Shown here piece by piece: positions 1 through 64,000 of a stretch of 64,000 nt of DNA. The notes beneath the pieces were generated by a model. It had not been told where the DNA came from, searched no databases, and was given only the letters and a program-made list of their open reading frames with translations. The stretch is from a virus, in the IMG/VR virus record IMGVR_UViG_3300020190_000008, one strand, 5' to 3'. The position numbers and the translations under genes are program-made. Numbering within the stretch: position 1 is the first letter of the stretch; every line of letters starts with the position of its first letter.

Positions 1-11
1 TATTTTGGGTT

Positions 12-227
12 TTATTCTATAACTTCATCAATTTTACTTTCTGTGATTGACGTAATTCTCCAATCCATTGTGTAATTTTCATAGATTTTAGTTACTTTAG
101 CTTCAACATCCGTCGGCGTGTAACCCAAAACTAATTTTTCTTCTTTTTGTTTTTTTACTCTTCCAGATTCCGAATCTAACAAATCTGATGTAATCTTTGC
201 TACAAAATATTTTTCTCCTTGTTCCAT
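12..227 (-). CDS. small protein, DUF4494-like
   Basis: YFVAKI...LV.GYTPTDVEAKV...WRITSI pattern resembles the Bacteroidetes DUF4494 domain. Confidence 0.45.
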   Translation of the reverse strand: MEQGEKYFVAKITSDLLDSESGRVKKQKEEKLVLGYTPTDVEAKVTKIYENYTMDWRITSITESKIDEVIE

Positions 228-235
228 AATTTTTT

Positions 236-952
236 TTATTTACCCAAATAATCGGATAATCTTTTCATTAAGTCAAGAGATTTGTTACCACTTTCACCAA
301 CATTTCTTTCCACGTTCATTCTTTTTTCTTCTTCCAAGTTTTCATCAAATTTTATTCTATCATTTTTATCTAAGAAAAGATAAGCACCTGGTGTTGACGG
401 TGAAGATACAAGGTCAAAACAAATTAATTCAAAATCATCTTGTACTTCGTTTTGTTCACCAACCTTTTTTAACGAACCAACACCACGAGAAGAAATACCA
501 AGTGTGACTCCCTGTCTTAAATAGTTTGCAGCTAAGTCTCCCTTTGTTGAACAAACTCCTCTTTCGTGAAAACCAGGTGATGTTAATAGTTTCAATTTAC
601 CAAGTAATATCGGACCATCCCACCACACATCAGTAATAATGTGTGATACCCTATCAAGATCAATTAATGAAGATTCTGGGTGATTAAGTTCAGAAAGTGA
701 AGTTCCCTTTTCAATTATTTTTTTATAATTTTCTACTTCCCTTTTTAATATCTTTTCTGGATACACTCTACCGTTTCTATTCGGGGTATCGTACTTTTGT
801 AGAACAGCGTAAAATTCAAATGGTTTTGAATGGTCCAAAAAATTTTGGGATTCCATTATGTAATGATTATTTTGACTTCTTGGGTTTATATACCCAGCGT
901 CATATTCGATAAGGATTCCTTTTCCAGTTTCGTTTGGTCCTAAAATTTTCAT
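236..952 (-). CDS. prohead core protein protease (T4 gp21-like)
   Basis: NRNGRVYP, ELNHP, VSH, GISSRGVGS, FDLVSSPSTPGA motifs; close to portal and terminase. Confidence 0.93.
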   Translation of the reverse strand: MKILGPNETGKGILIEYDAGYINPRSQNNHYIMESQNFLDHSKPFEFYAVLQKYDTPNRNGRVYPEKILKREVENYKKIIEKGTSLSELNHPESSLIDLDRVSHIITDVWWDGPILLGKLKLLTSPGFHERGVCSTKGDLAANYLRQGVTLGISSRGVGSLKKVGEQNEVQDDFELICFDLVSSPSTPGAYLFLDKNDRIKFDENLEEEKRMNVERNVGESGNKSLDLMKRLSDYLGK

Positions 953-973
953 ATTTAAATTTTATTATAAATA

Positions 974-1441
974 TTAAACTTTTTCGGTTTTTACTTTTAA
1001 AGGTTTAGTATTTCCATTTTTTGTGAAATAAAATTTGAAATACTCATTGCCAAGAAATACATCTGAATAAATTTCTTTTGTTAGATTTTTAAGATATTTT
1101 TTTAATTTCGTTGATTTAAAGTCTATTTCTTGATTTAAAAATAAAGTTATTTCTAAATTCATAAAAGATTTTTTCTTTATCTGTAAACCACTTGTTCTAA
1201 GGTCTAAATCTACAATAAATTTTACATCAAAAATTTCTTTACTTATGTGATTATGAACGGAATGTTTAACACTTCTATTCATATTGAGAACAACCCTATT
1301 CCAGTTTTCGGATTCTTTTTTTGGCTCCACCCAAGTTTGGATGTTTAAATAAAGTGATTTAAAATTTTTGGAATCTACAGTTCCATAAGTTACTTTGGAT
1401 GTACGAAATCCATTAATTTTTGAGGTTTTTCCCTTTTTCAT
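974..1441 (-). CDS. hypothetical phage protein
   Basis: 155-aa ORF in the head gene cluster. Confidence 0.7.
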   Translation of the reverse strand: MKKGKTSKINGFRTSKVTYGTVDSKNFKSLYLNIQTWVEPKKESENWNRVVLNMNRSVKHSVHNHISKEIFDVKFIVDLDLRTSGLQIKKKSFMNLEITLFLNQEIDFKSTKLKKYLKNLTKEIYSDVFLGNEYFKFYFTKNGNTKPLKVKTEKV

Positions 1442-1523
1442 AAAAATTTTTCATAGTCTCGATGTTTATTTTATTTAAATTTACATAATTTTGTAATATA
1501 TATCAAATAAAATAAAATCATAT

Positions 1524-1709
1524 ATGTTAATAATACAAGTAAAAAAAAACGACATCGAAAAAGCACTTAAAGAATTAAAAGGTAAGGTTATAAAAACCAG
1601 ACAAAATTCCAATCTTAATTATAGAAAAGAATTTACAAAAAAATCAGTAGAAAGAAGACAAGTTCTACAAAAAGCAATTCACCGACAAAAATTTATGAAC
1701 CAGAATTAA
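1524..1709 (+). CDS. rpsU: phage-encoded 30S ribosomal protein bS21
   Basis: MLII.VK..DIEKALK..K.K..KT.....RKEF.K.SV.RR...QKA matches Bacteroidetes bS21; inverted among head genes as in described bS21 phages. Confidence 0.85.
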   Translation: MLIIQVKKNDIEKALKELKGKVIKTRQNSNLNYRKEFTKKSVERRQVLQKAIHRQKFMNQN

Positions 1710-2422
1710 AGACTTCTATTTAATTCTTGTAATTTAAAAAAGGAAATTCTATCAAAATTTTCTTTTTCGACCTTGTTTATAGTTTCATAAATTGTCTTAA
1801 CAACTTCTGAATCTGTTTCAGAAGTTTTCATAGTTTCTAACTTATCAATAACATCTTCTTTTAGAAGTTCATATTTAAGTTTCAATTTATTTTCATCTTC
1901 AGATAAAATTTTATTTAAAATTTTTTTACTTTCTTCGTTTAACGAATTAATAAATTTATCAACAGTTTTATTTGCAACATTTACTAATTTATTTACAGGT
2001 ACATTACCAATAACTTCAAAATCTTCTGAAGTTTTCTTTAAATTTTCTAAAATAACCTTTTTACTTTTAATTTTGTTTTCTAATGTTAAAACACTACTTG
2101 AAAACAGATTATCAATATCTTCGTAATTATTTTTTGTTTTGATATGCCCAACCCAAAGATTAATTTCTTCTAGATTTTTTTTAGGAATTTTATTAATTGT
2201 ATTTTCATATAATATTGTTGATTGGTTTATTAATTCAGAAGCTGTAGATTCAGTTAACCCCTTACTACTTGATAATTCATCATACAAGTAATAAAGTTTA
2301 CTAATATTTTTATTTTCCAATACCAATTCTTTGAATACAAATAATGTATTTTTAAAAGAATTTCTTTTGTATGACTCTGTAAGTAATTTTTCTATCTTAC
2401 TTTTTATTAAACCAAATTTCAT
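1706..2422 (-). CDS. hypothetical helical protein (possible prohead core component)
   Basis: 238 aa, many L/I-x-E sites, immediately downstream of portal. Confidence 0.6.
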   Translation of the reverse strand: MKFGLIKSKIEKLLTESYKRNSFKNTLFVFKELVLENKNISKLYYLYDELSSSKGLTESTASELINQSTILYENTINKIPKKNLEEINLWVGHIKTKNNYEDIDNLFSSSVLTLENKIKSKKVILENLKKTSEDFEVIGNVPVNKLVNVANKTVDKFINSLNEESKKILNKILSEDENKLKLKYELLKEDVIDKLETMKTSETDSEVVKTIYETINKVEKENFDRISFFKLQELNRSL

Positions 2423-2445
2423 AATTATTTTTAATTATAAATATA

Positions 2446-4227
2446 TCAATCTTTAAGTATTTTTAATAATTCGTTTTCAATATCACCAAGTGAACTATTT
2501 TTTATTATAAAATCATCATCATTAGATTCTAGTAATAAATTTTCTAATTTTTCTCTGTTTTCAGGTAACCCTTCAAGACCTCCTGCTGGTGGTGGCGGCG
2601 GTCCTCCTCCTGCTGGTGGTGGTCCTCCTCCCGGTGGTGGTGCAGCACCTGCTTCTCCACCTTCAGTTGTTCCACTTATTGTTTTATATAATCTATCAAT
2701 GTTATCAAATAATCCAGTATGTGTTATAATTGTTGCAGTATTTGCAAGTTCTGCGGCAACAGCCCTTTCCATTCTTTGTCTTTGAGTATCAAGTTTGATA
2801 TCTTCATCAGAAAATCCAAAAATATGTTTTTTAGCCCAAGTAGCTGATGTTGGTGCTAATGTATTTGGAATTTCTGTAACCATATCTTTGTATAGTGTTA
2901 CCTTTTCTTTCCACACATCAACCATCAAAAGATCCGCTTGTTTTGATGGATTATTTAAACCTAATGTAAAATTTTGTAATTCATCTTCAAACCCCAAAAG
3001 AAATAAATGTATAATTGCAATTTTGTTTAATTCTGATAAAATATTTTTTTGTATTCTATTAATTGTTCTTGCAAAACGAATATCAAGTAGTGATAAATTT
3101 TTTCCATCACCAACCGGTTCTTCAAAACCAAGGTAAGCTTTTGGTATTCTTAAAGCTGTAACAAGTTTCTTTTGGATATATTCAATATCAGCAATTTCTG
3201 AAAGGTTTGTACCACCAGGTAGAGTTTCAATTGGCATTGTTTGTGTAGCATCTCTAACCGGAATAAAATAATCCTGATCTACTGCCATTTGATTAAATCT
3301 TAAATCTACATTACCGGTTTTATTATCAACAACCTGATCTCTTTTAAATTTATTTGCAACACGTTGTACGTAAGGTTCTACATCCTTATCATCCATATTC
3401 CCAACAAATACCTTGAACACCCTTCTTTCTGGTGCTCTTGATGTTCTATATATCAACATTGCATCTTCGGCCAAAACTAACTGTTTCCAGATTCTCCTTG
3501 CTTTTTCTAACATCGAAGTACCGTAGGGTAATTTTCTATCATCACCAAGTAATCTGAAATGTGCCACTTCAAAAGTGTTAAATTCCATATTTTTTTCTTT
3601 CCAATTAAATCTCAAACCTCTTTCATTAACTTTTACTTCGGTGTTTGGTGATTTAGGTGTCATACCTCGTTCGAATCTTTCAATTTCAATATTAGGTAGT
3701 TGAACACCACCAATAATTCCTTTTTCAGGGTCTAATTTTAAATAAACAAAGTTATCACCATATTTACAAGTGTTTCTAATCCACATTTGTAAGTTTGTAT
3801 TAATATCTAAAGTATTGTTAAATAAATCCGCAAGTATTCCTTTTATTCTTTTTGATTCGGAATATATTTGTAAGATATAACCGTCTTCATTTGGGGTTGT
3901 TGATTCTTCAGCATATATATCTAAAGCCGTTGAAATTTCTGGTGTAAATTCCATAGATTCGTAATCATAAAACGCGGCAAGTCTTGTTGGTTCGTAATAT
4001 ATTGCTTGGGTATATAAATTACTTTCTATTTTTTGCCATTGGTTTGATAAATATAAAGTTTGTTGTGCTTGAAGTTTTTCTTTTTCAAATTCGGATTTAT
4101 CCCTAGTTTTAAGTAATTCTTGTTTACTAAACTTGTGTGTTGGGATATCTTGACCCAATAAAGAATTTGGTCCAAATGCTTTATTAAGTCTTTGCCAAAC
4201 TGTAAGTTGATTTGTATTTTGTTCCAT
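2446..4227 (-). CDS. portal protein (T4 gp20-like)
   Basis: AHFRL, YGTSMLEKARRIWKQL.LAEDAMLIYR.SRAPERRVF, DYFIP.R, IETLPGG; Pro/Gly-rich C-terminal tail. Confidence 0.93.
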   Translation of the reverse strand: MEQNTNQLTVWQRLNKAFGPNSLLGQDIPTHKFSKQELLKTRDKSEFEKEKLQAQQTLYLSNQWQKIESNLYTQAIYYEPTRLAAFYDYESMEFTPEISTALDIYAEESTTPNEDGYILQIYSESKRIKGILADLFNNTLDINTNLQMWIRNTCKYGDNFVYLKLDPEKGIIGGVQLPNIEIERFERGMTPKSPNTEVKVNERGLRFNWKEKNMEFNTFEVAHFRLLGDDRKLPYGTSMLEKARRIWKQLVLAEDAMLIYRTSRAPERRVFKVFVGNMDDKDVEPYVQRVANKFKRDQVVDNKTGNVDLRFNQMAVDQDYFIPVRDATQTMPIETLPGGTNLSEIADIEYIQKKLVTALRIPKAYLGFEEPVGDGKNLSLLDIRFARTINRIQKNILSELNKIAIIHLFLLGFEDELQNFTLGLNNPSKQADLLMVDVWKEKVTLYKDMVTEIPNTLAPTSATWAKKHIFGFSDEDIKLDTQRQRMERAVAAELANTATIITHTGLFDNIDRLYKTISGTTEGGEAGAAPPPGGGPPPAGGGPPPPPAGGLEGLPENREKLENLLLESNDDDFIIKNSSLGDIENELLKILKD

Positions 4228-4267
4228 AATAGAAATTTAATTTATAATTGTCAAATATAAATATTCA

Positions 4268-4561
4268 TTAGTATATAATGTTTTCACCACTTTCTGTTAA
4301 GATTGCTTTTTGTAATTCCGTCAAAATATAGAAAGTTTCAACAATTGGTGTCGGACTTGGTGTAGGTGGTGTCGGACTTGGTGTAGGTGGTGTTGGATTT
4401 GGTTTAGGTGGTGGTAATTCTCTGAAAGTATCTTTTGGCGTTCCTCTTTTATATTTAAAAGATGGTGGAAAATTTTTAACTGAATATATAGGCTGATCTG
4501 GTACTATTAAATTAGAACCACCAAATATTCTTCCTGAAGTTTTTCTTCTATCTAATCCCAT
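4268..4561 (-). CDS. Pro/Thr-rich small protein
   Basis: PTPPTPS repeats; C-terminal ILTE-x-G motifs. Confidence 0.6.
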   Translation of the reverse strand: MGLDRRKTSGRIFGGSNLIVPDQPIYSVKNFPPSFKYKRGTPKDTFRELPPPKPNPTPPTPSPTPPTPSPTPIVETFYILTELQKAILTESGENIIY

Positions 4562-4569
4562 TTTTATAA

Positions 4570-6342
4570 TTATTTTCTACCACCAAATAACCACCCGTAT
4601 TTAATATAATCTTCTTTTGCCGGTCCAGAATTCATTTTCATTCTTTCATTTAACATATGTCCATTTGGAATTACTGGGTCAAAATGAATTTGTTTTCCTA
4701 CTGAATCGTTATTTGAAACAGTCCAAGATTCAATCATTACTTTAGTTTTTTCAACGACTTTTTCCAACTTTGAAAATGAAGATTCCCCAACATAAATTGC
4801 CATAGAAATTGCCATTATAAGGTCATCGTGTTGTCCTTTTTGGTGGTCAGGTCTTCCATTAACATAAACAAAAGTATTCATTTCGTTGTATAATCTTGTA
4901 CTTTTAATTTTAAATTTATGTCTGACATATTCTTCAAATGCCGCAATTATTTGTACACGTTTGTTATTAAAATTTATTCCTGGTATTTTATCTTGTGCTT
5001 TTGGATTATATGACCAAATGTTTGTTGAATCGACACCATCAATATATAAATTACGATAACCAAGTTCTTGCATTTTTCTTACTGTCGTAATACCCATACC
5101 ACCGGTAATATCGACAACACAAAATGCGTTATACATAATACCCCATTTATAAGCAATTTCGGCTAAAGCGTCTGGTGGAATTTTTCCAACATATTCAAAT
5201 ACTTGTTCTCGCTCATCAAAATCAATAATTTGAATCGATGAAAAATCTTCACTATCACCACGAGATACGTCAACACCCATAATGTATTTATGTCCTTGTT
5301 CTGGTTCTTTCCACATCCAAAGCGAATTTCCCATTAATTTAGATGGTGCGTCTTGTATTGTACTTGTTTTTATATAATCTAATTCTTTAGCATCAAATAC
5401 GTTATCTCCAGACCCCAGAAATTCACAGTTAAGCTCTTGGTTAATTTTTCGTTTATCGTATTTTAACTTTTTAACCATTTTTTCATACCAAGGAGAACAG
5501 GGTTTATATCCTTGATTAAAATATTCTTTTATTTTATCATAATCCCTTTCATAAGGGTCAGTATCAGTAAATGAAATATTTTTAGAATGGTCTTTTTCAT
5601 CTTTATTTAATAGATAATCAACCATATCATCAGTTGGTACCAGATATAAATCTTTTGAGTATCTAGGGTCTTTCCACCAAAACATTTCAGAAATTTTAAA
5701 GTTGTTAACACCTTTAACCGCCTGATTATATACATCATAATAAATTGGGTCATAACCGTTTGGTGTTGATACAACAATTACTTTACCACCGGTAGAAAGT
5801 GATGCCATACAAGCTGCCCAAAAATCACCATCAGCTTCGATAAACGCGGCCTCATCAAATACAAGTACCGTAGGTGTATAACCCCTCAAGGCATCTCGTG
5901 ATGTTGCAACTGCTTTTACTTCACAACCATTTGTTAGTTTGTAATGTCTTTGTGAATTTTTATCTGCAGAAAAAGAAGCGCCAACCCATTTAGGCCATTG
6001 GTCAACAAATGCTCTAATTTTATTTGCCATTTCCATTGACGTATCAAGTTTGTTTGCAATAATCAATATTTTTTCTGGACGTTCTTTTTTTGCAAACACA
6101 AGTTTTTTTGATATCCAAGCGGCAGTCACTGTTGACACACCAGCCTGACGATACTTTAATGCAATATTTTCTTCGTGTTCTTCATAGTCCTTCAGTAATG
6201 AAACCTGATCTGGAAATAATTCCAAAGGTACAAATTGTGAAACCGTATTATCGTATGTCTGTAAGTATGTTCTTAATGCGTATGGTGTATCTTTCATACA
6301 TTTTACATACTCTAGCATTATTTGTTCTTTTGATAGACTCAT
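4570..6342 (-). CDS. terL: terminase large subunit
   Basis: KYRQAGVST Walker A, FDEAAF Walker B, VSTPNG, nuclease GVDVSRG and HDDL motifs. Confidence 0.95.
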   Translation of the reverse strand: MSLSKEQIMLEYVKCMKDTPYALRTYLQTYDNTVSQFVPLELFPDQVSLLKDYEEHEENIALKYRQAGVSTVTAAWISKKLVFAKKERPEKILIIANKLDTSMEMANKIRAFVDQWPKWVGASFSADKNSQRHYKLTNGCEVKAVATSRDALRGYTPTVLVFDEAAFIEADGDFWAACMASLSTGGKVIVVSTPNGYDPIYYDVYNQAVKGVNNFKISEMFWWKDPRYSKDLYLVPTDDMVDYLLNKDEKDHSKNISFTDTDPYERDYDKIKEYFNQGYKPCSPWYEKMVKKLKYDKRKINQELNCEFLGSGDNVFDAKELDYIKTSTIQDAPSKLMGNSLWMWKEPEQGHKYIMGVDVSRGDSEDFSSIQIIDFDEREQVFEYVGKIPPDALAEIAYKWGIMYNAFCVVDITGGMGITTVRKMQELGYRNLYIDGVDSTNIWSYNPKAQDKIPGINFNNKRVQIIAAFEEYVRHKFKIKSTRLYNEMNTFVYVNGRPDHQKGQHDDLIMAISMAIYVGESSFSKLEKVVEKTKVMIESWTVSNNDSVGKQIHFDPVIPNGHMLNERMKMNSGPAKEDYIKYGWLFGGRK

Positions 6343-6366
6343 AAAGATATTTTAATATAAATATCA

Positions 6367-6399
6367 AAACCCCCAGTTATTTTCATAAAAGGGGGTTTT
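6367..6399. terminator. intrinsic terminator-like hairpin
   Basis: AAAACCCCC...GGGGGTTTT inverted repeat downstream of the 6422..7798 gene. Confidence 0.5.
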
Positions 6400-6421
6400 G
6401 TAGGACAATATATTATTTAAT

Positions 6422-7798
6422 TTATAAACCTAGTCTTGTTAAGATATCATCATCTTCTTCATCGTCATCGTAGTCATCATCATCGTCATCACCTTCTTTA
6501 TATTTTTTATAGTTAGCTTTTGCTTGTTGTAATAATTCGTTGAATTTTTTCTTAGCTTTTTCATTATCAGATGGACTATCTGAAATAACATTTGCAATTA
6601 CATTTTTTAAAAATTCTTCAGCTGGAATACTATATAACAATTGTTCAAAGAAAGGAATATATTTTTTACCTTCATTATCCAATGTTAATTCATCTGGAAG
6701 TAAGGTTCTTAATTTTCTTACAAGCTCACCACCAACACGGAAATTCATTGGTTCGTTTTGCATTGTATCTGTTTGACCAATAACTTGTGTTGCGATTTCT
6801 GGGTCCATATCTTTCCATTGTGCTCTTGACTGAATCATTGAAAATGATTTGAATAGTTCGTGAAGTAAAATTGGAAATATTAAGCCATTAGCATAATATG
6901 TATCATTTCCATCTCCTTCTTCACCACCTTCATCTTCGTCTTCATCGTCATCATTACTTTCTTGTTTTTTACCTGCAGCACCGGCGGCATTACCACCAAG
7001 AGCTTCAATCAAATCTTCATCTGTAAAATACATAAGGTCATTAGCACCCATAATTTTATTATAAAGTGCGTATAGTCCTGGATCAATCGCGTCTAATCTA
7101 TCCTTATACATTTGGTAAGCAAATTGACCACGTTTTCCTTTACCCATTATAATAGCATTGATAACATTTCTTTTTTCAATTTCCAATTGTTTTTGTTCTT
7201 CTGGTGTTAGTTCGTCGATATCAAAAGAAAAATTTGGAGGTAATGGAAGTTTTTGTTCTTTTTGTGGTTTCATTTTAAAAATACTTGGGTCGATTGCTTG
7301 TTCCCCTAAAAATGTTAACATATTAACAAAATCAAATTCATAAACAACACCACCATCTTTTCTTTTTTTAATTACCAAACCTTTTTCAATTGCTTGTTCC
7401 ATATTATCAGAATAAGGTAACCAACCTTCTTCTTTAGCCGCAATTTCAACCGCCAAATCTCTAAGTTGTTCTCTATATCTTGGTTCAAGTTGCATAGCTT
7501 GTCTAACTGCTTGCATCTGTGCCATTTGTATTGACATTTTAACTTGTGGGTTTGTAATATTTTGTTCTGTACCAAAATATCTTTTTACATAGTCGACAAT
7601 TTCTTTAAATCTTTTACCAGCAATTTTTTCAACATCAGAAGCACCACCCCTAAAAGCTCTATTCTTTGCGTAGATACCTTCTGGGTCCTCAATTCTTTGT
7701 TGTGTTCTAGGGTGCATTCTTTCAGGATAATCACCATAATCAATTGGTGCTTCCTTAATTATTTTTCTTACAAGTCTTTCTAATTCTCTATTTCCCAT
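6422..7798 (-). CDS. hypothetical head-associated protein with leader
   Basis: N-terminal LERLVRKIIKE leader; acidic tracts. Confidence 0.65.
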   Translation of the reverse strand: MGNRELERLVRKIIKEAPIDYGDYPERMHPRTQQRIEDPEGIYAKNRAFRGGASDVEKIAGKRFKEIVDYVKRYFGTEQNITNPQVKMSIQMAQMQAVRQAMQLEPRYREQLRDLAVEIAAKEEGWLPYSDNMEQAIEKGLVIKKRKDGGVVYEFDFVNMLTFLGEQAIDPSIFKMKPQKEQKLPLPPNFSFDIDELTPEEQKQLEIEKRNVINAIIMGKGKRGQFAYQMYKDRLDAIDPGLYALYNKIMGANDLMYFTDEDLIEALGGNAAGAAGKKQESNDDDEDEDEGGEEGDGNDTYYANGLIFPILLHELFKSFSMIQSRAQWKDMDPEIATQVIGQTDTMQNEPMNFRVGGELVRKLRTLLPDELTLDNEGKKYIPFFEQLLYSIPAEEFLKNVIANVISDSPSDNEKAKKKFNELLQQAKANYKKYKEGDDDDDDYDDDEEDDDILTRLGL

Positions 7799-7801
7799 TT
7801 T

Positions 7802-8728
7802 TTAGTTTCTTAAAATTGAAGTTATTGCTACCATAAAATCATTTTTTTGTTCTTCTGCTTTTGGTTGTTCTTCAACACTAGGATTTGGGTCCTTAAATGG
7901 ATTTCCCTTTCTTCTTGTCGGTGTTTTAGTTTTTTCCCTTTCTTTAGTTCTTTCTTTTTCTTTTGTATTTGCTTTTGGTTGTTCTTCAACACCAGGATTC
8001 GGATCCTTGAATGGATTTCCTTTTCTTCTTGTTGGTGTTTTAGTTCCAGGTTTTGTTTTAGTTCGTTCTTTTTCTTTTGTATTTTCTATCATCTCTTTTT
8101 CTTGAAACATAGTATTTTTCTTTGGGTTGTTCAACATAAACTTTTCTGACTTATCAACTTTTTCTTGAATTGTTTTTAACAATTCTCCTTTTGTCATACT
8201 AGGTTCAATATGTTTTTCAATCATATTGAATATTTGTTCTTCCAAATACTTTTCATAATTTTCATCGGTATTTTTTCTTGTTTTTCTTTTAACAGTTTTT
8301 TCTGGATGTTTTTTTTCTGGCATATCTTTGTATTGTTTTTTTGACGTACTATCTGAAAATTCTCTAGCCATTTCACACCATTTTTTCTTTTTAACACCCT
8401 TACTTGTATTACACTTGGCCCAAAAGAATCCTTGTTGTGCTTTTGATTCAAATTTTTCACCTATTTCACGAGTAACAGTAAGACTTCCATCTGGATTTGG
8501 GGTTACTTCACCATCTTTAACATTTAAACCTTCCTTATTTTGTTTCATTTGATTAACCGTTGAAGAATCAACATTTTGGATTTCAAGGGTTTTTCGTGTT
8601 GTTTGGATAGCTTCTTTAGTTTCAAATTTTTCAGCAAGAATTCTTATTTGATTTGGTTTCATTCTTGAAACCGTGGTAAAATGAATACCATTTTCCAAAA
8701 GAATTTCAATGTATTTTTTAGTTTTCAT
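7802..8728 (-). CDS. hypothetical protein with internal duplication
   Basis: EKFESKAQQ motif; duplicated NTKEKERTK..KTPTRRKGNPFKDPNP.VEEQPKA; ATG at 8728 preferred as start. Confidence 0.65.
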   Translation of the reverse strand: MKTKKYIEILLENGIHFTTVSRMKPNQIRILAEKFETKEAIQTTRKTLEIQNVDSSTVNQMKQNKEGLNVKDGEVTPNPDGSLTVTREIGEKFESKAQQGFFWAKCNTSKGVKKKKWCEMAREFSDSTSKKQYKDMPEKKHPEKTVKRKTRKNTDENYEKYLEEQIFNMIEKHIEPSMTKGELLKTIQEKVDKSEKFMLNNPKKNTMFQEKEMIENTKEKERTKTKPGTKTPTRRKGNPFKDPNPGVEEQPKANTKEKERTKEREKTKTPTRRKGNPFKDPNPSVEEQPKAEEQKNDFMVAITSILRN

Positions 8729-9125
8729 AAACAACTTTTTTTTCAAATTGCAACACGAGGTCTCTCTCGTATAATTTATCTTTTACATCCTGTTCTTGGT
8801 CCCCATATTTAAAAACCAATCTTTTAATCAACGAAAAATCAATTTCATCTTCTTTTTCCCAACCAAGGGCAATAACACCATCAATTGAATCTTGAACAGA
8901 AAAAACATCAGAATTTTGTACCAATTCCAATGTAATTTCATTGTGTGTTAACGACCCAACTTTTTTTACGTGTTCAACATCCGGAGGACTTGGATAACCG
9001 TTTGCAGGTCTTGCTTCCCAATTTTCACCCCAAACATCTTCCAAAGAATCACCAAAAATAAATTCATAAATGTTTTCACCCCTATAATTAGGACCCAAAC
9101 CATTTATGTATAATAAGTAACTCAT
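8718..9125 (-). CDS. hypothetical phage protein
   Basis: 135 aa, overlaps both neighbours (translational coupling). Confidence 0.7.
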   Translation of the reverse strand: MSYLLYINGLGPNYRGENIYEFIFGDSLEDVWGENWEARPANGYPSPPDVEHVKKVGSLTHNEITLELVQNSDVFSVQDSIDGVIALGWEKEDEIDFSLIKRLVFKYGDQEQDVKDKLYERDLVLQFEKKVVYEN

Positions 9126-10657
9126 ATTTCCATTCCGTTTGTTGTAATTTTTGTATTGACAACACCTTCTTTAAATACCAAACTTCCCTTATTAGTTTTT
9201 CCAATAAGAACTGAAACTGGATTTTTTTCCATATATTTTAATGCCATTCTTTCTTGTTTAATATTTTCAGAAAGATTTTTAACATTACTGTAATTTGTTT
9301 CTTTGATTTTTTCGTATTTTTCTATTTTTTGTATTTTTTTCTTTTCTTCAGAAATAATTTCTTTTTTCTGTGTTGTAAAATATTGTGAAATAATTTTATC
9401 AACTTTTGATTCGCCAAATGTTCCGTGTGAAAAATGGTTATATGTGTGTCTTGGTTGTCTAGCACCATGTCTTCCATATTCTTCAAGTTCACCTGTAACC
9501 GGCATTTCTTTCATTTTATCAAACATTCTACCAGCGTATTGTTTTGATACACTGTTTTTAATTGCATCAGATAAACTTGCAATTTCACCAATTTCACGAT
9601 ATTCTGTTGTTTCACCACCAATAGGAGGTGGTGGTGGTAATGTCTCTTCTTCTTCATCAGATGTTGGTTCTGGTATTTCTTCGTCACTCATTTCTTCATC
9701 TTCTAAGTCTTCATCTTCTTCATCACCTTCTTCGTCTAAATCACCTTCTAATCTCGATATAATTTCTTCAAGATCGTCATCATCTAACAAATCAACATCA
9801 AGTGCTGATAAAATTGAATTAATAATGTATTTAACATCATTTGGATCCATATCATCTTCACTATTAAATTTTCTAATTCTTTGTGCTAATTTGCCGGTAA
9901 GTTTTTGTATTACTTTAAATGTAGTTCCACCTTCTTTCTTTGATTTACCTTCATCTTCCATATCATCTTCTGGTGGCGGAGGCAATTCTTCTTCATCACC
10001 CATATCATCTTCTGGTGGTGGAGGTAGTCCTTCATCACTTCCTTCCGTACCCATATCTGGTGGTGGAGGTAGTCCTTCATCACTTCCAGTTGCACCCATA
10101 TCTGGTGGTGGAGGTAAAGCCCCTTCACCTTCTACAGTCCCTGTTTCTGGTGGCGCCATACCCGCACCCCCCATATTATCCATAGGTGGTGCTGCCGGCA
10201 TTGGTGCCGAAGCTGCTACTGGTTCTGGTGGAGGTAATGCTCCTACATCTCCAGTTGGTTCAGCTTTTTTTTTACCAGGAAGTTTTAGTTTGAACTTTTT
10301 TTTTTGCTCGGTAAATAAAGACATACCTTCTTCATTTCCGTACATTTGATTAAAGTCTTTAGCCATAAGGTTTAACTTTTTCAATGCCTGTGAATACGAA
10401 GAAAAATACTTTCTATTTTGAATTGGTTCGATGTAATCAGAATTAATATCATCATAGCTTTCCTTGATTATATATCCTAATCTTTCTCTTACAATTGTAT
10501 AAGTTTTTCCGTCTGCAAGTTCTGCAGTATATTCTGTTTTTTTATCTTCATTTACTGGTTGTGGAATTGATTCATTATATCTGGCAATTTCCATAATTCT
10601 ACGGATTTTATCCATTCCTTCCAATTTTTCACTTCCGATAGGTCTTAATCCTCCCAT
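9122..10657 (-). CDS. acidic Pro-rich protein, possible scaffold/prohead core
   Basis: repeated LPPPP(D/E)DMG units, acidic tracts, many x-x-E sites, head cluster location. Confidence 0.55.
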   Translation of the reverse strand: MGGLRPIGSEKLEGMDKIRRIMEIARYNESIPQPVNEDKKTEYTAELADGKTYTIVRERLGYIIKESYDDINSDYIEPIQNRKYFSSYSQALKKLNLMAKDFNQMYGNEEGMSLFTEQKKKFKLKLPGKKKAEPTGDVGALPPPEPVAASAPMPAAPPMDNMGGAGMAPPETGTVEGEGALPPPPDMGATGSDEGLPPPPDMGTEGSDEGLPPPPEDDMGDEEELPPPPEDDMEDEGKSKKEGGTTFKVIQKLTGKLAQRIRKFNSEDDMDPNDVKYIINSILSALDVDLLDDDDLEEIISRLEGDLDEEGDEEDEDLEDEEMSDEEIPEPTSDEEEETLPPPPPIGGETTEYREIGEIASLSDAIKNSVSKQYAGRMFDKMKEMPVTGELEEYGRHGARQPRHTYNHFSHGTFGESKVDKIISQYFTTQKKEIISEEKKKIQKIEKYEKIKETNYSNVKNLSENIKQERMALKYMEKNPVSVLIGKTNKGSLVFKEGVVNTKITTNGMEI

Positions 10658-10731
10658 AGTATATTTTTTTGAATTAATTATTTTTCTTAATAAATATATC
10701 GATTATTAAGATTATTTTATTTTTTAATAAA

Positions 10732-11463
10732 TTATTGGTTCATAGATAATTTCTTATCTATCAATTCAGTTGTAGAATCGTGTAATTTTTCAATATATCC
10801 GTTTCTTCTTAATATTTTAAAGACAAGGTTTTCTGTTGAATATTCACCGTCTTTTTCTAACCCACAAGTTCTATATTTTTTTAATTTATCTTTATATTTT
10901 TGAACAGTTTCTTTTGCTGTTGTTGCGTCATCATCTTCTATCGTATCTAAAAGATTGTCAATGATATTCATCCATTGTTTTGCCTTTTCTTTAATTAGTT
11001 CTTTATCTATTGTAACATCTTCTTTTTTTGGAACATTTGCCCATTCATCAAATAATATTGAATAAACACCACTTGAAAAGTGTGATTCTGTTTCGTTCTG
11101 AACATACAATTCAACTTCATACCCCTTTATTGTTATATCGTGTTTTTGATTAAATAACATTTTTTTCAAAGTGAAAAGTTTTTCGTATAATTCAATTTGA
11201 TTTTCTTTATACTGTTGGAAATTCGCAACAATATGTAAGTCAAAGTCTGAATATTTAGACCAATTATAATTAGAAAGTGAACCGGTAAGTATTATATCGG
11301 TAACAACAATTTCGACATCCAAAAAGTCAATAAATTCGTAAGCAATTTCTAACAACCTTTCCCTTATTTCAGGTTTTAATTTAGGTTCTTTTTTATCGCC
11401 TACCCAAACTTTTGGATTTAATGCTTTTTGGGGTTCAAAACTTTTTAATAATTCGGTATCCAT
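10732..11463 (-). CDS. Pol-beta-family nucleotidyltransferase
   Basis: LTGS...SDFDLH and VELY catalytic pattern. Confidence 0.75.
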   Translation of the reverse strand: MDTELLKSFEPQKALNPKVWVGDKKEPKLKPEIRERLLEIAYEFIDFLDVEIVVTDIILTGSLSNYNWSKYSDFDLHIVANFQQYKENQIELYEKLFTLKKMLFNQKHDITIKGYEVELYVQNETESHFSSGVYSILFDEWANVPKKEDVTIDKELIKEKAKQWMNIIDNLLDTIEDDDATTAKETVQKYKDKLKKYRTCGLEKDGEYSTENLVFKILRRNGYIEKLHDSTTELIDKKLSMNQ

Positions 11464-11488
11464 TAAATATAAATATTAAGAAAATGAA

Positions 11489-11734
11489 TTAACTTAATTT
11501 CTTATATTTAAAAGTTTTAGAAATGTTTGTATTAAAGAAAGACCCTTGTGATTTTGCAGATCTAAATGATGTGTAAGTTTGATGTGGAACATCATCATAT
11601 TCGTATTTCATACCATTTTTAAATTCTGCAATCATTTTTTTTGTTTCGGTATCATATTCAGTTCTAACTATATTTGAAGATTCAACTTCATTTATAATTT
11701 TTGTTCCTTTGATTTCTTCTTTTGTAATTGCCAT
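11489..11734 (-). CDS. KTSC domain protein
   Basis: SSNI...YD......F.NG..Y.Y..VP...Y..F..A.S.GSFFN..I. Confidence 0.88.
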   Translation of the reverse strand: MAITKEEIKGTKIINEVESSNIVRTEYDTETKKMIAEFKNGMKYEYDDVPHQTYTSFRSAKSQGSFFNTNISKTFKYKKLS

Positions 11735-11798
11735 AACTTTTTTTATTTTAAATATATTTTACTTAAAACAAAAATCCACCCTTTTGGGGTGGACCTTG

Positions 11799-12170
11799 TT
11801 ATTTTAGGGAGTTGATTTTGTCTCGTAGTTCTATCGCTTTTTCAAAGTTCTGATTTTTAATACATTCATCCAGTTCTTTATTTAGCTTACTTATTTTTTC
11901 TTTGTTTTGTTCCAGATTTTTAATCTTATCTCTCAACTCCACAGCTTCTTCAAAATTTTGTTCTTCAACTGCAATTTCAAGTCTTTGTTTTAAAAGGTCA
12001 ACCTCATCTGATTTATTTAGGTCACCTTTGACATTTGTAATGTAAGTAAATGAAATAGAACCATCTTCAGATTTATAAGTTCTTTTTTCAAAGTTGTTTA
12101 ATCCATTAAAAAATGGATTTTCGAAATTAAATAATTCATTAAAAAGTTTGTCAAAATTTCTTCCAAACAT
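11799..12170 (-). CDS. double UVR (UvrB/C motif) protein, possible ClpC adaptor
   Basis: two motifs: AVEEQNFEEAVELRDKI and CIKNQNFEKAIELRDKI. Confidence 0.8.
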   Translation of the reverse strand: MFGRNFDKLFNELFNFENPFFNGLNNFEKRTYKSEDGSISFTYITNVKGDLNKSDEVDLLKQRLEIAVEEQNFEEAVELRDKIKNLEQNKEKISKLNKELDECIKNQNFEKAIELRDKINSLK

Positions 12171-12233
12171 AATTTATTTTTTTATAAGTTTATTTTGATT
12201 CTGATTTGACCAAATCCATACCAAAATGATAAA

Positions 12234-12279
12234 ACTGACATTTTGTCAGTATATTCTAACAACATATGTCAGAATGTCA
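12234..12279. promoter_or_regulatory. palindromic operator ACTGACA-TTT-TGTCAGT plus two extra TGTCA half-sites
   Basis: perfect 7-bp inverted repeat at 12234-12250; TGTCA at 12267 and 12275; lies between divergent genes. Confidence 0.5.
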
Positions 12280-12330
12280 AATATTGACTACTAGTTAGTT
12301 TATAATTAAAATTAAATAAAACTTTTTAAT

Positions 12331-14391
12331 ATGGCAATAGAATTTGTAGATGATGGTGATAAGGGTAAAAAGAAAGATGGTGGTACCCCAGTTTTAGATA
12401 ATTTCAGTAAGGATTTGATTAAGTTAGCAGAACAAGGAAAATTAGATCCGGTTATTGGAAGACAAAAAGAAATACTTAGAATAGCACAAGTATTATCCAG
12501 AAGAAAAAAAAATAATCCAATAATCATTGGTGAACCTGGTGCTGGAAAAACAGCAATTGTAGAAGGTTTAGCTATGATGATTCACGCTGGTGAATGTCCA
12601 AAAAATTTAGCCGATAAAAGAATTGTTTCACTGGACATTAATTCAATTGTTGCCGGAACAAAATATCGTGGGCAATTTGAAGAAAGAATGAAGGTTATAA
12701 TTGAAGAATTACAATCAAGCCCAAATATTATAATTTTTATTGATGAAATTCATACAATTGTTGGTGCTGGTAATAGTTCTGGTTCATTGGACGCCTCAAA
12801 CATTTTTAAACCAGCATTATCAAGAGGTGAAATACAATGTATTGGTGCAACAACACTTGATGAATATAGAAAAAATTTTGAAAAAGATGGTGCTTTAGAA
12901 CGAAGATTTCAAAAAATAATCGTTGATCCTTCAACAAAAGAAGAAACTTTTGAAATTTTAAAACAAAGTAAGGAAAAATATGAAGAACACCATAAAGTTA
13001 ATTATACAGATGAAGCTCTTTGGTTGTGTGTAGAATTGGCAGATAGATATATTACAGATAGGGAATTTCCAGATAAAGCTTTTGATATTTTAGATGAGGT
13101 TGGTTCCCGTATGCAAATTGATATAAAACTTCCAGATCATATTGAAAAGTTGAAGCAAGAAGCTGCGGACGTAAAACAAGAAAAAGCTGACGTTATTAAA
13201 AAACAAAAATACGAAATGGCGGCAGAACTTCGTGACCGTGAAAAAAGTATCTTAACAAAACTCGACGAAGAAAAAAAGAAATTTGAAGAAAAATTAAGAA
13301 CTAGCAAACGTGGTATCCCAGAAGACTTGATTTATGAAGTCGTATCAAATATGACAAAAATCCCAGTAAGTAAAATTAATATTGATGAAAAAAATTCACT
13401 TGTTAATTTGGAAGATTCACTTAATGGTTCTGTAATTGGTCAAGATGAAGCTGTTAAAAAAATATCAAAAGCCATTAGAAGAAATAGGGTTGGGATTAAG
13501 GACCCAAATAGACCAATTGGTTCATTCATATTCCTTGGGTCAACCGGTGTTGGTAAAACATTCCTTGCAAAAAAATTAGCAAAAGAAATTTTTGGTAGTG
13601 AAGATAGTTTGATTCGTGTTGATATGTCCGAATATCAAGAAAAACACACCATATCAAGACTTATTGGTTCCCCTCCGGGATATGTTGGTCACGAAGAAGG
13701 TGGACAATTAACAGAACAAGTTAAAAACAAACCATACTCTGTTATTTTATTTGATGAAATCGAAAAGGCAAACAAAGACATTTTTGCAACACTTCTTCAA
13801 ATGTTGGATGACGGTCATATGACAGATGGTTTGGGTAGAAAAATCAACTTCAAAAACTGTTTAATTATTATGACATCAAACATTGGTGTTAAAAAAGTCC
13901 AAGACTTTGGAAGTGGCGTTGGATTCAAAACAAACAATAATAGTGATGCGGTCCAGGAAGAATATAAAAGGGATGTTTTGAAAAAAGAATTAAGTAAGTT
14001 TTTTGCTCCAGAATTTTTAAATAGAATCGATGATGTTGTAATATTCAATTCACTTAAAAAAGAACATATTGATAAGATTGTAAAATTAGAAATTGACAAA
14101 CTTATTGATAGATTATCATCTATGAAATATAGAGTTTCATATGAACAATCTGTAATTGAATTAATTGCAAAAGTTGGTTTTGACGAACAATATGGTGCTA
14201 GACCAATCAAACGCGCCATTCAAGATAAAATAGAAGACCTTATTTCAGAAAAAATATTATTAAATGAAGTTCTGGAAGAAAAAGAATATATGTTATTTGT
14301 TAAAGGAGAAGGTGAAGACCAAACAATAGAAATTGAAGACAGGACAAAACCAGAACCAAAGAAAAGAGGTAGAAAGAAAAAGGAGGATTAA
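12331..14391 (+). CDS. clpC: ClpC-like AAA+ chaperone lacking the Clp N-domain
   Basis: GEPGAGKT and GSTGVGKT Walker A motifs, FIDEIH, UVR-type middle domain (YEMAAELRD); sequence begins directly at NBD1. Confidence 0.9.
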   Translation: MAIEFVDDGDKGKKKDGGTPVLDNFSKDLIKLAEQGKLDPVIGRQKEILRIAQVLSRRKKNNPIIIGEPGAGKTAIVEGLAMMIHAGECPKNLADKRIVSLDINSIVAGTKYRGQFEERMKVIIEELQSSPNIIIFIDEIHTIVGAGNSSGSLDASNIFKPALSRGEIQCIGATTLDEYRKNFEKDGALERRFQKIIVDPSTKEETFEILKQSKEKYEEHHKVNYTDEALWLCVELADRYITDREFPDKAFDILDEVGSRMQIDIKLPDHIEKLKQEAADVKQEKADVIKKQKYEMAAELRDREKSILTKLDEEKKKFEEKLRTSKRGIPEDLIYEVVSNMTKIPVSKINIDEKNSLVNLEDSLNGSVIGQDEAVKKISKAIRRNRVGIKDPNRPIGSFIFLGSTGVGKTFLAKKLAKEIFGSEDSLIRVDMSEYQEKHTISRLIGSPPGYVGHEEGGQLTEQVKNKPYSVILFDEIEKANKDIFATLLQMLDDGHMTDGLGRKINFKNCLIIMTSNIGVKKVQDFGSGVGFKTNNNSDAVQEEYKRDVLKKELSKFFAPEFLNRIDDVVIFNSLKKEHIDKIVKLEIDKLIDRLSSMKYRVSYEQSVIELIAKVGFDEQYGARPIKRAIQDKIEDLISEKILLNEVLEEKEYMLFVKGEGEDQTIEIEDRTKPEPKKRGRKKKED

Positions 14392-14407
14392 AAACCCTCC
14401 TTTTTTG
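14378..14407. terminator. bidirectional terminator
   Basis: AAAAAGGAGG...CCTCCTTTTTT between convergent genes. Confidence 0.65.
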
Positions 14408-15193
14408 TTAATGTTTAGTGTAACCTAATTCTTCAATCATTAGTTTACCAACCTTAATACCGTTGTAGGTATCTTCCACAACAACATATTCATTTCTTGT
14501 GTGATAGTTGTAATAACCAATTGATATATTAAAACAAGATAGTCCAAAATTTTGATTTAACGGAAAGATGTCCGTATAAGGGTGTCTGTGGTATTTGGTA
14601 TCGCCTGGAAAGTGTTCTGTGATTAAACGACCCCCAACATTAAAGAAATCTGAATCTCTTTTAAACATTGGTTTATTCATTAAGAATTCTGAAATCATAT
14701 TGTTTTCTGGTGCATCAAATTGAATTACGTACCCAATATTTTTAAAAAACTTGGGGTCAGCATTAAATGATCCCTTACAACCGGTTTCTTCGGCAACAAA
14801 AAAGGCTGCTTTTAGATTTGGTAATTCTTTTAGTAATTCAAGACAAGCATAAACACCACACTTATCATCACCACCAATACCGATTGGTTCTCCTTTATCG
14901 TTATAAGCTTTAAGGGCTAATTTAATTTCTTTTTGAGCGTTTGGTAGTTGTACTTCAACAACATTGATAGAATCGATTGTATGTACCGTATCTGTATGTG
15001 CAACCACACAAGGAAAGTATTTAATATTTTCATCAGTTTGTTTTGTTGCATATATGTTGTAGAAGTTATCAACATAATAGGGGATTTTATTTTCATCCAA
15101 CCATTCTGTTATAAAATCAATCATCAAATCTTCTTGATAAGTTTTGGTTGGTACCGATAGTACTTGTTTTAATAGTTCAAAATTTCTTTCCAT
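14408..15193 (-). CDS. M28/M20-family zinc peptidase
   Basis: AHTDTV, GGDDKCG, EETG, QFD, YHT metal-ligand pattern. Confidence 0.8.
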   Translation of the reverse strand: MERNFELLKQVLSVPTKTYQEDLMIDFITEWLDENKIPYYVDNFYNIYATKQTDENIKYFPCVVAHTDTVHTIDSINVVEVQLPNAQKEIKLALKAYNDKGEPIGIGGDDKCGVYACLELLKELPNLKAAFFVAEETGCKGSFNADPKFFKNIGYVIQFDAPENNMISEFLMNKPMFKRDSDFFNVGGRLITEHFPGDTKYHRHPYTDIFPLNQNFGLSCFNISIGYYNYHTRNEYVVVEDTYNGIKVGKLMIEELGYTKH

Positions 15194-15221
15194 ACGACAA
15201 ATATAGAAATATTATTTTGAT

Positions 15222-16271
15222 TTACAAAAGTTTTTTTAATACTTTTTTTATATTTTCAAGTAATTCAGGATGATATAGAGCTAAATTTAAATCTTCAAGA
15301 TTAGTAATAGACCTTTGTTCTTTTTTATTTCCTTTCCAAACATCAAAATATAATTTGTTTGTTCTGGGTTCAAATCTATGGAAAAATACTTGCATATTCT
15401 TACCTGGTAATTCAATAATAGTATTAAACCCACCAATTTTTAAAATAACATCAAGCATTTTATTATATTCTTCTTGGTCAACACCTTCAAAATCTTCCTC
15501 AACTCTTTCTAAAATCTTTTCAAGATTTCGAGTAACTTCTTTTTGGAACCCTTCTTCATCATAATCATCACAAAAAACATTATATTCCAAATCGTACCAA
15601 CCACCAGGATCTTTATCACCATAAGTTTTATATAATAATGTTAACATTCCTTTTAAATCTTCATCTTCAGCATTTAACATTTTATATAGATTTAATAAAA
15701 TGTTTACAGATGTTACAAATTTATAAGAATGTTGTTTTTGTACAATACCAAAGTTTCTAAATGGATTATTTGTTTCATTTCTTAGTATTTTTTGTACTTC
15801 TCTTGAAACACATTCTTCATTATATCTCCCATATTCATATGTAATATCAGACATTTCATCTGGGAATTTTGCATCTAAAAATTTTGAAATAGGTGTGTAA
15901 TCTACTATATCGGCATTAAGTTGTAAGGTTGGATCGGTAAGACTTAAAATTTTATTTGTAAGTACAATGTTTTCACCTTTAAAAGCTCCAACAATATATC
16001 CTTCTCTAAAATCTTCTTCATATCTCCACATATCAAAATCATAATCATAGTAACCTCTACCAGTAAATCTACGCCACATATACTTATCATCATCATCTGT
16101 TACATTTAAAACTTCCAAAAAATCATCGTCATCATCAAAAGTAATTTCAACTTTTGGTGATTTACCTTTTGAATAAGAAATGTAATTAATTAAATCATCA
16201 GGGTAAGACCATCTACTGGTTTCTTTTCCTTTAGCAACTTTTTGTAAAAATTCATAGGTTTCACTTGCCAT
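15222..16271 (-). CDS. hypothetical protein with C-terminal LLENIKKVLKKLL helix
   Basis: 349-aa ORF; TATTTAT motif upstream. Confidence 0.65.
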   Translation of the reverse strand: MASETYEFLQKVAKGKETSRWSYPDDLINYISYSKGKSPKVEITFDDDDDFLEVLNVTDDDDKYMWRRFTGRGYYDYDFDMWRYEEDFREGYIVGAFKGENIVLTNKILSLTDPTLQLNADIVDYTPISKFLDAKFPDEMSDITYEYGRYNEECVSREVQKILRNETNNPFRNFGIVQKQHSYKFVTSVNILLNLYKMLNAEDEDLKGMLTLLYKTYGDKDPGGWYDLEYNVFCDDYDEEGFQKEVTRNLEKILERVEEDFEGVDQEEYNKMLDVILKIGGFNTIIELPGKNMQVFFHRFEPRTNKLYFDVWKGNKKEQRSITNLEDLNLALYHPELLENIKKVLKKLL

Positions 16272-16322
16272 ATTAGATAAATATAATTATATTTGTATTT
16301 ATATATAGTTCTTTGATATTAT

Positions 16323-16713
16323 GGGTCCGTTTTTGGATTTGACGGGCGTTGGTTGAATAATAGAAGCATGTCGGGACTGAATTAATCTCGTTAAAAACTG
16401 ATTCACAAAACAACTGGCAATGTGCTAAACAAAATGGAAACTCTTGGATTAGTAAGAGGTTCTGAAGTTACTGTAGCTTAATTAGATACGGAAACGGGGG
16501 GTCGGCAGACATATAACCTAGCAACAGAAGTCGTAGTTTGATAGAGCACACCGGATGGCTCTCTAAATCCGATTCGGGACCATTGGTTGTTGATTTACGA
16601 TGTTGAAGAACAAATCAAATATTTTGGGGTATTAGAAAATACCAACCTAAACATGTAGTCGTCTCTTAAACAAGATGAACCGGACGAGGGTTCGAGTCCC
16701 TCCGGATCCACCA
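16323..16713 (+). ncRNA. ssrA: tmRNA
   Basis: GGGTCCG/CGGATCC-ACCA acceptor stem with G3-U70, GGATTTGAC D-region, GCATGT/ACATGT helix, T-arm GAGGG-TTCGAGT-CCCTC, tag ORF 16416-16481. Confidence 0.93.
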
Positions 16714-16716
16714 ATT

Positions 16717-16753
16717 AAAAAACCCACTCTTTTGAAGTGGGTTTTCTTTTTTT
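16717..16753. terminator. bidirectional terminator after ssrA
   Basis: AAAACCCACT...AGTGGGTTTT followed by a T-run. Confidence 0.7.
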
Positions 16754-16767
16754 AGGATATTTCCTAA

Positions 16768-16938
16768 TTACTTAACAACAGCAGTATCTTTTACAACAGT
16801 CGTAGCTTCAGTAGTTGCCTCAACAGTAGCTTCTGGTGTTGCATCTGAAGTTGCGTTTCCAGTTCCTTTTTCACCACAAGCCGTCAAAAGAGAAATTGTC
16901 GTAAAAAAAGCAGCAGAAAGTAAAACTAATTTTTTCAT
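16768..16938 (-). CDS. small lipoprotein (56 aa)
   Basis: hand translation MKKLVLLSAAFFTTISLLTAC-GEKG...; lipobox; T/A/E-rich tail typical of Bacteroidetes. Confidence 0.7.
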   Translation of the reverse strand: MKKLVLLSAAFFTTISLLTACGEKGTGNATSDATPEATVEATTEATTVVKDTAVVK

Positions 16939-17087
16939 TTTGAATAAGGTAATTAAAGGTTTATTATAATAATATATATCAAAGTTTTTATAAAAAGAAA
17001 AGGGTAACTAATTGTTGCCCCATAATTTTTTTAAAAATCGGTATTTTACTTTTTTTACTGATTTTTTTATTATAAAATATTTTAAAA

Positions 17088-17935
17088 AGAACGTTGAGAT
17101 TACACGTTTTATTGAGAACCTTTAGAGTCATTATTGTTTCTACTCTTATCCACCATCTTTTGAATGGTATTTCTCATTGCCGATTATTTAGGTGAATCAC
17201 TCCTTAACGATATAACTACTCTCCTATTACTTAACTCTCTCCGAGAATGCCTTCCCAGTAAATCCTTGCGAGATTAGAGGTTTTTGGTAGAAATACATTC
17301 GGTCTTGGGAACCTTATGTGCCGTGAACATCTCACGACTAAGTGGGCAACTTCCGTTATACCGTGATGGACACTTTTCCATTATTACTTTTATGATTTTT
17401 ATATCCAATTATAAAAAAATGTTTTTGTGTTGTGGATTATCGAAGTTGTGGTCCACCTAAAGTTTCATTATCTTTTGGATTATGAAATACTAAACAACTT
17501 CGTGAAACTTCCCAGTTTCCATACTTCAAGACTACTTCGTGTCTAACTTCTTGGTTCAAGTTTGACAAGGTGAATAACGGCACCACCCGTACATTAACAT
17601 ACCTTTCGGTTTTAAACAATCTCTAATATTGGAACACGCAATGATAAAATTGGATAATTCTATTTTTTGCAATATTCCTACGGGTTATTCCTATTAGTGT
17701 TCCCACTTCAATCAGACGACCCACATCGCCCAATCATCTAACCACTTTCCCTACAGCGTTGCCCTCGGTATTAAAGGTTAAACGGTATCCCGCTTGTGTA
17801 CTCACGTTCAGTTTCCCAAACCGCAAACCATTTACACGAATGATTCACTTTATCCTGGTTTCCCAGTTTATTTTATGGACTATACACGGCCCAATATCTT
17901 TATCAGTTTCATTACTTACTCCTGAACGGATAATT
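17088..17935 (-). ncRNA. large structured ncRNA, GOLLD-like
   Basis: about 850 nt with no credible ORF and elevated GC; many hairpins; own TAACTTTG promoter and boxA-like motif; 3' end GTGGATAAG...GTGTAATCTCAAC recalled as GOLLD-like; near tRNA/tmRNA genes; ends approximate. Confidence 0.6.
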
Positions 17936-17977
17936 CTATTTTCAAAGAACGTTTTCGGTCATTCCCGAATTGTTTTA

Positions 17978-17985
17978 CAAAGTTA
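17978..17985 (-). promoter_or_regulatory. Bacteroidetes sigmaA -7 element (TAACTTTG) for the large ncRNA
   Basis: matches TAnnTTTG. Confidence 0.6.
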
Positions 17986-18025
17986 AGACATTTATTTTGA
18001 TTTGTCAAGTACTTTGTGAACTTTT

Positions 18026-18175
18026 TTATTTTTTTTCTATAAAGACGTGGTTTGTACCGTATTTTGTTGCCATAATGTGGGCAAACTCCAAATTTGGTGT
18101 AAAAACTCTTTGTCCTTTATCATTGATGTATCCAAAGATTTCAATTTCAATTACTTGTGTTTCTTGTTCTGCCAT
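18026..18175 (-). CDS. hypothetical 49-aa protein
   Basis: hand translation MAEQETQVIEIEIFGY...EKK. Confidence 0.55.
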   Translation of the reverse strand: MAEQETQVIEIEIFGYINDKGQRVFTPNLEFAHIMATKYGTNHVFIEKK

Positions 18176-18229
18176 TTTGTTTGTTTTATAGTTCAAACAT
18201 AGAATAAATATTTTGGTGTGTCAATAAGG

Positions 18230-19309
18230 TTAAAGAATTTTTTTCATCAAATCTTTAATTCTATTTAATTCTTCATTTAATTTTAAACTTTCTTCTTCTT
18301 TTTTTAAATTGACTTTAGGTAGTTCAACTTCTGAAACTTCTTCACCACTACTAAATATTTCCTTAAATTTTTTCATGAAGGCTCTGATTTTTTCCAAATC
18401 AATTTTTATTTCAGCGCCAGTATCATCGGAAACTTTAACTTCAAATTTTTCAGCAATTGTTTTTATTTCACTTCTATTAAATTCCCTTTTACCCAATTCT
18501 TTTTCAAAGTAGTCCAAACATTCATCTAAAGAATTGAATGTTTTATCTTTCAAATCATTTATAAATGTTTCAGCGTCTGAATTTGAGGTTTTATCATCTT
18601 TTATAATTGAATCTTTTTTATATATTACAAGTGATGCTAAAACAATTTTTGAAAAATTGTCTTTAACATTCAAAGAATCTAGTTTTTCTAAAACACCTTC
18701 AATTATAGATTGTTCTTTAAAAGAAAAAGCGGTATAAAATATTTTTTTTATTTTTGGTACAACTTCATTAGATACTTCTTTTGAATCTTGACTTTCACTA
18801 TCATCAGTTGATGAATATTTTTCATCTGGTTTTTTGTTTCTAACACCTACGTGAATATGGTCATAGTGGTCTTTAACATTCCAACCAACTTGATATCTGT
18901 AGGTTCCAACATTAAAATTAATCCACTTACCGTTACCTTTTTGTAGTAATTTATCTGGCATTTTATCTTCTGATATCCACCCACGTTTTACAAATTCTTC
19001 TCTTAGTTTTTTCCAACCTTTATCACCTTTTTCACCACGACAAGGTAAATCAATACCATAAGAATCTTTTGAACCATCCCAGTGGTCTGACCTATTTCCA
19101 GATGCTGTTAATTTATTACTTCTTTTTTGTGAACCAGGGTTAAATCCTAAATCTTTTAACCAAGATGCCATCTGTAGTGCTCTTTCTGCAGAACCGGCCC
19201 AATCACCATTTATTCCACCACCAAGACAAACTTTACCTTGATCAAGACATCCAGGATATTTAGAACCAGTCGCAAAACCATATGTATTTGTTTCTACTAG
19301 TAAATTCAT
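18230..19309 (-). CDS. putative Zn peptidase (M15/LAS-like) with C-terminal EELNRIKDLMKK helix
   Basis: KR....SDH....GID...HYDHIHVG. Confidence 0.55.
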   Translation of the reverse strand: MNLLVETNTYGFATGSKYPGCLDQGKVCLGGGINGDWAGSAERALQMASWLKDLGFNPGSQKRSNKLTASGNRSDHWDGSKDSYGIDLPCRGEKGDKGWKKLREEFVKRGWISEDKMPDKLLQKGNGKWINFNVGTYRYQVGWNVKDHYDHIHVGVRNKKPDEKYSSTDDSESQDSKEVSNEVVPKIKKIFYTAFSFKEQSIIEGVLEKLDSLNVKDNFSKIVLASLVIYKKDSIIKDDKTSNSDAETFINDLKDKTFNSLDECLDYFEKELGKREFNRSEIKTIAEKFEVKVSDDTGAEIKIDLEKIRAFMKKFKEIFSSGEEVSEVELPKVNLKKEEESLKLNEELNRIKDLMKKIL

Positions 19310-19324
19310 ATGTATATAAATACA

Positions 19325-19792
19325 TCAATGAATTAAAAACCATTCTGGAATATTTCTATTTTTCCAATTTACAAAAGATTTTTTTGCAATCATATAATAA
19401 TTTCTATAAGATTCGATAACAGAATCTACTTTAAATTCGTCTGGCATTGCTTTTGGTGGTTGTGTAAAATCTTTATCTGGAATACTTGGTTTGTTGTCCA
19501 AACACCATTCTATAATATCCTGTGATTTATGTCTTTTACCGTAACGATATGTATATTCCTTACACAATTCTAAACCAAGGTCACATAAATAAAGGTAATT
19601 CGAAAGACTTTCACGGGTCCATATGGCACAAGGGTGATTTTTATGTGATAACTTATAAGGAGCTTCTGAACCAATAACCCAATGAACACCACATAAAAGT
19701 TGAGCTGTTTCTAAAATCATTTTAACAACGTGTTTATCACAATGATACTGTGCACATTTTTTAGTATCAAAATCTAAAAAAAATATATTCAT
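19325..19792 (-). CDS. pyrimidine-dimer DNA glycosylase/DenV-related protein
   Basis: MNIF.LD..A..HCDKHVVKM.LE.AQLL, HKNHPC.IW, YR.YY. Confidence 0.75.
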   Translation of the reverse strand: MNIFFLDFDTKKCAQYHCDKHVVKMILETAQLLCGVHWVIGSEAPYKLSHKNHPCAIWTRESLSNYLYLCDLGLELCKEYTYRYGKRHKSQDIIEWCLDNKPSIPDKDFTQPPKAMPDEFKVDSVIESYRNYYMIAKKSFVNWKNRNIPEWFLIH

Positions 19793-19871
19793 ATAACAAA
19801 GATATAACTTTTTTTTTAATCAACAAAAAACCCCACCTAAAAGATGGGGTTCACAAAAAGTTATAAGAAAC

Positions 19872-20039
19872 TTATTTTTTTGCAATGATTGACCAGATTG
19901 CACCAACTAGTGTCATAACACCACCAGTAATTTCAACAACAACACTTTCATCAGCCCATCCTTTCATTACAACGATACCACCAACAAATGTCAAAGCATG
20001 TCTAACAATTCCTAAAACTTGTTCTTTTGTTAATTTCAT
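19872..20039 (-). CDS. small two-TM membrane protein, putative holin
   Basis: MKLTKEQVLGIVRHALTFVGG...GAIWSIIAKK (55 aa). Confidence 0.6.
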   Translation of the reverse strand: MKLTKEQVLGIVRHALTFVGGIVVMKGWADESVVVEITGGVMTLVGAIWSIIAKK

Positions 20040-20110
20040 TTTAATTTGATTTAACGTTTATTTGTTTTTATATAAATACAAAAAGAAATGAAAAAAAATC
20101 AAATTATATT

Positions 20111-20194
20111 TTATTTTCCCTTATATCTTAAATAAGAAACTAAAAGAATTCCAATAAGAGAAATGGGTACTAAACAAGCAATAATTACTTCCAT
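20111..20194 (-). CDS. 27-aa hydrophobic peptide
   Basis: MEVIIACLVPISLIGILLVSYLRYKGK; TATTTAT upstream. Confidence 0.35.
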   Translation of the reverse strand: MEVIIACLVPISLIGILLVSYLRYKGK

Positions 20195-20302
20195 GATATT
20201 TGTTTTTTAATAAATACGAACACAAAATACGTTACAATGTAATAGATGAATAGAACTATATTATAAAATATTATCCACAAATTTCAAATTAACTTTTTTA
20301 GA

Positions 20303-20417
20303 TGTCAGGGTGGGATTCGAACCCACAATGAGCAACCTTATAACTTTTCGCGTCCAAATTGCTCTTGGACCGTGGTGTTTTTCGGACTCGGCACCATGCC
20401 TCATTACACTCCTGACA
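20303..20417 (-). tRNA. aberrant tRNA-like element (expanded anticodon loop, long variable arm)
   Basis: TGTCAGG/CCTGACA acceptor stem; perfect T-arm GTGGG-TTCGAAT-CCCAC; no canonical 7-nt anticodon loop. Confidence 0.55.
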
Positions 20418-20427
20418 AACAACGACT

Positions 20428-20501
20428 CTTCAGCTTTCTACTCCCAGCCCCGAGGAATTGTATATAACTTAGCCCATCTCACCGCTGTGTGGGAACTGAA
20501 G
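20428..20501 (-). ncRNA. candidate small structured RNA
   Basis: CTTCAG/CTGAAG and TTCCCA/TGGGAG nested stems; GC-rich. Confidence 0.35.
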
Positions 20502-20588
20502 TTTACTAATGTCTTTTTCTTATGACAAACATAAACAATATAAATGATATTAACAATAGTGGTGTCATAATTTTTTTAATTTAAAAAA

Positions 20589-20655
20589 GGTGGAGATTTG
20601 AATCCAACGCATGATCACCCATACGCTTCGTTTCTTTTGTCTTAGGCACTCCACC
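20589..20655 (-). ncRNA. degenerate tRNA-like element
   Basis: GGTGGAG/CTCCACC terminal stem; TTCAAAT T-loop-like sequence; internal hairpin. Confidence 0.35.
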
Positions 20656-20664
20656 ATTGTAAGT

Positions 20665-20742
20665 TCTTCTTTGCTTGCGCCCCCATTCACGGACTTCCGA
20701 TTTCCCAATGGGTTTTACCGTCCTATCGGAGTCAGGTAACCA
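20665..20742 (-). ncRNA. candidate pseudoknotted RNA directly 3' of a tRNA-like element
   Basis: GACTCCGAT/ATCGGAAGTC stem; loop CCCATT complementary to downstream AATGGG. Confidence 0.35.
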
Positions 20743-20745
20743 CTG

Positions 20746-20850
20746 TTGTCAGGACAGGATTCGAACCTGCACGGAATAAGTGTAATATTTACCTTATTCC
20801 AAGGAGTCTTGGGTATCTCTCCCAGCGTCTACCAATTCCGCCACTTGACT
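20746..20850 (-). tRNA. Leu-type tRNA body with non-canonical anticodon loop (pseudo-tRNA)
   Basis: TGGCGGAATTGGTAGACGC D-arm; GCAGG-TTCGAAT-CCTGT T-arm; long variable arm; loop AGAGATA lacks U33. Confidence 0.6.
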
Positions 20851-20857
20851 GTTTTTT

Positions 20858-20950
20858 TGTAGTTTAGTAGTTAAATCAAACTCTCGTTTCACTATCTTGA
20901 TTTAACAGGTTGATACACTTTACGAGTTTCCCGTTTCTTACAACCACAAT
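20858..20950 (-). ncRNA. candidate structured RNA
   Basis: TTGTGGTT/AACTACAA closing stem; 10-bp GTTAAATCAA/TTGATTTAAC stem; CTCGT/ACGAG possible pseudoknot. Confidence 0.4.
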
Positions 20951-20993
20951 GTTTTTCAATATTTCAAAGAACCTTTATTCCTTATTTGTCTTA

Positions 20994-21025
20994 CAAAGAT
21001 ATGTAGAATTTTTTAATCTACCAAA
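20994..21025 (-). promoter_or_regulatory. Bacteroidetes -33/-7 promoter for the RNA cluster
   Basis: TTTG-N20-TATCTTTG; near-identical copy at about 21429-21460. Confidence 0.7.
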
Positions 21026-21129
21026 TCTTTTTTAAACTTTTCTTTTCTTGTGTATTTTTTTTTATTACGATACACATTTGGCCTTGTTGCCATCTTAATT
21101 TCCTCATATGTAATCTCAATTGTTTTCAT
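21013..21129 (-). CDS. 38-aa basic peptide (ArfA-like C-terminus?)
   Basis: MKTIEITYEEIKMATRPNVYRNKKKYTRKEKFKKDLVD. Confidence 0.45.
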   Translation of the reverse strand: MKTIEITYEEIKMATRPNVYRNKKKYTRKEKFKKDLVD

Positions 21130-21421
21130 CGTTATATAATCTTTGAACGTGTTTAATTATTCTATTTATATCTTCTTTTGTTTGGTAACCTAGTACATCA
21201 TTTGTTAATTCTGTATCATAACAAATTTCCCACTGATCTTTTGTCCCCTTTAAAATTGCAACTTCAAAAGTATCATCATCTGTATATGATGAATAACGAA
21301 AATGCCCCGGAAATTTAAACCTAGCAATCGAAAGTCCATATCCACCAGGAAAGAAAATCAATCCGTGTAATCCATCACCAACTTTATGTGGTCCAAACTT
21401 TATATCATCAAATGTTACCAT
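21116..21421 (-). CDS. hypothetical phage protein
   Basis: F.GGYGLS...FEVAIL..DVLGY motif common in phage proteins. Confidence 0.7.
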   Translation of the reverse strand: MVTFDDIKFGPHKVGDGLHGLIFFPGGYGLSIARFKFPGHFRYSSYTDDDTFEVAILKGTKDQWEICYDTELTNDVLGYQTKEDINRIIKHVQRLYNDENN

Positions 21422-21486
21422 AAAACAAAAGTATAAATAATTTTTTAATCTACCAAATTTATTTTTTGTATCTTAAGTAGGATTCC

Positions 21487-21987
21487 CTATTTAATTTCAA
21501 ATGCCGATTTCATATGACGTTTTGTTTTGACTGCATCTTCAGGGTTACCAATAACAACACCGTCTTTGATTGTAAACGCATGTCCTCTGACCAATACAAA
21601 GAAAGTTCCTTTTGGGTTTTTCTTTACAAACGTACCAACAGTCATTTGTCTTTTAACTTTTTCACCTTTAACTTTTATTTCATATGAAAGTGAATATGGA
21701 TAAATTACACTATTACTTTTTGTACCAATAGGGATAATTTTTTTATTATTAACTTTGATCACACCTTCAGATAATTTACTCATCTTAGATGCCGTAAAGT
21801 AGGTTCCCTTTCTTGGTTCTCTTTTAAACTCCTCTGCAACATACTTATGTGCATAATCATAAGTAACATCAAACGCCGAAGCAAATGCCCTAACAACACA
21901 ATCATTTGTTTCTTTTCTTGCGGTTAAAGAATCACTATAACCTTTAATCGCACTTCCTGTAGATTCGTATGGTAATTGGTTTTTCAT
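21487..21987 (-). CDS. hypothetical protein (NDCVVRA...H motif)
   Basis: Cys/His pattern; start moved to the ATG 4 nt after TATATTTG. Confidence 0.65.
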   Translation of the reverse strand: MKNQLPYESTGSAIKGYSDSLTARKETNDCVVRAFASAFDVTYDYAHKYVAEEFKREPRKGTYFTASKMSKLSEGVIKVNNKKIIPIGTKSNSVIYPYSLSYEIKVKGEKVKRQMTVGTFVKKNPKGTFFVLVRGHAFTIKDGVVIGNPEDAVKTKRHMKSAFEIK

Positions 21988-22034
21988 AATACAAATATAC
22001 AAAAAGTTTTTTGATTGACAAAATTAAAAATTAA

Positions 22035-22107
22035 CACGTACACAAGGATTTAACCCCTAACCGAACGGGTTGAAGCCGTTTATGCTAAACCATTACACCA
22101 GAGACAT
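22035..22107 (-). pseudogene. degenerate tRNA with UCA anticodon
   Basis: D-arm TGGTGTAATGGTTTAGCAT; AACGG-CTTCAAC-CCGTT anticodon arm; T-loop and acceptor stem decayed. Confidence 0.5.
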
Positions 22108-22174
22108 AGTAGTGCCCGACCTAGCTCGGGACCGACTTCGGGTTGTACCCACCCAAAGTGTTTTTGAAAAAAAA

Positions 22175-22537
22175 TTAATATTCATCATTTTTTCCACCCC
22201 AAACTTCATCGTATTTTGGATTTTCAATCCAGGTATCTTCTTCACCCAATTTTTCATTTCGTAAGTATTCAATGTATTCTTCCAAACCATCAATTACTTG
22301 TTGGATTCTTTCTTTTCTTCCTTTTGGTGTTATTTCTTTTTTTAATCTTTTTTCTTGTGAAAGGTATCCAAATTCACCAGATGGTGTAAAAATATTTGCA
22401 CTATCATAACCAAAGAAGATATCATCCAATTTATTTTTCATATCTAACTCTTGTTTGACTTCTTCTTCACTTTCTTTTACAATTCTTTTAATAAGTCTTG
22501 TAAGGTCTCTTTCTGTTAGTTTAATTACTTTTTTCAT
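22175..22537 (-). CDS. leader-bearing hypothetical protein
   Basis: MKKVIKLTERDLTRLIKRIVKE leader. Confidence 0.75.
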   Translation of the reverse strand: MKKVIKLTERDLTRLIKRIVKESEEEVKQELDMKNKLDDIFFGYDSANIFTPSGEFGYLSQEKRLKKEITPKGRKERIQQVIDGLEEYIEYLRNEKLGEEDTWIENPKYDEVWGGKNDEY

Positions 22538-22565
22538 AATTTTTTATTTATAAATATTATATTAT

Positions 22566-23003
22566 TTAGTATTCCCAACTTTTTTTCTTTTTTGGTTTGT
22601 CTGAACAAACAATTGGCTGGTCTACAATGTCCCACCTTCGGCTATAAACTTCTTCTGATATTGGCTCTTCTTCTTCGTGTGTTAACATATCATCCAGAAT
22701 TTCAAATGTTCTTTCTATATTTTCACATATAAAATCACTAACTTCTTCTGGTGTAGGACCATCTACTGGAAGTTCGGCTTTAATTCTTTCATCACCATAT
22801 TCTTCATCAATACAGACAAGGATTGATCCATATTGTCTATTTTCCATATCAGTTACTTTATTTCTAGCTACTTTGATTTTACAGGCTTCACCTGTTATTG
22901 GGTGGGTGTACTTAATATCTTCTTCGGAATACTTTTCTTCTTTAAGAATTCTTTTAATTAGACTTATTAATTCAGTTTCAGTTAGTCGTATTCTTTTCTT
23001 CAT
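22566..23003 (-). CDS. leader-bearing hypothetical protein
   Basis: MKKRIRLTETELISLIKRILKE leader. Confidence 0.75.
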   Translation of the reverse strand: MKKRIRLTETELISLIKRILKEEKYSEEDIKYTHPITGEACKIKVARNKVTDMENRQYGSILVCIDEEYGDERIKAELPVDGPTPEEVSDFICENIERTFEILDDMLTHEEEEPISEEVYSRRWDIVDQPIVCSDKPKKKKSWEY

Positions 23004-23100
23004 AAGAATAAATATCTTGAAGATATGAAAAATAATCTTCAGAATTTATAAATTCATTATGTATTTGTTCAAATATATCTTCCATAATATTTTTTTTGTG

Positions 23101-23174
23101 TAGTCCCGCCAGGATTCAAACCTGGAATCTACTCATTAGAAGTGAGTTGCATTATTCAATTATGCTACGGGACC
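23101..23174 (-). tRNA. tRNA-Arg(UCU)
   Basis: cloverleaf: GGTCCCG/CGGGACT, ACTCA-CTTCTAA-TGAGT, CCAGG-TTTGAAT-CCTGG; D-loop GA and T-loop T56 are atypical. Confidence 0.85.
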
Positions 23175-23179
23175 GCATA

Positions 23180-23359
23180 TTAAATCTTTTTAACTTGATA
23201 TTTATGACCAGAATCTGAATTTAATTCAAAAATCTCTCTCATTTTTTCTGCTTCTTTTTCGGTATCAAATTCCCAAATTTCACTTTCGCTGTTAAGTAGT
23301 ATAACTGGAACTCTTTTTTTGTTTTCGTCTAATTTGATGTGTTTTACAATTACGTACAT
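23180..23359 (-). CDS. hypothetical 59-aa protein
   Basis: hand translation MYVIVKHIK...WEFDTEKEAEK... Confidence 0.6.
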   Translation of the reverse strand: MYVIVKHIKLDENKKRVPVILLNSESEIWEFDTEKEAEKMREIFELNSDSGHKYQVKKI

Positions 23360-23399
23360 ATGATTTTTCTATAAAACATAAAAATTAAAACATAATAAA

Positions 23400-25220
23400 T
23401 CAAACTCTTAATGAATCTTTACCAATATTAAAATCTTTGGTTTCTGAAATTTGTGGTTTTTTATTTACTGAAACACTCTTTGATTTATTCGCTAATGAAT
23501 TTTTGTCTAATTGTTTTTCTGGTTTGTGGTTTTGTTTTACTTGACTAATTGGTGGTCTTTCTTTTATTTGTGATTTTGGTTTGTGTTTAACTTCTTCTAT
23601 TATATAATTCCTAAAAGGTTGTGGTTCAACAGATTTATTCTGTAATAAACTTAAAGGTGATATGTTTTTTTCAACCTTTGGTATGTTTGGACTTGTAATG
23701 TCTTTTCTTAATGTTGTTACTGTTTGTGTGTTAAGCATAATATATGGTTCTGTGACCATTTTAATTATTGGTCCGACAGAATTTCGTTGTCTTGCTAATT
23801 TTCCATAATGTGCTCTTAATTTTGAACCCATTCCGGTATCTGGTCTACTTGTTAAACCATTTTTATGTATTCTTCTATAAAAATTAATTTTATTTGTGAA
23901 CTTAAATTTATATTGTTTTGTTCCATATAATCTACCCATAAAATCAGAATCTGCGGCACACATCCAGGGTTCAAACCCGTTCATATAATCAAATATGTCT
24001 TTTCTAATTGCGAACACACCTTCACCAACGTGTTTTTTTGTTTGTGAATTATATGGTTTACCATCGACAAAATTTGTATAATATGGTTTTACACAATCGT
24101 GTGTCGTAAGACCCTTAATTGAATCTTCAACCATATTTAAATCCATAATATCATCGGAACCAAAGAATAAAATGTTTTTTGATTTTGCTAATTTTGATAA
24201 AGTGTTAAATACAATATAAGGTCCGTTGTTCTTTCCAAAAAAGAAAAATTCAAAATAACCTGGATAACTATGTGATTCGATATGTTCTTTGGATTCAAGG
24301 CAAGAATCAATACCAACCAAAACTTGTACTTTCTTTTCACCAATTGAATTTATAATTGAATTAAAACAATCTTCTAAATATTTTGTGTTTAAATATGTTG
24401 ATATTATTATTGTAAGTTCATATATGGATGTCGAATTTATTGAATTTTTTATATTGTATGGCCAACCTAAATCGTTAACACTTAAATTTGTTTTTGTAAA
24501 AATATTTGGTTTTGTATCAAAATATGATTCTCTGGAATGGCTTATGTTATTATGTCCCTGTGTGTCAATACTATCATTATATAGTTTATCGTCAAAATAT
24601 CTTCTAAAATTTCTAGAAACTTGTTTACAAGAAATAACACAATGGTTATATATGTAACCATCAATACCACTTTTAAGTTTAGAAAATGGTAAATTTTTCA
24701 TATATTCCGTTTTAAGGGACATATTTAAATTTGTTAATCCTTTGAATTCATATAGAATTACTCTATCACTTATAAAAGAATAAAAATAACCTTTAGTTTG
24801 ATCATACCAGTCATAATCTTCATTTACTATTTTTTCATAACTTATTTTAAGTCTTGATTTTGGTGAATAACAATCGGCGGCTTGGAGCATAAAACACTGA
24901 GATGTTGGGCTAACATTTTTTCCAATTTCAATCCATTTTTCAACAAGAGATACTTTTTCTTTTCCACTTATAAATAATATTTTAGAACATCCAACAGATT
25001 TTAATTCTTCTATATAATCATATAAAACATTTGGGAATATTGATTGTTCGTGTTCTTCTTCATATATGATAAGTTCCCAATTAAAATTTATATTTTCTTG
25101 TTTTACTAAACTTTCAAGACACACCCATGCTATTTTTTTACTATTGTAGACCGGGAGTGCAACAGTTAGTATTGGTTCTTTTTCGTTTTCAAAAATATTT
25201 TCTAAAATTATTTTACCCAT
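23400..25220 (-). CDS. tandem GT2 glycosyltransferase
   Basis: LTVALPVYN...AADC domain, then IIISTY...GIDS...FFGSDD...ADSDF domain. Confidence 0.8.
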   Translation of the reverse strand: MGKIILENIFENEKEPILTVALPVYNSKKIAWVCLESLVKQENINFNWELIIYEEEHEQSIFPNVLYDYIEELKSVGCSKILFISGKEKVSLVEKWIEIGKNVSPTSQCFMLQAADCYSPKSRLKISYEKIVNEDYDWYDQTKGYFYSFISDRVILYEFKGLTNLNMSLKTEYMKNLPFSKLKSGIDGYIYNHCVISCKQVSRNFRRYFDDKLYNDSIDTQGHNNISHSRESYFDTKPNIFTKTNLSVNDLGWPYNIKNSINSTSIYELTIIISTYLNTKYLEDCFNSIINSIGEKKVQVLVGIDSCLESKEHIESHSYPGYFEFFFFGKNNGPYIVFNTLSKLAKSKNILFFGSDDIMDLNMVEDSIKGLTTHDCVKPYYTNFVDGKPYNSQTKKHVGEGVFAIRKDIFDYMNGFEPWMCAADSDFMGRLYGTKQYKFKFTNKINFYRRIHKNGLTSRPDTGMGSKLRAHYGKLARQRNSVGPIIKMVTEPYIMLNTQTVTTLRKDITSPNIPKVEKNISPLSLLQNKSVEPQPFRNYIIEEVKHKPKSQIKERPPISQVKQNHKPEKQLDKNSLANKSKSVSVNKKPQISETKDFNIGKDSLRV

Positions 25221-25237
25221 GTTTTATATTATGATTT

Positions 25238-26005
25238 TTAATAATAAAGCCAATTATCGTTTATATTAAGATAATGATAAAAATCATCAACAATTTGTGA
25301 ATTATCTTCCATTCTATTTTCATATTCTTTATTTATTATATTAATAATATCTTCATCATCCAAAAATGGTATTGCATTTGGTAAGTTTCCATTGTAGATA
25401 CATTTCCTACCCATAAGACCTAATTCACATACTGTGTTTGGTAAACCATCGTGTTTTGTCAACCTAAGTCCAATAAAACACGACTCATATATTTTTTGTA
25501 GTTCTTCCTTATTGTAAGTGTCTTTTTGTGTTATATATATTTTATATGGTAATTTATTTTTAATTCGGTTCAAAATATCAATACCATAAAAATTATTTTC
25601 TACACTACCATAAAAATATACATTTTCACCTCTAGGTTTTTGATTTTTAATATTTAACGTTGGTGTTATAGGTAAAATTTCATTTGCAATATTAAACGTA
25701 TTTAAGTCTTCTGAAATAAAACTGGACTTTGCAATATTTTTAACAGTTCTAATTTTAGGTACAAAATCTATAAATTTATCAATTTTATGTGAATCACTTC
25801 CACACCAAACAATTATCGAATTGCTCCTATGTAAATCAAAGTCTTCATAATCTTCTTTACGGTATAAACCAAAAAAAACGGTTGGAGTTTCATTATTGGT
25901 ATATGGTATCAAATTATATTTTTCCATCAATTGATTTTCAAAATTTTTTACAGAGGCACTAACCCTTGCTTGAATAAATCTTCCCATAATAAATAAATAC
26001 AACAT
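25238..26005 (-). CDS. GT-B-like glycosyltransferase
   Basis: WCGSD; IYESCFIGLRLTKHDGLPNTVCELGLMG (GT4-like donor motif). Confidence 0.55.
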   Translation of the reverse strand: MLYLFIMGRFIQARVSASVKNFENQLMEKYNLIPYTNNETPTVFFGLYRKEDYEDFDLHRSNSIIVWCGSDSHKIDKFIDFVPKIRTVKNIAKSSFISEDLNTFNIANEILPITPTLNIKNQKPRGENVYFYGSVENNFYGIDILNRIKNKLPYKIYITQKDTYNKEELQKIYESCFIGLRLTKHDGLPNTVCELGLMGRKCIYNGNLPNAIPFLDDEDIINIINKEYENRMEDNSQIVDDFYHYLNINDNWLYY

Positions 26006-26014
26006 AAAAACAAA

Positions 26015-26034
26015 ATAGGAACCGAAGTTCCTAT
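26015..26034 (-). terminator. intrinsic terminator (C-UUCG-G loop)
   Basis: ATAGGAAC-TTCG-GTTCCTAT-TTT on the minus strand. Confidence 0.75.
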
Positions 26035-26040
26035 CTTGTC

Positions 26041-26108
26041 AGATACTTAAACACCTCCTTCTTTTAGATGGTTTATTCTTATTCGGTAACTACACCAAAC
26101 AAGTATCT
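26041..26108 (-). ncRNA. 3'-UTR stem-loop carrying an extended complement to the Bacteroidetes 16S 3' end
   Basis: AGATACTT/AAGTATCT closing stem; AAGGAGGTGTT at 26050-26060 with no downstream start codon. Confidence 0.4.
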
Positions 26109-28529
26109 TTAGTATCCTTTTCTTTTTATATTTGTTAAAATTTTAGTTAAAGTAGATTCTGTAAGTTTTAAATTTTTCTTTTTAGTAATTGCTTCACTTA
26201 AATTTTTCTTAACTGTTTTTCTTACTGATTCGTAAACCGCAAAACCTTCTCTATAAAAGTTTTTGTCTATCAAACTTGAATTATTAATTCTAACACCGTT
26301 AACTTCTTCACCTCTTAACAATTTAATAATTTCTTTTAGATTAAGTTTGTTATTAAAAACACCAAAAGGTAACCTATCTGTATCAACTTCTTCAAAATCA
26401 CTTTTTCTTAGCGGACCTTCATCGTCAAAAGCATTTTGTAATTTTTTGGTCGCAAGACACCTTTCAAAATAATCTAATTCATTACTACCTCTAAACTTTC
26501 TTGACGCTGAAAATGCTGCTGTAAGATAGTTAATTAATTTTTCTCTTGGGTTACCAATACATTTTGTTTTTTCAACATTATATTCACCAGTACCCGCTTG
26601 TGTCTGGAAAATTGGTAAGGTTGAGCTAGTTTCCAAAAAGTCACCAAAAGTAAATCTTTTATATTGGGTTTTTGAACCTGCTTTCAATGGGGTTAATTCA
26701 GAATAGTTTTCCTTATTAATTATCATTCCCGCATAATCTTCATCTTCAAAATCTTCTGGGAATTTCAATTTAAACTGTGATAACCCTTCAGTATCCATTA
26801 GTTCGTTATAATCTTCAAACCATTCAGATCTTGCATTATAGTTATCAATTGCATATTGTAAACTTCCAAAACCAGCAACACCTTTTTCTGGTATTTTATT
26901 CATTCTACTAATTCTTGATTTTGGTGGTATAATATCACCATTTTCATCGACAAAACCAAACATTTTTCTTAATTCGTCTTTTCTACTTCCAGTAACAACA
27001 GTTGTACCACCAGATCCTTGACTACTACCAGTACCTTGACTACTACCAGACCCTTGAGTTCCAGAACCTTGACTACCACCTTGATTTTGTGATTCAAAGT
27101 TTCTTTTTTCCCTATCTATTCTTTTACATTCACTTTCAATTTCTTCAATTAAAACCAATAATCTTGCTAACTTGTTTTCAACATATTTAGCATTTGGGTC
27201 ATTTTTTTGTTTATCTAAAATCATAGCTTTTCCATCTGCTAAAATTTTTAAATTCCCTGGTTCACAAACTGTTTTACAATCTACTTTTTTTAATTCATCA
27301 ATTGTCTGTTGTAGTTCTTTCTTACCTTCTGCGTTAACTAATGGAATATTGAAAACTGGAATCTTCATATCCCTCATTCCTTCAATGATTTGTATGGCCT
27401 CGTCTCTTTTTGGGTTTACGTAAGCACATAGTTTGTCATAGTCAATTTCATATTTTTTTCCTTGAATTTGATTACCACTTCCAGATTGATTTCCTTGTTG
27501 TTGATTACCACTTCCAGATTGATTTCCTTGTTGTTGATTAGTTCCAGAACCTCGATTTCCACCACCAGCATTAAAATTCCAATTACTACCAAGAAGACCA
27601 GAAAAATCAATGTTTTGTTCTTTAATATTTCTTCTTTTTGATTCTAAGAAAATATTTTGAGAGTTAGGATCATCTGGTGTCCAAGTTAATTTATAACCAT
27701 TAAGTGCAATAGAACCTCTTTTTGTCATATAACCATAAATTAAATCTGGAAATAAAATAATATAAATATAATCTTCAGAAAATTTAACGTCGCTTTTACT
27801 TGAAATTGGTACGCCATTTCCAATTGATATTATTTTTCCTTCTTGATTTCTTGAACATTCAAATTTTTTAATATAACAACAACTATAAATTGATTTTCCG
27901 TCTTTACTTGAAATGTCGGTTTCTTGTGATAAATATTGTATATACCCATCATAAATTCTACCTGTTCTTTCTAGTTTTTCAAAAAATTTCTTTTGATCTT
28001 CTGGTTTCATTCCTTGTCCACCACTAGTGTTATCACCACCAGTGTTATCACCACCACTTGTTTTACATATTGTAGAAAAATCATCATCAGTAAATGTTGT
28101 TTTTCCAGTTTTTAGTTTAAGAGCTGTTTCTGTTTTTGGACCAAATAAACTATCTTGTTTTGCTCCAATACATCCTTGTACCTTATATATTATACCATTC
28201 GGATTTGGCGCTCCGCTATCTTTACAACCTCTTGAATATGTTGGTCCAGGACAAACACTATAACTAGTACTTGGACTTGGAGGACTTGGAGGACTTGGAG
28301 GACTTGGAGGACTTGGAGGACTTGGAGGACTTGGAGGACTTGGAGGACTTGGAGGACTTGGAGGACTTGGAGGACTTGGTGCTATTTTTCCATCACAATT
28401 ATATTCTTTTGAATATTTTTTTGCGTTATTTGAATTTGCAGCCTTTACTGTGTCATATTCTGACTTATCTTTTGCGTCTCGCCAAGACCCACCAGATTTA
28501 ATACAATATCTAAAATTACCTAAAATCAT
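26109..28529 (-). CDS. large multidomain protein with (SPP)n tract and peptidoglycan-binding-like motif
   Basis: DSLFGPKTETAL; G/Q/S linkers; C-terminal YES/LSE/LTE helices. Confidence 0.7.
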   Translation of the reverse strand: MILGNFRYCIKSGGSWRDAKDKSEYDTVKAANSNNAKKYSKEYNCDGKIAPSPPSPPSPPSPPSPPSPPSPPSPPSPPSPPSPPSPSTSYSVCPGPTYSRGCKDSGAPNPNGIIYKVQGCIGAKQDSLFGPKTETALKLKTGKTTFTDDDFSTICKTSGGDNTGGDNTSGGQGMKPEDQKKFFEKLERTGRIYDGYIQYLSQETDISSKDGKSIYSCCYIKKFECSRNQEGKIISIGNGVPISSKSDVKFSEDYIYIILFPDLIYGYMTKRGSIALNGYKLTWTPDDPNSQNIFLESKRRNIKEQNIDFSGLLGSNWNFNAGGGNRGSGTNQQQGNQSGSGNQQQGNQSGSGNQIQGKKYEIDYDKLCAYVNPKRDEAIQIIEGMRDMKIPVFNIPLVNAEGKKELQQTIDELKKVDCKTVCEPGNLKILADGKAMILDKQKNDPNAKYVENKLARLLVLIEEIESECKRIDREKRNFESQNQGGSQGSGTQGSGSSQGTGSSQGSGGTTVVTGSRKDELRKMFGFVDENGDIIPPKSRISRMNKIPEKGVAGFGSLQYAIDNYNARSEWFEDYNELMDTEGLSQFKLKFPEDFEDEDYAGMIINKENYSELTPLKAGSKTQYKRFTFGDFLETSSTLPIFQTQAGTGEYNVEKTKCIGNPREKLINYLTAAFSASRKFRGSNELDYFERCLATKKLQNAFDDEGPLRKSDFEEVDTDRLPFGVFNNKLNLKEIIKLLRGEEVNGVRINNSSLIDKNFYREGFAVYESVRKTVKKNLSEAITKKKNLKLTESTLTKILTNIKRKGY
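28273..28380. repeat. 9-bp tandem repeat (GGACTTGGA) x12 encoding (Ser-Pro-Pro)n
   Basis: read directly from the sequence. Confidence 0.95.
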
Positions 28530-28553
28530 TTTTTACATTTTTTATTGATTATT

Positions 28554-30035
28554 TTATTCAACTACCCAAGTTTGATTATCAGCGTCAAATTTAACATCTT
28601 TAACAGTACCATCATTAAATTTAAAATAGTATGTTTTTCCATCTGCGTCATATCCAGAATCAATATACTTATATTTATCTTTTACTTCTTTAGTGTCAGC
28701 CCATTTTCTAAAAGATTCGGGGGTATTTTCATAATCGGTATCTAAAACTTCCTCACCTAAATTTAATAGGTAAACTATCCCATCTGGAGCCCAAGTTGCA
28801 ATGGTGAATAAACAATCTGCAAAATCTTTTCCACTATTAATACCTTCAACACCTTCTTGTTTAAAGTCCCATATATTTTTAATAGCACAAACAGCAAAAG
28901 AAATCCCCCCTATCAAAAAATAAATTTTAAAAAATCCTTTTACAATTTTTATTGGTTCAATTTTATTTCCTTTTTTACCAACTTCAGCTGTTTCATTTAA
29001 CCAACTAAAAAACGTTCTTTTAAACCAACCAGGTTTATTAGGGTCACCTTCAACTTTAGCTCTAGCATTTTCTAAATCTTTTATTACTTTTTGTGCCCAT
29101 TCTGCTTGTTCAGCTGTTGTCAGTTTATTAAATGCCGCTTCAGCGGCTTGTGCGTTGTTTGAAAGTCTTTGAATTGCTGCTGTTAAATCTTTTACAACCA
29201 TTTCTTTAGTAACACCTTTTGGGTATTTAATTAAACCATTTGTTTCAAGCTCGTCTAAAATTGAATTCAAACTACTCATAATTGTACTTTCAGATGTTGT
29301 ATCAATATTACTAATTCTATTTGTTAATGCGTCCATCGCGGCATCAATTTCCGCCTGCGTTGGTCCGGTACCTGCTCTTCCACCAACTCCACCAGTACTT
29401 GTTGATTTTCTTACTTCATTTGCATCAAAATCTGCAATTTCTTTCTTTTTATTATTAATTGTATCCAACATTTTTTTACCAGCGTCAGAATTTTTTAAAG
29501 TTGTGTCACTTTCAATAAGTCTTCTGAATTGTTCTAAAATTGATTCTGTTGTACTTTTATTCTGAGCGGTAATTTTTTGTTTTACAACAACTTGTACACT
29601 ACCTGGTAATCCACCTTGACCAGCATTGTTAAACGCGTTTGTAAAATTTACATCTGTCATATAACCACCAACTTTTTCATCTGCAAGTTTTGTTGCAACT
29701 TCTGTCAAATCATCAAAGACACCTGATTTAGCAAAAAATTCTTGCATCATTTCTTTAGTAACAGAACCTGGTGAAATTCCACCATTTTCGTCAGCAACTT
29801 TTTCTACAATTGAATCAAATGTTCTTGTTGGGAAGTCATTTGCAAGTTTTGTTGAGTATGAAAATATATCATCAACTGTTTTTCCTAAAGCTGCCAAATC
29901 ATCCATAATACCACCAGGCATTGCCTCATCTGCTAATTGACGACCAAATTCCAATAATAATTTTTTATTATAACCACTAAAACCCATCATTTCTCTGATT
30001 CTAACTAATTCTTCTATAAGTAAACGTTCTTTCAT
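28554..30035 (-). CDS. leader-bearing protein, paralog of 32298..33887, hydrophobic C-terminal region
   Basis: EELVRIREMMG leader; shared N-terminal domain. Confidence 0.75.
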   Translation of the reverse strand: MKERLLIEELVRIREMMGFSGYNKKLLLEFGRQLADEAMPGGIMDDLAALGKTVDDIFSYSTKLANDFPTRTFDSIVEKVADENGGISPGSVTKEMMQEFFAKSGVFDDLTEVATKLADEKVGGYMTDVNFTNAFNNAGQGGLPGSVQVVVKQKITAQNKSTTESILEQFRRLIESDTTLKNSDAGKKMLDTINNKKKEIADFDANEVRKSTSTGGVGGRAGTGPTQAEIDAAMDALTNRISNIDTTSESTIMSSLNSILDELETNGLIKYPKGVTKEMVVKDLTAAIQRLSNNAQAAEAAFNKLTTAEQAEWAQKVIKDLENARAKVEGDPNKPGWFKRTFFSWLNETAEVGKKGNKIEPIKIVKGFFKIYFLIGGISFAVCAIKNIWDFKQEGVEGINSGKDFADCLFTIATWAPDGIVYLLNLGEEVLDTDYENTPESFRKWADTKEVKDKYKYIDSGYDADGKTYYFKFNDGTVKDVKFDADNQTWVVE

Positions 30036-30086
30036 AACTATAATTTTATAATAAATATGTTAATAATCTAATAAATGAAAAAATTA

Positions 30087-32288
30087 TTAGACTTTTGGCC
30101 AAACTTGTTGACCATTTACAACAATTTTAAACGGATCATTTTCTTTCATTGTTTTAGGAAATACGATAAAACCTTTAACATCGTTTTCTCCTATAAATTC
30201 CTGAGCGTCTTCTGTTTGGGAATAACTTGCACAACAAGGGTCAACAAATTTAAGATTTTTATATCCAAGACCTTCAAGTAATGATGGTAATATATTAGTT
30301 TGTAATTGATTAATTATAATTAGTGTTTGAATAGTTGCAATTTGTTGTTGGGCACTAGTTGATAATAAATATTCCGCAGCTTTTTTTTCTTCTTCTTTTG
30401 CTCGCTTTATTGCTTCTTTATTTAAAAGCTCAGCAATTGTTGTTTTAACTTCATTATCGTACATCGTTTTTAATTCTGGGTTATCAAGAATTTTGTCTAT
30501 TGTTAAATTTGTCACTTCACCAACTTTATCTAACCAACCTAATTTTTGATATAAAGTAGCCATCAATTCAAATTGATAAGCTTGACCAGGATTATTTCCC
30601 AAGTCTTCAAAAGCTTTTGTAACTTTTTCTTCCATTTCTTTAAGTTTTTGCTCTTGTTCGTTTGGAAATTGTTCTTTTATTTTTTTACCTATTTGTTGTA
30701 GGGCAATTGCAACAGGTGCAAAAGTCATAATTCCCCTAGCTAGACTTGCTTTTAATCCTGTTTGTGTAAATAATGATGTAAAAGAAAAAGGCATAGTTAC
30801 TATAGTCGTTGTAATATCTTCAACTGCCTTTTCAATTGGTGTATATCCTAACTGTCTAGCATTTTTTAAAACCTTGTCAGCGTTTTGATTCATGTAATCA
30901 GCAACAGCTTTCCCAAAGTCTTTAGAACCATCGGCTCCTTTTTCACTTATGTTTTTAACCACAGTCATCCCAACTTGAAATATTTCTTTATTTTGTTGAG
31001 ATAAGGTAGCTTCCCATAAATTTCTTTGTGAATCAGACCAAACATTCATAATTGTGTTCCATCCACCATCTACCTTTGCAACTTCATCTAATAAACCTTT
31101 TATTTCAGCTTTACCAAAGCTACCGCTAATACCATTTTTTAACCAATTATGAATTGGTTTTAATTCTGTTAAAAAAGGTATAAAACAAAATATTACCGTG
31201 ATTCCAGCACCAACTTCATCTCCTCGACTTAATTGGTTTTTAATTAATGGGGCCAGAAGTGTCCCTTCCGCTATAATTTCAACAAGTACTACTAGAAGTC
31301 GTGTTCCACCATATGCTACCCCCTGTAAACCACCAACAATTGCAGCAAAAGCACCACCAACCATAGGTGCTAGACTAATTAAAAAGGTAGCAACCCAAGG
31401 TGCGACAATAGCAACAGCTACACCAACAGCAATTTCAATGAAAATACCCCATTTATCCCAGAATGTATCATTAACAGACCTTGTATCAAACATTTCTTTA
31501 TCTGATGGATCCCAAAATTTTGTTCCACCAACTTCTTGATAAGGGGCCAAAGCTTTACCAGTTGGTCCTAATACATTTGTTACTTTGAATTCCCAACCAT
31601 TGTCTGCACCATAACAAGCTTTAGCCGCTTCATAACCAGTCATCGCTTCTTTTTTAGGTCCAGTTTGTCTCATTATTCCCCAAGTTCCAAATAATAGTGC
31701 GTATTTTTTACTTGTTTTTGGATTTTCAAACATATAGGCTAAACCTAAGTTAGCATAAGAATCAAACCATTCTTGTGTTGGTAAACATAGTTTGATTTTT
31801 TTATTACTTACTACTGTAGTGTTATCGGTTTTTTCTTCATCGGATGTAGCATCAATTTCAATATATTTTTGATTTTCAATGGCTTGACCATCTTTATTTG
31901 TGACAGTACCAATTTGTATTTTACTTTTTACGTCCGGTGGTAAGATATCTTCAATTTTTGTTGATGATGTAATATACCAAACCTTTGGGCCTGAACCGTC
32001 CTTTGGCCCCATAATTAAAGTTGGTGGTGAATTAAAACCGTTAATAAATCTACCAGCTTCAGTTGGTTCCATAAATTGAGGAAGACCCAAATCATACGTT
32101 GGGTACCTAACATCATCGGGGTCAGTTCCTTCAACTTCGTTTCCTTTTTCATCGTAAATACCAGTACCAGGACTAGCTTTTGGTACTGCACCAGTTCCAG
32201 TGTCTATAATAAATTCATTAATTATTTTTTTAACACCCATTAGTTCTTGAATTCTTCTAAGTTCTAATAATATTTGTTTTTCCATCAT
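30087..32288 (-). CDS. leader-bearing protein with a long hydrophobic hairpin region
   Basis: LELRRIQELMG leader; IAVGVAVAIVAPWVATFL...GGAFAAIVGG segment. Confidence 0.7.
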   Translation of the reverse strand: MMEKQILLELRRIQELMGVKKIINEFIIDTGTGAVPKASPGTGIYDEKGNEVEGTDPDDVRYPTYDLGLPQFMEPTEAGRFINGFNSPPTLIMGPKDGSGPKVWYITSSTKIEDILPPDVKSKIQIGTVTNKDGQAIENQKYIEIDATSDEEKTDNTTVVSNKKIKLCLPTQEWFDSYANLGLAYMFENPKTSKKYALLFGTWGIMRQTGPKKEAMTGYEAAKACYGADNGWEFKVTNVLGPTGKALAPYQEVGGTKFWDPSDKEMFDTRSVNDTFWDKWGIFIEIAVGVAVAIVAPWVATFLISLAPMVGGAFAAIVGGLQGVAYGGTRLLVVLVEIIAEGTLLAPLIKNQLSRGDEVGAGITVIFCFIPFLTELKPIHNWLKNGISGSFGKAEIKGLLDEVAKVDGGWNTIMNVWSDSQRNLWEATLSQQNKEIFQVGMTVVKNISEKGADGSKDFGKAVADYMNQNADKVLKNARQLGYTPIEKAVEDITTTIVTMPFSFTSLFTQTGLKASLARGIMTFAPVAIALQQIGKKIKEQFPNEQEQKLKEMEEKVTKAFEDLGNNPGQAYQFELMATLYQKLGWLDKVGEVTNLTIDKILDNPELKTMYDNEVKTTIAELLNKEAIKRAKEEEKKAAEYLLSTSAQQQIATIQTLIIINQLQTNILPSLLEGLGYKNLKFVDPCCASYSQTEDAQEFIGENDVKGFIVFPKTMKENDPFKIVVNGQQVWPKV

Positions 32289-32297
32289 ATGATAAAA

Positions 32298-33887
32298 TTA
32301 TTGTTTTTTTGAGTTTATATAGTTATATATATCTTCCAGTTGATCTTCTGGTAATTTTGTTAACCAATCCATAAAAGTATCAGATGTTCCACCTTCGGCT
32401 TGATATAAATCAAAAATTTCTCTATTCATTTTATATAATTCATTTTGTGAACCATTTTGTCTAGCAATTGAGTTATCGCCGGCTTTTAAATCTAAATCCA
32501 TTAAATGTTTTCTAAAATTAGGAATTCCATATTCTTCAAAACCAGCTCTTGATATTTTCATATAATTATTTGTTGCTATTGCGTCATCAATAAATTTATT
32601 ATAATCTTCTACATTTTTAGCATTATTAATAACTGACCAATTTATTTTACTTGTATCACCAACTATTGATTGTAATCTATTTGTTGATGTTGGTGTTACA
32701 TTTGAAGCTATTTTAGAAACTGAACTTGGTGTGGTACCTTCTTTAGATAAACCATTATATCCATTATTTTCTAAATATTTTGCAAAGTCTGTCATATATT
32801 GATTACCACCTTTAGTGTATGCAACACTTTCGGTTGTTTTTATATACCAACCACTTCTTGCAAAACCAGGAATCCAAAACCATTCTCCAGCTTCTTTTCC
32901 TGTTGTTCCAACATTTGAGCCAGATGAAGAATACATTAATGTTTTTTTACCGTTTGGTAACGTAACTTCCATCTGTGTTCTAGATCTTAAAACATCTTGG
33001 AAATTTGTACTTTCGTCGTTTTGTATAAATTTATATGAATTTACTCTACCCCTTTTTATTTCTGAAGGGTTAAATGTTTCTGGTAAATTTTTGAATGTTT
33101 CTTCAGCACTATTTTTAACTACAGAGTATTGATTTGGGTCAGTAACACCACCAACATCTTCTCTTGTCCAATTTTTTTTGAAGTCTTGGAAATCACCTTC
33201 ACCAAAACCATCTTCTTTTTCTGTAACATTTTTTGCAACGTCAACATTTGAGCTTTTCTTAGTTTTATAATCTTCATAATCAAGAATTTCGGCTCTTTTA
33301 TTTCTTATTTTATTTGATAATTCTTTTGCTTCTGGTGTATTTTTTATTTTTATATTTCCATCAAGTAATTTTTCAAATTGGTCTAAAATTTTTTTTGTCG
33401 TATCTTTATTTATATCAGTTATTTTTGTTGCTAAAGTATTTTTTAAATTTTCTGGAAATTCTTCTAAACCTGCTTTTGTAAAAACATCTTGAAAAGAAAC
33501 GTCACTAATTTTTAATGTTGTACTTTCATCTGCAATTTTTGCTGCAACAGTCATAATTTCATCCATAAGCCCTGGTTGTGTTGCTATGAATTTTCTCATC
33601 ATTTCATTGGTAACAGAAGCACTATCAATAGTGTTTTCTTTTGCAACTCTATCAATAATTGAATCAAATGTTTTTGTTGGGAAGTCATTTGCAAGTTTTG
33701 TTGAGTATGAAAATATATCATCAACTGTTTTACCCATTGATGCCAAATCATCCACAATACCACCAGGCATTGACTCATCTGCTAACAACTTTCCTACACC
33801 TTCTGTCAGAAATCTTTTGTTATAACTACTAAAACCCATCATTTCACGGATTCTTAGGATTTCTTCTGAAATTAATTTTTTATTCAT
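32298..33887 (-). CDS. leader-bearing protein, paralog of 28554..30035 with a different C-terminus
   Basis: EEILRIREMMG; identical TVDDIFSYSTKLANDFPT block. Confidence 0.75.
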   Translation of the reverse strand: MNKKLISEEILRIREMMGFSSYNKRFLTEGVGKLLADESMPGGIVDDLASMGKTVDDIFSYSTKLANDFPTKTFDSIIDRVAKENTIDSASVTNEMMRKFIATQPGLMDEIMTVAAKIADESTTLKISDVSFQDVFTKAGLEEFPENLKNTLATKITDINKDTTKKILDQFEKLLDGNIKIKNTPEAKELSNKIRNKRAEILDYEDYKTKKSSNVDVAKNVTEKEDGFGEGDFQDFKKNWTREDVGGVTDPNQYSVVKNSAEETFKNLPETFNPSEIKRGRVNSYKFIQNDESTNFQDVLRSRTQMEVTLPNGKKTLMYSSSGSNVGTTGKEAGEWFWIPGFARSGWYIKTTESVAYTKGGNQYMTDFAKYLENNGYNGLSKEGTTPSSVSKIASNVTPTSTNRLQSIVGDTSKINWSVINNAKNVEDYNKFIDDAIATNNYMKISRAGFEEYGIPNFRKHLMDLDLKAGDNSIARQNGSQNELYKMNREIFDLYQAEGGTSDTFMDWLTKLPEDQLEDIYNYINSKKQ

Positions 33888-33903
33888 TTTTTATAAATAT
33901 TTA

Positions 33904-34851
33904 TTATAACCCTCCTCCACTTAACTGAAATGTTATTTCTTGTGATTTAGATTCAGCATCAGTAGTGTTTGGGGTTGGTAAGATGTTAGACCTATTAAAG
34001 TTACTTTTTTCACCGTTATCAACACCTAAATCTGTAACTTGATTTTCTGTTGTTTTTGCATCAATTGGTTTATTTGTAGACCCCTTTGTTCCGATAATTT
34101 CAAAGTCCTTCAAATCCAGATTTAATACTTTTTCTTTTGGTTTTGGTGTTTGTTTTTTTGGTTGTTGTTGTTTTATATATGTTCTAACAGGTAACCACTT
34201 ATCTGTTGAATAGTTAATATATCCACGTTCTCCAATAATATTATTTGTATTACAACCGTCTTCATAAATTGTTTGCCACCCATCACGCCCCCAACCTTGT
34301 CGTTCTGGTCCCCAGTAACCGCAATAGAAACTTAAATAAAATAAATTTTTTGGTCCTTGTGAAACTAAAAATGGGGCTGCTTTATTTAAAGAACTTAAAT
34401 TTTTTTTACTATCTGAAATACAATTTGTTATTTCTTCATTTTGGAAATATGTGTTTTCGTTTGACCTTGCGTACTTCGATAACGACGCACGACACATGCC
34501 ATATAGGATATGACCTAATGTCCTACTATGGGAACCATAATAATATTTTACAGTTGCATTGGGGTCGTTTTCATTTAAAAAAACCTTTGTTAAGGCATCA
34601 CCAAATGTTTGTTTAACTTCGCCATAAAAGTATAATGGTGATCCTTTTATATCAAATGTTTTTGTAAGTGGTTGACAACCATTAAGTTCTTTTTTACCAG
34701 GAACATCTGGACAATAATCATTTTTGTCAAGAACACCATCACCGTCTCGATCTTGTTCCAAAATAATTTTTCTATTTTCAGACGAAGTTTTTTTAGAATC
34801 ATATTTCATATTCAATAAAATTTTTTCTAATAAAAGGCTCTTGTTATTCAT
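33904..34851 (-). CDS. leader-bearing protein with a TSP3-like Ca-binding motif
   Basis: MNNKSLLLEKILLNMKYDSKKT leader; DRDGDGVLDKNDYCPDVPG..NGC. Confidence 0.7.
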   Translation of the reverse strand: MNNKSLLLEKILLNMKYDSKKTSSENRKIILEQDRDGDGVLDKNDYCPDVPGKKELNGCQPLTKTFDIKGSPLYFYGEVKQTFGDALTKVFLNENDPNATVKYYYGSHSRTLGHILYGMCRASLSKYARSNENTYFQNEEITNCISDSKKNLSSLNKAAPFLVSQGPKNLFYLSFYCGYWGPERQGWGRDGWQTIYEDGCNTNNIIGERGYINYSTDKWLPVRTYIKQQQPKKQTPKPKEKVLNLDLKDFEIIGTKGSTNKPIDAKTTENQVTDLGVDNGEKSNFNRSNILPTPNTTDAESKSQEITFQLSGGGL

Positions 34852-34852
34852 A

Positions 34853-35872
34853 TTATAATCCTCCTCCACTTAACTGAAATGTTATTTCTTTTGCTTTAAA
34901 TTCACTATTAATATTGTTTTTGATTATTCCAACACTTTTACTTTTTGAACCGCTTGATTGTTTAGCTTTTAAACTAACTTTAGCATTGGTACACACACCA
35001 AGTACTTCATCCCAAACATTACCCTTTAATTTACACCATTGTTTTTTTTCTTCCAATGTTTTTCCAGAATCAACAACTCTATCCACCTTTTTTATAACTG
35101 GTTCTGGTTTTTTTGGTGGTATTTCATAAGGGGGTAGGCTAACGTGCCCCCTCCAAATCTTTCCATCCACAACAGGGTAGTAAGTAAAGTCGCCAAATGT
35201 ACAATCATTACCTTCCAATTCCATATAAATTTGATATGTACCATTGTAGTTCTCTGTTTTGAAAGGTTCAATAAAACCTTCTACGTAGTAATATTTTATT
35301 GGATAACCTTGTAAATCAATTTGAAATGGCAAGTTCATTATTAGTGGATTATCCTGTATTTTTCCTTTACAATGACTGGCTCGTTCTTTCTCTAAAATTT
35401 CCAAATTTGTGTGGTAATTTTTTTCACATTCATCATCCCACTTCTTACACTCACCCATATTTTTTGAACATCTATCTTCGTCCCAGTGAAAACTACCTCC
35501 GAATTCCTCACACTTTTTTTTTCTGTAGCTTTTGTAATCTTTATGACCCAACCATGGGTATCTTTCGAGGCAACAATCTGCTATGGAATTTTCAGTTTTA
35601 AATTTCGAAAGTTTATAACCTTCTGTATATTCCCAACTCGAACTACTTAGTTTATATCCAAACTTCTCTAAATTTGCAGACACATTACTCATAATTGTAC
35701 CATATATTATATATTGAACTTTTTTATTTGGGTTATGGGATTTAGGACCATAAAATGTTATTATTTTTGGTTTACTTTCATTAAGAATGATTTTATTTTC
35801 AGACAAAGTTTTTTTAGAATCATATATCATATTCAATAAAATTCTTTCCAATAAAAGGCTCTTGTTATTCAT
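34853..35872 (-). CDS. Cys-rich paralog of 33904..34851
   Basis: same N-terminal leader and same C-terminal EITFQLSGGGL. Confidence 0.7.
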   Translation of the reverse strand: MNNKSLLLERILLNMIYDSKKTLSENKIILNESKPKIITFYGPKSHNPNKKVQYIIYGTIMSNVSANLEKFGYKLSSSSWEYTEGYKLSKFKTENSIADCCLERYPWLGHKDYKSYRKKKCEEFGGSFHWDEDRCSKNMGECKKWDDECEKNYHTNLEILEKERASHCKGKIQDNPLIMNLPFQIDLQGYPIKYYYVEGFIEPFKTENYNGTYQIYMELEGNDCTFGDFTYYPVVDGKIWRGHVSLPPYEIPPKKPEPVIKKVDRVVDSGKTLEEKKQWCKLKGNVWDEVLGVCTNAKVSLKAKQSSGSKSKSVGIIKNNINSEFKAKEITFQLSGGGL

Positions 35873-36114
35873 AATAATGTATTTGCTTTTCCTCTTGTAA
35901 TTTTATATAATGACGACCAAGTAACTTTATCATCAATTGTGTTTGCAACACTTCTTGTTAAACCGGTTTCCCATTTTGTGACAGTTGGGTATGCAGCTCC
36001 AGCTGTTGCACCACCACCTCCAGCGGCAGGTGCGTCTTGTTCGCCTAATTCACCATCAAAATCATTATTAAAGGTATATTTTTCCATTAAACCAATTAAT
36101 TCTTCAAGTTGCAT
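35869..36114 (-). CDS. small hypothetical protein
   Basis: two W..(G/K).TR..AN repeats. Confidence 0.6.
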   Translation of the reverse strand: MQLEELIGLMEKYTFNNDFDGELGEQDAPAAGGGGATAGAAYPTVTKWETGLTRSVANTIDDKVTWSSLYKITRGKANTLL

Positions 36115-36186
36115 AAAATATTTCTTTATAAATAGTTGTATATTTAAAAAAAAGTATTAATTTTGTAGTTATATAAATAATACAAT

Positions 36187-36690
36187 ATGAAAACCATTTT
36201 TAAACTTTTTATTCTTTTAATTTCATTAAGTTCTTGTGTTAAATATACACAACCAAAACTTTTATCTTTAAGTGGTGAATATCGTGTTGATAAAATAACA
36301 TATGAACAAACTGATAATAGTCCATCACCACAATCAATGGTTTTCTATCCAGGTGATTTATACGTGAATCCAAACGATGTATCACCTTTTGATTCAATAC
36401 CAGTTGGTTTTTTTAAATTACATATGGATTATGTACAAATTAGATTTTCACCAAGTCCACAACCAGATGGTTCAACAGTTTGGAATAAAGCTTACTTTTA
36501 TAATGTTGTTGGTGAAACAAATACAGCTTTGGGTAACTTAATTATAGAATTTGAAGGAACAAGAAAGGTTTTTAATATTATTGAAGATGGTGCTGAAACA
36601 TTAGTATTACGTTCAACAGGACAGTGGGCTTACGGTTCATCTGGACCAAATGAATCTATCACACTCTTTTTGACAAGAGTAGGTCCGTAA
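36187..36690 (+). CDS. lipoprotein, lipocalin-like
   Basis: signal peptide with LSSC lipobox; LSGEYRV strand. Confidence 0.65.
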   Translation: MKTIFKLFILLISLSSCVKYTQPKLLSLSGEYRVDKITYEQTDNSPSPQSMVFYPGDLYVNPNDVSPFDSIPVGFFKLHMDYVQIRFSPSPQPDGSTVWNKAYFYNVVGETNTALGNLIIEFEGTRKVFNIIEDGAETLVLRSTGQWAYGSSGPNESITLFLTRVGP

Positions 36691-36706
36691 GAAAATACGG
36701 ACTTTT

Positions 36707-37009
36707 TTATATTATTTCAACTTTAGGTAATTTGTCCGAATGTACAATGTAATATTCATTTAAAAAAGAAAGTAATAAATCTTCATCTATTGTTTGAAAA
36801 TCTGAATCATCTTCATCCAATTCATCATCATCAAAATTAAAAAAATCTGTACTTTCCTGGATTAGATTATATCCAAACTCTTTTGAATCATCCAAGTTAA
36901 TAACATCATTTCTTATTTCATCTTCAGAATCGGTTGTAAGTCTAAAAGAAACTTCAACTCTTTTTGTGTCTTCGTATAAGTAGTAAGAAACAATTTCTTG
37001 TATTTCCAT
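36707..37009 (-). CDS. acidic hypothetical protein
   Basis: ATG at 37009 directly after the upstream stop. Confidence 0.65.
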   Translation of the reverse strand: MEIQEIVSYYLYEDTKRVEVSFRLTTDSEDEIRNDVINLDDSKEFGYNLIQESTDFFNFDDDELDEDDSDFQTIDEDLLLSFLNEYYIVHSDKLPKVEII

Positions 37010-37010
37010 T

Positions 37011-37637
37011 TTAATTATATTTTTTAAATCTTCTAAACATATCAAGTGATTCGTTTAGTTTTTCCATAAAGTTAGGAATTTCTTCATGATCAACTTCATC
37101 TCTAAAACTATCTCCGGTAACTTCATAATTCATTGGCCCGGCTAAATCTTCAGAAAAATCCCTATCAATATCGTATTCAAAGTCTTCACCCAATTCATCA
37201 AAATCAATAACAATATCTAATGAATTTCCATCACAATGTGTACATTCTTCATCATCATTTTTCATTCCAAGTGAAACATATTCTGTTTCATCTTCATTTG
37301 GAGATGGGTATAAATTGTGAAAATATTCTCTATCAACATCTGACATATCTGGAACACCTCTTAAATCAACTGTACCATTTTGTAAATCGTGTGGACCATC
37401 ACCAATTCTATCTCTTCTATCAATATCTTCATTGATATTCATATTTGTGTATGGTTTTACTACACCTTTATTTGATACGGTAAGACCACCTTTATCGTTT
37501 GCAAAGTCTTGTACATATAATGGTTGTATATTTGGTTGTTGACCATATTGTGTTACATAACCATCATAAATTGTTTTATGTTTATCTAAAATGTCATTTT
37601 TTTCAGCTTGTGACATTTTGAAAAAGTATTGTGCCAT
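37011..37637 (-). CDS. leader-bearing acidic protein
   Basis: MSQAEKNDILDKH leader; C-terminal LNESLDMFRRF. Confidence 0.7.
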   Translation of the reverse strand: MAQYFFKMSQAEKNDILDKHKTIYDGYVTQYGQQPNIQPLYVQDFANDKGGLTVSNKGVVKPYTNMNINEDIDRRDRIGDGPHDLQNGTVDLRGVPDMSDVDREYFHNLYPSPNEDETEYVSLGMKNDDEECTHCDGNSLDIVIDFDELGEDFEYDIDRDFSEDLAGPMNYEVTGDSFRDEVDHEEIPNFMEKLNESLDMFRRFKKYN

Positions 37638-37640
37638 AAT

Positions 37641-37955
37641 TTATTTTTTTATTTCTTTTATTAATGCTCTTTTTGTGGTAAAAAACATAAAACCTTCACT
37701 TAATTGTCTGTCTTCTTCTTCATCGTCTTCACTAACAACTTTTCTCCATTGATCAACACCTTGAAGTAATGCAAGTTTGGACCCACTAGCCCAATTTACA
37801 TAATATACATTACTTCCTTGTACATTACTCACAGACTTAACAACTCCTGGAGTTCCAGACTTAACGGGTGAAAAATTATCATCCATTATCACACACACAA
37901 CTTCATCTCCGACTTCAAGTGGTGCATTTTTTAAATATTTAATTCTACTTGCCAT
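37641..37955 (-). CDS. DUF4314-like protein
   Basis: GD.V....MDD....GT.G.V..V......VNW.SGS.LAL...D.W. Confidence 0.65.
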   Translation of the reverse strand: MASRIKYLKNAPLEVGDEVVCVIMDDNFSPVKSGTPGVVKSVSNVQGSNVYYVNWASGSKLALLQGVDQWRKVVSEDDEEEDRQLSEGFMFFTTKRALIKEIKK

Positions 37956-37988
37956 ACAAATATAAATATAGCGAAATATTTATTTGTT

Positions 37989-38606
37989 ATGAAGATAATA
38001 ATATCAGAGTCTCAATATAAAAAAATTTTACTTGAGGAAAGACAAATAAACATAGTGGATAAATTGAAAGAGTTAGAATCTTTTTTCAAAAAAGTCGTTA
38101 AAGAAACAAAAAACCAAATCGGTCTTGACTTAAATTTTTTAACAACTTGGGGTGCAACAATTGCTGGTTTTGTTATGCCAGTATCAGATTTTATTGAAGG
38201 TAAATTTCCTGAAATATCATCAACTGAATTAGCATTAATTTCAACTGGAATAATATTAACGTACTATCATTCAAATAAAGAAATGTTAGGAAAAGTATTA
38301 GAAAAAATAAAAGAAAAAGAATTGGTTTTTGAATTTGATAGTGCTTTGGATGTTGCAGGTAAATTAAAAAGTGTTTTTTTATCTTTTATTGAAAGTTTGG
38401 CAGTACCTACGGCTAAAATATCAAATATGCTTGCATATACTTTTTTAATACCAATATTACCAGAGTTATATGAAGTTGCACAAACTGGAAGTTCTGTTGA
38501 TACAAAAGAAATTGTTGGTCGAAGTCTTGCTTTTTTAGTTGTTAGTTTTGGTGGTAATTTTGCAAAAAGATTAATGTTAGAAATTGTAAAAAGATTTAAA
38601 TCTTAA
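37989..38606 (+). CDS. leader-bearing membrane protein
   Basis: MKIIISESQYKKILLE leader; hydrophobic segments. Confidence 0.7.
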   Translation: MKIIISESQYKKILLEERQINIVDKLKELESFFKKVVKETKNQIGLDLNFLTTWGATIAGFVMPVSDFIEGKFPEISSTELALISTGIILTYYHSNKEMLGKVLEKIKEKELVFEFDSALDVAGKLKSVFLSFIESLAVPTAKISNMLAYTFLIPILPELYEVAQTGSSVDTKEIVGRSLAFLVVSFGGNFAKRLMLEIVKRFKS

Positions 38607-39006
38607 AGTCTTCACCAACATCATAGAAAATTCCAAATGTAAGATATTCAAATTCACTTCTCCAAATTTTACAATCATAAAATAGTACACCTCTAAGAGA
38701 ATCTCCACTACTTTTTAATTCTAATGTTGGTGAAATATAAAAATTGGCAGCACTTTCTATTTTATATTTTAAGTTTATAATTGTTTCACTAATTAACTCC
38801 GGTTGATGATCACATTCATCACATTCAACATTACTCAATCTAAGACTAAATACAATTTCAGAAACAGTATTATCAGCAAAAGTATCAAATTCGTCAACTT
38901 CCATTTTAATATTGTTAAGACCATATTCCGATATTAAACCAGACCTTGATAAAATAACATTTTTTATTTTTTCAACTTTAGCTGTATATTCTTGTGGTAC
39001 CTTCAT
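38596..39006 (-). CDS. hypothetical protein
   Basis: 136-aa ORF. Confidence 0.6.
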   Translation of the reverse strand: MKVPQEYTAKVEKIKNVILSRSGLISEYGLNNIKMEVDEFDTFADNTVSEIVFSLRLSNVECDECDHQPELISETIINLKYKIESAANFYISPTLELKSSGDSLRGVLFYDCKIWRSEFEYLTFGIFYDVGEDFKI

Positions 39007-39011
39007 AACAA

Positions 39012-39608
39012 TTACTTATAATTTAATATTTTACTTATAACATCTGTTGCTTGTTCATCGGTTAACCTATGAACATCTTTATGTGTTTTAAACCATCTTT
39101 TAACAACAACATCCATTGGTGTTTTTGTTATTTTTGATAATCTTTTAAAACCAAAAACTTGAGCGTCAAGTTCGTGTGGTTGTGTATAATATTCATAAGG
39201 ATCTTCAACATCATCCCCACCTAAATCAAACGTTCCCTTAACTTTTTGTTCAATATGTCTAATTTCGTGTGCAATAACTTCATTTAGTTCACCAACCAAA
39301 TCATAAGTTATTCTTGTCTTATTATTTGGGTTATATTCAATTGTAACTTCAATTATATCATCATTATGGTAGTAATCGGCATTAACCTTGAAACTTTCTA
39401 GGTCTTCATTTTGTTGTAAAATAACTTCAATAAGAAAAACTTCTCCTAAATTTGGAAATTCATAGTAATCATTTTCTTCATCATAATAATTTGGTAAATG
39501 AAATTCACCTTCATCTTCTTCTTTAAATAATTTTATAATATCTTTGACAACAACTCGAATAACATCCCTTCTTCTACCATCTTCCAAAATTAAATTTCTG
39601 AACTTCAT
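39012..39608 (-). CDS. zincin-like metalloprotease
   Basis: IAHEIRH...Y.....ELDA; LILE leader. Confidence 0.65.
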   Translation of the reverse strand: MKFRNLILEDGRRRDVIRVVVKDIIKLFKEEDEGEFHLPNYYDEENDYYEFPNLGEVFLIEVILQQNEDLESFKVNADYYHNDDIIEVTIEYNPNNKTRITYDLVGELNEVIAHEIRHIEQKVKGTFDLGGDDVEDPYEYYTQPHELDAQVFGFKRLSKITKTPMDVVVKRWFKTHKDVHRLTDEQATDVISKILNYK

Positions 39609-39675
39609 AATAATAAATACTTTATTTGACTATAAATTAAAATATATCTATTTTTTTAAAAAATAAAATAAAGAA

Positions 39676-40098
39676 ATGGAGTTATTAAATTCACACCCAA
39701 TAAAAAAATCTGACTTAGGTTTCCACGGAAATTTGTTTGGTGGTAAACTTCTTGCTTGGATTGATGCTTCGGCTGCAGGATATGCAATGCAATTATGTGA
39801 CACACCAAGAATTGTTACGGTGTCAATAGATAAATGTAATTTTGAAAAACCAGCAAAAGAAGGTCAGTTAATAAAAATTTATGGTAAACCAGCAAAACTT
39901 GGTAATAGTTCTTTAACATTATATATGGAAGCAAGAGCACACAATGTTTATACTGGTAATCAAGCTGTTGTTCTTAAAACAAATATTAGATTTGTTAGAA
40001 TCGATGAAGAAGGAAACCCAATTCCAATTGGTGAAAAGGGTAAAAATAGAATTACAAATTTAATTGAAGAAAATAATGAAAATGAAAAAAGTATTTGA
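39676..40098 (+). CDS. acyl-CoA thioesterase (hotdog fold, YciA-like)
   Basis: DL..HGNLFGG.LL.WID, VTVSID, GNSS, FV.ID..G.P. Confidence 0.88.
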   Translation: MELLNSHPIKKSDLGFHGNLFGGKLLAWIDASAAGYAMQLCDTPRIVTVSIDKCNFEKPAKEGQLIKIYGKPAKLGNSSLTLYMEARAHNVYTGNQAVVLKTNIRFVRIDEEGNPIPIGEKGKNRITNLIEENNENEKSI

Positions 40099-41044
40099 TT
40101 TTGATAATATGACTCTGCTACCAAATTTTAGTAGTATTGAAAGTAGAAGTGATTGTGATACAACTTGTATGTTTGGTGGTCATAGATTTAAACTTCCGAT
40201 TGTACCTGCTAATATGGAAAGTATAATTGATATTAATTTAGCTAAAGAACTATCAAAAAAAGGTTATTTCTATATATTACATAGATTTAATATTGATGAA
40301 TTTTCTTTTGTTAAAGAAATGAAAGACCATAATTTAATTGCATCAATTTCTGTTGGTGTAAATGAAGATTCTTATTACTTAATTGACAAACTTGTATCAA
40401 AAAATTTAATACCGCATTTTATTACAGTTGATATTGCACACGGTTATTCAATTAAAATGAAAAAAATGGTTAAATACATTAAAAATAAAATGTCGAATGT
40501 ATTTTTAATTGGTGGTAATGTTTGTACACCAGAAGCTGTAACGGATTTGGAGTCTTGGGGTTGTGACGCGGTAAAATGCGGTATTGGTGGAGGATCAGCT
40601 TGTACAACGTACCATTCAACCGGATTTGGTAACCGTGGTTGGCAAGCATCTATGATTAAAAAATGTGTTAAAGTTGCAAAAAAACCAATTGTTGCTGACG
40701 GTTCAATAAAAGAACATTGTGATATTGTAAAAAGTCTTGTATTGGGAGCATCAATGGTTATGATTGGTGGTATGTTGGCCGGATTTAACGAATCTCCAGG
40801 TGAAAAAATTAAAAATGAATTAGATGGTCATTGGTACAAAGAATTTTGGGGTAGTGCATCATCTTCACAATCTGGAAAAACAAATAGAATAGAAGGGATT
40901 AGAAAACTTGTACCATATAAAGAAGTTTCTATTTTTGATAAGTTAAAGGATATTGAAGAATCATTACAAAGTGCGATTTCTTATGCTGGCGGGAATCCAA
41001 ATACAATAGGCTGTTTAAATACTGTGAAATATGTTGTTAAGTGA
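40082..41044 (+). CDS. guaC: GMP reductase
   Basis: PANM, HRF, VDIAHG, GNV, GIGGGSACTT, ADG, LQSAISYAG. Confidence 0.88.
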   Translation: MKKVFDFDNMTLLPNFSSIESRSDCDTTCMFGGHRFKLPIVPANMESIIDINLAKELSKKGYFYILHRFNIDEFSFVKEMKDHNLIASISVGVNEDSYYLIDKLVSKNLIPHFITVDIAHGYSIKMKKMVKYIKNKMSNVFLIGGNVCTPEAVTDLESWGCDAVKCGIGGGSACTTYHSTGFGNRGWQASMIKKCVKVAKKPIVADGSIKEHCDIVKSLVLGASMVMIGGMLAGFNESPGEKIKNELDGHWYKEFWGSASSSQSGKTNRIEGIRKLVPYKEVSIFDKLKDIEESLQSAISYAGGNPNTIGCLNTVKYVVK

Positions 41045-41906
41045 TGTTATCAATGTTTGATGAATTTTTAACTAAATAGTTTTCATCACCTAAGCTAAAA
41101 ATTTTATACTTAGATATATCGATATTTAAATTGGTTAATTTATCCAAAAAACTTGTTGGTAAATTTATACAACCACTAGATAAATCTAAATTTGTTTCTT
41201 TAGTTAGTTTTGTACCATTTACACATTTAAACGCTTCATTTCTTTCTGTGGTATTTTTAACACCGTGTATTGCTGTTACCAATTCTTTACCAGACTCATC
41301 AAAAAAAGACCAAAGATTATTTTTTGGGGTTTCTTTTGTTCCGGCACCTGTATATTGTGTATAAGTTTGTCCTGGTCCAGCATTAAACACACCAGTTGGT
41401 GCAAATCTACCGCCAATTCTAGATATTGGGTCAAAACCAGAATTGTTTCTTTCATCATCATCCATTAAAGACCAAGCTTTAAATTCATCAGTTGGTTTAT
41501 CTTTTCCCATAATTGCTAAAGTCCCAGTTAAATATGTCCCACCATTAGTAAAAAAATAAACTGTATTTTTAACCTGATCTATTATTAACCAAGGTTTATT
41601 TTGATAATTTGTTCTTATAGTGTTTAAAGCTACTTGACAGGCAGACTCAAATTCAATATTTTCATTTTGATTTTTATTTTTTACATTCTGTATTATTTCT
41701 TTTGCTTTAGTTGTTAAAATATCAGAAATTTTATTAAAGTCATTACCATATTTAGTCATAATTTCATTATAATCACTTAACGTGTTTTTATACACATCAC
41801 TAAAAGTACAACCAGTTACATTACCCCTTTGTTCAACTAACAAACCATATAAATTTTTTATATGTTTTTTTTCACTTTCAGTTATTATAAATCTTTTTCT
41901 ATACAT
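41037..41906 (-). CDS. leader-bearing L,D-transpeptidase (YkuD)-like protein
   Basis: IID......Y, MGKD, PTGVF, AIHG, SSGCINL catalytic pattern; FIITESEKKHI leader. Confidence 0.7.
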   Translation of the reverse strand: MYRKRFIITESEKKHIKNLYGLLVEQRGNVTGCTFSDVYKNTLSDYNEIMTKYGNDFNKISDILTTKAKEIIQNVKNKNQNENIEFESACQVALNTIRTNYQNKPWLIIDQVKNTVYFFTNGGTYLTGTLAIMGKDKPTDEFKAWSLMDDDERNNSGFDPISRIGGRFAPTGVFNAGPGQTYTQYTGAGTKETPKNNLWSFFDESGKELVTAIHGVKNTTERNEAFKCVNGTKLTKETNLDLSSGCINLPTSFLDKLTNLNIDISKYKIFSLGDENYLVKNSSNIDNIT

Positions 41907-43138
41907 TACAATTCTTTTATTTTTACAATTAAATCACCTTGACCTTTTATCACTCTATGATAAACACCTTTTGGAATAAATATTGTTTGTCCTTCCTTTA
42001 ATGGTTTTGGGATATCATTATCCATCTGTAACATCCAGTTATTTGATTTAACAACTTTAACTTTTCTATCTTGTTTATCAAAGTGCCATTTTAATTCCCC
42101 ATTACTTACATTTTCTTTGAAAAGTCTTGTTTTAATTCCATTTTCTTTAACTTCTTTGAAAGGTAAGTCGTCATTCTTTTTAATTTCTTTTGGACTTAAT
42201 GGTGGGTCTAATAAAAACTTTTCATTTAGATATTTCCTTAATTCATTTTCAACAAAGTATTCTGGAACTTCTTCATCGTCTGGTTTTTCACTAGCAATTT
42301 CAGCAATATGTCTGGCAAACTTAACTTTTAATTTATCGTCAAGCATTGTCATTAATCCATCTGAAATAAAAAATATTTTTGATAACGGGTCACCTATTCC
42401 CAATTCCCCTTCAACCAAGTCAAACAATTTCATTATAGTTTTACCCCACCAAGTTTTATATCCAGTTGTTTCTTCAATCCCAGGTCTGAATATTTTATTA
42501 AAAGCTCTTAGTATTGATCCAGTAAAACCAGCAATTGCTAATTGTGGAAAAAACCAAGGAAGTAATCTCAGTGTTGCTTTAAAGCCACCTTCACCAATAT
42601 GTTGATATAGTCTTTTTGCTTTTGCGTTTGTTACAATTTCTTTTAATTGTCCAAATGTAATTTTTCCTTGTGCTTCACAGAATTTTTTTGCATCACAAAT
42701 GTTTTTAACTGCCCTTTCAGAAGGCTCAACTTCTTCATTTAAACTATCTTCACTAACATAATCTAAAGGAAATAATGGTCTGTTATTGAAATGTATTCTA
42801 ATACGAAAATATTCTGGTATATAACCCATATAGTCGGCATTTTGTAATTGTAGGAAAGATTTACCTTCAAGAAGTATTAAATCTTCAACAACATTAAATC
42901 TACTAAATCTACTAGGTTCAGAATCAATAAAAAAATCAACTTTTGTCTGTGAATCTAATAATTCTTCTTTTGGTATTTCTTCATAAACAGAACTTTTTGG
43001 TCTTACACCAATACCATATAATTTAAGCTTTACCTTCGTGTGATATTTGTTTTCAATAGCCGCTTCACATACTTCTTTTAAGAAATGATTGAATATTTTT
43101 ACATATCTTGGGTTAATAAATCTTTCGTATGGTCCCAT
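41906..43138 (-). CDS. multidomain protein with C-terminal cupin
   Basis: LKWH.D....V, IFIPKGVYHRVIKG. Confidence 0.65.
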   Translation of the reverse strand: MGPYERFINPRYVKIFNHFLKEVCEAAIENKYHTKVKLKLYGIGVRPKSSVYEEIPKEELLDSQTKVDFFIDSEPSRFSRFNVVEDLILLEGKSFLQLQNADYMGYIPEYFRIRIHFNNRPLFPLDYVSEDSLNEEVEPSERAVKNICDAKKFCEAQGKITFGQLKEIVTNAKAKRLYQHIGEGGFKATLRLLPWFFPQLAIAGFTGSILRAFNKIFRPGIEETTGYKTWWGKTIMKLFDLVEGELGIGDPLSKIFFISDGLMTMLDDKLKVKFARHIAEIASEKPDDEEVPEYFVENELRKYLNEKFLLDPPLSPKEIKKNDDLPFKEVKENGIKTRLFKENVSNGELKWHFDKQDRKVKVVKSNNWMLQMDNDIPKPLKEGQTIFIPKGVYHRVIKGQGDLIVKIKEL

Positions 43139-43144
43139 AAAATA

Positions 43145-43753
43145 TTACCAATTTCTGGATGATTTAAGACCTAATTTTTTGGCATATCTACCAACATTAC
43201 AAGACCAATACCCAGCTGTGGTTCTATCTTTTTTCTGGTCACAATTGTGTCTTGCTCTAAATGATTTTGCTCTTCCTTTATTTGCGTTTTTAATTCTTAA
43301 ATTCGGATCTCCAAATGTTACTTTTTTCACACCGCCACCTGGAGTTTTAACATATACCGCAAATTTCTTTGGCCCACCTGGTGTTCTAAAAGGACTTCCA
43401 AGCTTTACTTTTTTACCTCTATGTTCGGCCTCATTAATTGATTCCTTTACTTCAAATGGAACATCTAACCAAACTTTTTTTCCATTATCTAATGTAACAC
43501 TTTCACCTAAGTTACTTTCAACTAACCACAAATCTTCTTCGTTAATATCCATTAAACCATTATTATAAAGTTTTCTCACTTCATTAATTAATTCAAAATA
43601 TGCGGGTGAAAAAATCCTAAAAACAGTTTCAGATAATGGTATTTGATTATCCAAGTGGTATTTCAGATTTTCTGAAATTCTTACCGATTCTGTAAGAATC
43701 ATTGGGTGGTTTATTTCTTCATTTATAACTCTTTTTATTATATTGTCTAACAT
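43145..43753 (-). CDS. leader-bearing protein with a conserved basic phage domain (DUF6321-like)
   Basis: KKVTFGDPNL.IK....RAKSFRARHNC....AGYWSC. Confidence 0.65.
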   Translation of the reverse strand: MLDNIIKRVINEEINHPMILTESVRISENLKYHLDNQIPLSETVFRIFSPAYFELINEVRKLYNNGLMDINEEDLWLVESNLGESVTLDNGKKVWLDVPFEVKESINEAEHRGKKVKLGSPFRTPGGPKKFAVYVKTPGGGVKKVTFGDPNLRIKNANKGRAKSFRARHNCDQKKDRTTAGYWSCNVGRYAKKLGLKSSRNW

Positions 43754-43831
43754 AATCAACTATTTAGATATTTATTAATATAAATACATTAAAATTGATT
43801 AAATAAAACATATTTATTTTAAAATCATCAT

Positions 43832-44383
43832 ATGAAAAAAATAAAATTAACAGAAAGTGAGCTTGTTGCTTTAATTGAAAAGGTAATTAAAGAAAATGGC
43901 GATGTTCCGATGGGTGGTGAACAAAGAGAAAATAAAAAGAAAGAACCACCTAAACCTAGATGTGTTCCAGAAAATATGATTCTTCTTGACGAAATTGTTG
44001 GTCAAGCCGATGAATACGTTAAATATGCCCCTGGTGTTAATAAAAGAAGAATGGGTGTGAATTCAATGGTCGATACTCTAGGAATCTTAAATAACATAAG
44101 ACTATTTAAAGACGTTAAAGATGGTGGTGCTCATTTAGCTTATGATATGATGAATAATCTAAATCGTTTTAGAAATAAAAACTATCACGATGAAACAACT
44201 GGTGAGTGTCATAAGGCTATGGATAAAATCATTGAACTATATAAAGAAAATGAACACGGTACAGAACTTGTTAAGGATATTGAACGTATTTTAAACCTAC
44301 AAACAAAAGATGATGAATACACACCATCACCAAGAGCTAAAGAGTATCTTAAACAGTGTGTTAATCTTGTAAAAGGACAATAA
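43832..44383 (+). CDS. leader-bearing hypothetical protein
   Basis: MKKIKLTESELVALIEKVIKE leader. Confidence 0.75.
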   Translation: MKKIKLTESELVALIEKVIKENGDVPMGGEQRENKKKEPPKPRCVPENMILLDEIVGQADEYVKYAPGVNKRRMGVNSMVDTLGILNNIRLFKDVKDGGAHLAYDMMNNLNRFRNKNYHDETTGECHKAMDKIIELYKENEHGTELVKDIERILNLQTKDDEYTPSPRAKEYLKQCVNLVKGQ

Positions 44384-44480
44384 AAACTTTGCTTAGGACC
44401 ATTACTGGTTATGGTAATGTTAAAGGGACAATTCGCTACTGTCCCTTTTTTTATTATATGATATTTATATAAAAAGAACT

Positions 44481-44714
44481 ATGATGAAACATTATTGGAA
44501 ACCCACACCAAAAAAGTGGAGAAAATTAGGGGACGGATTACTGGCTGCCGCTGCAATTGTTGCGGTTGGTGGTGTTTGGCAGTATGACACGTTAAAAGAA
44601 ATTTTTACAACACAAGAAATCAAAATTATGATTGTATCATCGATTGTATTCGGTGTTGTTGGTAAGTTTCTTACAAATTTCTTTAAAGAAGACGATAAAG
44701 AGTCCCAAGAATAA
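44481..44714 (+). CDS. two-TM membrane protein, possible holin
   Basis: W.PTPKKWRKLGD followed by two hydrophobic helices. Confidence 0.55.
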   Translation: MMKHYWKPTPKKWRKLGDGLLAAAAIVAVGGVWQYDTLKEIFTTQEIKIMIVSSIVFGVVGKFLTNFFKEDDKESQE

Positions 44715-44789
44715 CATTTTATCAGTTTTTAACTCCCCTCCAAAAGAGGGGTTTCTTTTTTTAAAGAAAAATTACTATATTTGTACTTT

Positions 44790-44945
44790 ATGAGTGATAA
44801 GAAAGTTAAAAAACAAATAGAACGTAAGGTATTTGAACGTGTTATTACCCACGAAGATTGTACTTTAATCTGGAAATATGACAATTATAAGTCAAATTCT
44901 GGTCCATATGAAGTGGAAATCAAATACAATAAGAAAAAGGGATAA
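44790..44945 (+). CDS. hypothetical 51-aa protein
   Basis: hand translation MSDKKVKKQIERKVF...; TATATTTG just upstream. Confidence 0.55.
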   Translation: MSDKKVKKQIERKVFERVITHEDCTLIWKYDNYKSNSGPYEVEIKYNKKKG

Positions 44946-44962
44946 ATAAATTATTTATATAT

Positions 44963-45403
44963 ATGAAGATTTTACCTGTTTTAAGTGAAATAATTAGTAA
45001 AAAAACCCTAATTTCTACCCTAAAATCAATGGATTTCAACCAAAAAGAGGCCGAAAATGAGGTAAAATACTACCTAAAATGGGCTTAAAACCTACCAAAA
45101 ACACAAAAAGGATACCGAATTTTAGTCGTAGATGACAAAAAAGACATTAATTTAGACGAAATTGGGTCACATTTAAGCAAAAATAGGACAGAATTACTGT
45201 CAAATCACTCATTTTGTACTAGATGTGGGGAAAAATACTACCTAATTACAACAAAAATACCCAAAAAAGAAGTAGATATTGAAGAAACTATCGAAAATAA
45301 CATACTTTACCCTAATGAAATGGAAATTACGGTTAAAAATAAGGGAAAAAACGTCAAAATACTGAAAATTCAAGAAATAAACATTAAAAATGACGAGTTT
45401 TAA
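44963..45403 (+). pseudogene. interrupted ADP-ribosyltransferase-like gene (in-frame TAA at 45086)
   Basis: 147-codon frame with a single internal stop; GYR / GSH.S / YPNEMEI pattern resembles R-S-E ARTs. Confidence 0.5.
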
Positions 45404-45451
45404 GGTTGAAAACTTAAAATTTAGCAAAAAAAACAGTCTATAACCTTATTT

Positions 45452-46018
45452 TTACCTAATTAACGTCAAATGACCGTGATTTTGTATTTTTTTGTCGTTT
45501 CCAAAGATATTAAACACTAATTTCCATATATAAACACCATCTGTGCACATTTTATTGTTGAATGTACCGTTCCAACGACCATTTGGGTCATTAGATTTCC
45601 ACACAATGTTACCCCAACGATTAAAAATGGTAAATTCAAACCCATTTATATCAAATCCACTAATCATAACTGGACCATATAATTGATTATTTTCATTTCC
45701 ATCTGGAGTAAAACAGTTAGGTACCCAATAAACTACTCTTGGACAGTCTGTTACTTCAACTTGTATTGATTCTTCAACATAACAAATAACATTTTCACGC
45801 CTCAATACTATATTATATGTTCCAGTTTGTGTAAATGTGTATGTTAAGTCTTCACTATTATACACAATTCCATTAACTGTCCACGTATTTGTACCGAAAC
45901 CACCATAATTTGACGTATAAGTGACTGTTTTACTTTCACCATCACACAATTCAAACATATGTTGACAATATGTGGTCAAAGAAAGACATAAAAAAGATAC
46001 AAATAACAATAATCTCAT
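45452..46018 (-). CDS. secreted protein with gliding-motility (T9SS type B) C-terminal domain
   Basis: signal peptide; PKD-like part; VPNCFTPDG...N, IFNRWG, W.G, DGVY.W. Confidence 0.85.
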   Translation of the reverse strand: MRLLLFVSFLCLSLTTYCQHMFELCDGESKTVTYTSNYGGFGTNTWTVNGIVYNSEDLTYTFTQTGTYNIVLRRENVICYVEESIQVEVTDCPRVVYWVPNCFTPDGNENNQLYGPVMISGFDINGFEFTIFNRWGNIVWKSNDPNGRWNGTFNNKMCTDGVYIWKLVFNIFGNDKKIQNHGHLTLIR

Positions 46019-46599
46019 TAATTATGTTGTATAGGCGATAATGTTGGTGTTCCATATACTGGTACAACAACTGATGTTGAGAATGTACAACCACCAGAAC
46101 TTACAGTATATGTCACTGTTGAGGTTGCATTTGTTCCATTTGTTACGTTATCTGGGCAAAATTGGTTACCAACTACCCCAGTACCAGACCAAGTACTTCC
46201 TACCGGTGTTCCAACTAAAGTTACACAAGGATCTGATTCACAAAATGGCCCTAAAGCAGTAATTGTTGGTATAACTTGGTATATTAATACATTTAAATTA
46301 ACCGGTGTTGCAGGACAGTTAGCTGGTGGAGGTGAAGAATAAGTTACAGATACACCATTTGTGATTAGTCCAGGGGCTGCTGCCGACCAGTTAACAGAAA
46401 TTGAGTTAGTACCTTGACCTGCTGTGATAACACCAGGTGCTGTAACAGTCCAAGTATATGTTCCTAATCCAACAGATGGTACAGTATAAGTAGAAAGAGT
46501 TGTTGATTGATAACAAACCGTATCTGGGTTTGTTGTTGATAGTTGTGACAATGAAATCCCCGAAATCATCATCATTAAAATAAATAAAAGTTTTTTCAT
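46018..46599 (-). CDS. secreted Ig/PKD-like adhesin fragment
   Basis: signal peptide; YTWTV..G.I..GQGTNSISVNW; WSGTGV; ends PIQHN. Confidence 0.7.
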   Translation of the reverse strand: MKKLLFILMMMISGISLSQLSTTNPDTVCYQSTTLSTYTVPSVGLGTYTWTVTAPGVITAGQGTNSISVNWSAAAPGLITNGVSVTYSSPPPANCPATPVNLNVLIYQVIPTITALGPFCESDPCVTLVGTPVGSTWSGTGVVGNQFCPDNVTNGTNATSTVTYTVSSGGCTFSTSVVVPVYGTPTLSPIQHN

Positions 46600-46605
46600 G
46601 ATAGA

Positions 46606-47205
46606 TTAATTATGGTTTATTGGTCCCAATACTATTGGAACTGTGTTTATTGTTCCGTTAAAGACATTAAATGGTGTTGCCAAATCACAAGAAGAACTAA
46701 TATAGCTTCCCCATAGACCATCAGACCCTGGTGTGACTTGAATTAATAAATTTTGGGGTGTACATACATTTGCAACAGTCAAAGTGACACAGAATGTCCA
46801 TACACAACTTCCTGCGTCACCAAAATCATTACCTGGGTTTCCATCTATTGTTAAATCGAAGAAATAACCAGGACCCACGGTTTGTATTGGTGTTGTTGTT
46901 GATGTTACAGAAGTCATCCAAGTCCATTGTCCGCCGGTTGCGTTACCACCACAGTTTAAAGGTGCTGATTGTGGTACAACAGATGACCAACCAGAACCTA
47001 AAGTTAAATCAAAACCTTCAATCCAGTTAATACCAGCCTGAGTATATCCGTTCATTGTATAACACATTGTAATAACTTGTCCTGGTAAATAAGTACCACC
47101 CACTGCTGGGGGTGTTAAAGTAAAAGATTGTGTACCATTACATTGTGTAAACCCAATTAAACTTATAAAAATTAAAAATGTTGATAACAATATTTTCATA
47201 TACAA
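46606..47205 (-). CDS. secreted Cys-rich beta protein
   Basis: signal peptide; DGNPGNDFGD; ends PINHN. Confidence 0.65.
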   Translation of the reverse strand: MYMKILLSTFLIFISLIGFTQCNGTQSFTLTPPAVGGTYLPGQVITMCYTMNGYTQAGINWIEGFDLTLGSGWSSVVPQSAPLNCGGNATGGQWTWMTSVTSTTTPIQTVGPGYFFDLTIDGNPGNDFGDAGSCVWTFCVTLTVANVCTPQNLLIQVTPGSDGLWGSYISSSCDLATPFNVFNGTINTVPIVLGPINHN

Positions 47206-47279
47206 TAAATACGTTAGAAATTAATTGAGGTTTTGTTTTTTACTTGTCAAATAAACATTCATAGGTTATTATTTATTAA

Positions 47280-47558
47280 ATGAAGTATAAAAAATATCTA
47301 CAGAAAATTATAGACAAACAATTTAAAAGAGATTTGGAAGAATTTTTTGGACAAAATAGTTATATTACAATAAGTAATTTAACGTATGTAAGAAGTAAGG
47401 ATTCTTACTTGATAAGCGTAAACTTATATTTAGATGAACCAGAAAAGGTTGATTTACTATTTCCATCAGCTCTTGAATTATTAATACAAAGAGCTTGGAA
47501 TGTTGTTGGCGATAAAAAACAAATTATACTTCAATCTTCGTTTGATTTAATTCCGTAA
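47280..47558 (+). CDS. hypothetical protein
   Basis: 92-aa ORF; TATTTAT upstream. Confidence 0.55.
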   Translation: MKYKKYLQKIIDKQFKRDLEEFFGQNSYITISNLTYVRSKDSYLISVNLYLDEPEKVDLLFPSALELLIQRAWNVVGDKKQIILQSSFDLIP

Positions 47559-47721
47559 TTGAACCATTTTCTATTAATTCTTTTATTGTTTTATTAGAAG
47601 GCGCTTTAATGTAATAGTCATCACCTTCGTGTCTAAAAAAACACCAACCAACAAGTAAAGAATTTAATTTTTTATAGGTTTCTTTATCTTTTACTTTATA
47701 TACTTTTAATCCCACCACCAT
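47524..47721 (-). CDS. hypothetical protein
   Basis: 65 aa, coupled to the upstream gene. Confidence 0.5.
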   Translation of the reverse strand: MVVGLKVYKVKDKETYKKLNSLLVGWCFFRHEGDDYYIKAPSNKTIKELIENGSITELNQTKIEV

Positions 47722-48296
47722 TTCATTCTTTCTTTTAAGATTTTAAACAATAAGTTATGTGCTTTTTCTTGATTATGTTTTGAAACATAAAAACATAAAT
47801 CTTTTTTATCTAAATTGGGTCTTTCTTTTAATACTTTACGAACGCTTGATTGATATTTTTTTAAAAAATCATCATATCTTTCAGATAAAACGTCAACTTC
47901 CAAAAAACGGAAGTTTTCATTATCTTCAACAGGTTCAAATCTAAATTTAGATTCTTCGTAATTTAGATATTCAGTATTATAGAATTCGTCTTTAACTCTT
48001 TCAATGAGGTTTAAAACAATTGTCATATCACGATTATCTCTATCAACATTAATGTGACGATTTGCATAGATTATTTCTTTTCTCTGAAATTCTATTTTCT
48101 TTTGTAAGATTGTTAAAATATACCAATCGTCCCAATCTTTATCTTTATATAAAGTTGGCATCCATCTAAAGATATTTTTTATTCCGCCAATAAAATATCG
48201 TATTCTCCAATGTGTTTTTCGCCACAAGAATGGTAAAACCCCTTTTCTATTCCAAGCAGAATCTTTAGGTATTGTTAGTTTTTTGTAGTTTTTCAT
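47706..48296 (-). CDS. hypothetical phage protein (DWD...WWD type)
   Basis: W.P.L.KD.DWD..Y and C-terminal WWD. Confidence 0.7.
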   Translation of the reverse strand: MKNYKKLTIPKDSAWNRKGVLPFLWRKTHWRIRYFIGGIKNIFRWMPTLYKDKDWDDWYILTILQKKIEFQRKEIIYANRHINVDRDNRDMTIVLNLIERVKDEFYNTEYLNYEESKFRFEPVEDNENFRFLEVDVLSERYDDFLKKYQSSVRKVLKERPNLDKKDLCFYVSKHNQEKAHNLLFKILKERMKWWWD

Positions 48297-48444
48297 TTTC
48301 TTCTTCTTTGTATTGCAAATATAAAGAAAAAATAACTAATAAATTAACAAAAATACATAAAAAAGTTTCAAACAACCAATGCCAATCTGTTTGAGTCATA
48401 GATACGTGCGTTCCAAACCACATAAATGAACCATACTTGTTCAT
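48265..48444 (-). CDS. small membrane protein
   Basis: hydrophobic ORF. Confidence 0.45.
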   Translation of the reverse strand: MNKYGSFMWFGTHVSMTQTDWHWLFETFLCIFVNLLVIFSLYLQYKEEENEKLQKTNNT

Positions 48445-48479
48445 TAATTGTATAATTAAGTATTTGGAAAACTTTAACA

Positions 48480-49055
48480 TTATGTTACTGTTTTAGTTGT
48501 GGATGTTGGTATTGGTGAAGGACTTAATTTGTTACCGTCTAAAACTTTAGCAACAAGTTCACCAGTACCCCAAGTCTTCAAAGCACTTTTACATTGTCTT
48601 GCAATTTTTTTAGCACCAATGTCATTTTTAAGACCATCTGTAATACAAGTATAATAACTTAATTTTAAAGTTTCTATTGTTGCATCAATACCTTCTTGTT
48701 GACTACTATAGTTTCTAACACCACCATTACATTTACCATCTTTTCTACTAAGACAATTATAAAATGTTGATTTTTCTTTTTTCTTCGTTGTGTTAAATGG
48801 GTTAAATGCTGCTTTTGCTCCTTCACCTTGTCTCCAAGCATACATAAATTTCATATTTTCTTTTGTTATTGGAGCACCAACACCAGTTAGTATTGCTTCA
48901 TACACTTCATCATCAGATAAAGATGGTTTAGAAATTTGTGTATCATCTTTTTCCGAACCTAATGTTAAATCAGTTAAATTTAACCCAGAAGTTAAAAAAG
49001 ATACTAACTTATTAACAAGTGATGTTGAATCCGATTCTTTTATAATTTTTTTCAT
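48480..49055 (-). CDS. lysozyme-like/transglycosylase-like protein
   Basis: AW.Q.EG...NPFNTT....GV.NY.S...GI.AT..TL...Y..I; WGT. Confidence 0.55.
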   Translation of the reverse strand: MKKIIKESDSTSLVNKLVSFLTSGLNLTDLTLGSEKDDTQISKPSLSDDEVYEAILTGVGAPITKENMKFMYAWRQGEGAKAAFNPFNTTKKKEKSTFYNCLSRKDGKCNGGVRNYSSQQEGIDATIETLKLSYYTCITDGLKNDIGAKKIARQCKSALKTWGTGELVAKVLDGNKLSPSPIPTSTTKTVT

Positions 49056-49063
49056 ATCTATAA

Positions 49064-49672
49064 TTATTTAGTATAATACAAATGCCAAGGTTCCACAACC
49101 CTTAATGTACCAGGTGTTTTATATGTAACTCTAAAACCATAATTACTAGCATTATCTGCAACCCAATTTTTTACTTTTGGTCTTGCATCCCACCAAGATT
49201 CTTCAGTACTAAAAATATCAAAGGCTTTACCTGTGTGATGTTCACTGAATCCTGGGATTGTATTAGAAGCTTGTACATTATCAATTGATCGACCATCTTC
49301 TTTTACTTTTCTACCAAAATTTTTAACTTGGTCGTTATAACTTCGATACCCAGAAGCTATACCACCTTGGTACCCAAATTTAGAATTACAATCTTTTATT
49401 AATTTATTTATATTTGTTAGTGCTTGTTGGTTTACACTTCCAGCGTCTTCTTTCCAAGAACCTTCTTGTTCTAATTCTTTGTCTATATGTTTTTGTGTAA
49501 TTTCAACACCCCAATCTGTTTTAAGTTTATCGATTGCCGACTGTATTTTAGATGGTAGTTTTGAATTTTCTTCTGGTTTTTCTTCTTTTTTATTTTTATT
49601 GTCTATTGGTAAAATATCCAGATTTATACCGAAAGTTAAATAAGAAACAATTTTATCAGTTAAGGATTTCAA
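49064..49672 (-). CDS. M15B D-Ala-D-Ala carboxypeptidase (VanY-like)
   Basis: SGYRS..Q, PGFSEHHTG.AFD, YGF, EPWH; start codon uncertain (TTG). Confidence 0.85.
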   Translation of the reverse strand: MKSLTDKIVSYLTFGINLDILPIDNKNKKEEKPEENSKLPSKIQSAIDKLKTDWGVEITQKHIDKELEQEGSWKEDAGSVNQQALTNINKLIKDCNSKFGYQGGIASGYRSYNDQVKNFGRKVKEDGRSIDNVQASNTIPGFSEHHTGKAFDIFSTEESWWDARPKVKNWVADNASNYGFRVTYKTPGTLRVVEPWHLYYTK

Positions 49673-49891
49673 AGTTGGTTTTTTAAAAATTTATAAGTAT
49701 ATTATTATAAATACTTTTTATTATGAAAAAATTTTTTTTAGATTTTTTACTTTTCAAGAAAAAAGGTCTATTGTATAAAACAATTTCTTTTTCAATTTGG
49801 TGTCAAATATTGAATATTATTTGTAATATTATTTTAACCATAATGTTTTACATTTAAATTAAAATAAACTATCCTTAATAAAAAAAATATT

Positions 49892-50317
49892 ATGAGCAAA
49901 GTAAGTCTAAACAGTACTGTGACTGTAAATTACACAGGTAGATTGGAAGATGGTTCTGTATTTGATTCTTCATTAAATGAAGGTCGTGAACCACTTAAAG
50001 CAACGTTAGGTCAAGGACAATTAATTCCTGGTTTTGAATCTGGGTTAATTGATATGACTGTTGGTGATAAAAAAACGGTAGAAATACCACATACAGAAGC
50101 GTATGGTGATTATAATAATGAATTGATTACTGAAATACCTAAAGATCGTGTACCACAAGATGTACAAGAAGGTGCTATGTTACAAACATTTGGTCCTAAC
50201 GGTCCAGTAATTGTGAAAGTTGTTAAAGTAAAAGAAAATGTTGTTGTTTTGGATGCAAATCATCCTTTAGCAGGACAAAAACTTTTTTTTGATTTAGAAC
50301 TTTTGGGAGTTGAGTAA
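49892..50317 (+). CDS. FKBP-type peptidyl-prolyl isomerase (SlyD/FkpB-like)
   Basis: Y.G.L.DG.VFDSS, G.GQLIPGFE, EAYG, D.NHPLAG. Confidence 0.92.
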   Translation: MSKVSLNSTVTVNYTGRLEDGSVFDSSLNEGREPLKATLGQGQLIPGFESGLIDMTVGDKKTVEIPHTEAYGDYNNELITEIPKDRVPQDVQEGAMLQTFGPNGPVIVKVVKVKENVVVLDANHPLAGQKLFFDLELLGVE

Positions 50318-50345
50318 AAAAAAAGGGACTTAAGTCCCTTTTTTT
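50316..50345. terminator. bidirectional terminator
   Basis: A8-GGGACTTAAGTCCC-T7 between convergent genes. Confidence 0.8.
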
Positions 50346-51172
50346 TATTGTAATCCTAAATTTTCATAGGTTTGATTTTCTATTTCCATTGCACCCAATC
50401 CAGAACCACCTGTTTTCGTTTTATAAGACTTAACGATTGTTTCTGGTTCTACACCTTTAGTAGAACAAAGCCCATAAAGAGCTGGTTGTTTTCCATTTTC
50501 ATTCAAAATATCACAACAAGAACTTAAAAATTTTACGTAACTATTGTATTGTGGTGATGTTTCTTTAACAATAACTTGTAATGCTTCATCCTTCTGGTTC
50601 CAATCGTTTACCCAATTTTTAAAGTAGGCTAAACAACTTTGTTTATTTTTTTTATTTTCACTTTTAAATTGTTTTTTTGCAGATTTTATTTTTCTTTTTA
50701 ACTCTCTTCTACTTTGATTAATTTCTTTACCTGTCATCATTCCTTGGGGTTCAGAACCTTTAGGTGTTGAACTTAATGTATTTAAGTCTATTTTAGGTTC
50801 TATTAGAGTTGGTTTTAGTGTGGGCATTTTATCAAGGGCCACTTCGTCTGGACTTAATTGACCGTACCATCTATTTGTAGCTGTTTTACCAGTAGAATTT
50901 TTTGCTGTACCATCTGCAAATAAATATAATGGATTATTATTAGCGTCTATTGTTTTATATGCAAAATTACCCTTCCCGTCGTAATCAATAACAGTTCCAA
51001 CTGGTGGAAAATTTTTCATTTTTGTTTTTCTTTTTTCAAAAAAACTTTTAGCCTCTTCTTCAGTTGCTTCCATAATCAAACCTTTCCATTCGTATTTTCT
51101 ACGATTTTCGTGAAGATTTAAAATTCGTCTTTTTTCAGACTCACTTAATAAATTTTTCAAATAATAACTCAT
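50345..51172 (-). CDS. leader-bearing hypothetical protein
   Basis: LSESEKRRILNLH leader. Confidence 0.7.
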   Translation of the reverse strand: MSYYLKNLLSESEKRRILNLHENRRKYEWKGLIMEATEEEAKSFFEKRKTKMKNFPPVGTVIDYDGKGNFAYKTIDANNNPLYLFADGTAKNSTGKTATNRWYGQLSPDEVALDKMPTLKPTLIEPKIDLNTLSSTPKGSEPQGMMTGKEINQSRRELKRKIKSAKKQFKSENKKNKQSCLAYFKNWVNDWNQKDEALQVIVKETSPQYNSYVKFLSSCCDILNENGKQPALYGLCSTKGVEPETIVKSYKTKTGGSGLGAMEIENQTYENLGLQ

Positions 51173-51184
51173 AACTATAAATTT

Positions 51185-52507
51185 TTAATCAGCTTTAGGT
51201 TTTTGTTCAAATGTTGGTGTTATATATTCTTCTGAATATTGTTTATCCCCTGGTAATAAACCAGGTATTTTACCTATCGGCATTCCTGGAAATTCTTTTA
51301 ATATATCTTCAATAGTTTTATCACCCGGTAACTGGATTGGAATACCAGGTATTTTAATAATTTCTGGTAATTTTTCAATAGGTATTTGTTTTAAAATATC
51401 TGGTAATTTATCGATAGGTATTTGTTTTATGATATCTGGATTTTTAGTAATAATATCAATTATTAATTGAGGGTTTTTACTTATAATATCAATTATTAAT
51501 TGAGGATTGTTTGTAATAATGTCAATAATAATCTGTGGATTCTTATTAATAATGTCAATAATAATCTGTGGATTTTTAGTAACATAGTCAATTACTATTC
51601 TTAAAAGTGTTTCAGGAATTTGTAATTTAGCAAAAATACAAAGAATTACTTCTAACATTTTTTGTGGCATTTCTTCAAATCTTTTAATTAAAGCATTAAT
51701 ACAACCACCACCTACTACATTTCCTGTTGTAGACATTACAGTTCCTTTACATTCAAATGGCATATCAAGTTGTACTTTACCAAAACATGCTTGTATTTCT
51801 TTTATATCTGGAAGTTTAACATCACCACCAGGTATTTGACCACCTGGTAATGGAAAATCACTTTTAGAACCATCTGGTTTCCAAGTTCCGTCACAAAAAG
51901 CGTTTCTTAAATTTATATTGGTTGTTGCGTCACCTTTGATACAAGGAGTGGTTCCGTTACAATTTGCCGCAATCCATTTAGCTTGAACATCTTTAAAGTT
52001 CATACCCATATCGGTAATAGCGTTGTAAGGAGTTTTACTTTTACAATTAGTGTCTTTACCACCACCTTGTTGATTACCTTGTTGGTTATTTCCAGAACAA
52101 GGGATATCTTCTTTATTTTGACCATCATATTTTCGACTTATAACTTTTTTACAGTTACAACTATATGATTGAATTATTACTTCACCATCTCCATTGGGTA
52201 CTTTAACAACCATTTTAGATGGTGTATGTAACCAATAATAGGTGTAATTTGTACTTGGGTCATTTACAACAACCGCTTCAAACATTGTAGATCCTTTATA
52301 TCCTATTTTTTCATATAAAAAATTTAAAGCCTTTTGTGGTAATTGTATGTTATTTACTTTTCCACCGTTAGCATTTCTAACACATATTGGGAAATCATAA
52401 AGACCTTCTTTCAATAATCGTGTTGTTGGATTTTTTTTAACTCTATTGTGTAGACCCAAAATTCTTTGTTTTTCAGATTCTTCGATTAATCTTCTATAAT
52501 AACTCAT
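51185..52507 (-). CDS. leader-bearing Cys-rich protein with NPQ(I/L)IIDII repeats
   Basis: EESEKQRILGLH leader; 4-5 tandem 11-aa repeats. Confidence 0.7.
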   Translation of the reverse strand: MSYYRRLIEESEKQRILGLHNRVKKNPTTRLLKEGLYDFPICVRNANGGKVNNIQLPQKALNFLYEKIGYKGSTMFEAVVVNDPSTNYTYYWLHTPSKMVVKVPNGDGEVIIQSYSCNCKKVISRKYDGQNKEDIPCSGNNQQGNQQGGGKDTNCKSKTPYNAITDMGMNFKDVQAKWIAANCNGTTPCIKGDATTNINLRNAFCDGTWKPDGSKSDFPLPGGQIPGGDVKLPDIKEIQACFGKVQLDMPFECKGTVMSTTGNVVGGGCINALIKRFEEMPQKMLEVILCIFAKLQIPETLLRIVIDYVTKNPQIIIDIINKNPQIIIDIITNNPQLIIDIISKNPQLIIDIITKNPDIIKQIPIDKLPDILKQIPIEKLPEIIKIPGIPIQLPGDKTIEDILKEFPGMPIGKIPGLLPGDKQYSEEYITPTFEQKPKAD

Positions 52508-52548
52508 AATTTTAATTTATTTATAAATATGTTATAAAACCAAAAAAA

Positions 52549-53082
52549 TTAGTTTAAATCGGTTTTTGGGCTTCCTTTATCAATTCTTATTTGAAATTTA
52601 ATGTCTGTGACTTTTAATTCGGCTGCATAATCTGTCATAGCTCTATAAACATTCATTGTTAAGCCAAAAAGTTTATCAATGATTGTTTCTTTTGTTATTA
52701 ATTCTTTACCCATATTAAGCATTATTCTAATTTTTTCTTGATAAGATTCTAGTTTTCTGTGTAAAATTTTACCTAGTCTAATTAATTCTTTTTCTGTAAA
52801 ATCTTTGAAAACAATATCCATTGCCGAATTAATTTCTGAAATTAAATCAATTGCTTCATATAAATTTTCTTTTAAATCAACATATTCAATATTTTCAGAT
52901 TTTAACATATATCCGATACTTCTAAGAACTTGTGATAAATCTGTAAAAGTATCAATCAATACTTTCATAGAAGTACCGCCGTGATGAGCCATAACATTAT
53001 AGTCGTCATAACCGGCAGCTTCTTCTGTAATTCTTTTTATTAATCTTTGGTATTGGTCTTCCGTTACTAATATTTTTGTCAT
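52549..53082 (-). CDS. leader-bearing helical protein
   Basis: ILVTEDQYQRLIKRITE leader. Confidence 0.7.
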   Translation of the reverse strand: MTKILVTEDQYQRLIKRITEEAAGYDDYNVMAHHGGTSMKVLIDTFTDLSQVLRSIGYMLKSENIEYVDLKENLYEAIDLISEINSAMDIVFKDFTEKELIRLGKILHRKLESYQEKIRIMLNMGKELITKETIIDKLFGLTMNVYRAMTDYAAELKVTDIKFQIRIDKGSPKTDLN

Positions 53083-53084
53083 AA

Positions 53085-53198
53085 TTAATTTTTCAGTTCT
53101 TGTTGATATTTTCTAAGGATTTCAGAATTTTTTTCAATTCTTTTAAGTGTTTTTGAAAGATTTTTTCTGTTCCTTGGCTTTGTTTCTTCTTTTTTCAT
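53085..53198 (-). CDS. 37-aa basic peptide
   Basis: MKKEETKPRNRK...; TATTTAT upstream. Confidence 0.45.
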   Translation of the reverse strand: MKKEETKPRNRKNLSKTLKRIEKNSEILRKYQQELKN

Positions 53199-53212
53199 AT
53201 AGATAAATATTA

Positions 53213-53770
53213 TTAAGATTCCAATTCTTCAAAGGTTTGTTTACAAAAATTAATTAAATACTGTATATAATCATTTTCCATCCAATCTACTATTGCCTGA
53301 AAACTTTCAAATTTGGTCGGTAATTTTATTTGTTTATAGTACTGACCAGTTATTTCTTCATCGATTATTTCACCGTCATCATCTGTAAAATTGTAATATT
53401 CAGTATCAATTGGTAAAAAACATTTACCATCCCAATAAGGTGTTGCATAACCATCAAGACTATTTGTTGTTTCATTATCTGTTACTTTGAAATATACTGA
53501 ACCTACAAAATCGTCCATATCTAAACTAATAAAATATTCTCCTGTAATGTACCGTTTTTTGACATCACTTTCATAAATTAATTTAGAACAAATTTCATTT
53601 AAATCATCACAACTAAATTCTGGTAATTTTGAATTTCTATAAATTTTATCAAGTTGAGGTATTGATAATCTGTATCTATCGATTGTATTAATAAAACCAA
53701 TTTCATCAAATGATTGTGAAAGTTGACTTTTCAGTCTGGATCCTTGTTTTTCTGTTATTAGATATTTCAT
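53213..53770 (-). CDS. leader-bearing hypothetical protein
   Basis: MKYLITEKQ; GYATPYWDG. Confidence 0.7.
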   Translation of the reverse strand: MKYLITEKQGSRLKSQLSQSFDEIGFINTIDRYRLSIPQLDKIYRNSKLPEFSCDDLNEICSKLIYESDVKKRYITGEYFISLDMDDFVGSVYFKVTDNETTNSLDGYATPYWDGKCFLPIDTEYYNFTDDDGEIIDEEITGQYYKQIKLPTKFESFQAIVDWMENDYIQYLINFCKQTFEELES

Positions 53771-54091
53771 TTAATCTTCATCTTCTTCTTCACTACAATC
53801 AACATCATCGTAGTATTTTTTTATAGTTTTTAAAAATATTTTTTGAACTATGTCTCTTATAATTTCATTTTCTGTATCACCATCGGTTGCTGGATTATGT
53901 TTTGTATATACATAAAATATGTTATCAGAAAGACCTTCAAGAACAACTTCTGTATATTTACCTTTTCCAAAATATTCACCAAATCTATTTCTATAATAAC
54001 AAGGTTGCTGATCTTCCATTTCACCATCAAGCAGTAGTTTCAAATATTCTGGAGAAATTCTCCTTAGTAAAAATACTAAACCTTTATCCAT
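53771..54091 (-). CDS. RR-family small acidic protein
   Basis: FLLRR...PCYY...IKKYY. Confidence 0.65.
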   Translation of the reverse strand: MDKGLVFLLRRISPEYLKLLLDGEMEDQQPCYYRNRFGEYFGKGKYTEVVLEGLSDNIFYVYTKHNPATDGDTENEIIRDIVQKIFLKTIKKYYDDVDCSEEEDED

Positions 54092-54163
54092 ATTTTAATA
54101 AATACTAATATTAATAAAAAAACCTCATCGTAAAGATGAGGTTAAATTTTATATTTTTTTATA

Positions 54164-54718
54164 TTAAATAAATTTATTTTCCCTTATCCATATAACAGCA
54201 ATAAATTTTTTTCCTTCAATAACCGGTAATCCTGCGTGTAAACTATCATAATCTAAAGACCCATCTTCATTTAAATTATCCCAAACAATAAGTTTACCAA
54301 TTTTTGGTTTTATTTTTATTCCTAAATTTATAAATTCAGTTTCACCACCTTCAAATGAATCGTTTAAATAAAGAAGACAAGTTTTTGTTCTTTGTCCTCC
54401 AGCAGATATGGTATTTTCAAAATATTCTTCAGTTGGATGGAAAAAATCGTGATGTTCTTTATATTCACCACCAACATCATATGAAACAATATGTAATGAT
54501 TCCATATTTTCAATTGGTAAATTAACCAATTCAGAAATTTTCTGTCTATAATTTTTTACAATATCGTAATCATCATCGTATAACCAACAACTATTTGCTG
54601 TTCTATATCCATCTATCTTTTCACCTAAAACTTCTGCTTCAGATAAATTTTTGTAGGATATTTTAATAAGTCGGTCACAAATAATATCTGAAATAAAATT
54701 ATCATATTCTTTAACCAT
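54164..54718 (-). CDS. prolyl 4-hydroxylase-like 2OG-Fe(II) oxygenase
   Basis: RT...W, E.L....Y..GGEY..H.D, R..T.LLYLN...GGET.F, HAG.PV..G.K....W.RE. Confidence 0.88.
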   Translation of the reverse strand: MVKEYDNFISDIICDRLIKISYKNLSEAEVLGEKIDGYRTANSCWLYDDDYDIVKNYRQKISELVNLPIENMESLHIVSYDVGGEYKEHHDFFHPTEEYFENTISAGGQRTKTCLLYLNDSFEGGETEFINLGIKIKPKIGKLIVWDNLNEDGSLDYDSLHAGLPVIEGKKFIAVIWIRENKFI

Positions 54719-54760
54719 AATTAAAATTATAAAAAAATATAAATTTATAAAGATTTTTGT

Positions 54761-55516
54761 TTAAAATTTTATTTTAGTTAAATCAACTACTGGTAAGTAA
54801 TCATCAACTTTTAATTCAATCGGTTCTTTTTCACCTTGCCATCTTTTATAAAAACTTACATCTCTAGTGCTAAATTCGTCAGTTTCAAAATCTTCATCTG
54901 AAAATCCTTCAAACTTATAGTTTATCATATTTTCTGGTAAATGTATGTAAATATCATCCATAAACTTTTCTAACTTTCTATTAAATTCGTAACCAAAATC
55001 GTTTTTAAACTTATCGTCCACATAACTTTGTAGATACAATCTACTAATTTCAAGGTTTGGTAATAGAAAATCAAATTCTTTATAATCATTTGGTGGTGTT
55101 ACATTATAAAAATCATAAAATTTATTTAAATCAATCTTGAAACTAACATTACCAAACAATCCATCTTTTATTCTGATATTAATATTAATAATAAATGGGT
55201 ATTCATCTTTAAGATGTCTTAATAAGATTTTTTTTCCAGCATCAATGCGTTTGTTTTCAGATTCAGAAATTAACGGATTTTTTTTTTCACTTATTGATTC
55301 TTTAATATCAATAACACCAATTATTTCTTTTTTTTTCGGAAGAGATTTTTTGTAGTCTTGCCATTCTTGTTCATCCTTAAACTCTAACATATGAGATTGG
55401 TAAACTGGGTCTTCACCTTTACCTGGTGAATACTTGATTGCAACACCTTTTTTAATTGGTCGTTCTTCAGTTATTACCCTTGTTAATTGTTCTTCTGTTA
55501 GAATATAGTTTTTCAT
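54761..55516 (-). CDS. leader-bearing hypothetical protein
   Basis: MKNYILTEEQLTRVITE leader. Confidence 0.7.
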   Translation of the reverse strand: MKNYILTEEQLTRVITEERPIKKGVAIKYSPGKGEDPVYQSHMLEFKDEQEWQDYKKSLPKKKEIIGVIDIKESISEKKNPLISESENKRIDAGKKILLRHLKDEYPFIININIRIKDGLFGNVSFKIDLNKFYDFYNVTPPNDYKEFDFLLPNLEISRLYLQSYVDDKFKNDFGYEFNRKLEKFMDDIYIHLPENMINYKFEGFSDEDFETDEFSTRDVSFYKRWQGEKEPIELKVDDYLPVVDLTKIKF

Positions 55517-55578
55517 ATATAATAAATAGTGTTTAAACAAAAAAAGGGAATCTATAGATTCCTTTTTTAAATTTTAAA

Positions 55579-55872
55579 CTAAACCGCTTTATTATTACTT
55601 TGACACTTTAAGTCTAAAAGTTTTTTATCGCCATCTGTCAAAACTGGTGATTCTGTACCACCACCTTCGCTTTGAACTTTTTTGGTACTACAACTGTAAT
55701 AAAATTTTTTTGTTGATGTTGGAGATGTTTTAAATACGATATCATCTTCATCTTCATTTGTGATATGTATTGAAGTATCTTCTTTTATCAATGTTTTATA
55801 TTGTAACATTCTATTTTCAAGTAACATATTTACTTTTTGCATATGATTAATTTTTGTAAAACTTCTATTCAT
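55579..55872 (-). CDS. leader-bearing small protein
   Basis: MNRS..KI.H.Q..N..LE leader shared with 61313..61852. Confidence 0.65.
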   Translation of the reverse strand: MNRSFTKINHMQKVNMLLENRMLQYKTLIKEDTSIHITNEDEDDIVFKTSPTSTKKFYYSCSTKKVQSEGGGTESPVLTDGDKKLLDLKCQSNNKAV

Positions 55873-55913
55873 AATATTAATTTTATTAATAAATATATAT
55901 TAAAGTTAAAAAC

Positions 55914-56219
55914 TTATATGTTTTTTCCACTAATTGGATATTCTTTTCTTAAATTGTTATAATATAAATCCATTAATGAATTAAAAATTTCAATAACATA
56001 ATCAGTGATGTCATCCATTTCTTCTTTTGTTAATTCTGTTTCTGGATCAATTCTATGTACCGTATATAAAAGAGCATCAGCTGCCGATGAAGCCAATTCT
56101 CTTTTAAATTGTTCTCTATTTGTTGTATTCCAATATGCGTGAATAGCACCTTTTCTCATAATTTTTTCAAATTTATGAGAATTAAATCTTCTTAAAAAAA
56201 CTGGGGGTACCTTATTCAT
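55914..56219 (-). CDS. RR-family small protein
   Basis: PPVFLRR...LMDLYY. Confidence 0.65.
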   Translation of the reverse strand: MNKVPPVFLRRFNSHKFEKIMRKGAIHAYWNTTNREQFKRELASSAADALLYTVHRIDPETELTKEEMDDITDYVIEIFNSLMDLYYNNLRKEYPISGKNI

Positions 56220-56221
56220 AA

Positions 56222-56677
56222 TTAATAATCAAATTCATCATCAATATAATCTGAATCCTCATAATCTATATCACTATCCCATTCCCAAGGTTCAATTTCA
56301 TCATTATCTTTTAGATGATATAAATAACTTTGATCTATGTACTCATCAACATATGTTGGTAAATCTTCACTATATGTTGTATATGTAATTTGTCTTTCCT
56401 TTACAATAAAATTAATGGTTCTTTCATTTAGTGTTGGTCTATTAATAGTTTCGCCATCAAAATTTTCATTGTTTACATATAAATAAAAAAGATATTCTTT
56501 ATCAAGTCTCGATAAGGAACCACCAATTGGTGCTGCAAGTTGTTTTTCGACTGGGCCATATATTCCATCAAAGAAATACTCAATTTGTGTGTCAAGTTCA
56601 CTAATGATTGGTAATGCGTAACGCATATACTTAATCATTTGTTTATCAGAAAAATTTTCAAAGGGTGATTGTTCCAT
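56222..56677 (-). CDS. acidic hypothetical protein
   Basis: 151-aa ORF. Confidence 0.65.
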   Translation of the reverse strand: MEQSPFENFSDKQMIKYMRYALPIISELDTQIEYFFDGIYGPVEKQLAAPIGGSLSRLDKEYLFYLYVNNENFDGETINRPTLNERTINFIVKERQITYTTYSEDLPTYVDEYIDQSYLYHLKDNDEIEPWEWDSDIDYEDSDYIDDEFDY

Positions 56678-56702
56678 AATTGTTTATTTATAAATATTGT
56701 TA

Positions 56703-57077
56703 TTATTGTTGTTTCTTTCTTTCCCAAGCTTGATGAAGTCTAATTTCATATCTTTTTTTAAGATATGGCATTAATTCCCAATACATTGATGCAACTTTAC
56801 CAAGACTTTCATCATCATATATCAAACCATATTCCGGGTCTTCAACCGTATCAATCTCTTCATCTTTTCTATCAACCAAAAAATTATGAAGCAAATCACC
56901 AAGAACATAATCACAAAAATTATCAAATTTATCTGTCGGTGGTGTTGCGATAATAAAATTGGTTAATTCTTCATCAATCCATTTTAAATCAGCAATTGTA
57001 ACCCTCCTTTTTAAAAATGGTGGAAGGCTGGCAAATAGTCCTTTGAGATGTTCCGATTCTTTTATTAACTTTTTCAT
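56703..57077 (-). CDS. RR-family protein, paralog of 57074..57454
   Basis: LPPFLKRRVT..DL...LH.F...K.EEIDT..D.EYG...YW.L. Confidence 0.7.
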   Translation of the reverse strand: MKKLIKESEHLKGLFASLPPFLKRRVTIADLKWIDEELTNFIIATPPTDKFDNFCDYVLGDLLHNFLVDRKDEEIDTVEDPEYGLIYDDESLGKVASMYWELMPYLKKRYEIRLHQAWERKKQQ

Positions 57078-57454
57078 TTCTTAAATATGTCTTTCCAAAT
57101 ATCGTGTAATTTATCGGTATATAAAGATTTAATGTTTGCAAATAACGGCCAATATAAGTCAAATATTTTTTCTTTACTATCTTCAATCCATACTTCACCC
57201 CATTCTTCGTCATATTCGGTATCAATTTCATCACTTTTATATTCCGCAACAAATTCGTGTAATGTCTGATAAATAATATCATCAACAAAAAAATCAAAAT
57301 GGTCAGCATAATAAGGGTATGAGCAGTGTTTAATATTTTTTAATACCAATCTTTCAATAGTATTCAAATCTTCATCTGTCAATCGTCTTTTTAAAGCTGG
57401 AGACAAATCAACAAGTAGTCTTTCGTATTGAGATTCTGTGATAATAATTTTCAT
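57074..57454 (-). CDS. RR-family protein with leader
   Basis: MKIIITESQY leader; LSPALKRRLT. Confidence 0.7.
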   Translation of the reverse strand: MKIIITESQYERLLVDLSPALKRRLTDEDLNTIERLVLKNIKHCSYPYYADHFDFFVDDIIYQTLHEFVAEYKSDEIDTEYDEEWGEVWIEDSKEKIFDLYWPLFANIKSLYTDKLHDIWKDIFKK

Positions 57455-57466
57455 ATATTATAAATA

Positions 57467-58072
57467 TTAAAATAAACCACCAGGTTTACGGCTATCATAT
57501 ATGTCCCTTATATCATTTCTTAATCCATATATAATGTGATTTCTAAATTCGGTATATAAATCATAATTTTCTCCACGAATATCACGATTTATTAAATTAT
57601 CCGAAACATACATTAATGTTACTTTTGCAAGATATTCAACATAACGTTGAAAGAAATCAAATTTTGTGGGGTCAACCCTTTTTAAATGTCTATTAAGTTC
57701 TTCTTCAACAGCTGGGAGTCTTCTAACAAAATCAATCTTTGATTCATTTAATGAACTTCCACACTTACGTCTGAATACATCAATAATTTGCTCGGTATAA
57801 TGTTCTCTAGCATAATCATCTATCAATTCAAGATCCATAGTTGCTCCCCCCTTATCTGTGTTGTCGTGAAAAAAATCCCAGTTTCGGTCAATAAGTTCTT
57901 CAATTGATCTATCAATAAGATTTGTTGTAAAACTATCTTCATCATAAACCTTACACCACCAAGCAAATTTAAGATTGGCTTTATAACCTTCAATCTGATC
58001 TTCAACAATTTCAATGAATTGCCCAAGTAATCTAAGTAAATGTATTTGATTTTCAGTTATAAGGATTTTCAT
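57467..58072 (-). CDS. two-domain RR-family protein with leader
   Basis: MKILITENQ; internal LNE followed by DFVRR. Confidence 0.7.
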   Translation of the reverse strand: MKILITENQIHLLRLLGQFIEIVEDQIEGYKANLKFAWWCKVYDEDSFTTNLIDRSIEELIDRNWDFFHDNTDKGGATMDLELIDDYAREHYTEQIIDVFRRKCGSSLNESKIDFVRRLPAVEEELNRHLKRVDPTKFDFFQRYVEYLAKVTLMYVSDNLINRDIRGENYDLYTEFRNHIIYGLRNDIRDIYDSRKPGGLF

Positions 58073-58422
58073 AGATTCATATATTTTAAATATTCTGGGT
58101 CCAATCTTCTTAGTATTATATTAAGAACACTTTTTGGTAAATCTTTAATTGGAATTAATATATTTGATTCAAAGTCACCTGGAACATTCCTATCTTCATC
58201 ATAATGTATTTCTTCACCATGAACAAAGGGATATCTAGAAAAAAGTTGAAATAGGACATTTTGCGTATCAAAATGAATTTCAGTAATGTAAACAACATCT
58301 TCTTCTTTAAATAATTCAATTCCCAATTGAGCAACCAACTTTTTTGGGACTTCATAATATAAAAAATCAGTTTCGGTTGGTGTATATTCTTCTTTAAGGA
58401 TTTTTCTAATTAGGGATTTCAT
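58069..58422 (-). CDS. leader-bearing hypothetical protein
   Basis: MKSLIRKILKE. Confidence 0.65.
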   Translation of the reverse strand: MKSLIRKILKEEYTPTETDFLYYEVPKKLVAQLGIELFKEEDVVYITEIHFDTQNVLFQLFSRYPFVHGEEIHYDEDRNVPGDFESNILIPIKDLPKSVLNIILRRLDPEYLKYMNL

Positions 58423-58423
58423 A

Positions 58424-58708
58424 TTAACACAACATTCTTTTATTTGATTCGTATTGTTTATGTATATAATCAAACATAAATGTCATAACAAATTCAATTA
58501 CCTTTTGTTGAAATCCATTAGGAATAATACCATTTCTATCCAAATTTTTTTCAATATCATTTAAAACATTATCGTAGTAATCATAAAAATCATACTTACA
58601 AAAATCTTCATCTTGTGCACCATAATTACAAGCCAACTCAACAAGTCTTTCAATATCTTGTTTTCTTCTAATAAAAAATATTTGGTCTTTAGATAATTTT
58701 GATTTCAT
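58424..58708 (-). CDS. RR-family small protein
   Basis: FFIRR...DFCKY. Confidence 0.65.
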   Translation of the reverse strand: MKSKLSKDQIFFIRRKQDIERLVELACNYGAQDEDFCKYDFYDYYDNVLNDIEKNLDRNGIIPNGFQQKVIEFVMTFMFDYIHKQYESNKRMLC

Positions 58709-58765
58709 ATAAGATAAATATTAGAACAAATAAAAAACCCACCTTTGTGTGGTGGGTTTAAATAA

Positions 58766-59260
58766 TTAAAAATCGGTATCATCATATGATATTGACCTTG
58801 GGTCAATATCACTAGCATCAATACCATTACTTTCAAAAGCTTTTAAGACCTTTTTAGCATCCGTTCTTGTTTTTGGTAAAGATGGATAATCACCACTTAA
58901 ATAAAACTCCATTTCACCTAGATATTTGTTTATCATAAATGTTTTTTTATTTCCAGTTTCAAGGTCTTCTGTTTTCATCGCATAACTCATAGAATAACTA
59001 GGTTCCCCTTCAACACTATTAATTCTTACGTTTAAAGTTTGTTCTTCATCTTTATATTTTACAACCATTGTAACATTACCTGTTTCTTGGTTTAAACCAA
59101 ATTCTTTTCCGTGTTCACGAAATCTATTACCTAATTTTGAATAACCTCTTTGATTTGCATTATCTGCGGCTCTTTCATATGTGGACCTATCAAGTTCCAT
59201 AATTGTTCTTTTAACAATTCTTGCAAGATCTGATTCTGTAAGTCTTATAATTTTTTTCAT
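58766..59260 (-). CDS. leader-bearing hypothetical protein
   Basis: MKKIIRLTESDLARIVKRTIME. Confidence 0.75.
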   Translation of the reverse strand: MKKIIRLTESDLARIVKRTIMELDRSTYERAADNANQRGYSKLGNRFREHGKEFGLNQETGNVTMVVKYKDEEQTLNVRINSVEGEPSYSMSYAMKTEDLETGNKKTFMINKYLGEMEFYLSGDYPSLPKTRTDAKKVLKAFESNGIDASDIDPRSISYDDTDF

Positions 59261-59264
59261 AATT

Positions 59265-59663
59265 TTAATATTTCTCCATTTGAGTTCTACAAAACGCCTT
59301 ACCATTTTTTGACATAAAAATAAATCTTTCAATGTGAGGAGCATTTAGTCCAATTGAAACGTCGTCCATCAAAGGAATAATCCGTGGCATTTCACCGGGT
59401 TTAAGTGGAATTGTTAGTTCAGGACTAGCACCACCTTCAAGGAAGTCAATACATTCAGGTAAATTGGGATTTTCGAATGACTTATAATCTATATTTCCTG
59501 ACGGAGTTTGTCCTGACTTGACAACATCAGATGGAGGTATTGATACTGTTTTTGGTATTGTTATTGGTTCTTTTGGTATTGATATTGGTTTTGGTTGTTC
59601 AGTTAATGGTTTAACTTCCCCCATTGTTGATTCCAATAATTGTTTAAATCTATTTAGTTCCAT
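59265..59663 (-). CDS. leader-bearing hypothetical protein
   Basis: RFKQLLESTMGEVKPLTE. Confidence 0.7.
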   Translation of the reverse strand: MELNRFKQLLESTMGEVKPLTEQPKPISIPKEPITIPKTVSIPPSDVVKSGQTPSGNIDYKSFENPNLPECIDFLEGGASPELTIPLKPGEMPRIIPLMDDVSIGLNAPHIERFIFMSKNGKAFCRTQMEKY

Positions 59664-59731
59664 AATATAATTTTATATATAAATATATCATAAAACAAAA
59701 AACTCCACTCTTTATTAGATGGGGAATTGAA

Positions 59732-59911
59732 TTACAAACGAGATGCCGCTTCCATAAGATATCTTAACTTATTTTCCAGTTCACGAATTTCTTTTAATTG
59801 TCTTTCGTTTAACTCAAGGGATTCCCCCCTTATTGAAGAGATTTTATTTTGAGTTCTTGTATATTCAATCATTAGTTGATTATACTTCTGCGCTTTTTGT
59901 TCGTTGTTCAT
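59732..59911 (-). CDS. 59-aa coiled-coil protein
   Basis: hand translation MNNEQKAQKYNQLM...ASRL. Confidence 0.6.
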   Translation of the reverse strand: MNNEQKAQKYNQLMIEYTRTQNKISSIRGESLELNERQLKEIRELENKLRYLMEAASRL

Positions 59912-60156
59912 AATTTATATATAGTTGAAATATTTTAAAAGGAAATAAAAAACCCCACTGATAAGAATGGGGTTTTAAAATATTAACTTTTTATTTATCT
60001 ATAATATTTTCTGTTTAATAACTCAACATTATAACAATCGTCAACACCCTTTTTTTCTTCCAATTCACTACCTGACATAGTACCTAATCATAATAATTAT
60101 TTATGTAGTTGTAGATAACATCTCTTAATTTATATTCAGTGATAATATATTTCATA

Positions 60157-60753
60157 TTACATAAACATTCCGTCAATTCCGTGACGTTTAAATAATTTAC
60201 TTCTTCTCTTACAAGAAGAACGTCTTTTACCTCCACTTTTAGAAACTATAGCAACAATAATAATTATAAGTAAAATCGCTCCAATCGCGATAAGAACACT
60301 TGGTCCTAATGAAACACCTGCGATTGTTATTAAGGCCGTTTCAACTTGTTCATTCATTGGTTGAGTCTCATCTTTAACTTGGACTGTTGTTGTTTGGGTT
60401 GTTGACGTATCTCCTTTAACTTGGTCTTTAGCTTTAAAAATTGCGTTTTTTAATGAAAATAAAGTTTGTTTAAGATTACCTCTATTTTCAGGATTATTGG
60501 CCCAATCCCAAACCCTTGCAATGATACCATTATTAGTCTCATCATCTGTTTGTGGAATACAAGTGGGTTCGTTTGAATCGACAACATCGTCAAGTTTAAC
60601 TACGTTATAGTTAATACCTGTTGTCTCCATTTCTTTTTTAGCATCCATTGCAACCCTAACAGAGTTAACAACTTCAGATTCCTCAGTAATCACTTGTTTA
60701 TACAAATCCATAATTTGTTTTTTCTCATCCTCAGTCACTAAAAATCTTTTCAT
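60157..60753 (-). CDS. leader-bearing protein with C-terminal TM helix
   Basis: FLVTEDEKKQIMDLY leader; TM helix followed by a basic tail. Confidence 0.7.
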   Translation of the reverse strand: MKRFLVTEDEKKQIMDLYKQVITEESEVVNSVRVAMDAKKEMETTGINYNVVKLDDVVDSNEPTCIPQTDDETNNGIIARVWDWANNPENRGNLKQTLFSLKNAIFKAKDQVKGDTSTTQTTTVQVKDETQPMNEQVETALITIAGVSLGPSVLIAIGAILLIIIIVAIVSKSGGKRRSSCKRRSKLFKRHGIDGMFM

Positions 60754-60800
60754 TTTATTATTACATTTTTTCTATTTTTATTTTAATTATAAATACTCAA

Positions 60801-60871
60801 AATTTTAGAAAAAATTTTCCAAAAATTTTTTTTTGAATATTGGGGTTAATTTATAAATGGGGGTCGTGTTT
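60801..60871. repeat. about 70-bp intergenic repeat, copy 1
   Basis: phased A/T tracts-GAATATTGGGGTT-N-GGGGGTCGTGT. Confidence 0.85.
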
Positions 60872-60882
60872 CTGTAGAAAAA

Positions 60883-61188
60883 CTATTCATCACAGTAGCC
60901 GTCAGAAATCCAAAAATCATAATGGTTTGTTATAACTTTTAAAAATTTTTTTTTAATAAAATCAAAAATAAATTCTTCACCAACGGGACTTATATTATTT
61001 AGTTCGTCATATGAATTTATAAATGTTATATTAGACCCATAAACAATTACGTTTATAAAACCCTCCCTATCATCAATAAAATTGCATGGGTCCTCATAGT
61101 CAAATCCTTCTCGGACAATTCTATCTATGTAACTCAATATTTCAGGATTATTCATCCTTCTTACAAACCATAATAAACTTTTTTCAAT
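60883..61188 (-). CDS. RR-family protein (probable ATT start, or start lost)
   Basis: IEKSLLWFVRR aligns with MDKGLVFLLRR; DPCNF. Confidence 0.55.
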   Translation of the reverse strand: MEKSLLWFVRRMNNPEILSYIDRIVREGFDYEDPCNFIDDREGFINVIVYGSNITFINSYDELNNISPVGEEFIFDFIKKKFLKVITNHYDFWISDGYCDE

Positions 61189-61312
61189 ATAGAGATAAAT
61201 ATTAATCAATTCAAAAAACGCGGCCAGACCGAAGACCAAGAAAATCACGGACGAAGTCCGGGTTCGGTTTATACCCCCATTGTAAAAGGAAGAAAATTGA
61301 AATTATGATAAT

Positions 61313-61852
61313 TTAAGCAAATGAAACTTTACTTTTAATTGATTCAAGACCCTTACCAGTAGCCTCAACCCAATTAGGATATTTTTTTACATACTGGGTA
61401 TTTTCTTTTCCCTTAAAATAGTATTTACCATTTTCCAATTTATAATCATACGCCTTATCAAATGTTGTATTTACTTTTCCTTTTTCAATTTTTTTCATAC
61501 TATCAAGAAGTTTTGTTGAATCATCACCTTTTGCAGTAATCTCACCTTCAGCATCATCGTTACAATACCCATCACCTTTTTTACAAACCCAAACTGGAAT
61601 TTGTTTTTCTTCCATATACTTTTTTAAAGTATCATTAAAATCTTTATCTTGCCAGTTTCCAGTTTGTGCTGCGGATAAATTTATATTATAGTATGAATTT
61701 AAAAATTGTGCTTTCTTTTTGGTGAATTGTGCTTTTTGACTACCAGCCGCTTCTGGGGTTAGAGGTTCCCCAATTTTTTCAAGTATTAGTTTATTTTCTA
61801 ATCTTTTATTAGCTTCTTGTATGTGTCTAATTTTTGATTGACTTCTATTCAT
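61313..61852 (-). CDS. leader-bearing hypothetical protein
   Basis: MNRSQSKIRHIQEANKRLE. Confidence 0.7.
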   Translation of the reverse strand: MNRSQSKIRHIQEANKRLENKLILEKIGEPLTPEAAGSQKAQFTKKKAQFLNSYYNINLSAAQTGNWQDKDFNDTLKKYMEEKQIPVWVCKKGDGYCNDDAEGEITAKGDDSTKLLDSMKKIEKGKVNTTFDKAYDYKLENGKYYFKGKENTQYVKKYPNWVEATGKGLESIKSKVSFA

Positions 61853-61892
61853 AATATATTCTTTAGTAATAAATATAACAAAAGAAATATAA

Positions 61893-62381
61893 TTACTTAC
61901 TTCCTTTTTTTAGATTATCTTCTTTCCATAGGGGTTGAAGGTTTTTATAATGACATAGTCCAATAACCTCATCTTCGGTATTGGCAAGGGATAGTGGTTT
62001 AATATGGTCAATATGCCAAAGACCATAATTATCCCAGGACATACCTGGTTGAAATAAAGATTCAAAATGTGTTTTTACAACATTCCACTCTTCCCCCAAT
62101 ATCATATATGTTTTTGTTTTTTTGGAATACCCTCTACGTTTGAATGATTTTCTAACTGACTGTCTTATTAGTTGTTTGAAATTGGTAATGGGACACTGAC
62201 GTTCTTTTTTTCGTTTTCTTAAAACATCATACTCCCTACACTTCTTATCATATTCCGGATCTAACCTTTGAAGTTTCTTTCTTTTATAACGTTCCTTATT
62301 TTCACAGGTCTTACAAGTATTTCTATTTCTATATTCAGATTGGTCTTTTTGTAAATTACAGACATTACATATTTTTGACAT
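61893..62381 (-). CDS. HNH endonuclease with N-terminal Zn-ribbon
   Basis: CxxC..CxxC; WHIDHIKP....HY.NLQPLW..DN..K. Confidence 0.85.
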   Translation of the reverse strand: MSKICNVCNLQKDQSEYRNRNTCKTCENKERYKRKKLQRLDPEYDKKCREYDVLRKRKKERQCPITNFKQLIRQSVRKSFKRRGYSKKTKTYMILGEEWNVVKTHFESLFQPGMSWDNYGLWHIDHIKPLSLANTEDEVIGLCHYKNLQPLWKEDNLKKGSK

Positions 62382-62395
62382 AAAACAAATATAGG

Positions 62396-62464
62396 AATTT
62401 CCAGAAAAAATTCCAAAAAATTTTTTTTGAATATTGGGGTTATTTTCTAGAAGGGGGTCGTGTC
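62396..62464. repeat. about 70-bp intergenic repeat, copy 2
   Basis: same architecture as copy 1. Confidence 0.85.
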
Positions 62465-62546
62465 TTTAGACCGACACGTTAGTGGAGTGTTTTATGGAAA
62501 ATAAAAAACCCCCTATTTGTTGTAGAAAGGGGGGGGGGGGAAAAAG

Positions 62547-62930
62547 TTAATCGCATTTTTTTTGGTCGGAACATTCATGTTGTTGTCTCGGTTTATCAAC
62601 AACTTTAGGAACACATTTTTTATTTACACATTTACAATAGTAATATTTTGAATCGACAATTCTACCGGCCATATCTTTATCGGGGTAATCATCAGCCACA
62701 GCATAACCTAAAGTACCATCTTTGAACCATTTATAATCTAGTTTTTCACCATGTTCATTTGTGTGAGCTTTTCTAACTAATATATAATTACTTCCGTTTT
62801 TATTACTAGTTACTTTACCTCCATCCGCAGACCTAACACAAATAGGGAAATCATTTATGTCTTCATTTATCAAAGGTTTAACATTCCCCATTTGTGATTC
62901 TAATAATTGTTTAAATCTATATTTTTCCAT
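62547..62930 (-). CDS. leader-bearing Cys-rich protein
   Basis: RFKQLLESQMGNVKPLINE followed by DFPICVR. Confidence 0.7.
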   Translation of the reverse strand: MEKYRFKQLLESQMGNVKPLINEDINDFPICVRSADGGKVTSNKNGSNYILVRKAHTNEHGEKLDYKWFKDGTLGYAVADDYPDKDMAGRIVDSKYYYCKCVNKKCVPKVVDKPRQQHECSDQKKCD

Positions 62931-62959
62931 AATAATTTTATTTAATAATAAATACCCAG

Positions 62960-63029
62960 ATTTTCTAAAAAATTTTTCCAGAAATTTTTTTACGAATATT
63001 AGGATTATTTTAAAATGGGGGTCGTGTTT
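62960..63029. repeat. about 70-bp intergenic repeat, copy 3
   Basis: same architecture as copy 1. Confidence 0.85.
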
Positions 63030-63037
63030 GTGGGAAA

Positions 63038-63832
63038 CTATTTAGGTATTAATCCATTACTTTGGAAAGATTCAACAGTAACTAATGGAGATTTATTACT
63101 AACGGTAATTTTATCATTGAGTGGGCAAGATGTTTCGTTACACTCGAATGCTCCTAGATAGAAAAATCTTTCCCCTCCGACATTTTCAGCTCCCCTACTA
63201 GCCAAAATAATATTCCTATCTTTTCCATTTATATCCTTGAAATTCATATTAACTTGGTTTTCTTTTGTGTTAAAAGAAATACTTTTTGGGTTTGATTTAA
63301 ACGGTTCATATTCTTTAAATTTAACATAAGTTTGATAAAGGATTGCCTGTTCATTATTTCCCGTTGTAACAACATTTCTTAAATTGAAGGTTTCTTGGGT
63401 AAATTGTGAAACCGTTTCAGTACCATCTTGTTTTGTATGTAAAACAAAATTTGATGTATCATTTAAATCATTTCCATTTGACCTACAAACAAAACAGTTT
63501 GTACCATCTTTAATGTCTGTTATTTTTAATTTCTTAGCATAATCAGATTTGTCAACAAAACAATAAATTGCACTTAAATTCCCAAGATTTAATTTGGTTT
63601 TTATTTGATATATTTTAATAGGTTGTGTTAAACCACTTAAATTTATAATGTTGTTCACAACATTACCATCAAACAAATCATTGGTGTTTGTTTTTATTTC
63701 ATCTGGTAAGTTGTTAAATGGTGGAATAGAATAAATCGTATTTTCTTCTTCAGTTATTAAGGGTTTAACATTCCCCATTGTTGACTCAATTAATTGATAA
63801 AATCTTTTATTATATTCATTAATTGTTCTCAT
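63038..63832 (-). CDS. leader-bearing hypothetical protein
   Basis: RFYQLIESTMGNVKPLITE. Confidence 0.7.
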   Translation of the reverse strand: MRTINEYNKRFYQLIESTMGNVKPLITEEENTIYSIPPFNNLPDEIKTNTNDLFDGNVVNNIINLSGLTQPIKIYQIKTKLNLGNLSAIYCFVDKSDYAKKLKITDIKDGTNCFVCRSNGNDLNDTSNFVLHTKQDGTETVSQFTQETFNLRNVVTTGNNEQAILYQTYVKFKEYEPFKSNPKSISFNTKENQVNMNFKDINGKDRNIILASRGAENVGGERFFYLGAFECNETSCPLNDKITVSNKSPLVTVESFQSNGLIPK

Positions 63833-64000
63833 AGTATTTTGTTTAATTATAAATATAAACAATCCGAAAAAAAGGGGCGGGGGGGATTGACAACGACCGA
63901 AGGGAGTCCGAGAAGGTCGGTCCGTGTTATTTTTAATCTAAATCTCTTACAATATACTTTCTTATAATGTATGTTATATATGAAACGGGAAAGTAGTCCA

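Follow-up and report, generated by a model that had tools for sequence, protein, structure and literature searches.

Short modular peptide tags on unrelated proteins of a jumbo T4-like phage: candidate capsid-targeting sequences

Why do so many unrelated proteins of one phage begin with the same few peptides? The window analysed here, a stretch of 64,000 nucleotides, belongs to a 128-kb fragment (about 44%) of a jumbo T4-like phage genome of ~290 kb, and about one quarter of the genes in this fragment (~36) encode a protein with such a peptide. The first-pass annotation described the peptides as N-terminal leaders that are shared by more than 30 unrelated proteins, fall into six classes and end in [ILV]-x-E just before the body. 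The N-termini it quoted are all present at the respective gene starts, and a few classes are indeed common to some 33-36 proteins with unrelated bodies; however, three pairs of bodies are related according to BLAST (28554/32298, 56703/57074 and 33904/34853), and some members are weak (37637, and also 49055, 57077 and 60883). Most of the peptides are N-terminal, but copies of the class-A motif are also found at C-termini and within proteins, so 'leader' is too narrow a term and 'tag' is used below.

Tag classes and their carriers

When the N-terminal 30 residues encoded by 159 ORFs were compared all against all by local alignment, 67 pairs reached a score of at least 35, compared with 13 pairs for shuffled N-termini and 17 of 8001 pairs for internal 30-mers, and approximately 25 proteins fall into a single cluster. 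The positional enrichment proposed in the first-pass annotation is borne out: of 138 proteins, 30 have the Glu of [ILV]xE at residues 6-10, compared with 13.9 +/- 3.4 for 2000 shuffles (maximum 26), and [ILV][ST]E is found there 14 times vs 1.7 expected. In this K/E/I-rich proteome, the background frequency of [ILV]xE is 1.7% per position; the motif alone carries little information, and the telling feature is its fixed position where conservation ends. The genome is AT-rich, and MKK-type starts are common in it generally.

In the tags given below, a slash follows the Glu of each candidate site, and 'promoter' denotes the late-type motif ATATTTATA. Class A consists of a short strand and a basic amphipathic helix. 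Its members are MKKVIKLTE/RDLTRLIKRIVKE/S on a 94-aa body (22175..22537, minus strand; 40 bits; promoter 22549-22557), MKKRIRLTE/TELISLIKRILKE/E on an alpha/beta body (22566..23003, minus strand; assigned by sequence and the class-A profile), MKKIKLTE/SELVALIEKVIKE/N (43832..44383, plus strand; late-type motif 22 nt upstream) and MKKIIRLTE/SDLARIVKRTIME/L on a beta-rich body (58766..59260, minus strand, with the true start at 59260; 44 bits). Helix-only forms, all on the minus strand, are MGNRELERLVRKIIKE/APIDY in an acidic 458-aa protein encoded next to the terminase (6422..7798; weak, 9.8 bits), MLDNIIKRVINE/E (43145..43753; 9.9 bits) and MKSLIRKILKE/E (58069..58422; 7.7 bits). An 806-aa late protein with PSPP repeats (26109..28529, minus strand) ends in a weak class-A-like copy, NLKLTESTLTKILTNIKRKGY (3 bits), and a full class-A copy is located at the C-terminus of a 370-aa protein just outside the window. 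In the AlphaFold model of the protein encoded by 22566..23003, helix 9-22 is of low confidence, the hinge at 21-26 has a pLDDT <50 and the body a pLDDT of 75-87; for 58766..59260, the tag helix (9-21) has a pLDDT of ~56-63, with a break at 18-22 and a body above 90. Thus, both of the two models combine a low-confidence tag helix, a hinge with pLDDT <50 and a confidently predicted body, so that the tag stands apart from the body fold in the modelled proteins. Neither model had a match in the PDB, and no known fold or family was detected among the tested bodies.

The short class (7-13 residues, of the MKIIITESQ form) was delineated from N-terminal sequences and the [ILV]xE positional scan. It includes MKIIISE/SQY (37989..38606, plus strand), which has 62 non-redundant relatives in related loci, and, on the minus strand, MTKILVTE/DQYQRLIKRITEE/AAG, a short tag with a helix that was also recovered by N-terminal clustering (52549..53082), MKYLITE/KQ (53213..53770), MKNYILTE/EQLTRVITEE/R (54761..55516), MKILITE/NQ (57467..58072) and MKIIITE/SQY (57074..57454; promoter 57459-57467), the body of the latter being paralogous to that of 56703..57077.

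The six classes proposed originally are of uneven strength. The remaining N-terminal classes are all encoded on the minus strand in the window. Class B tags are carried by a 493-aa protein that has a single TM-like stretch (EELVRIREMMGFSGYNKKLLLE/F; 28554..30035), a 733-aa protein with a glycine-zipper/TM-like core (hydropathy 2.45; LELRRIQELMGVKKIINE/F; 30087..32288) and a 529-aa protein (EEILRIREMMGFSSYNKRFLTE/G; 32298..33887; promoter 33892-33900) whose body is a paralogue of the first one. A class-B-like helix, LNEELNRIKDLMKKIL, terminates a 359-aa protein (18230..19309, minus strand) for which no Pfam or PHROG match was found. Class C, which recurs in 12 related loci, comprises MYRKRFIITE/SEKKHIKNLYG (41037..41906) and LLSESEKRRILNLH (50345..51172), both identified by N-terminal sequence and clustering, as well as LIEESEKQRILGLH (51185..52507; promoter 52522-52530) and MKRFLVTE/DEKKQIMDLY (60157..60753). 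The last of these proteins has a strong C-terminal membrane anchor (residues 153-171, hydropathy 3.38), which counts against soluble cargo. The class D tag is a 23-residue peptide present as MELNRFKQLLESTMGEVKPLTE/Q (59265..59663; promoter 59678-59686), MEKYRFKQLLESQMGNVKPLINE/D (62547..62930; placed by the class-D alignment) and RFYQLIESTMGNVKPLITE/E (63038..63832; promoter 63848-63856). Class E, with two relatives in other loci, includes MNRSFTKINHMQKVNMLLE/N (55579..55872) and MNRSQSKIRHIQEANKRLENKLILE/K (61313..61852), again from N-terminal sequence and clustering. Class F probably reflects plain paralogy rather than a portable tag: its two members, 33904..34851 (N-terminus MNNKSLLLEKILLNM; with a thrombospondin-type Ca repeat) and 34853..35872, are weak paralogues of each other, and no matches were found in other loci.

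The tags recur far beyond this locus. Complete genomes contain 11-17 class-A copies each, and 2343 database matches at E<=10 were obtained among 8000 candidates scored. Scanning of related phages, another check suggested in the first-pass annotation, gave a split result: related loci and genomes carry tags whereas a class-A profile search of T4, immuto, Mel-JY01 and RM378 produced no match. We know of no cultured member of the tag-bearing clade, and found neither a Pfam or PHROG family for the tag nor a description of it in the literature. Tagged genes are often arranged in tandem clusters, and the suspected plug-and-play organization is apparent from module exchange among near-identical proteins, with the breakpoints located at the tag. 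The class-A motif is also internal in proteins of relatives; in fused proteins, the tag sits between modules, and the inner modules are stand-alone tagged proteins elsewhere. For example, the body of 22175..22537 recurs behind an internal tag as the second module of the fused protein P0078. Copies of the tag differ by synonymous and six-fold codon changes that leave the peptide intact, which points to selection at the peptide level, and the DNA upstream of tagged genes is conserved only in a 9-nt promoter motif.

The tags do not look like Sec, Tat or lipoprotein secretion signals: they are charged and amphipathic and show neither a hydrophobic core nor a lipobox. Lipoprotein-type N-termini do occur on other genes, e.g., 16768..16938 and 46018..47199.

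The edge of conservation and the head protease

The boundary between tag and body is sharpest in classes A and D. Across 104 non-redundant class D bodies from the database, positions 1-21 carry 3.2-4.3 bits, P2 carries 1.8 bits and P1 is Glu in 103 of the 104, after which the information content is mostly <1 bit. Among 160 non-redundant class A bodies, P3 is I, V or L in 157, P2 carries 1.43 bits and Glu22 is present in 145, with <1 bit beyond; in addition, 14 of 15 long variants terminate in [ILM]-x-E four residues further on. These two classes are unrelated to each other, and yet conservation in both runs precisely up to [ILV]-x-Glu, leaves P2 free and is lost immediately thereafter. Class C lacks a consistent site at its end. 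Two to six positions beyond the Glu are conserved in the short class, and in one orthologue family conservation is as high directly behind the tag as in the tag itself. The conserved Glu could also have another role, such as capping a helix or binding a partner.

The presumed reader and cutter of the tags, a T4 gp21-type prohead protease, is encoded at 236..952 (minus strand; promoter 966-974), and its identification in the first-pass annotation is confirmed by a match to phrog_207, head maturation protease (E 7e-43). The accompanying head machinery includes a portal, a terminase, a gp23-like major capsid protein (MCP) and an acidic 545-aa scaffold encoded next to the MCP. When the MCP N-terminus is aligned with T4 gp23, the column of the T4 site E65/A66 reads LINE/ATSEG (vs FLTE/AEIGG in T4); this retained site supports the predicted specificity of the protease. 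The MCP propeptide also contains LKVIKE/D, which is the class-A ending. P1' at the tag junctions is mostly Q, E, D or S, unlike the Ala of the MCP site. The protease is present in all 10 complete tag-bearing genomes, a co-occurrence that is confounded by common descent and is matched equally well by a Clp unfoldase.

The late-type motif ATATTTATA lies upstream of 20 of 36 tagged genes and 12 of 18 structural genes vs 2 of 36 enzyme genes (Fisher p=5e-6) and occurs 15 times in the window (4.4 expected); its association with structural genes suggests late timing. As reported initially, host-like metabolic genes do not encode tags. The identities of these enzymes, which served as a control set, were confirmed (IMPDH/GMP reductase, 4HBT, FKBP, 2OG-Fe(II) oxygenase and GT2).

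Probable capsid cargo and the alternatives

The tags stop exactly at the cutting motif of the head protease, and the tagged proteins are accordingly most likely to be loaded into the capsid and clipped there. On balance, we lean towards a reading of the tags as putative capsid-targeting propeptides similar to the T4 capsid-targeting sequence (CTS) but much expanded, with classes A, D and short providing the strongest support and classes B, C and E a weaker one. The tagged proteins would be produced late, alongside head proteins, as the common promoter suggests, and the tag would dock them onto the assembling, very acidic scaffolding core. Once the shell is closed, the gp21-type protease would cut at the junction of tag and body, behind the Glu of [ILV]-x-E, possibly with a second cut in class A after h-T-E at residue 9; the freed bodies would then stay inside the head and be carried into the host along with the DNA. 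Fusions with internal tags may be cut into modules in polyprotein fashion, and the tag-coding DNA, being shared, could serve as the recombination junction at which cargo modules are shuffled, given the breakpoints found there.

Alternatively, the tag could be an uncut docking peptide for some other clade-specific hub, which we consider unlikely but worth weighing. One candidate hub is the phage's own two-ring Clp/Hsp100-type unfoldase, a ClpA/C-type AAA+ protein encoded at 12331..14391, with the tag as its signal for recognition or degradation; this unfoldase is found in 10 of 10 complete tag-bearing genomes and is missing from three tag-less cultured relatives. However, LR756508 encodes the unfoldase and almost lacks the class-A tag, and the unfoldase gene has no late-type promoter. 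The other candidate is an attachment site on the virion surface or tail where the tag would anchor exchangeable modules, as do the N-terminal anchors of tail spikes. The large class-B proteins and the extracellular-type Ca repeat in a class-F protein would fit this scenario, whereas most tagged proteins are small and globular rather than fibres. Docking to either hub is compatible with tags at both ends of proteins or inside them but leaves unexplained why [ILV]-x-Glu, with P2 unconstrained, is the precise endpoint of two unrelated classes.

A more sceptical view, that the shared N-termini arose chiefly as a side effect of recombination, with portable gene-start DNA comparable to the promoter/stem-loop cassettes in hyperplastic regions of T4-type phages and a peptide that lacks a common biochemical role, could draw on the module breakpoints at the tag, the tandem clustering and the abundance of MKK-type starts in the AT-rich genome. 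It is nevertheless improbable: the peptide is kept through synonymous and codon-family differences, with near-invariant positions across 100-160 independent bodies, conservation of the upstream DNA is confined to the 9-nt promoter motif, and the tag motif persists in fusions and at C-termini where a gene start is needless. Least probable, and only barely credible, is a RiPP-like leader logic in which a modifying enzyme, e.g., a 2OG-Fe(II) oxygenase or a nearby peptidase, would recognize its substrates by the tags. An oxygenase gene (54164..54718) does lie within the densest tag cluster, near an FKBP isomerase, but it lacks a late-type promoter, and the bodies, folded proteins of 100-700 aa, do not resemble short core peptides. 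Moreover, no enzyme family is linked to tagged genes among 118 loci; the most frequent neighbour family, present in 13 of these, is a putative DNA methyltransferase.

If the capsid-targeting reading is correct, a simple peptide signature would reveal, for an uncultured jumbo phage, which proteins travel in the head and are injected. These would act before phage gene expression and would be prime candidates for counter-defence or host takeover. Foreign proteins could also be loaded into large capsids by means of such short portable tags. An extension of this reading, tentative and in our view open to considerable doubt, is an 'injectome': the ~300-kb Bacteroidota phages of this clade may load dozens of proteins per genome (in the present fragment, the products of up to about one quarter of the genes), some as internal-tag polyproteins, which are freed by the protease and delivered with the DNA, the tag DNA being the junction for cargo swapping. 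In that case, the tag would make it possible to list, from metagenomic sequence only, thousands of injected proteins that are candidates for host takeover and anti-defence. The protease activation of cargo suggested in the first-pass annotation is pure conjecture. Should the capsid-targeting reading fail, the tags would still constitute an undescribed, very abundant modular peptide family that spans thousands of proteins, without a Pfam or PHROG entry and with its reader yet to be found.

Comparison with known systems

The closest parallel is the T4 CTS, an N-terminal propeptide of 10-20 aa that is removed from IPI, IPII, IPIII and Alt by the prohead protease gp21 (Mullaney and Black 1996; PMC3012670, PMC7411985); Alt is cut at both ends, and a propeptide can contain multiple sites (PMC7411985, PMC5694885, PMC3012670). 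As in T4, a short N-terminal peptide that ends in hydrophobic-x-Glu is common to otherwise unrelated, fast-evolving proteins, and the genes for a gp21-type protease and a scaffolding core are accompanied by that for a gp23-type MCP in which the T4 cleavage site is retained. The size of the short class (7-13 residues) matches the T4 CTS as well, and so would the late expression suggested by promoter association. With no sequence similarity between them, the resemblance is, as far as can be judged, functional and analogous rather than homologous. Unlike T4 with its single class and about four tagged genes, this phage has several classes and ~36 tagged genes in 128 kb; class A is 22 residues long, with an amphipathic helix and two candidate sites, and tags are also C-terminal or located between fusion modules. 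If the reading holds, the three-protein CTS principle of T4 would scale to dozens of cargos with interchangeable or internal tags and polyprotein-like fusions.

In the giant phages phiKZ, 201phi2-1 and SPN3US, S80 proteases cleave the propeptides of head and ejection proteins at A/S/G-x-E; some propeptides are C-terminal, and the N-terminal 15-mers of paralogous ejection proteins are identical (PMC5694885, PMC7411985, PMC10052503). Jumbo size is common to the two systems, and many head-internal proteins, cutting after Glu and multi-site propeptides are predicted for the tagged one as well. However, the phiKZ-group propeptides span ~110-130 residues, belong mostly to paralogous families and have a small P3 residue, whereas the tags described here are 7-28 residues long, portable among unrelated bodies and T4-like in having I, L or V at P3.

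Finally, promoter/stem-loop (PeSL) cassettes, as Arbiol et al. are said to have described in 2010, mediate modular shuffling in the hyperplastic regions of T4-type phages. In both cases, a short conserved element at the gene start marks the junctions of shuffled accessory genes; the PeSL element, however, is non-coding and linked to early promoters, whereas the tag is a translated peptide, apparently under selection and linked to a late-type promoter.

The phage genome and the distribution of the tags

The window covers half of a viral contig of 127,688 bp. The CheckV completeness of this contig is only 44%, which makes the phage a jumbo phage with a genome of ~290 kb; the G+C content is ~30%. 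The head module consists of a T4-type prohead protease (236..952), the portal (2446..4227) and the large terminase (4570..6342), with a very acidic scaffold protein and a gp23-like major capsid protein (MCP) encoded just beyond the start of the window. Among cultured phages, Flavobacterium phage immuto and Microcystis phage Mel-JY01 are the closest (~41% MCP identity). Several genes are preceded by a TAnnTTTG box, which is typical of Bacteroidota and thus suggests a host from that group. This box is located ~12 nt upstream of 14408..15193, 19325..19792, 21487..21987 and 61893..62381, among others; the first two of these, both on the minus strand and equipped with this host-type promoter, encode a weakly recognizable M20/M28-type peptidase and a denV-like pyrimidine-dimer DNA glycosylase, respectively. 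The window also encodes a DUF4314 protein (37641-37955, minus strand) and only one tRNA, Arg-TCT (23100-23174; ARAGORN). T-arm-like sequences are present near 20.3-20.7 kb, and no credible ORFs are found in 16270-18230 and 20040-21115 within an otherwise dense genome.

The first-pass annotation described short N-terminal peptides (tags), assigned to several classes, on more than 30 proteins with unrelated bodies. Every N-terminus quoted there is present in the sequence, and the N-terminal 30-mers form 67 similar pairs compared with 13 for shuffled N-termini and 17 of 8001 pairs for internal 30-mers, with one large cluster of ~25 proteins and additional small ones. The bodies are unrelated for most of the clustered proteins, the exceptions being three pairs with related bodies. 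[ILV]-x-E is positionally enriched, with the Glu at residues 6-10 in 30 of 138 proteins (shuffles, 13.9 +/- 3.4); for [ILV]-[ST]-E at the same positions, 14 instances were found against 1.7 expected. The enzymes presented as tag-less controls have the identities assigned to them and all lack tags. The description of the tags as leaders applies to most copies, but C-terminal and internal copies exist as well. Among the six copies of the full class-A motif detected by a six-frame profile scan, one forms the C-terminal end of a 370-aa protein that is rich in lysine (pI 9.7) and encoded on the plus strand next to the MCP gene, just beyond the start of the window (positions 5129-6241 of the extended locus L119). 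The N-terminus of this protein carries a helix-type tag, ..NVLKE|ATGDS, that resembles the probable MCP cleavage site, and the protein may well be an internal head protein that binds DNA.

Beyond this genome, a leader-only class-A profile matched 2,343 proteins (E<=10) among 8,000 candidates scored from a collection of 5.8 billion proteins; all are unnamed and none contains a Pfam domain. Many of the class-A database proteins carry two or three copies of the tag, and the additional copies separate modules that are unrelated to each other. A DNA pattern encoding residues 1-12 of class A has matches in at least 118 viral contigs (5-412 kb). Of 151 motif occurrences in the ORFs of these loci, 143 are N-terminal, and each complete genome contains 11-17 class-A copies. 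Class C and the short class (MKIIITESQ type) are found together in the same loci, and the relatives of class D in the database number at least 235. The class-A motif is absent from T4, immuto, Mel-JY01 and RM378, and tblastn with the tag as query gave no match among 50,697 phage records. Pfam and PHROGs searches with ~45 proteins returned nothing for any tagged body, an ESM Atlas look-up with a class-B protein gave no usable match, and the motif strings did not turn up in any relevant paper in a full-text literature search. The idea that crAss-like phages have a similar motif was dropped, given that the variant-bearing contigs tested match the T4-type protease, strongly in five cases and weakly in one.

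Modularity, expression and atypical members

The tags behave as joints between exchangeable modules. The database proteins P0059 and P0078 share 97.6% identity as far as an internal tag, beyond which they are unrelated, and P0078 contains as its second module the body of the protein encoded at 22175..22537; P0058 and P0061 show the same pattern, and the stand-alone tagged protein P0084 corresponds to the inner modules of P0056. Tag copies within this genome vary by synonymous and codon-family changes, which implies selection on the peptide. In AlphaFold models of two class-A proteins, built with orthologue alignments, the tag is a modest-confidence helix followed at its end by a stretch with pLDDT <50, whereas the body is predicted confidently; neither body has a Foldseek match in the PDB at E<=0.001. 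A signal peptide reading of the tag was ruled out by the lack of a hydrophobic core, and a ribbon-helix-helix reading by the lack of a common second helix.

The 9-mer ATATTTATA occurs 15 times in the window compared with 4.4 expected (966-974, 2436-2444, 4256-4264, 6356-6364 and 11 more). The protease, portal, terminase, scaffold, fibre and baseplate genes carry it 11-25 nt upstream of the start codon, a distance that would entail very short 5' leaders. A slightly relaxed form is present upstream of 20 of 36 tagged genes (structural genes, 12 of 18; enzyme genes, only 2 of 36; Fisher p=5e-6), and most of the tagged genes without a motif of their own lie downstream of another gene on the same strand that is tagged or has the promoter. 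By this association, ATATTTATA is a candidate late promoter. In the 44% of the genome covered, profiles detected no gp55-like late sigma factor; a candidate at extended coordinates -14858..-14106 has no match.

Some members fit less well. Members of class F are probably ordinary paralogues. The large class-B proteins contain TM-like or glycine-zipper stretches that would suit ejection proteins and other roles too. The class-C-tagged protein at 60157-60753 (minus strand) has a strong hydrophobic C-terminal tail anchor and could be a membrane protein, for example one involved in lysis or exclusion, rather than head cargo. The product of 18230-19309 (minus strand), with no Pfam or PHROG match, combines an N-terminal H..D / HxH pattern, which recalls zinc peptidoglycan peptidases, with a class-B-like amphipathic helix at its end, and may act on the cell wall, either as a virion-borne or as a lytic enzyme. 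The 806-aa late protein encoded at 26109-28529 (minus strand), also without a family match, contains about twelve PSP repeats near the N-terminus and several G/S/Q/N-rich linkers. In relatives (locus L093 and nine others), a ~499-aa protein carries the short MKIIITESQ tag; by eye it presumably resembles a DHH-family phosphoesterase, which, if true, would place an enzyme among the tagged cargo.

Tag boundaries and the probable cleavage rule

When the MCP N-terminus is aligned with T4 gp23, the T4 cleavage point, E65|A66, coincides with E60|A61 of this MCP (FLTE|AEIGG in T4, LINE|ATSEG here); the T4 record annotates gp23 as cleaved by gp21. Given this alignment and the fact that gp21 removes N-terminal propeptides by cutting after Glu (PMC5694885), [IL]-x-E|A is very probably still the substrate of the protease of this phage.

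The strongest evidence for the capsid-targeting and cleavage reading comes from the point at which each tag gives way to differing bodies. Across 104 such bodies, every position of the 23-residue class D tag through Ile21 holds 3.2-4.3 bits, P2 drops to 1.8 bits, the P1 Glu is present in 103, and information thereafter is mostly <1 bit. For class A (160 bodies; positions 1-12 fixed by the search pattern and given no weight, 13-40 free), P3 is I, V or L in 157, P2 has 1.43 bits and Glu22 is present in 145, followed by noise; 14 of the 15 exceptions have a longer helix with [ILM]-x-E four residues further on. Thus, two unrelated tags, one helical (class A) and the other containing proline (class D), both stop at a fixed hydrophobic residue, a free one and a fixed Glu, a pattern that is, at the level of sequence, the T4 rule. 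The short class differs slightly, with I-[TS]-E at residues 5-7 followed by conserved S/N-Q and Leu at position 13; a cut after its Glu would yield a 7-residue propeptide, the size of a T4 capsid targeting sequence (CTS). Class C has no regular terminal site. Within a single orthologue family, the comparison is uninformative because tag and body are both conserved.

Alternative readings and known systems

The tags and the protease occur together, a pattern that common descent alone could produce, and other readers of the tags can be considered. A modifying enzyme dedicated to them is unlikely, since even the family most often found beside tagged genes is present at no more than 13 of the 118 loci. 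A two-ring Clp/Hsp100-type AAA+ unfoldase (12331-14391, plus strand; AAA, AAA_lid_9, AAA_2 and ClpB_D2-small, no Clp_N) is a possible alternative or additional reader. It is conserved clade-wide, in 10 of 10 near-complete genomes, and is missing from the tag-less immuto, Mel-JY01 and RM378; however, it is also encoded in LR756508, a 484-kb uncultured record that is nearly devoid of the tag. In two relatives an insertion after about residue 71 apparently splits the gene. The idea that the tags are nothing but recombination scars agrees poorly with conservation at the peptide level and with the internal and C-terminal copies.

The proposal that the tags direct cargo into the head and are then cleaved is favoured by the boundary rule, the MCP site, the candidate late promoter, the structural models and the modularity; classes C and F fit it less well. 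On balance, we lean slightly towards a much-expanded, multi-class capsid-targeting and cleavage system. In T4, the CTS is a 10-20-residue N-terminal propeptide of the internal proteins and Alt that binds the prohead core and is then removed by gp21 (PMC7411985, PMC3012670); both termini of Alt are cleaved, and several sites are common within propeptides (PMC5694885). Phage SPN3US packs ~50 proteins into its head, and several of these have long propeptides with cleavage at A-x-E (PMC7411985). The system described here, known from its sequences, would work in a similar mode to the T4 CTS, but its tags are not homologous to the latter, and it differs in the number of classes, scale, tag architecture and use at internal junctions.
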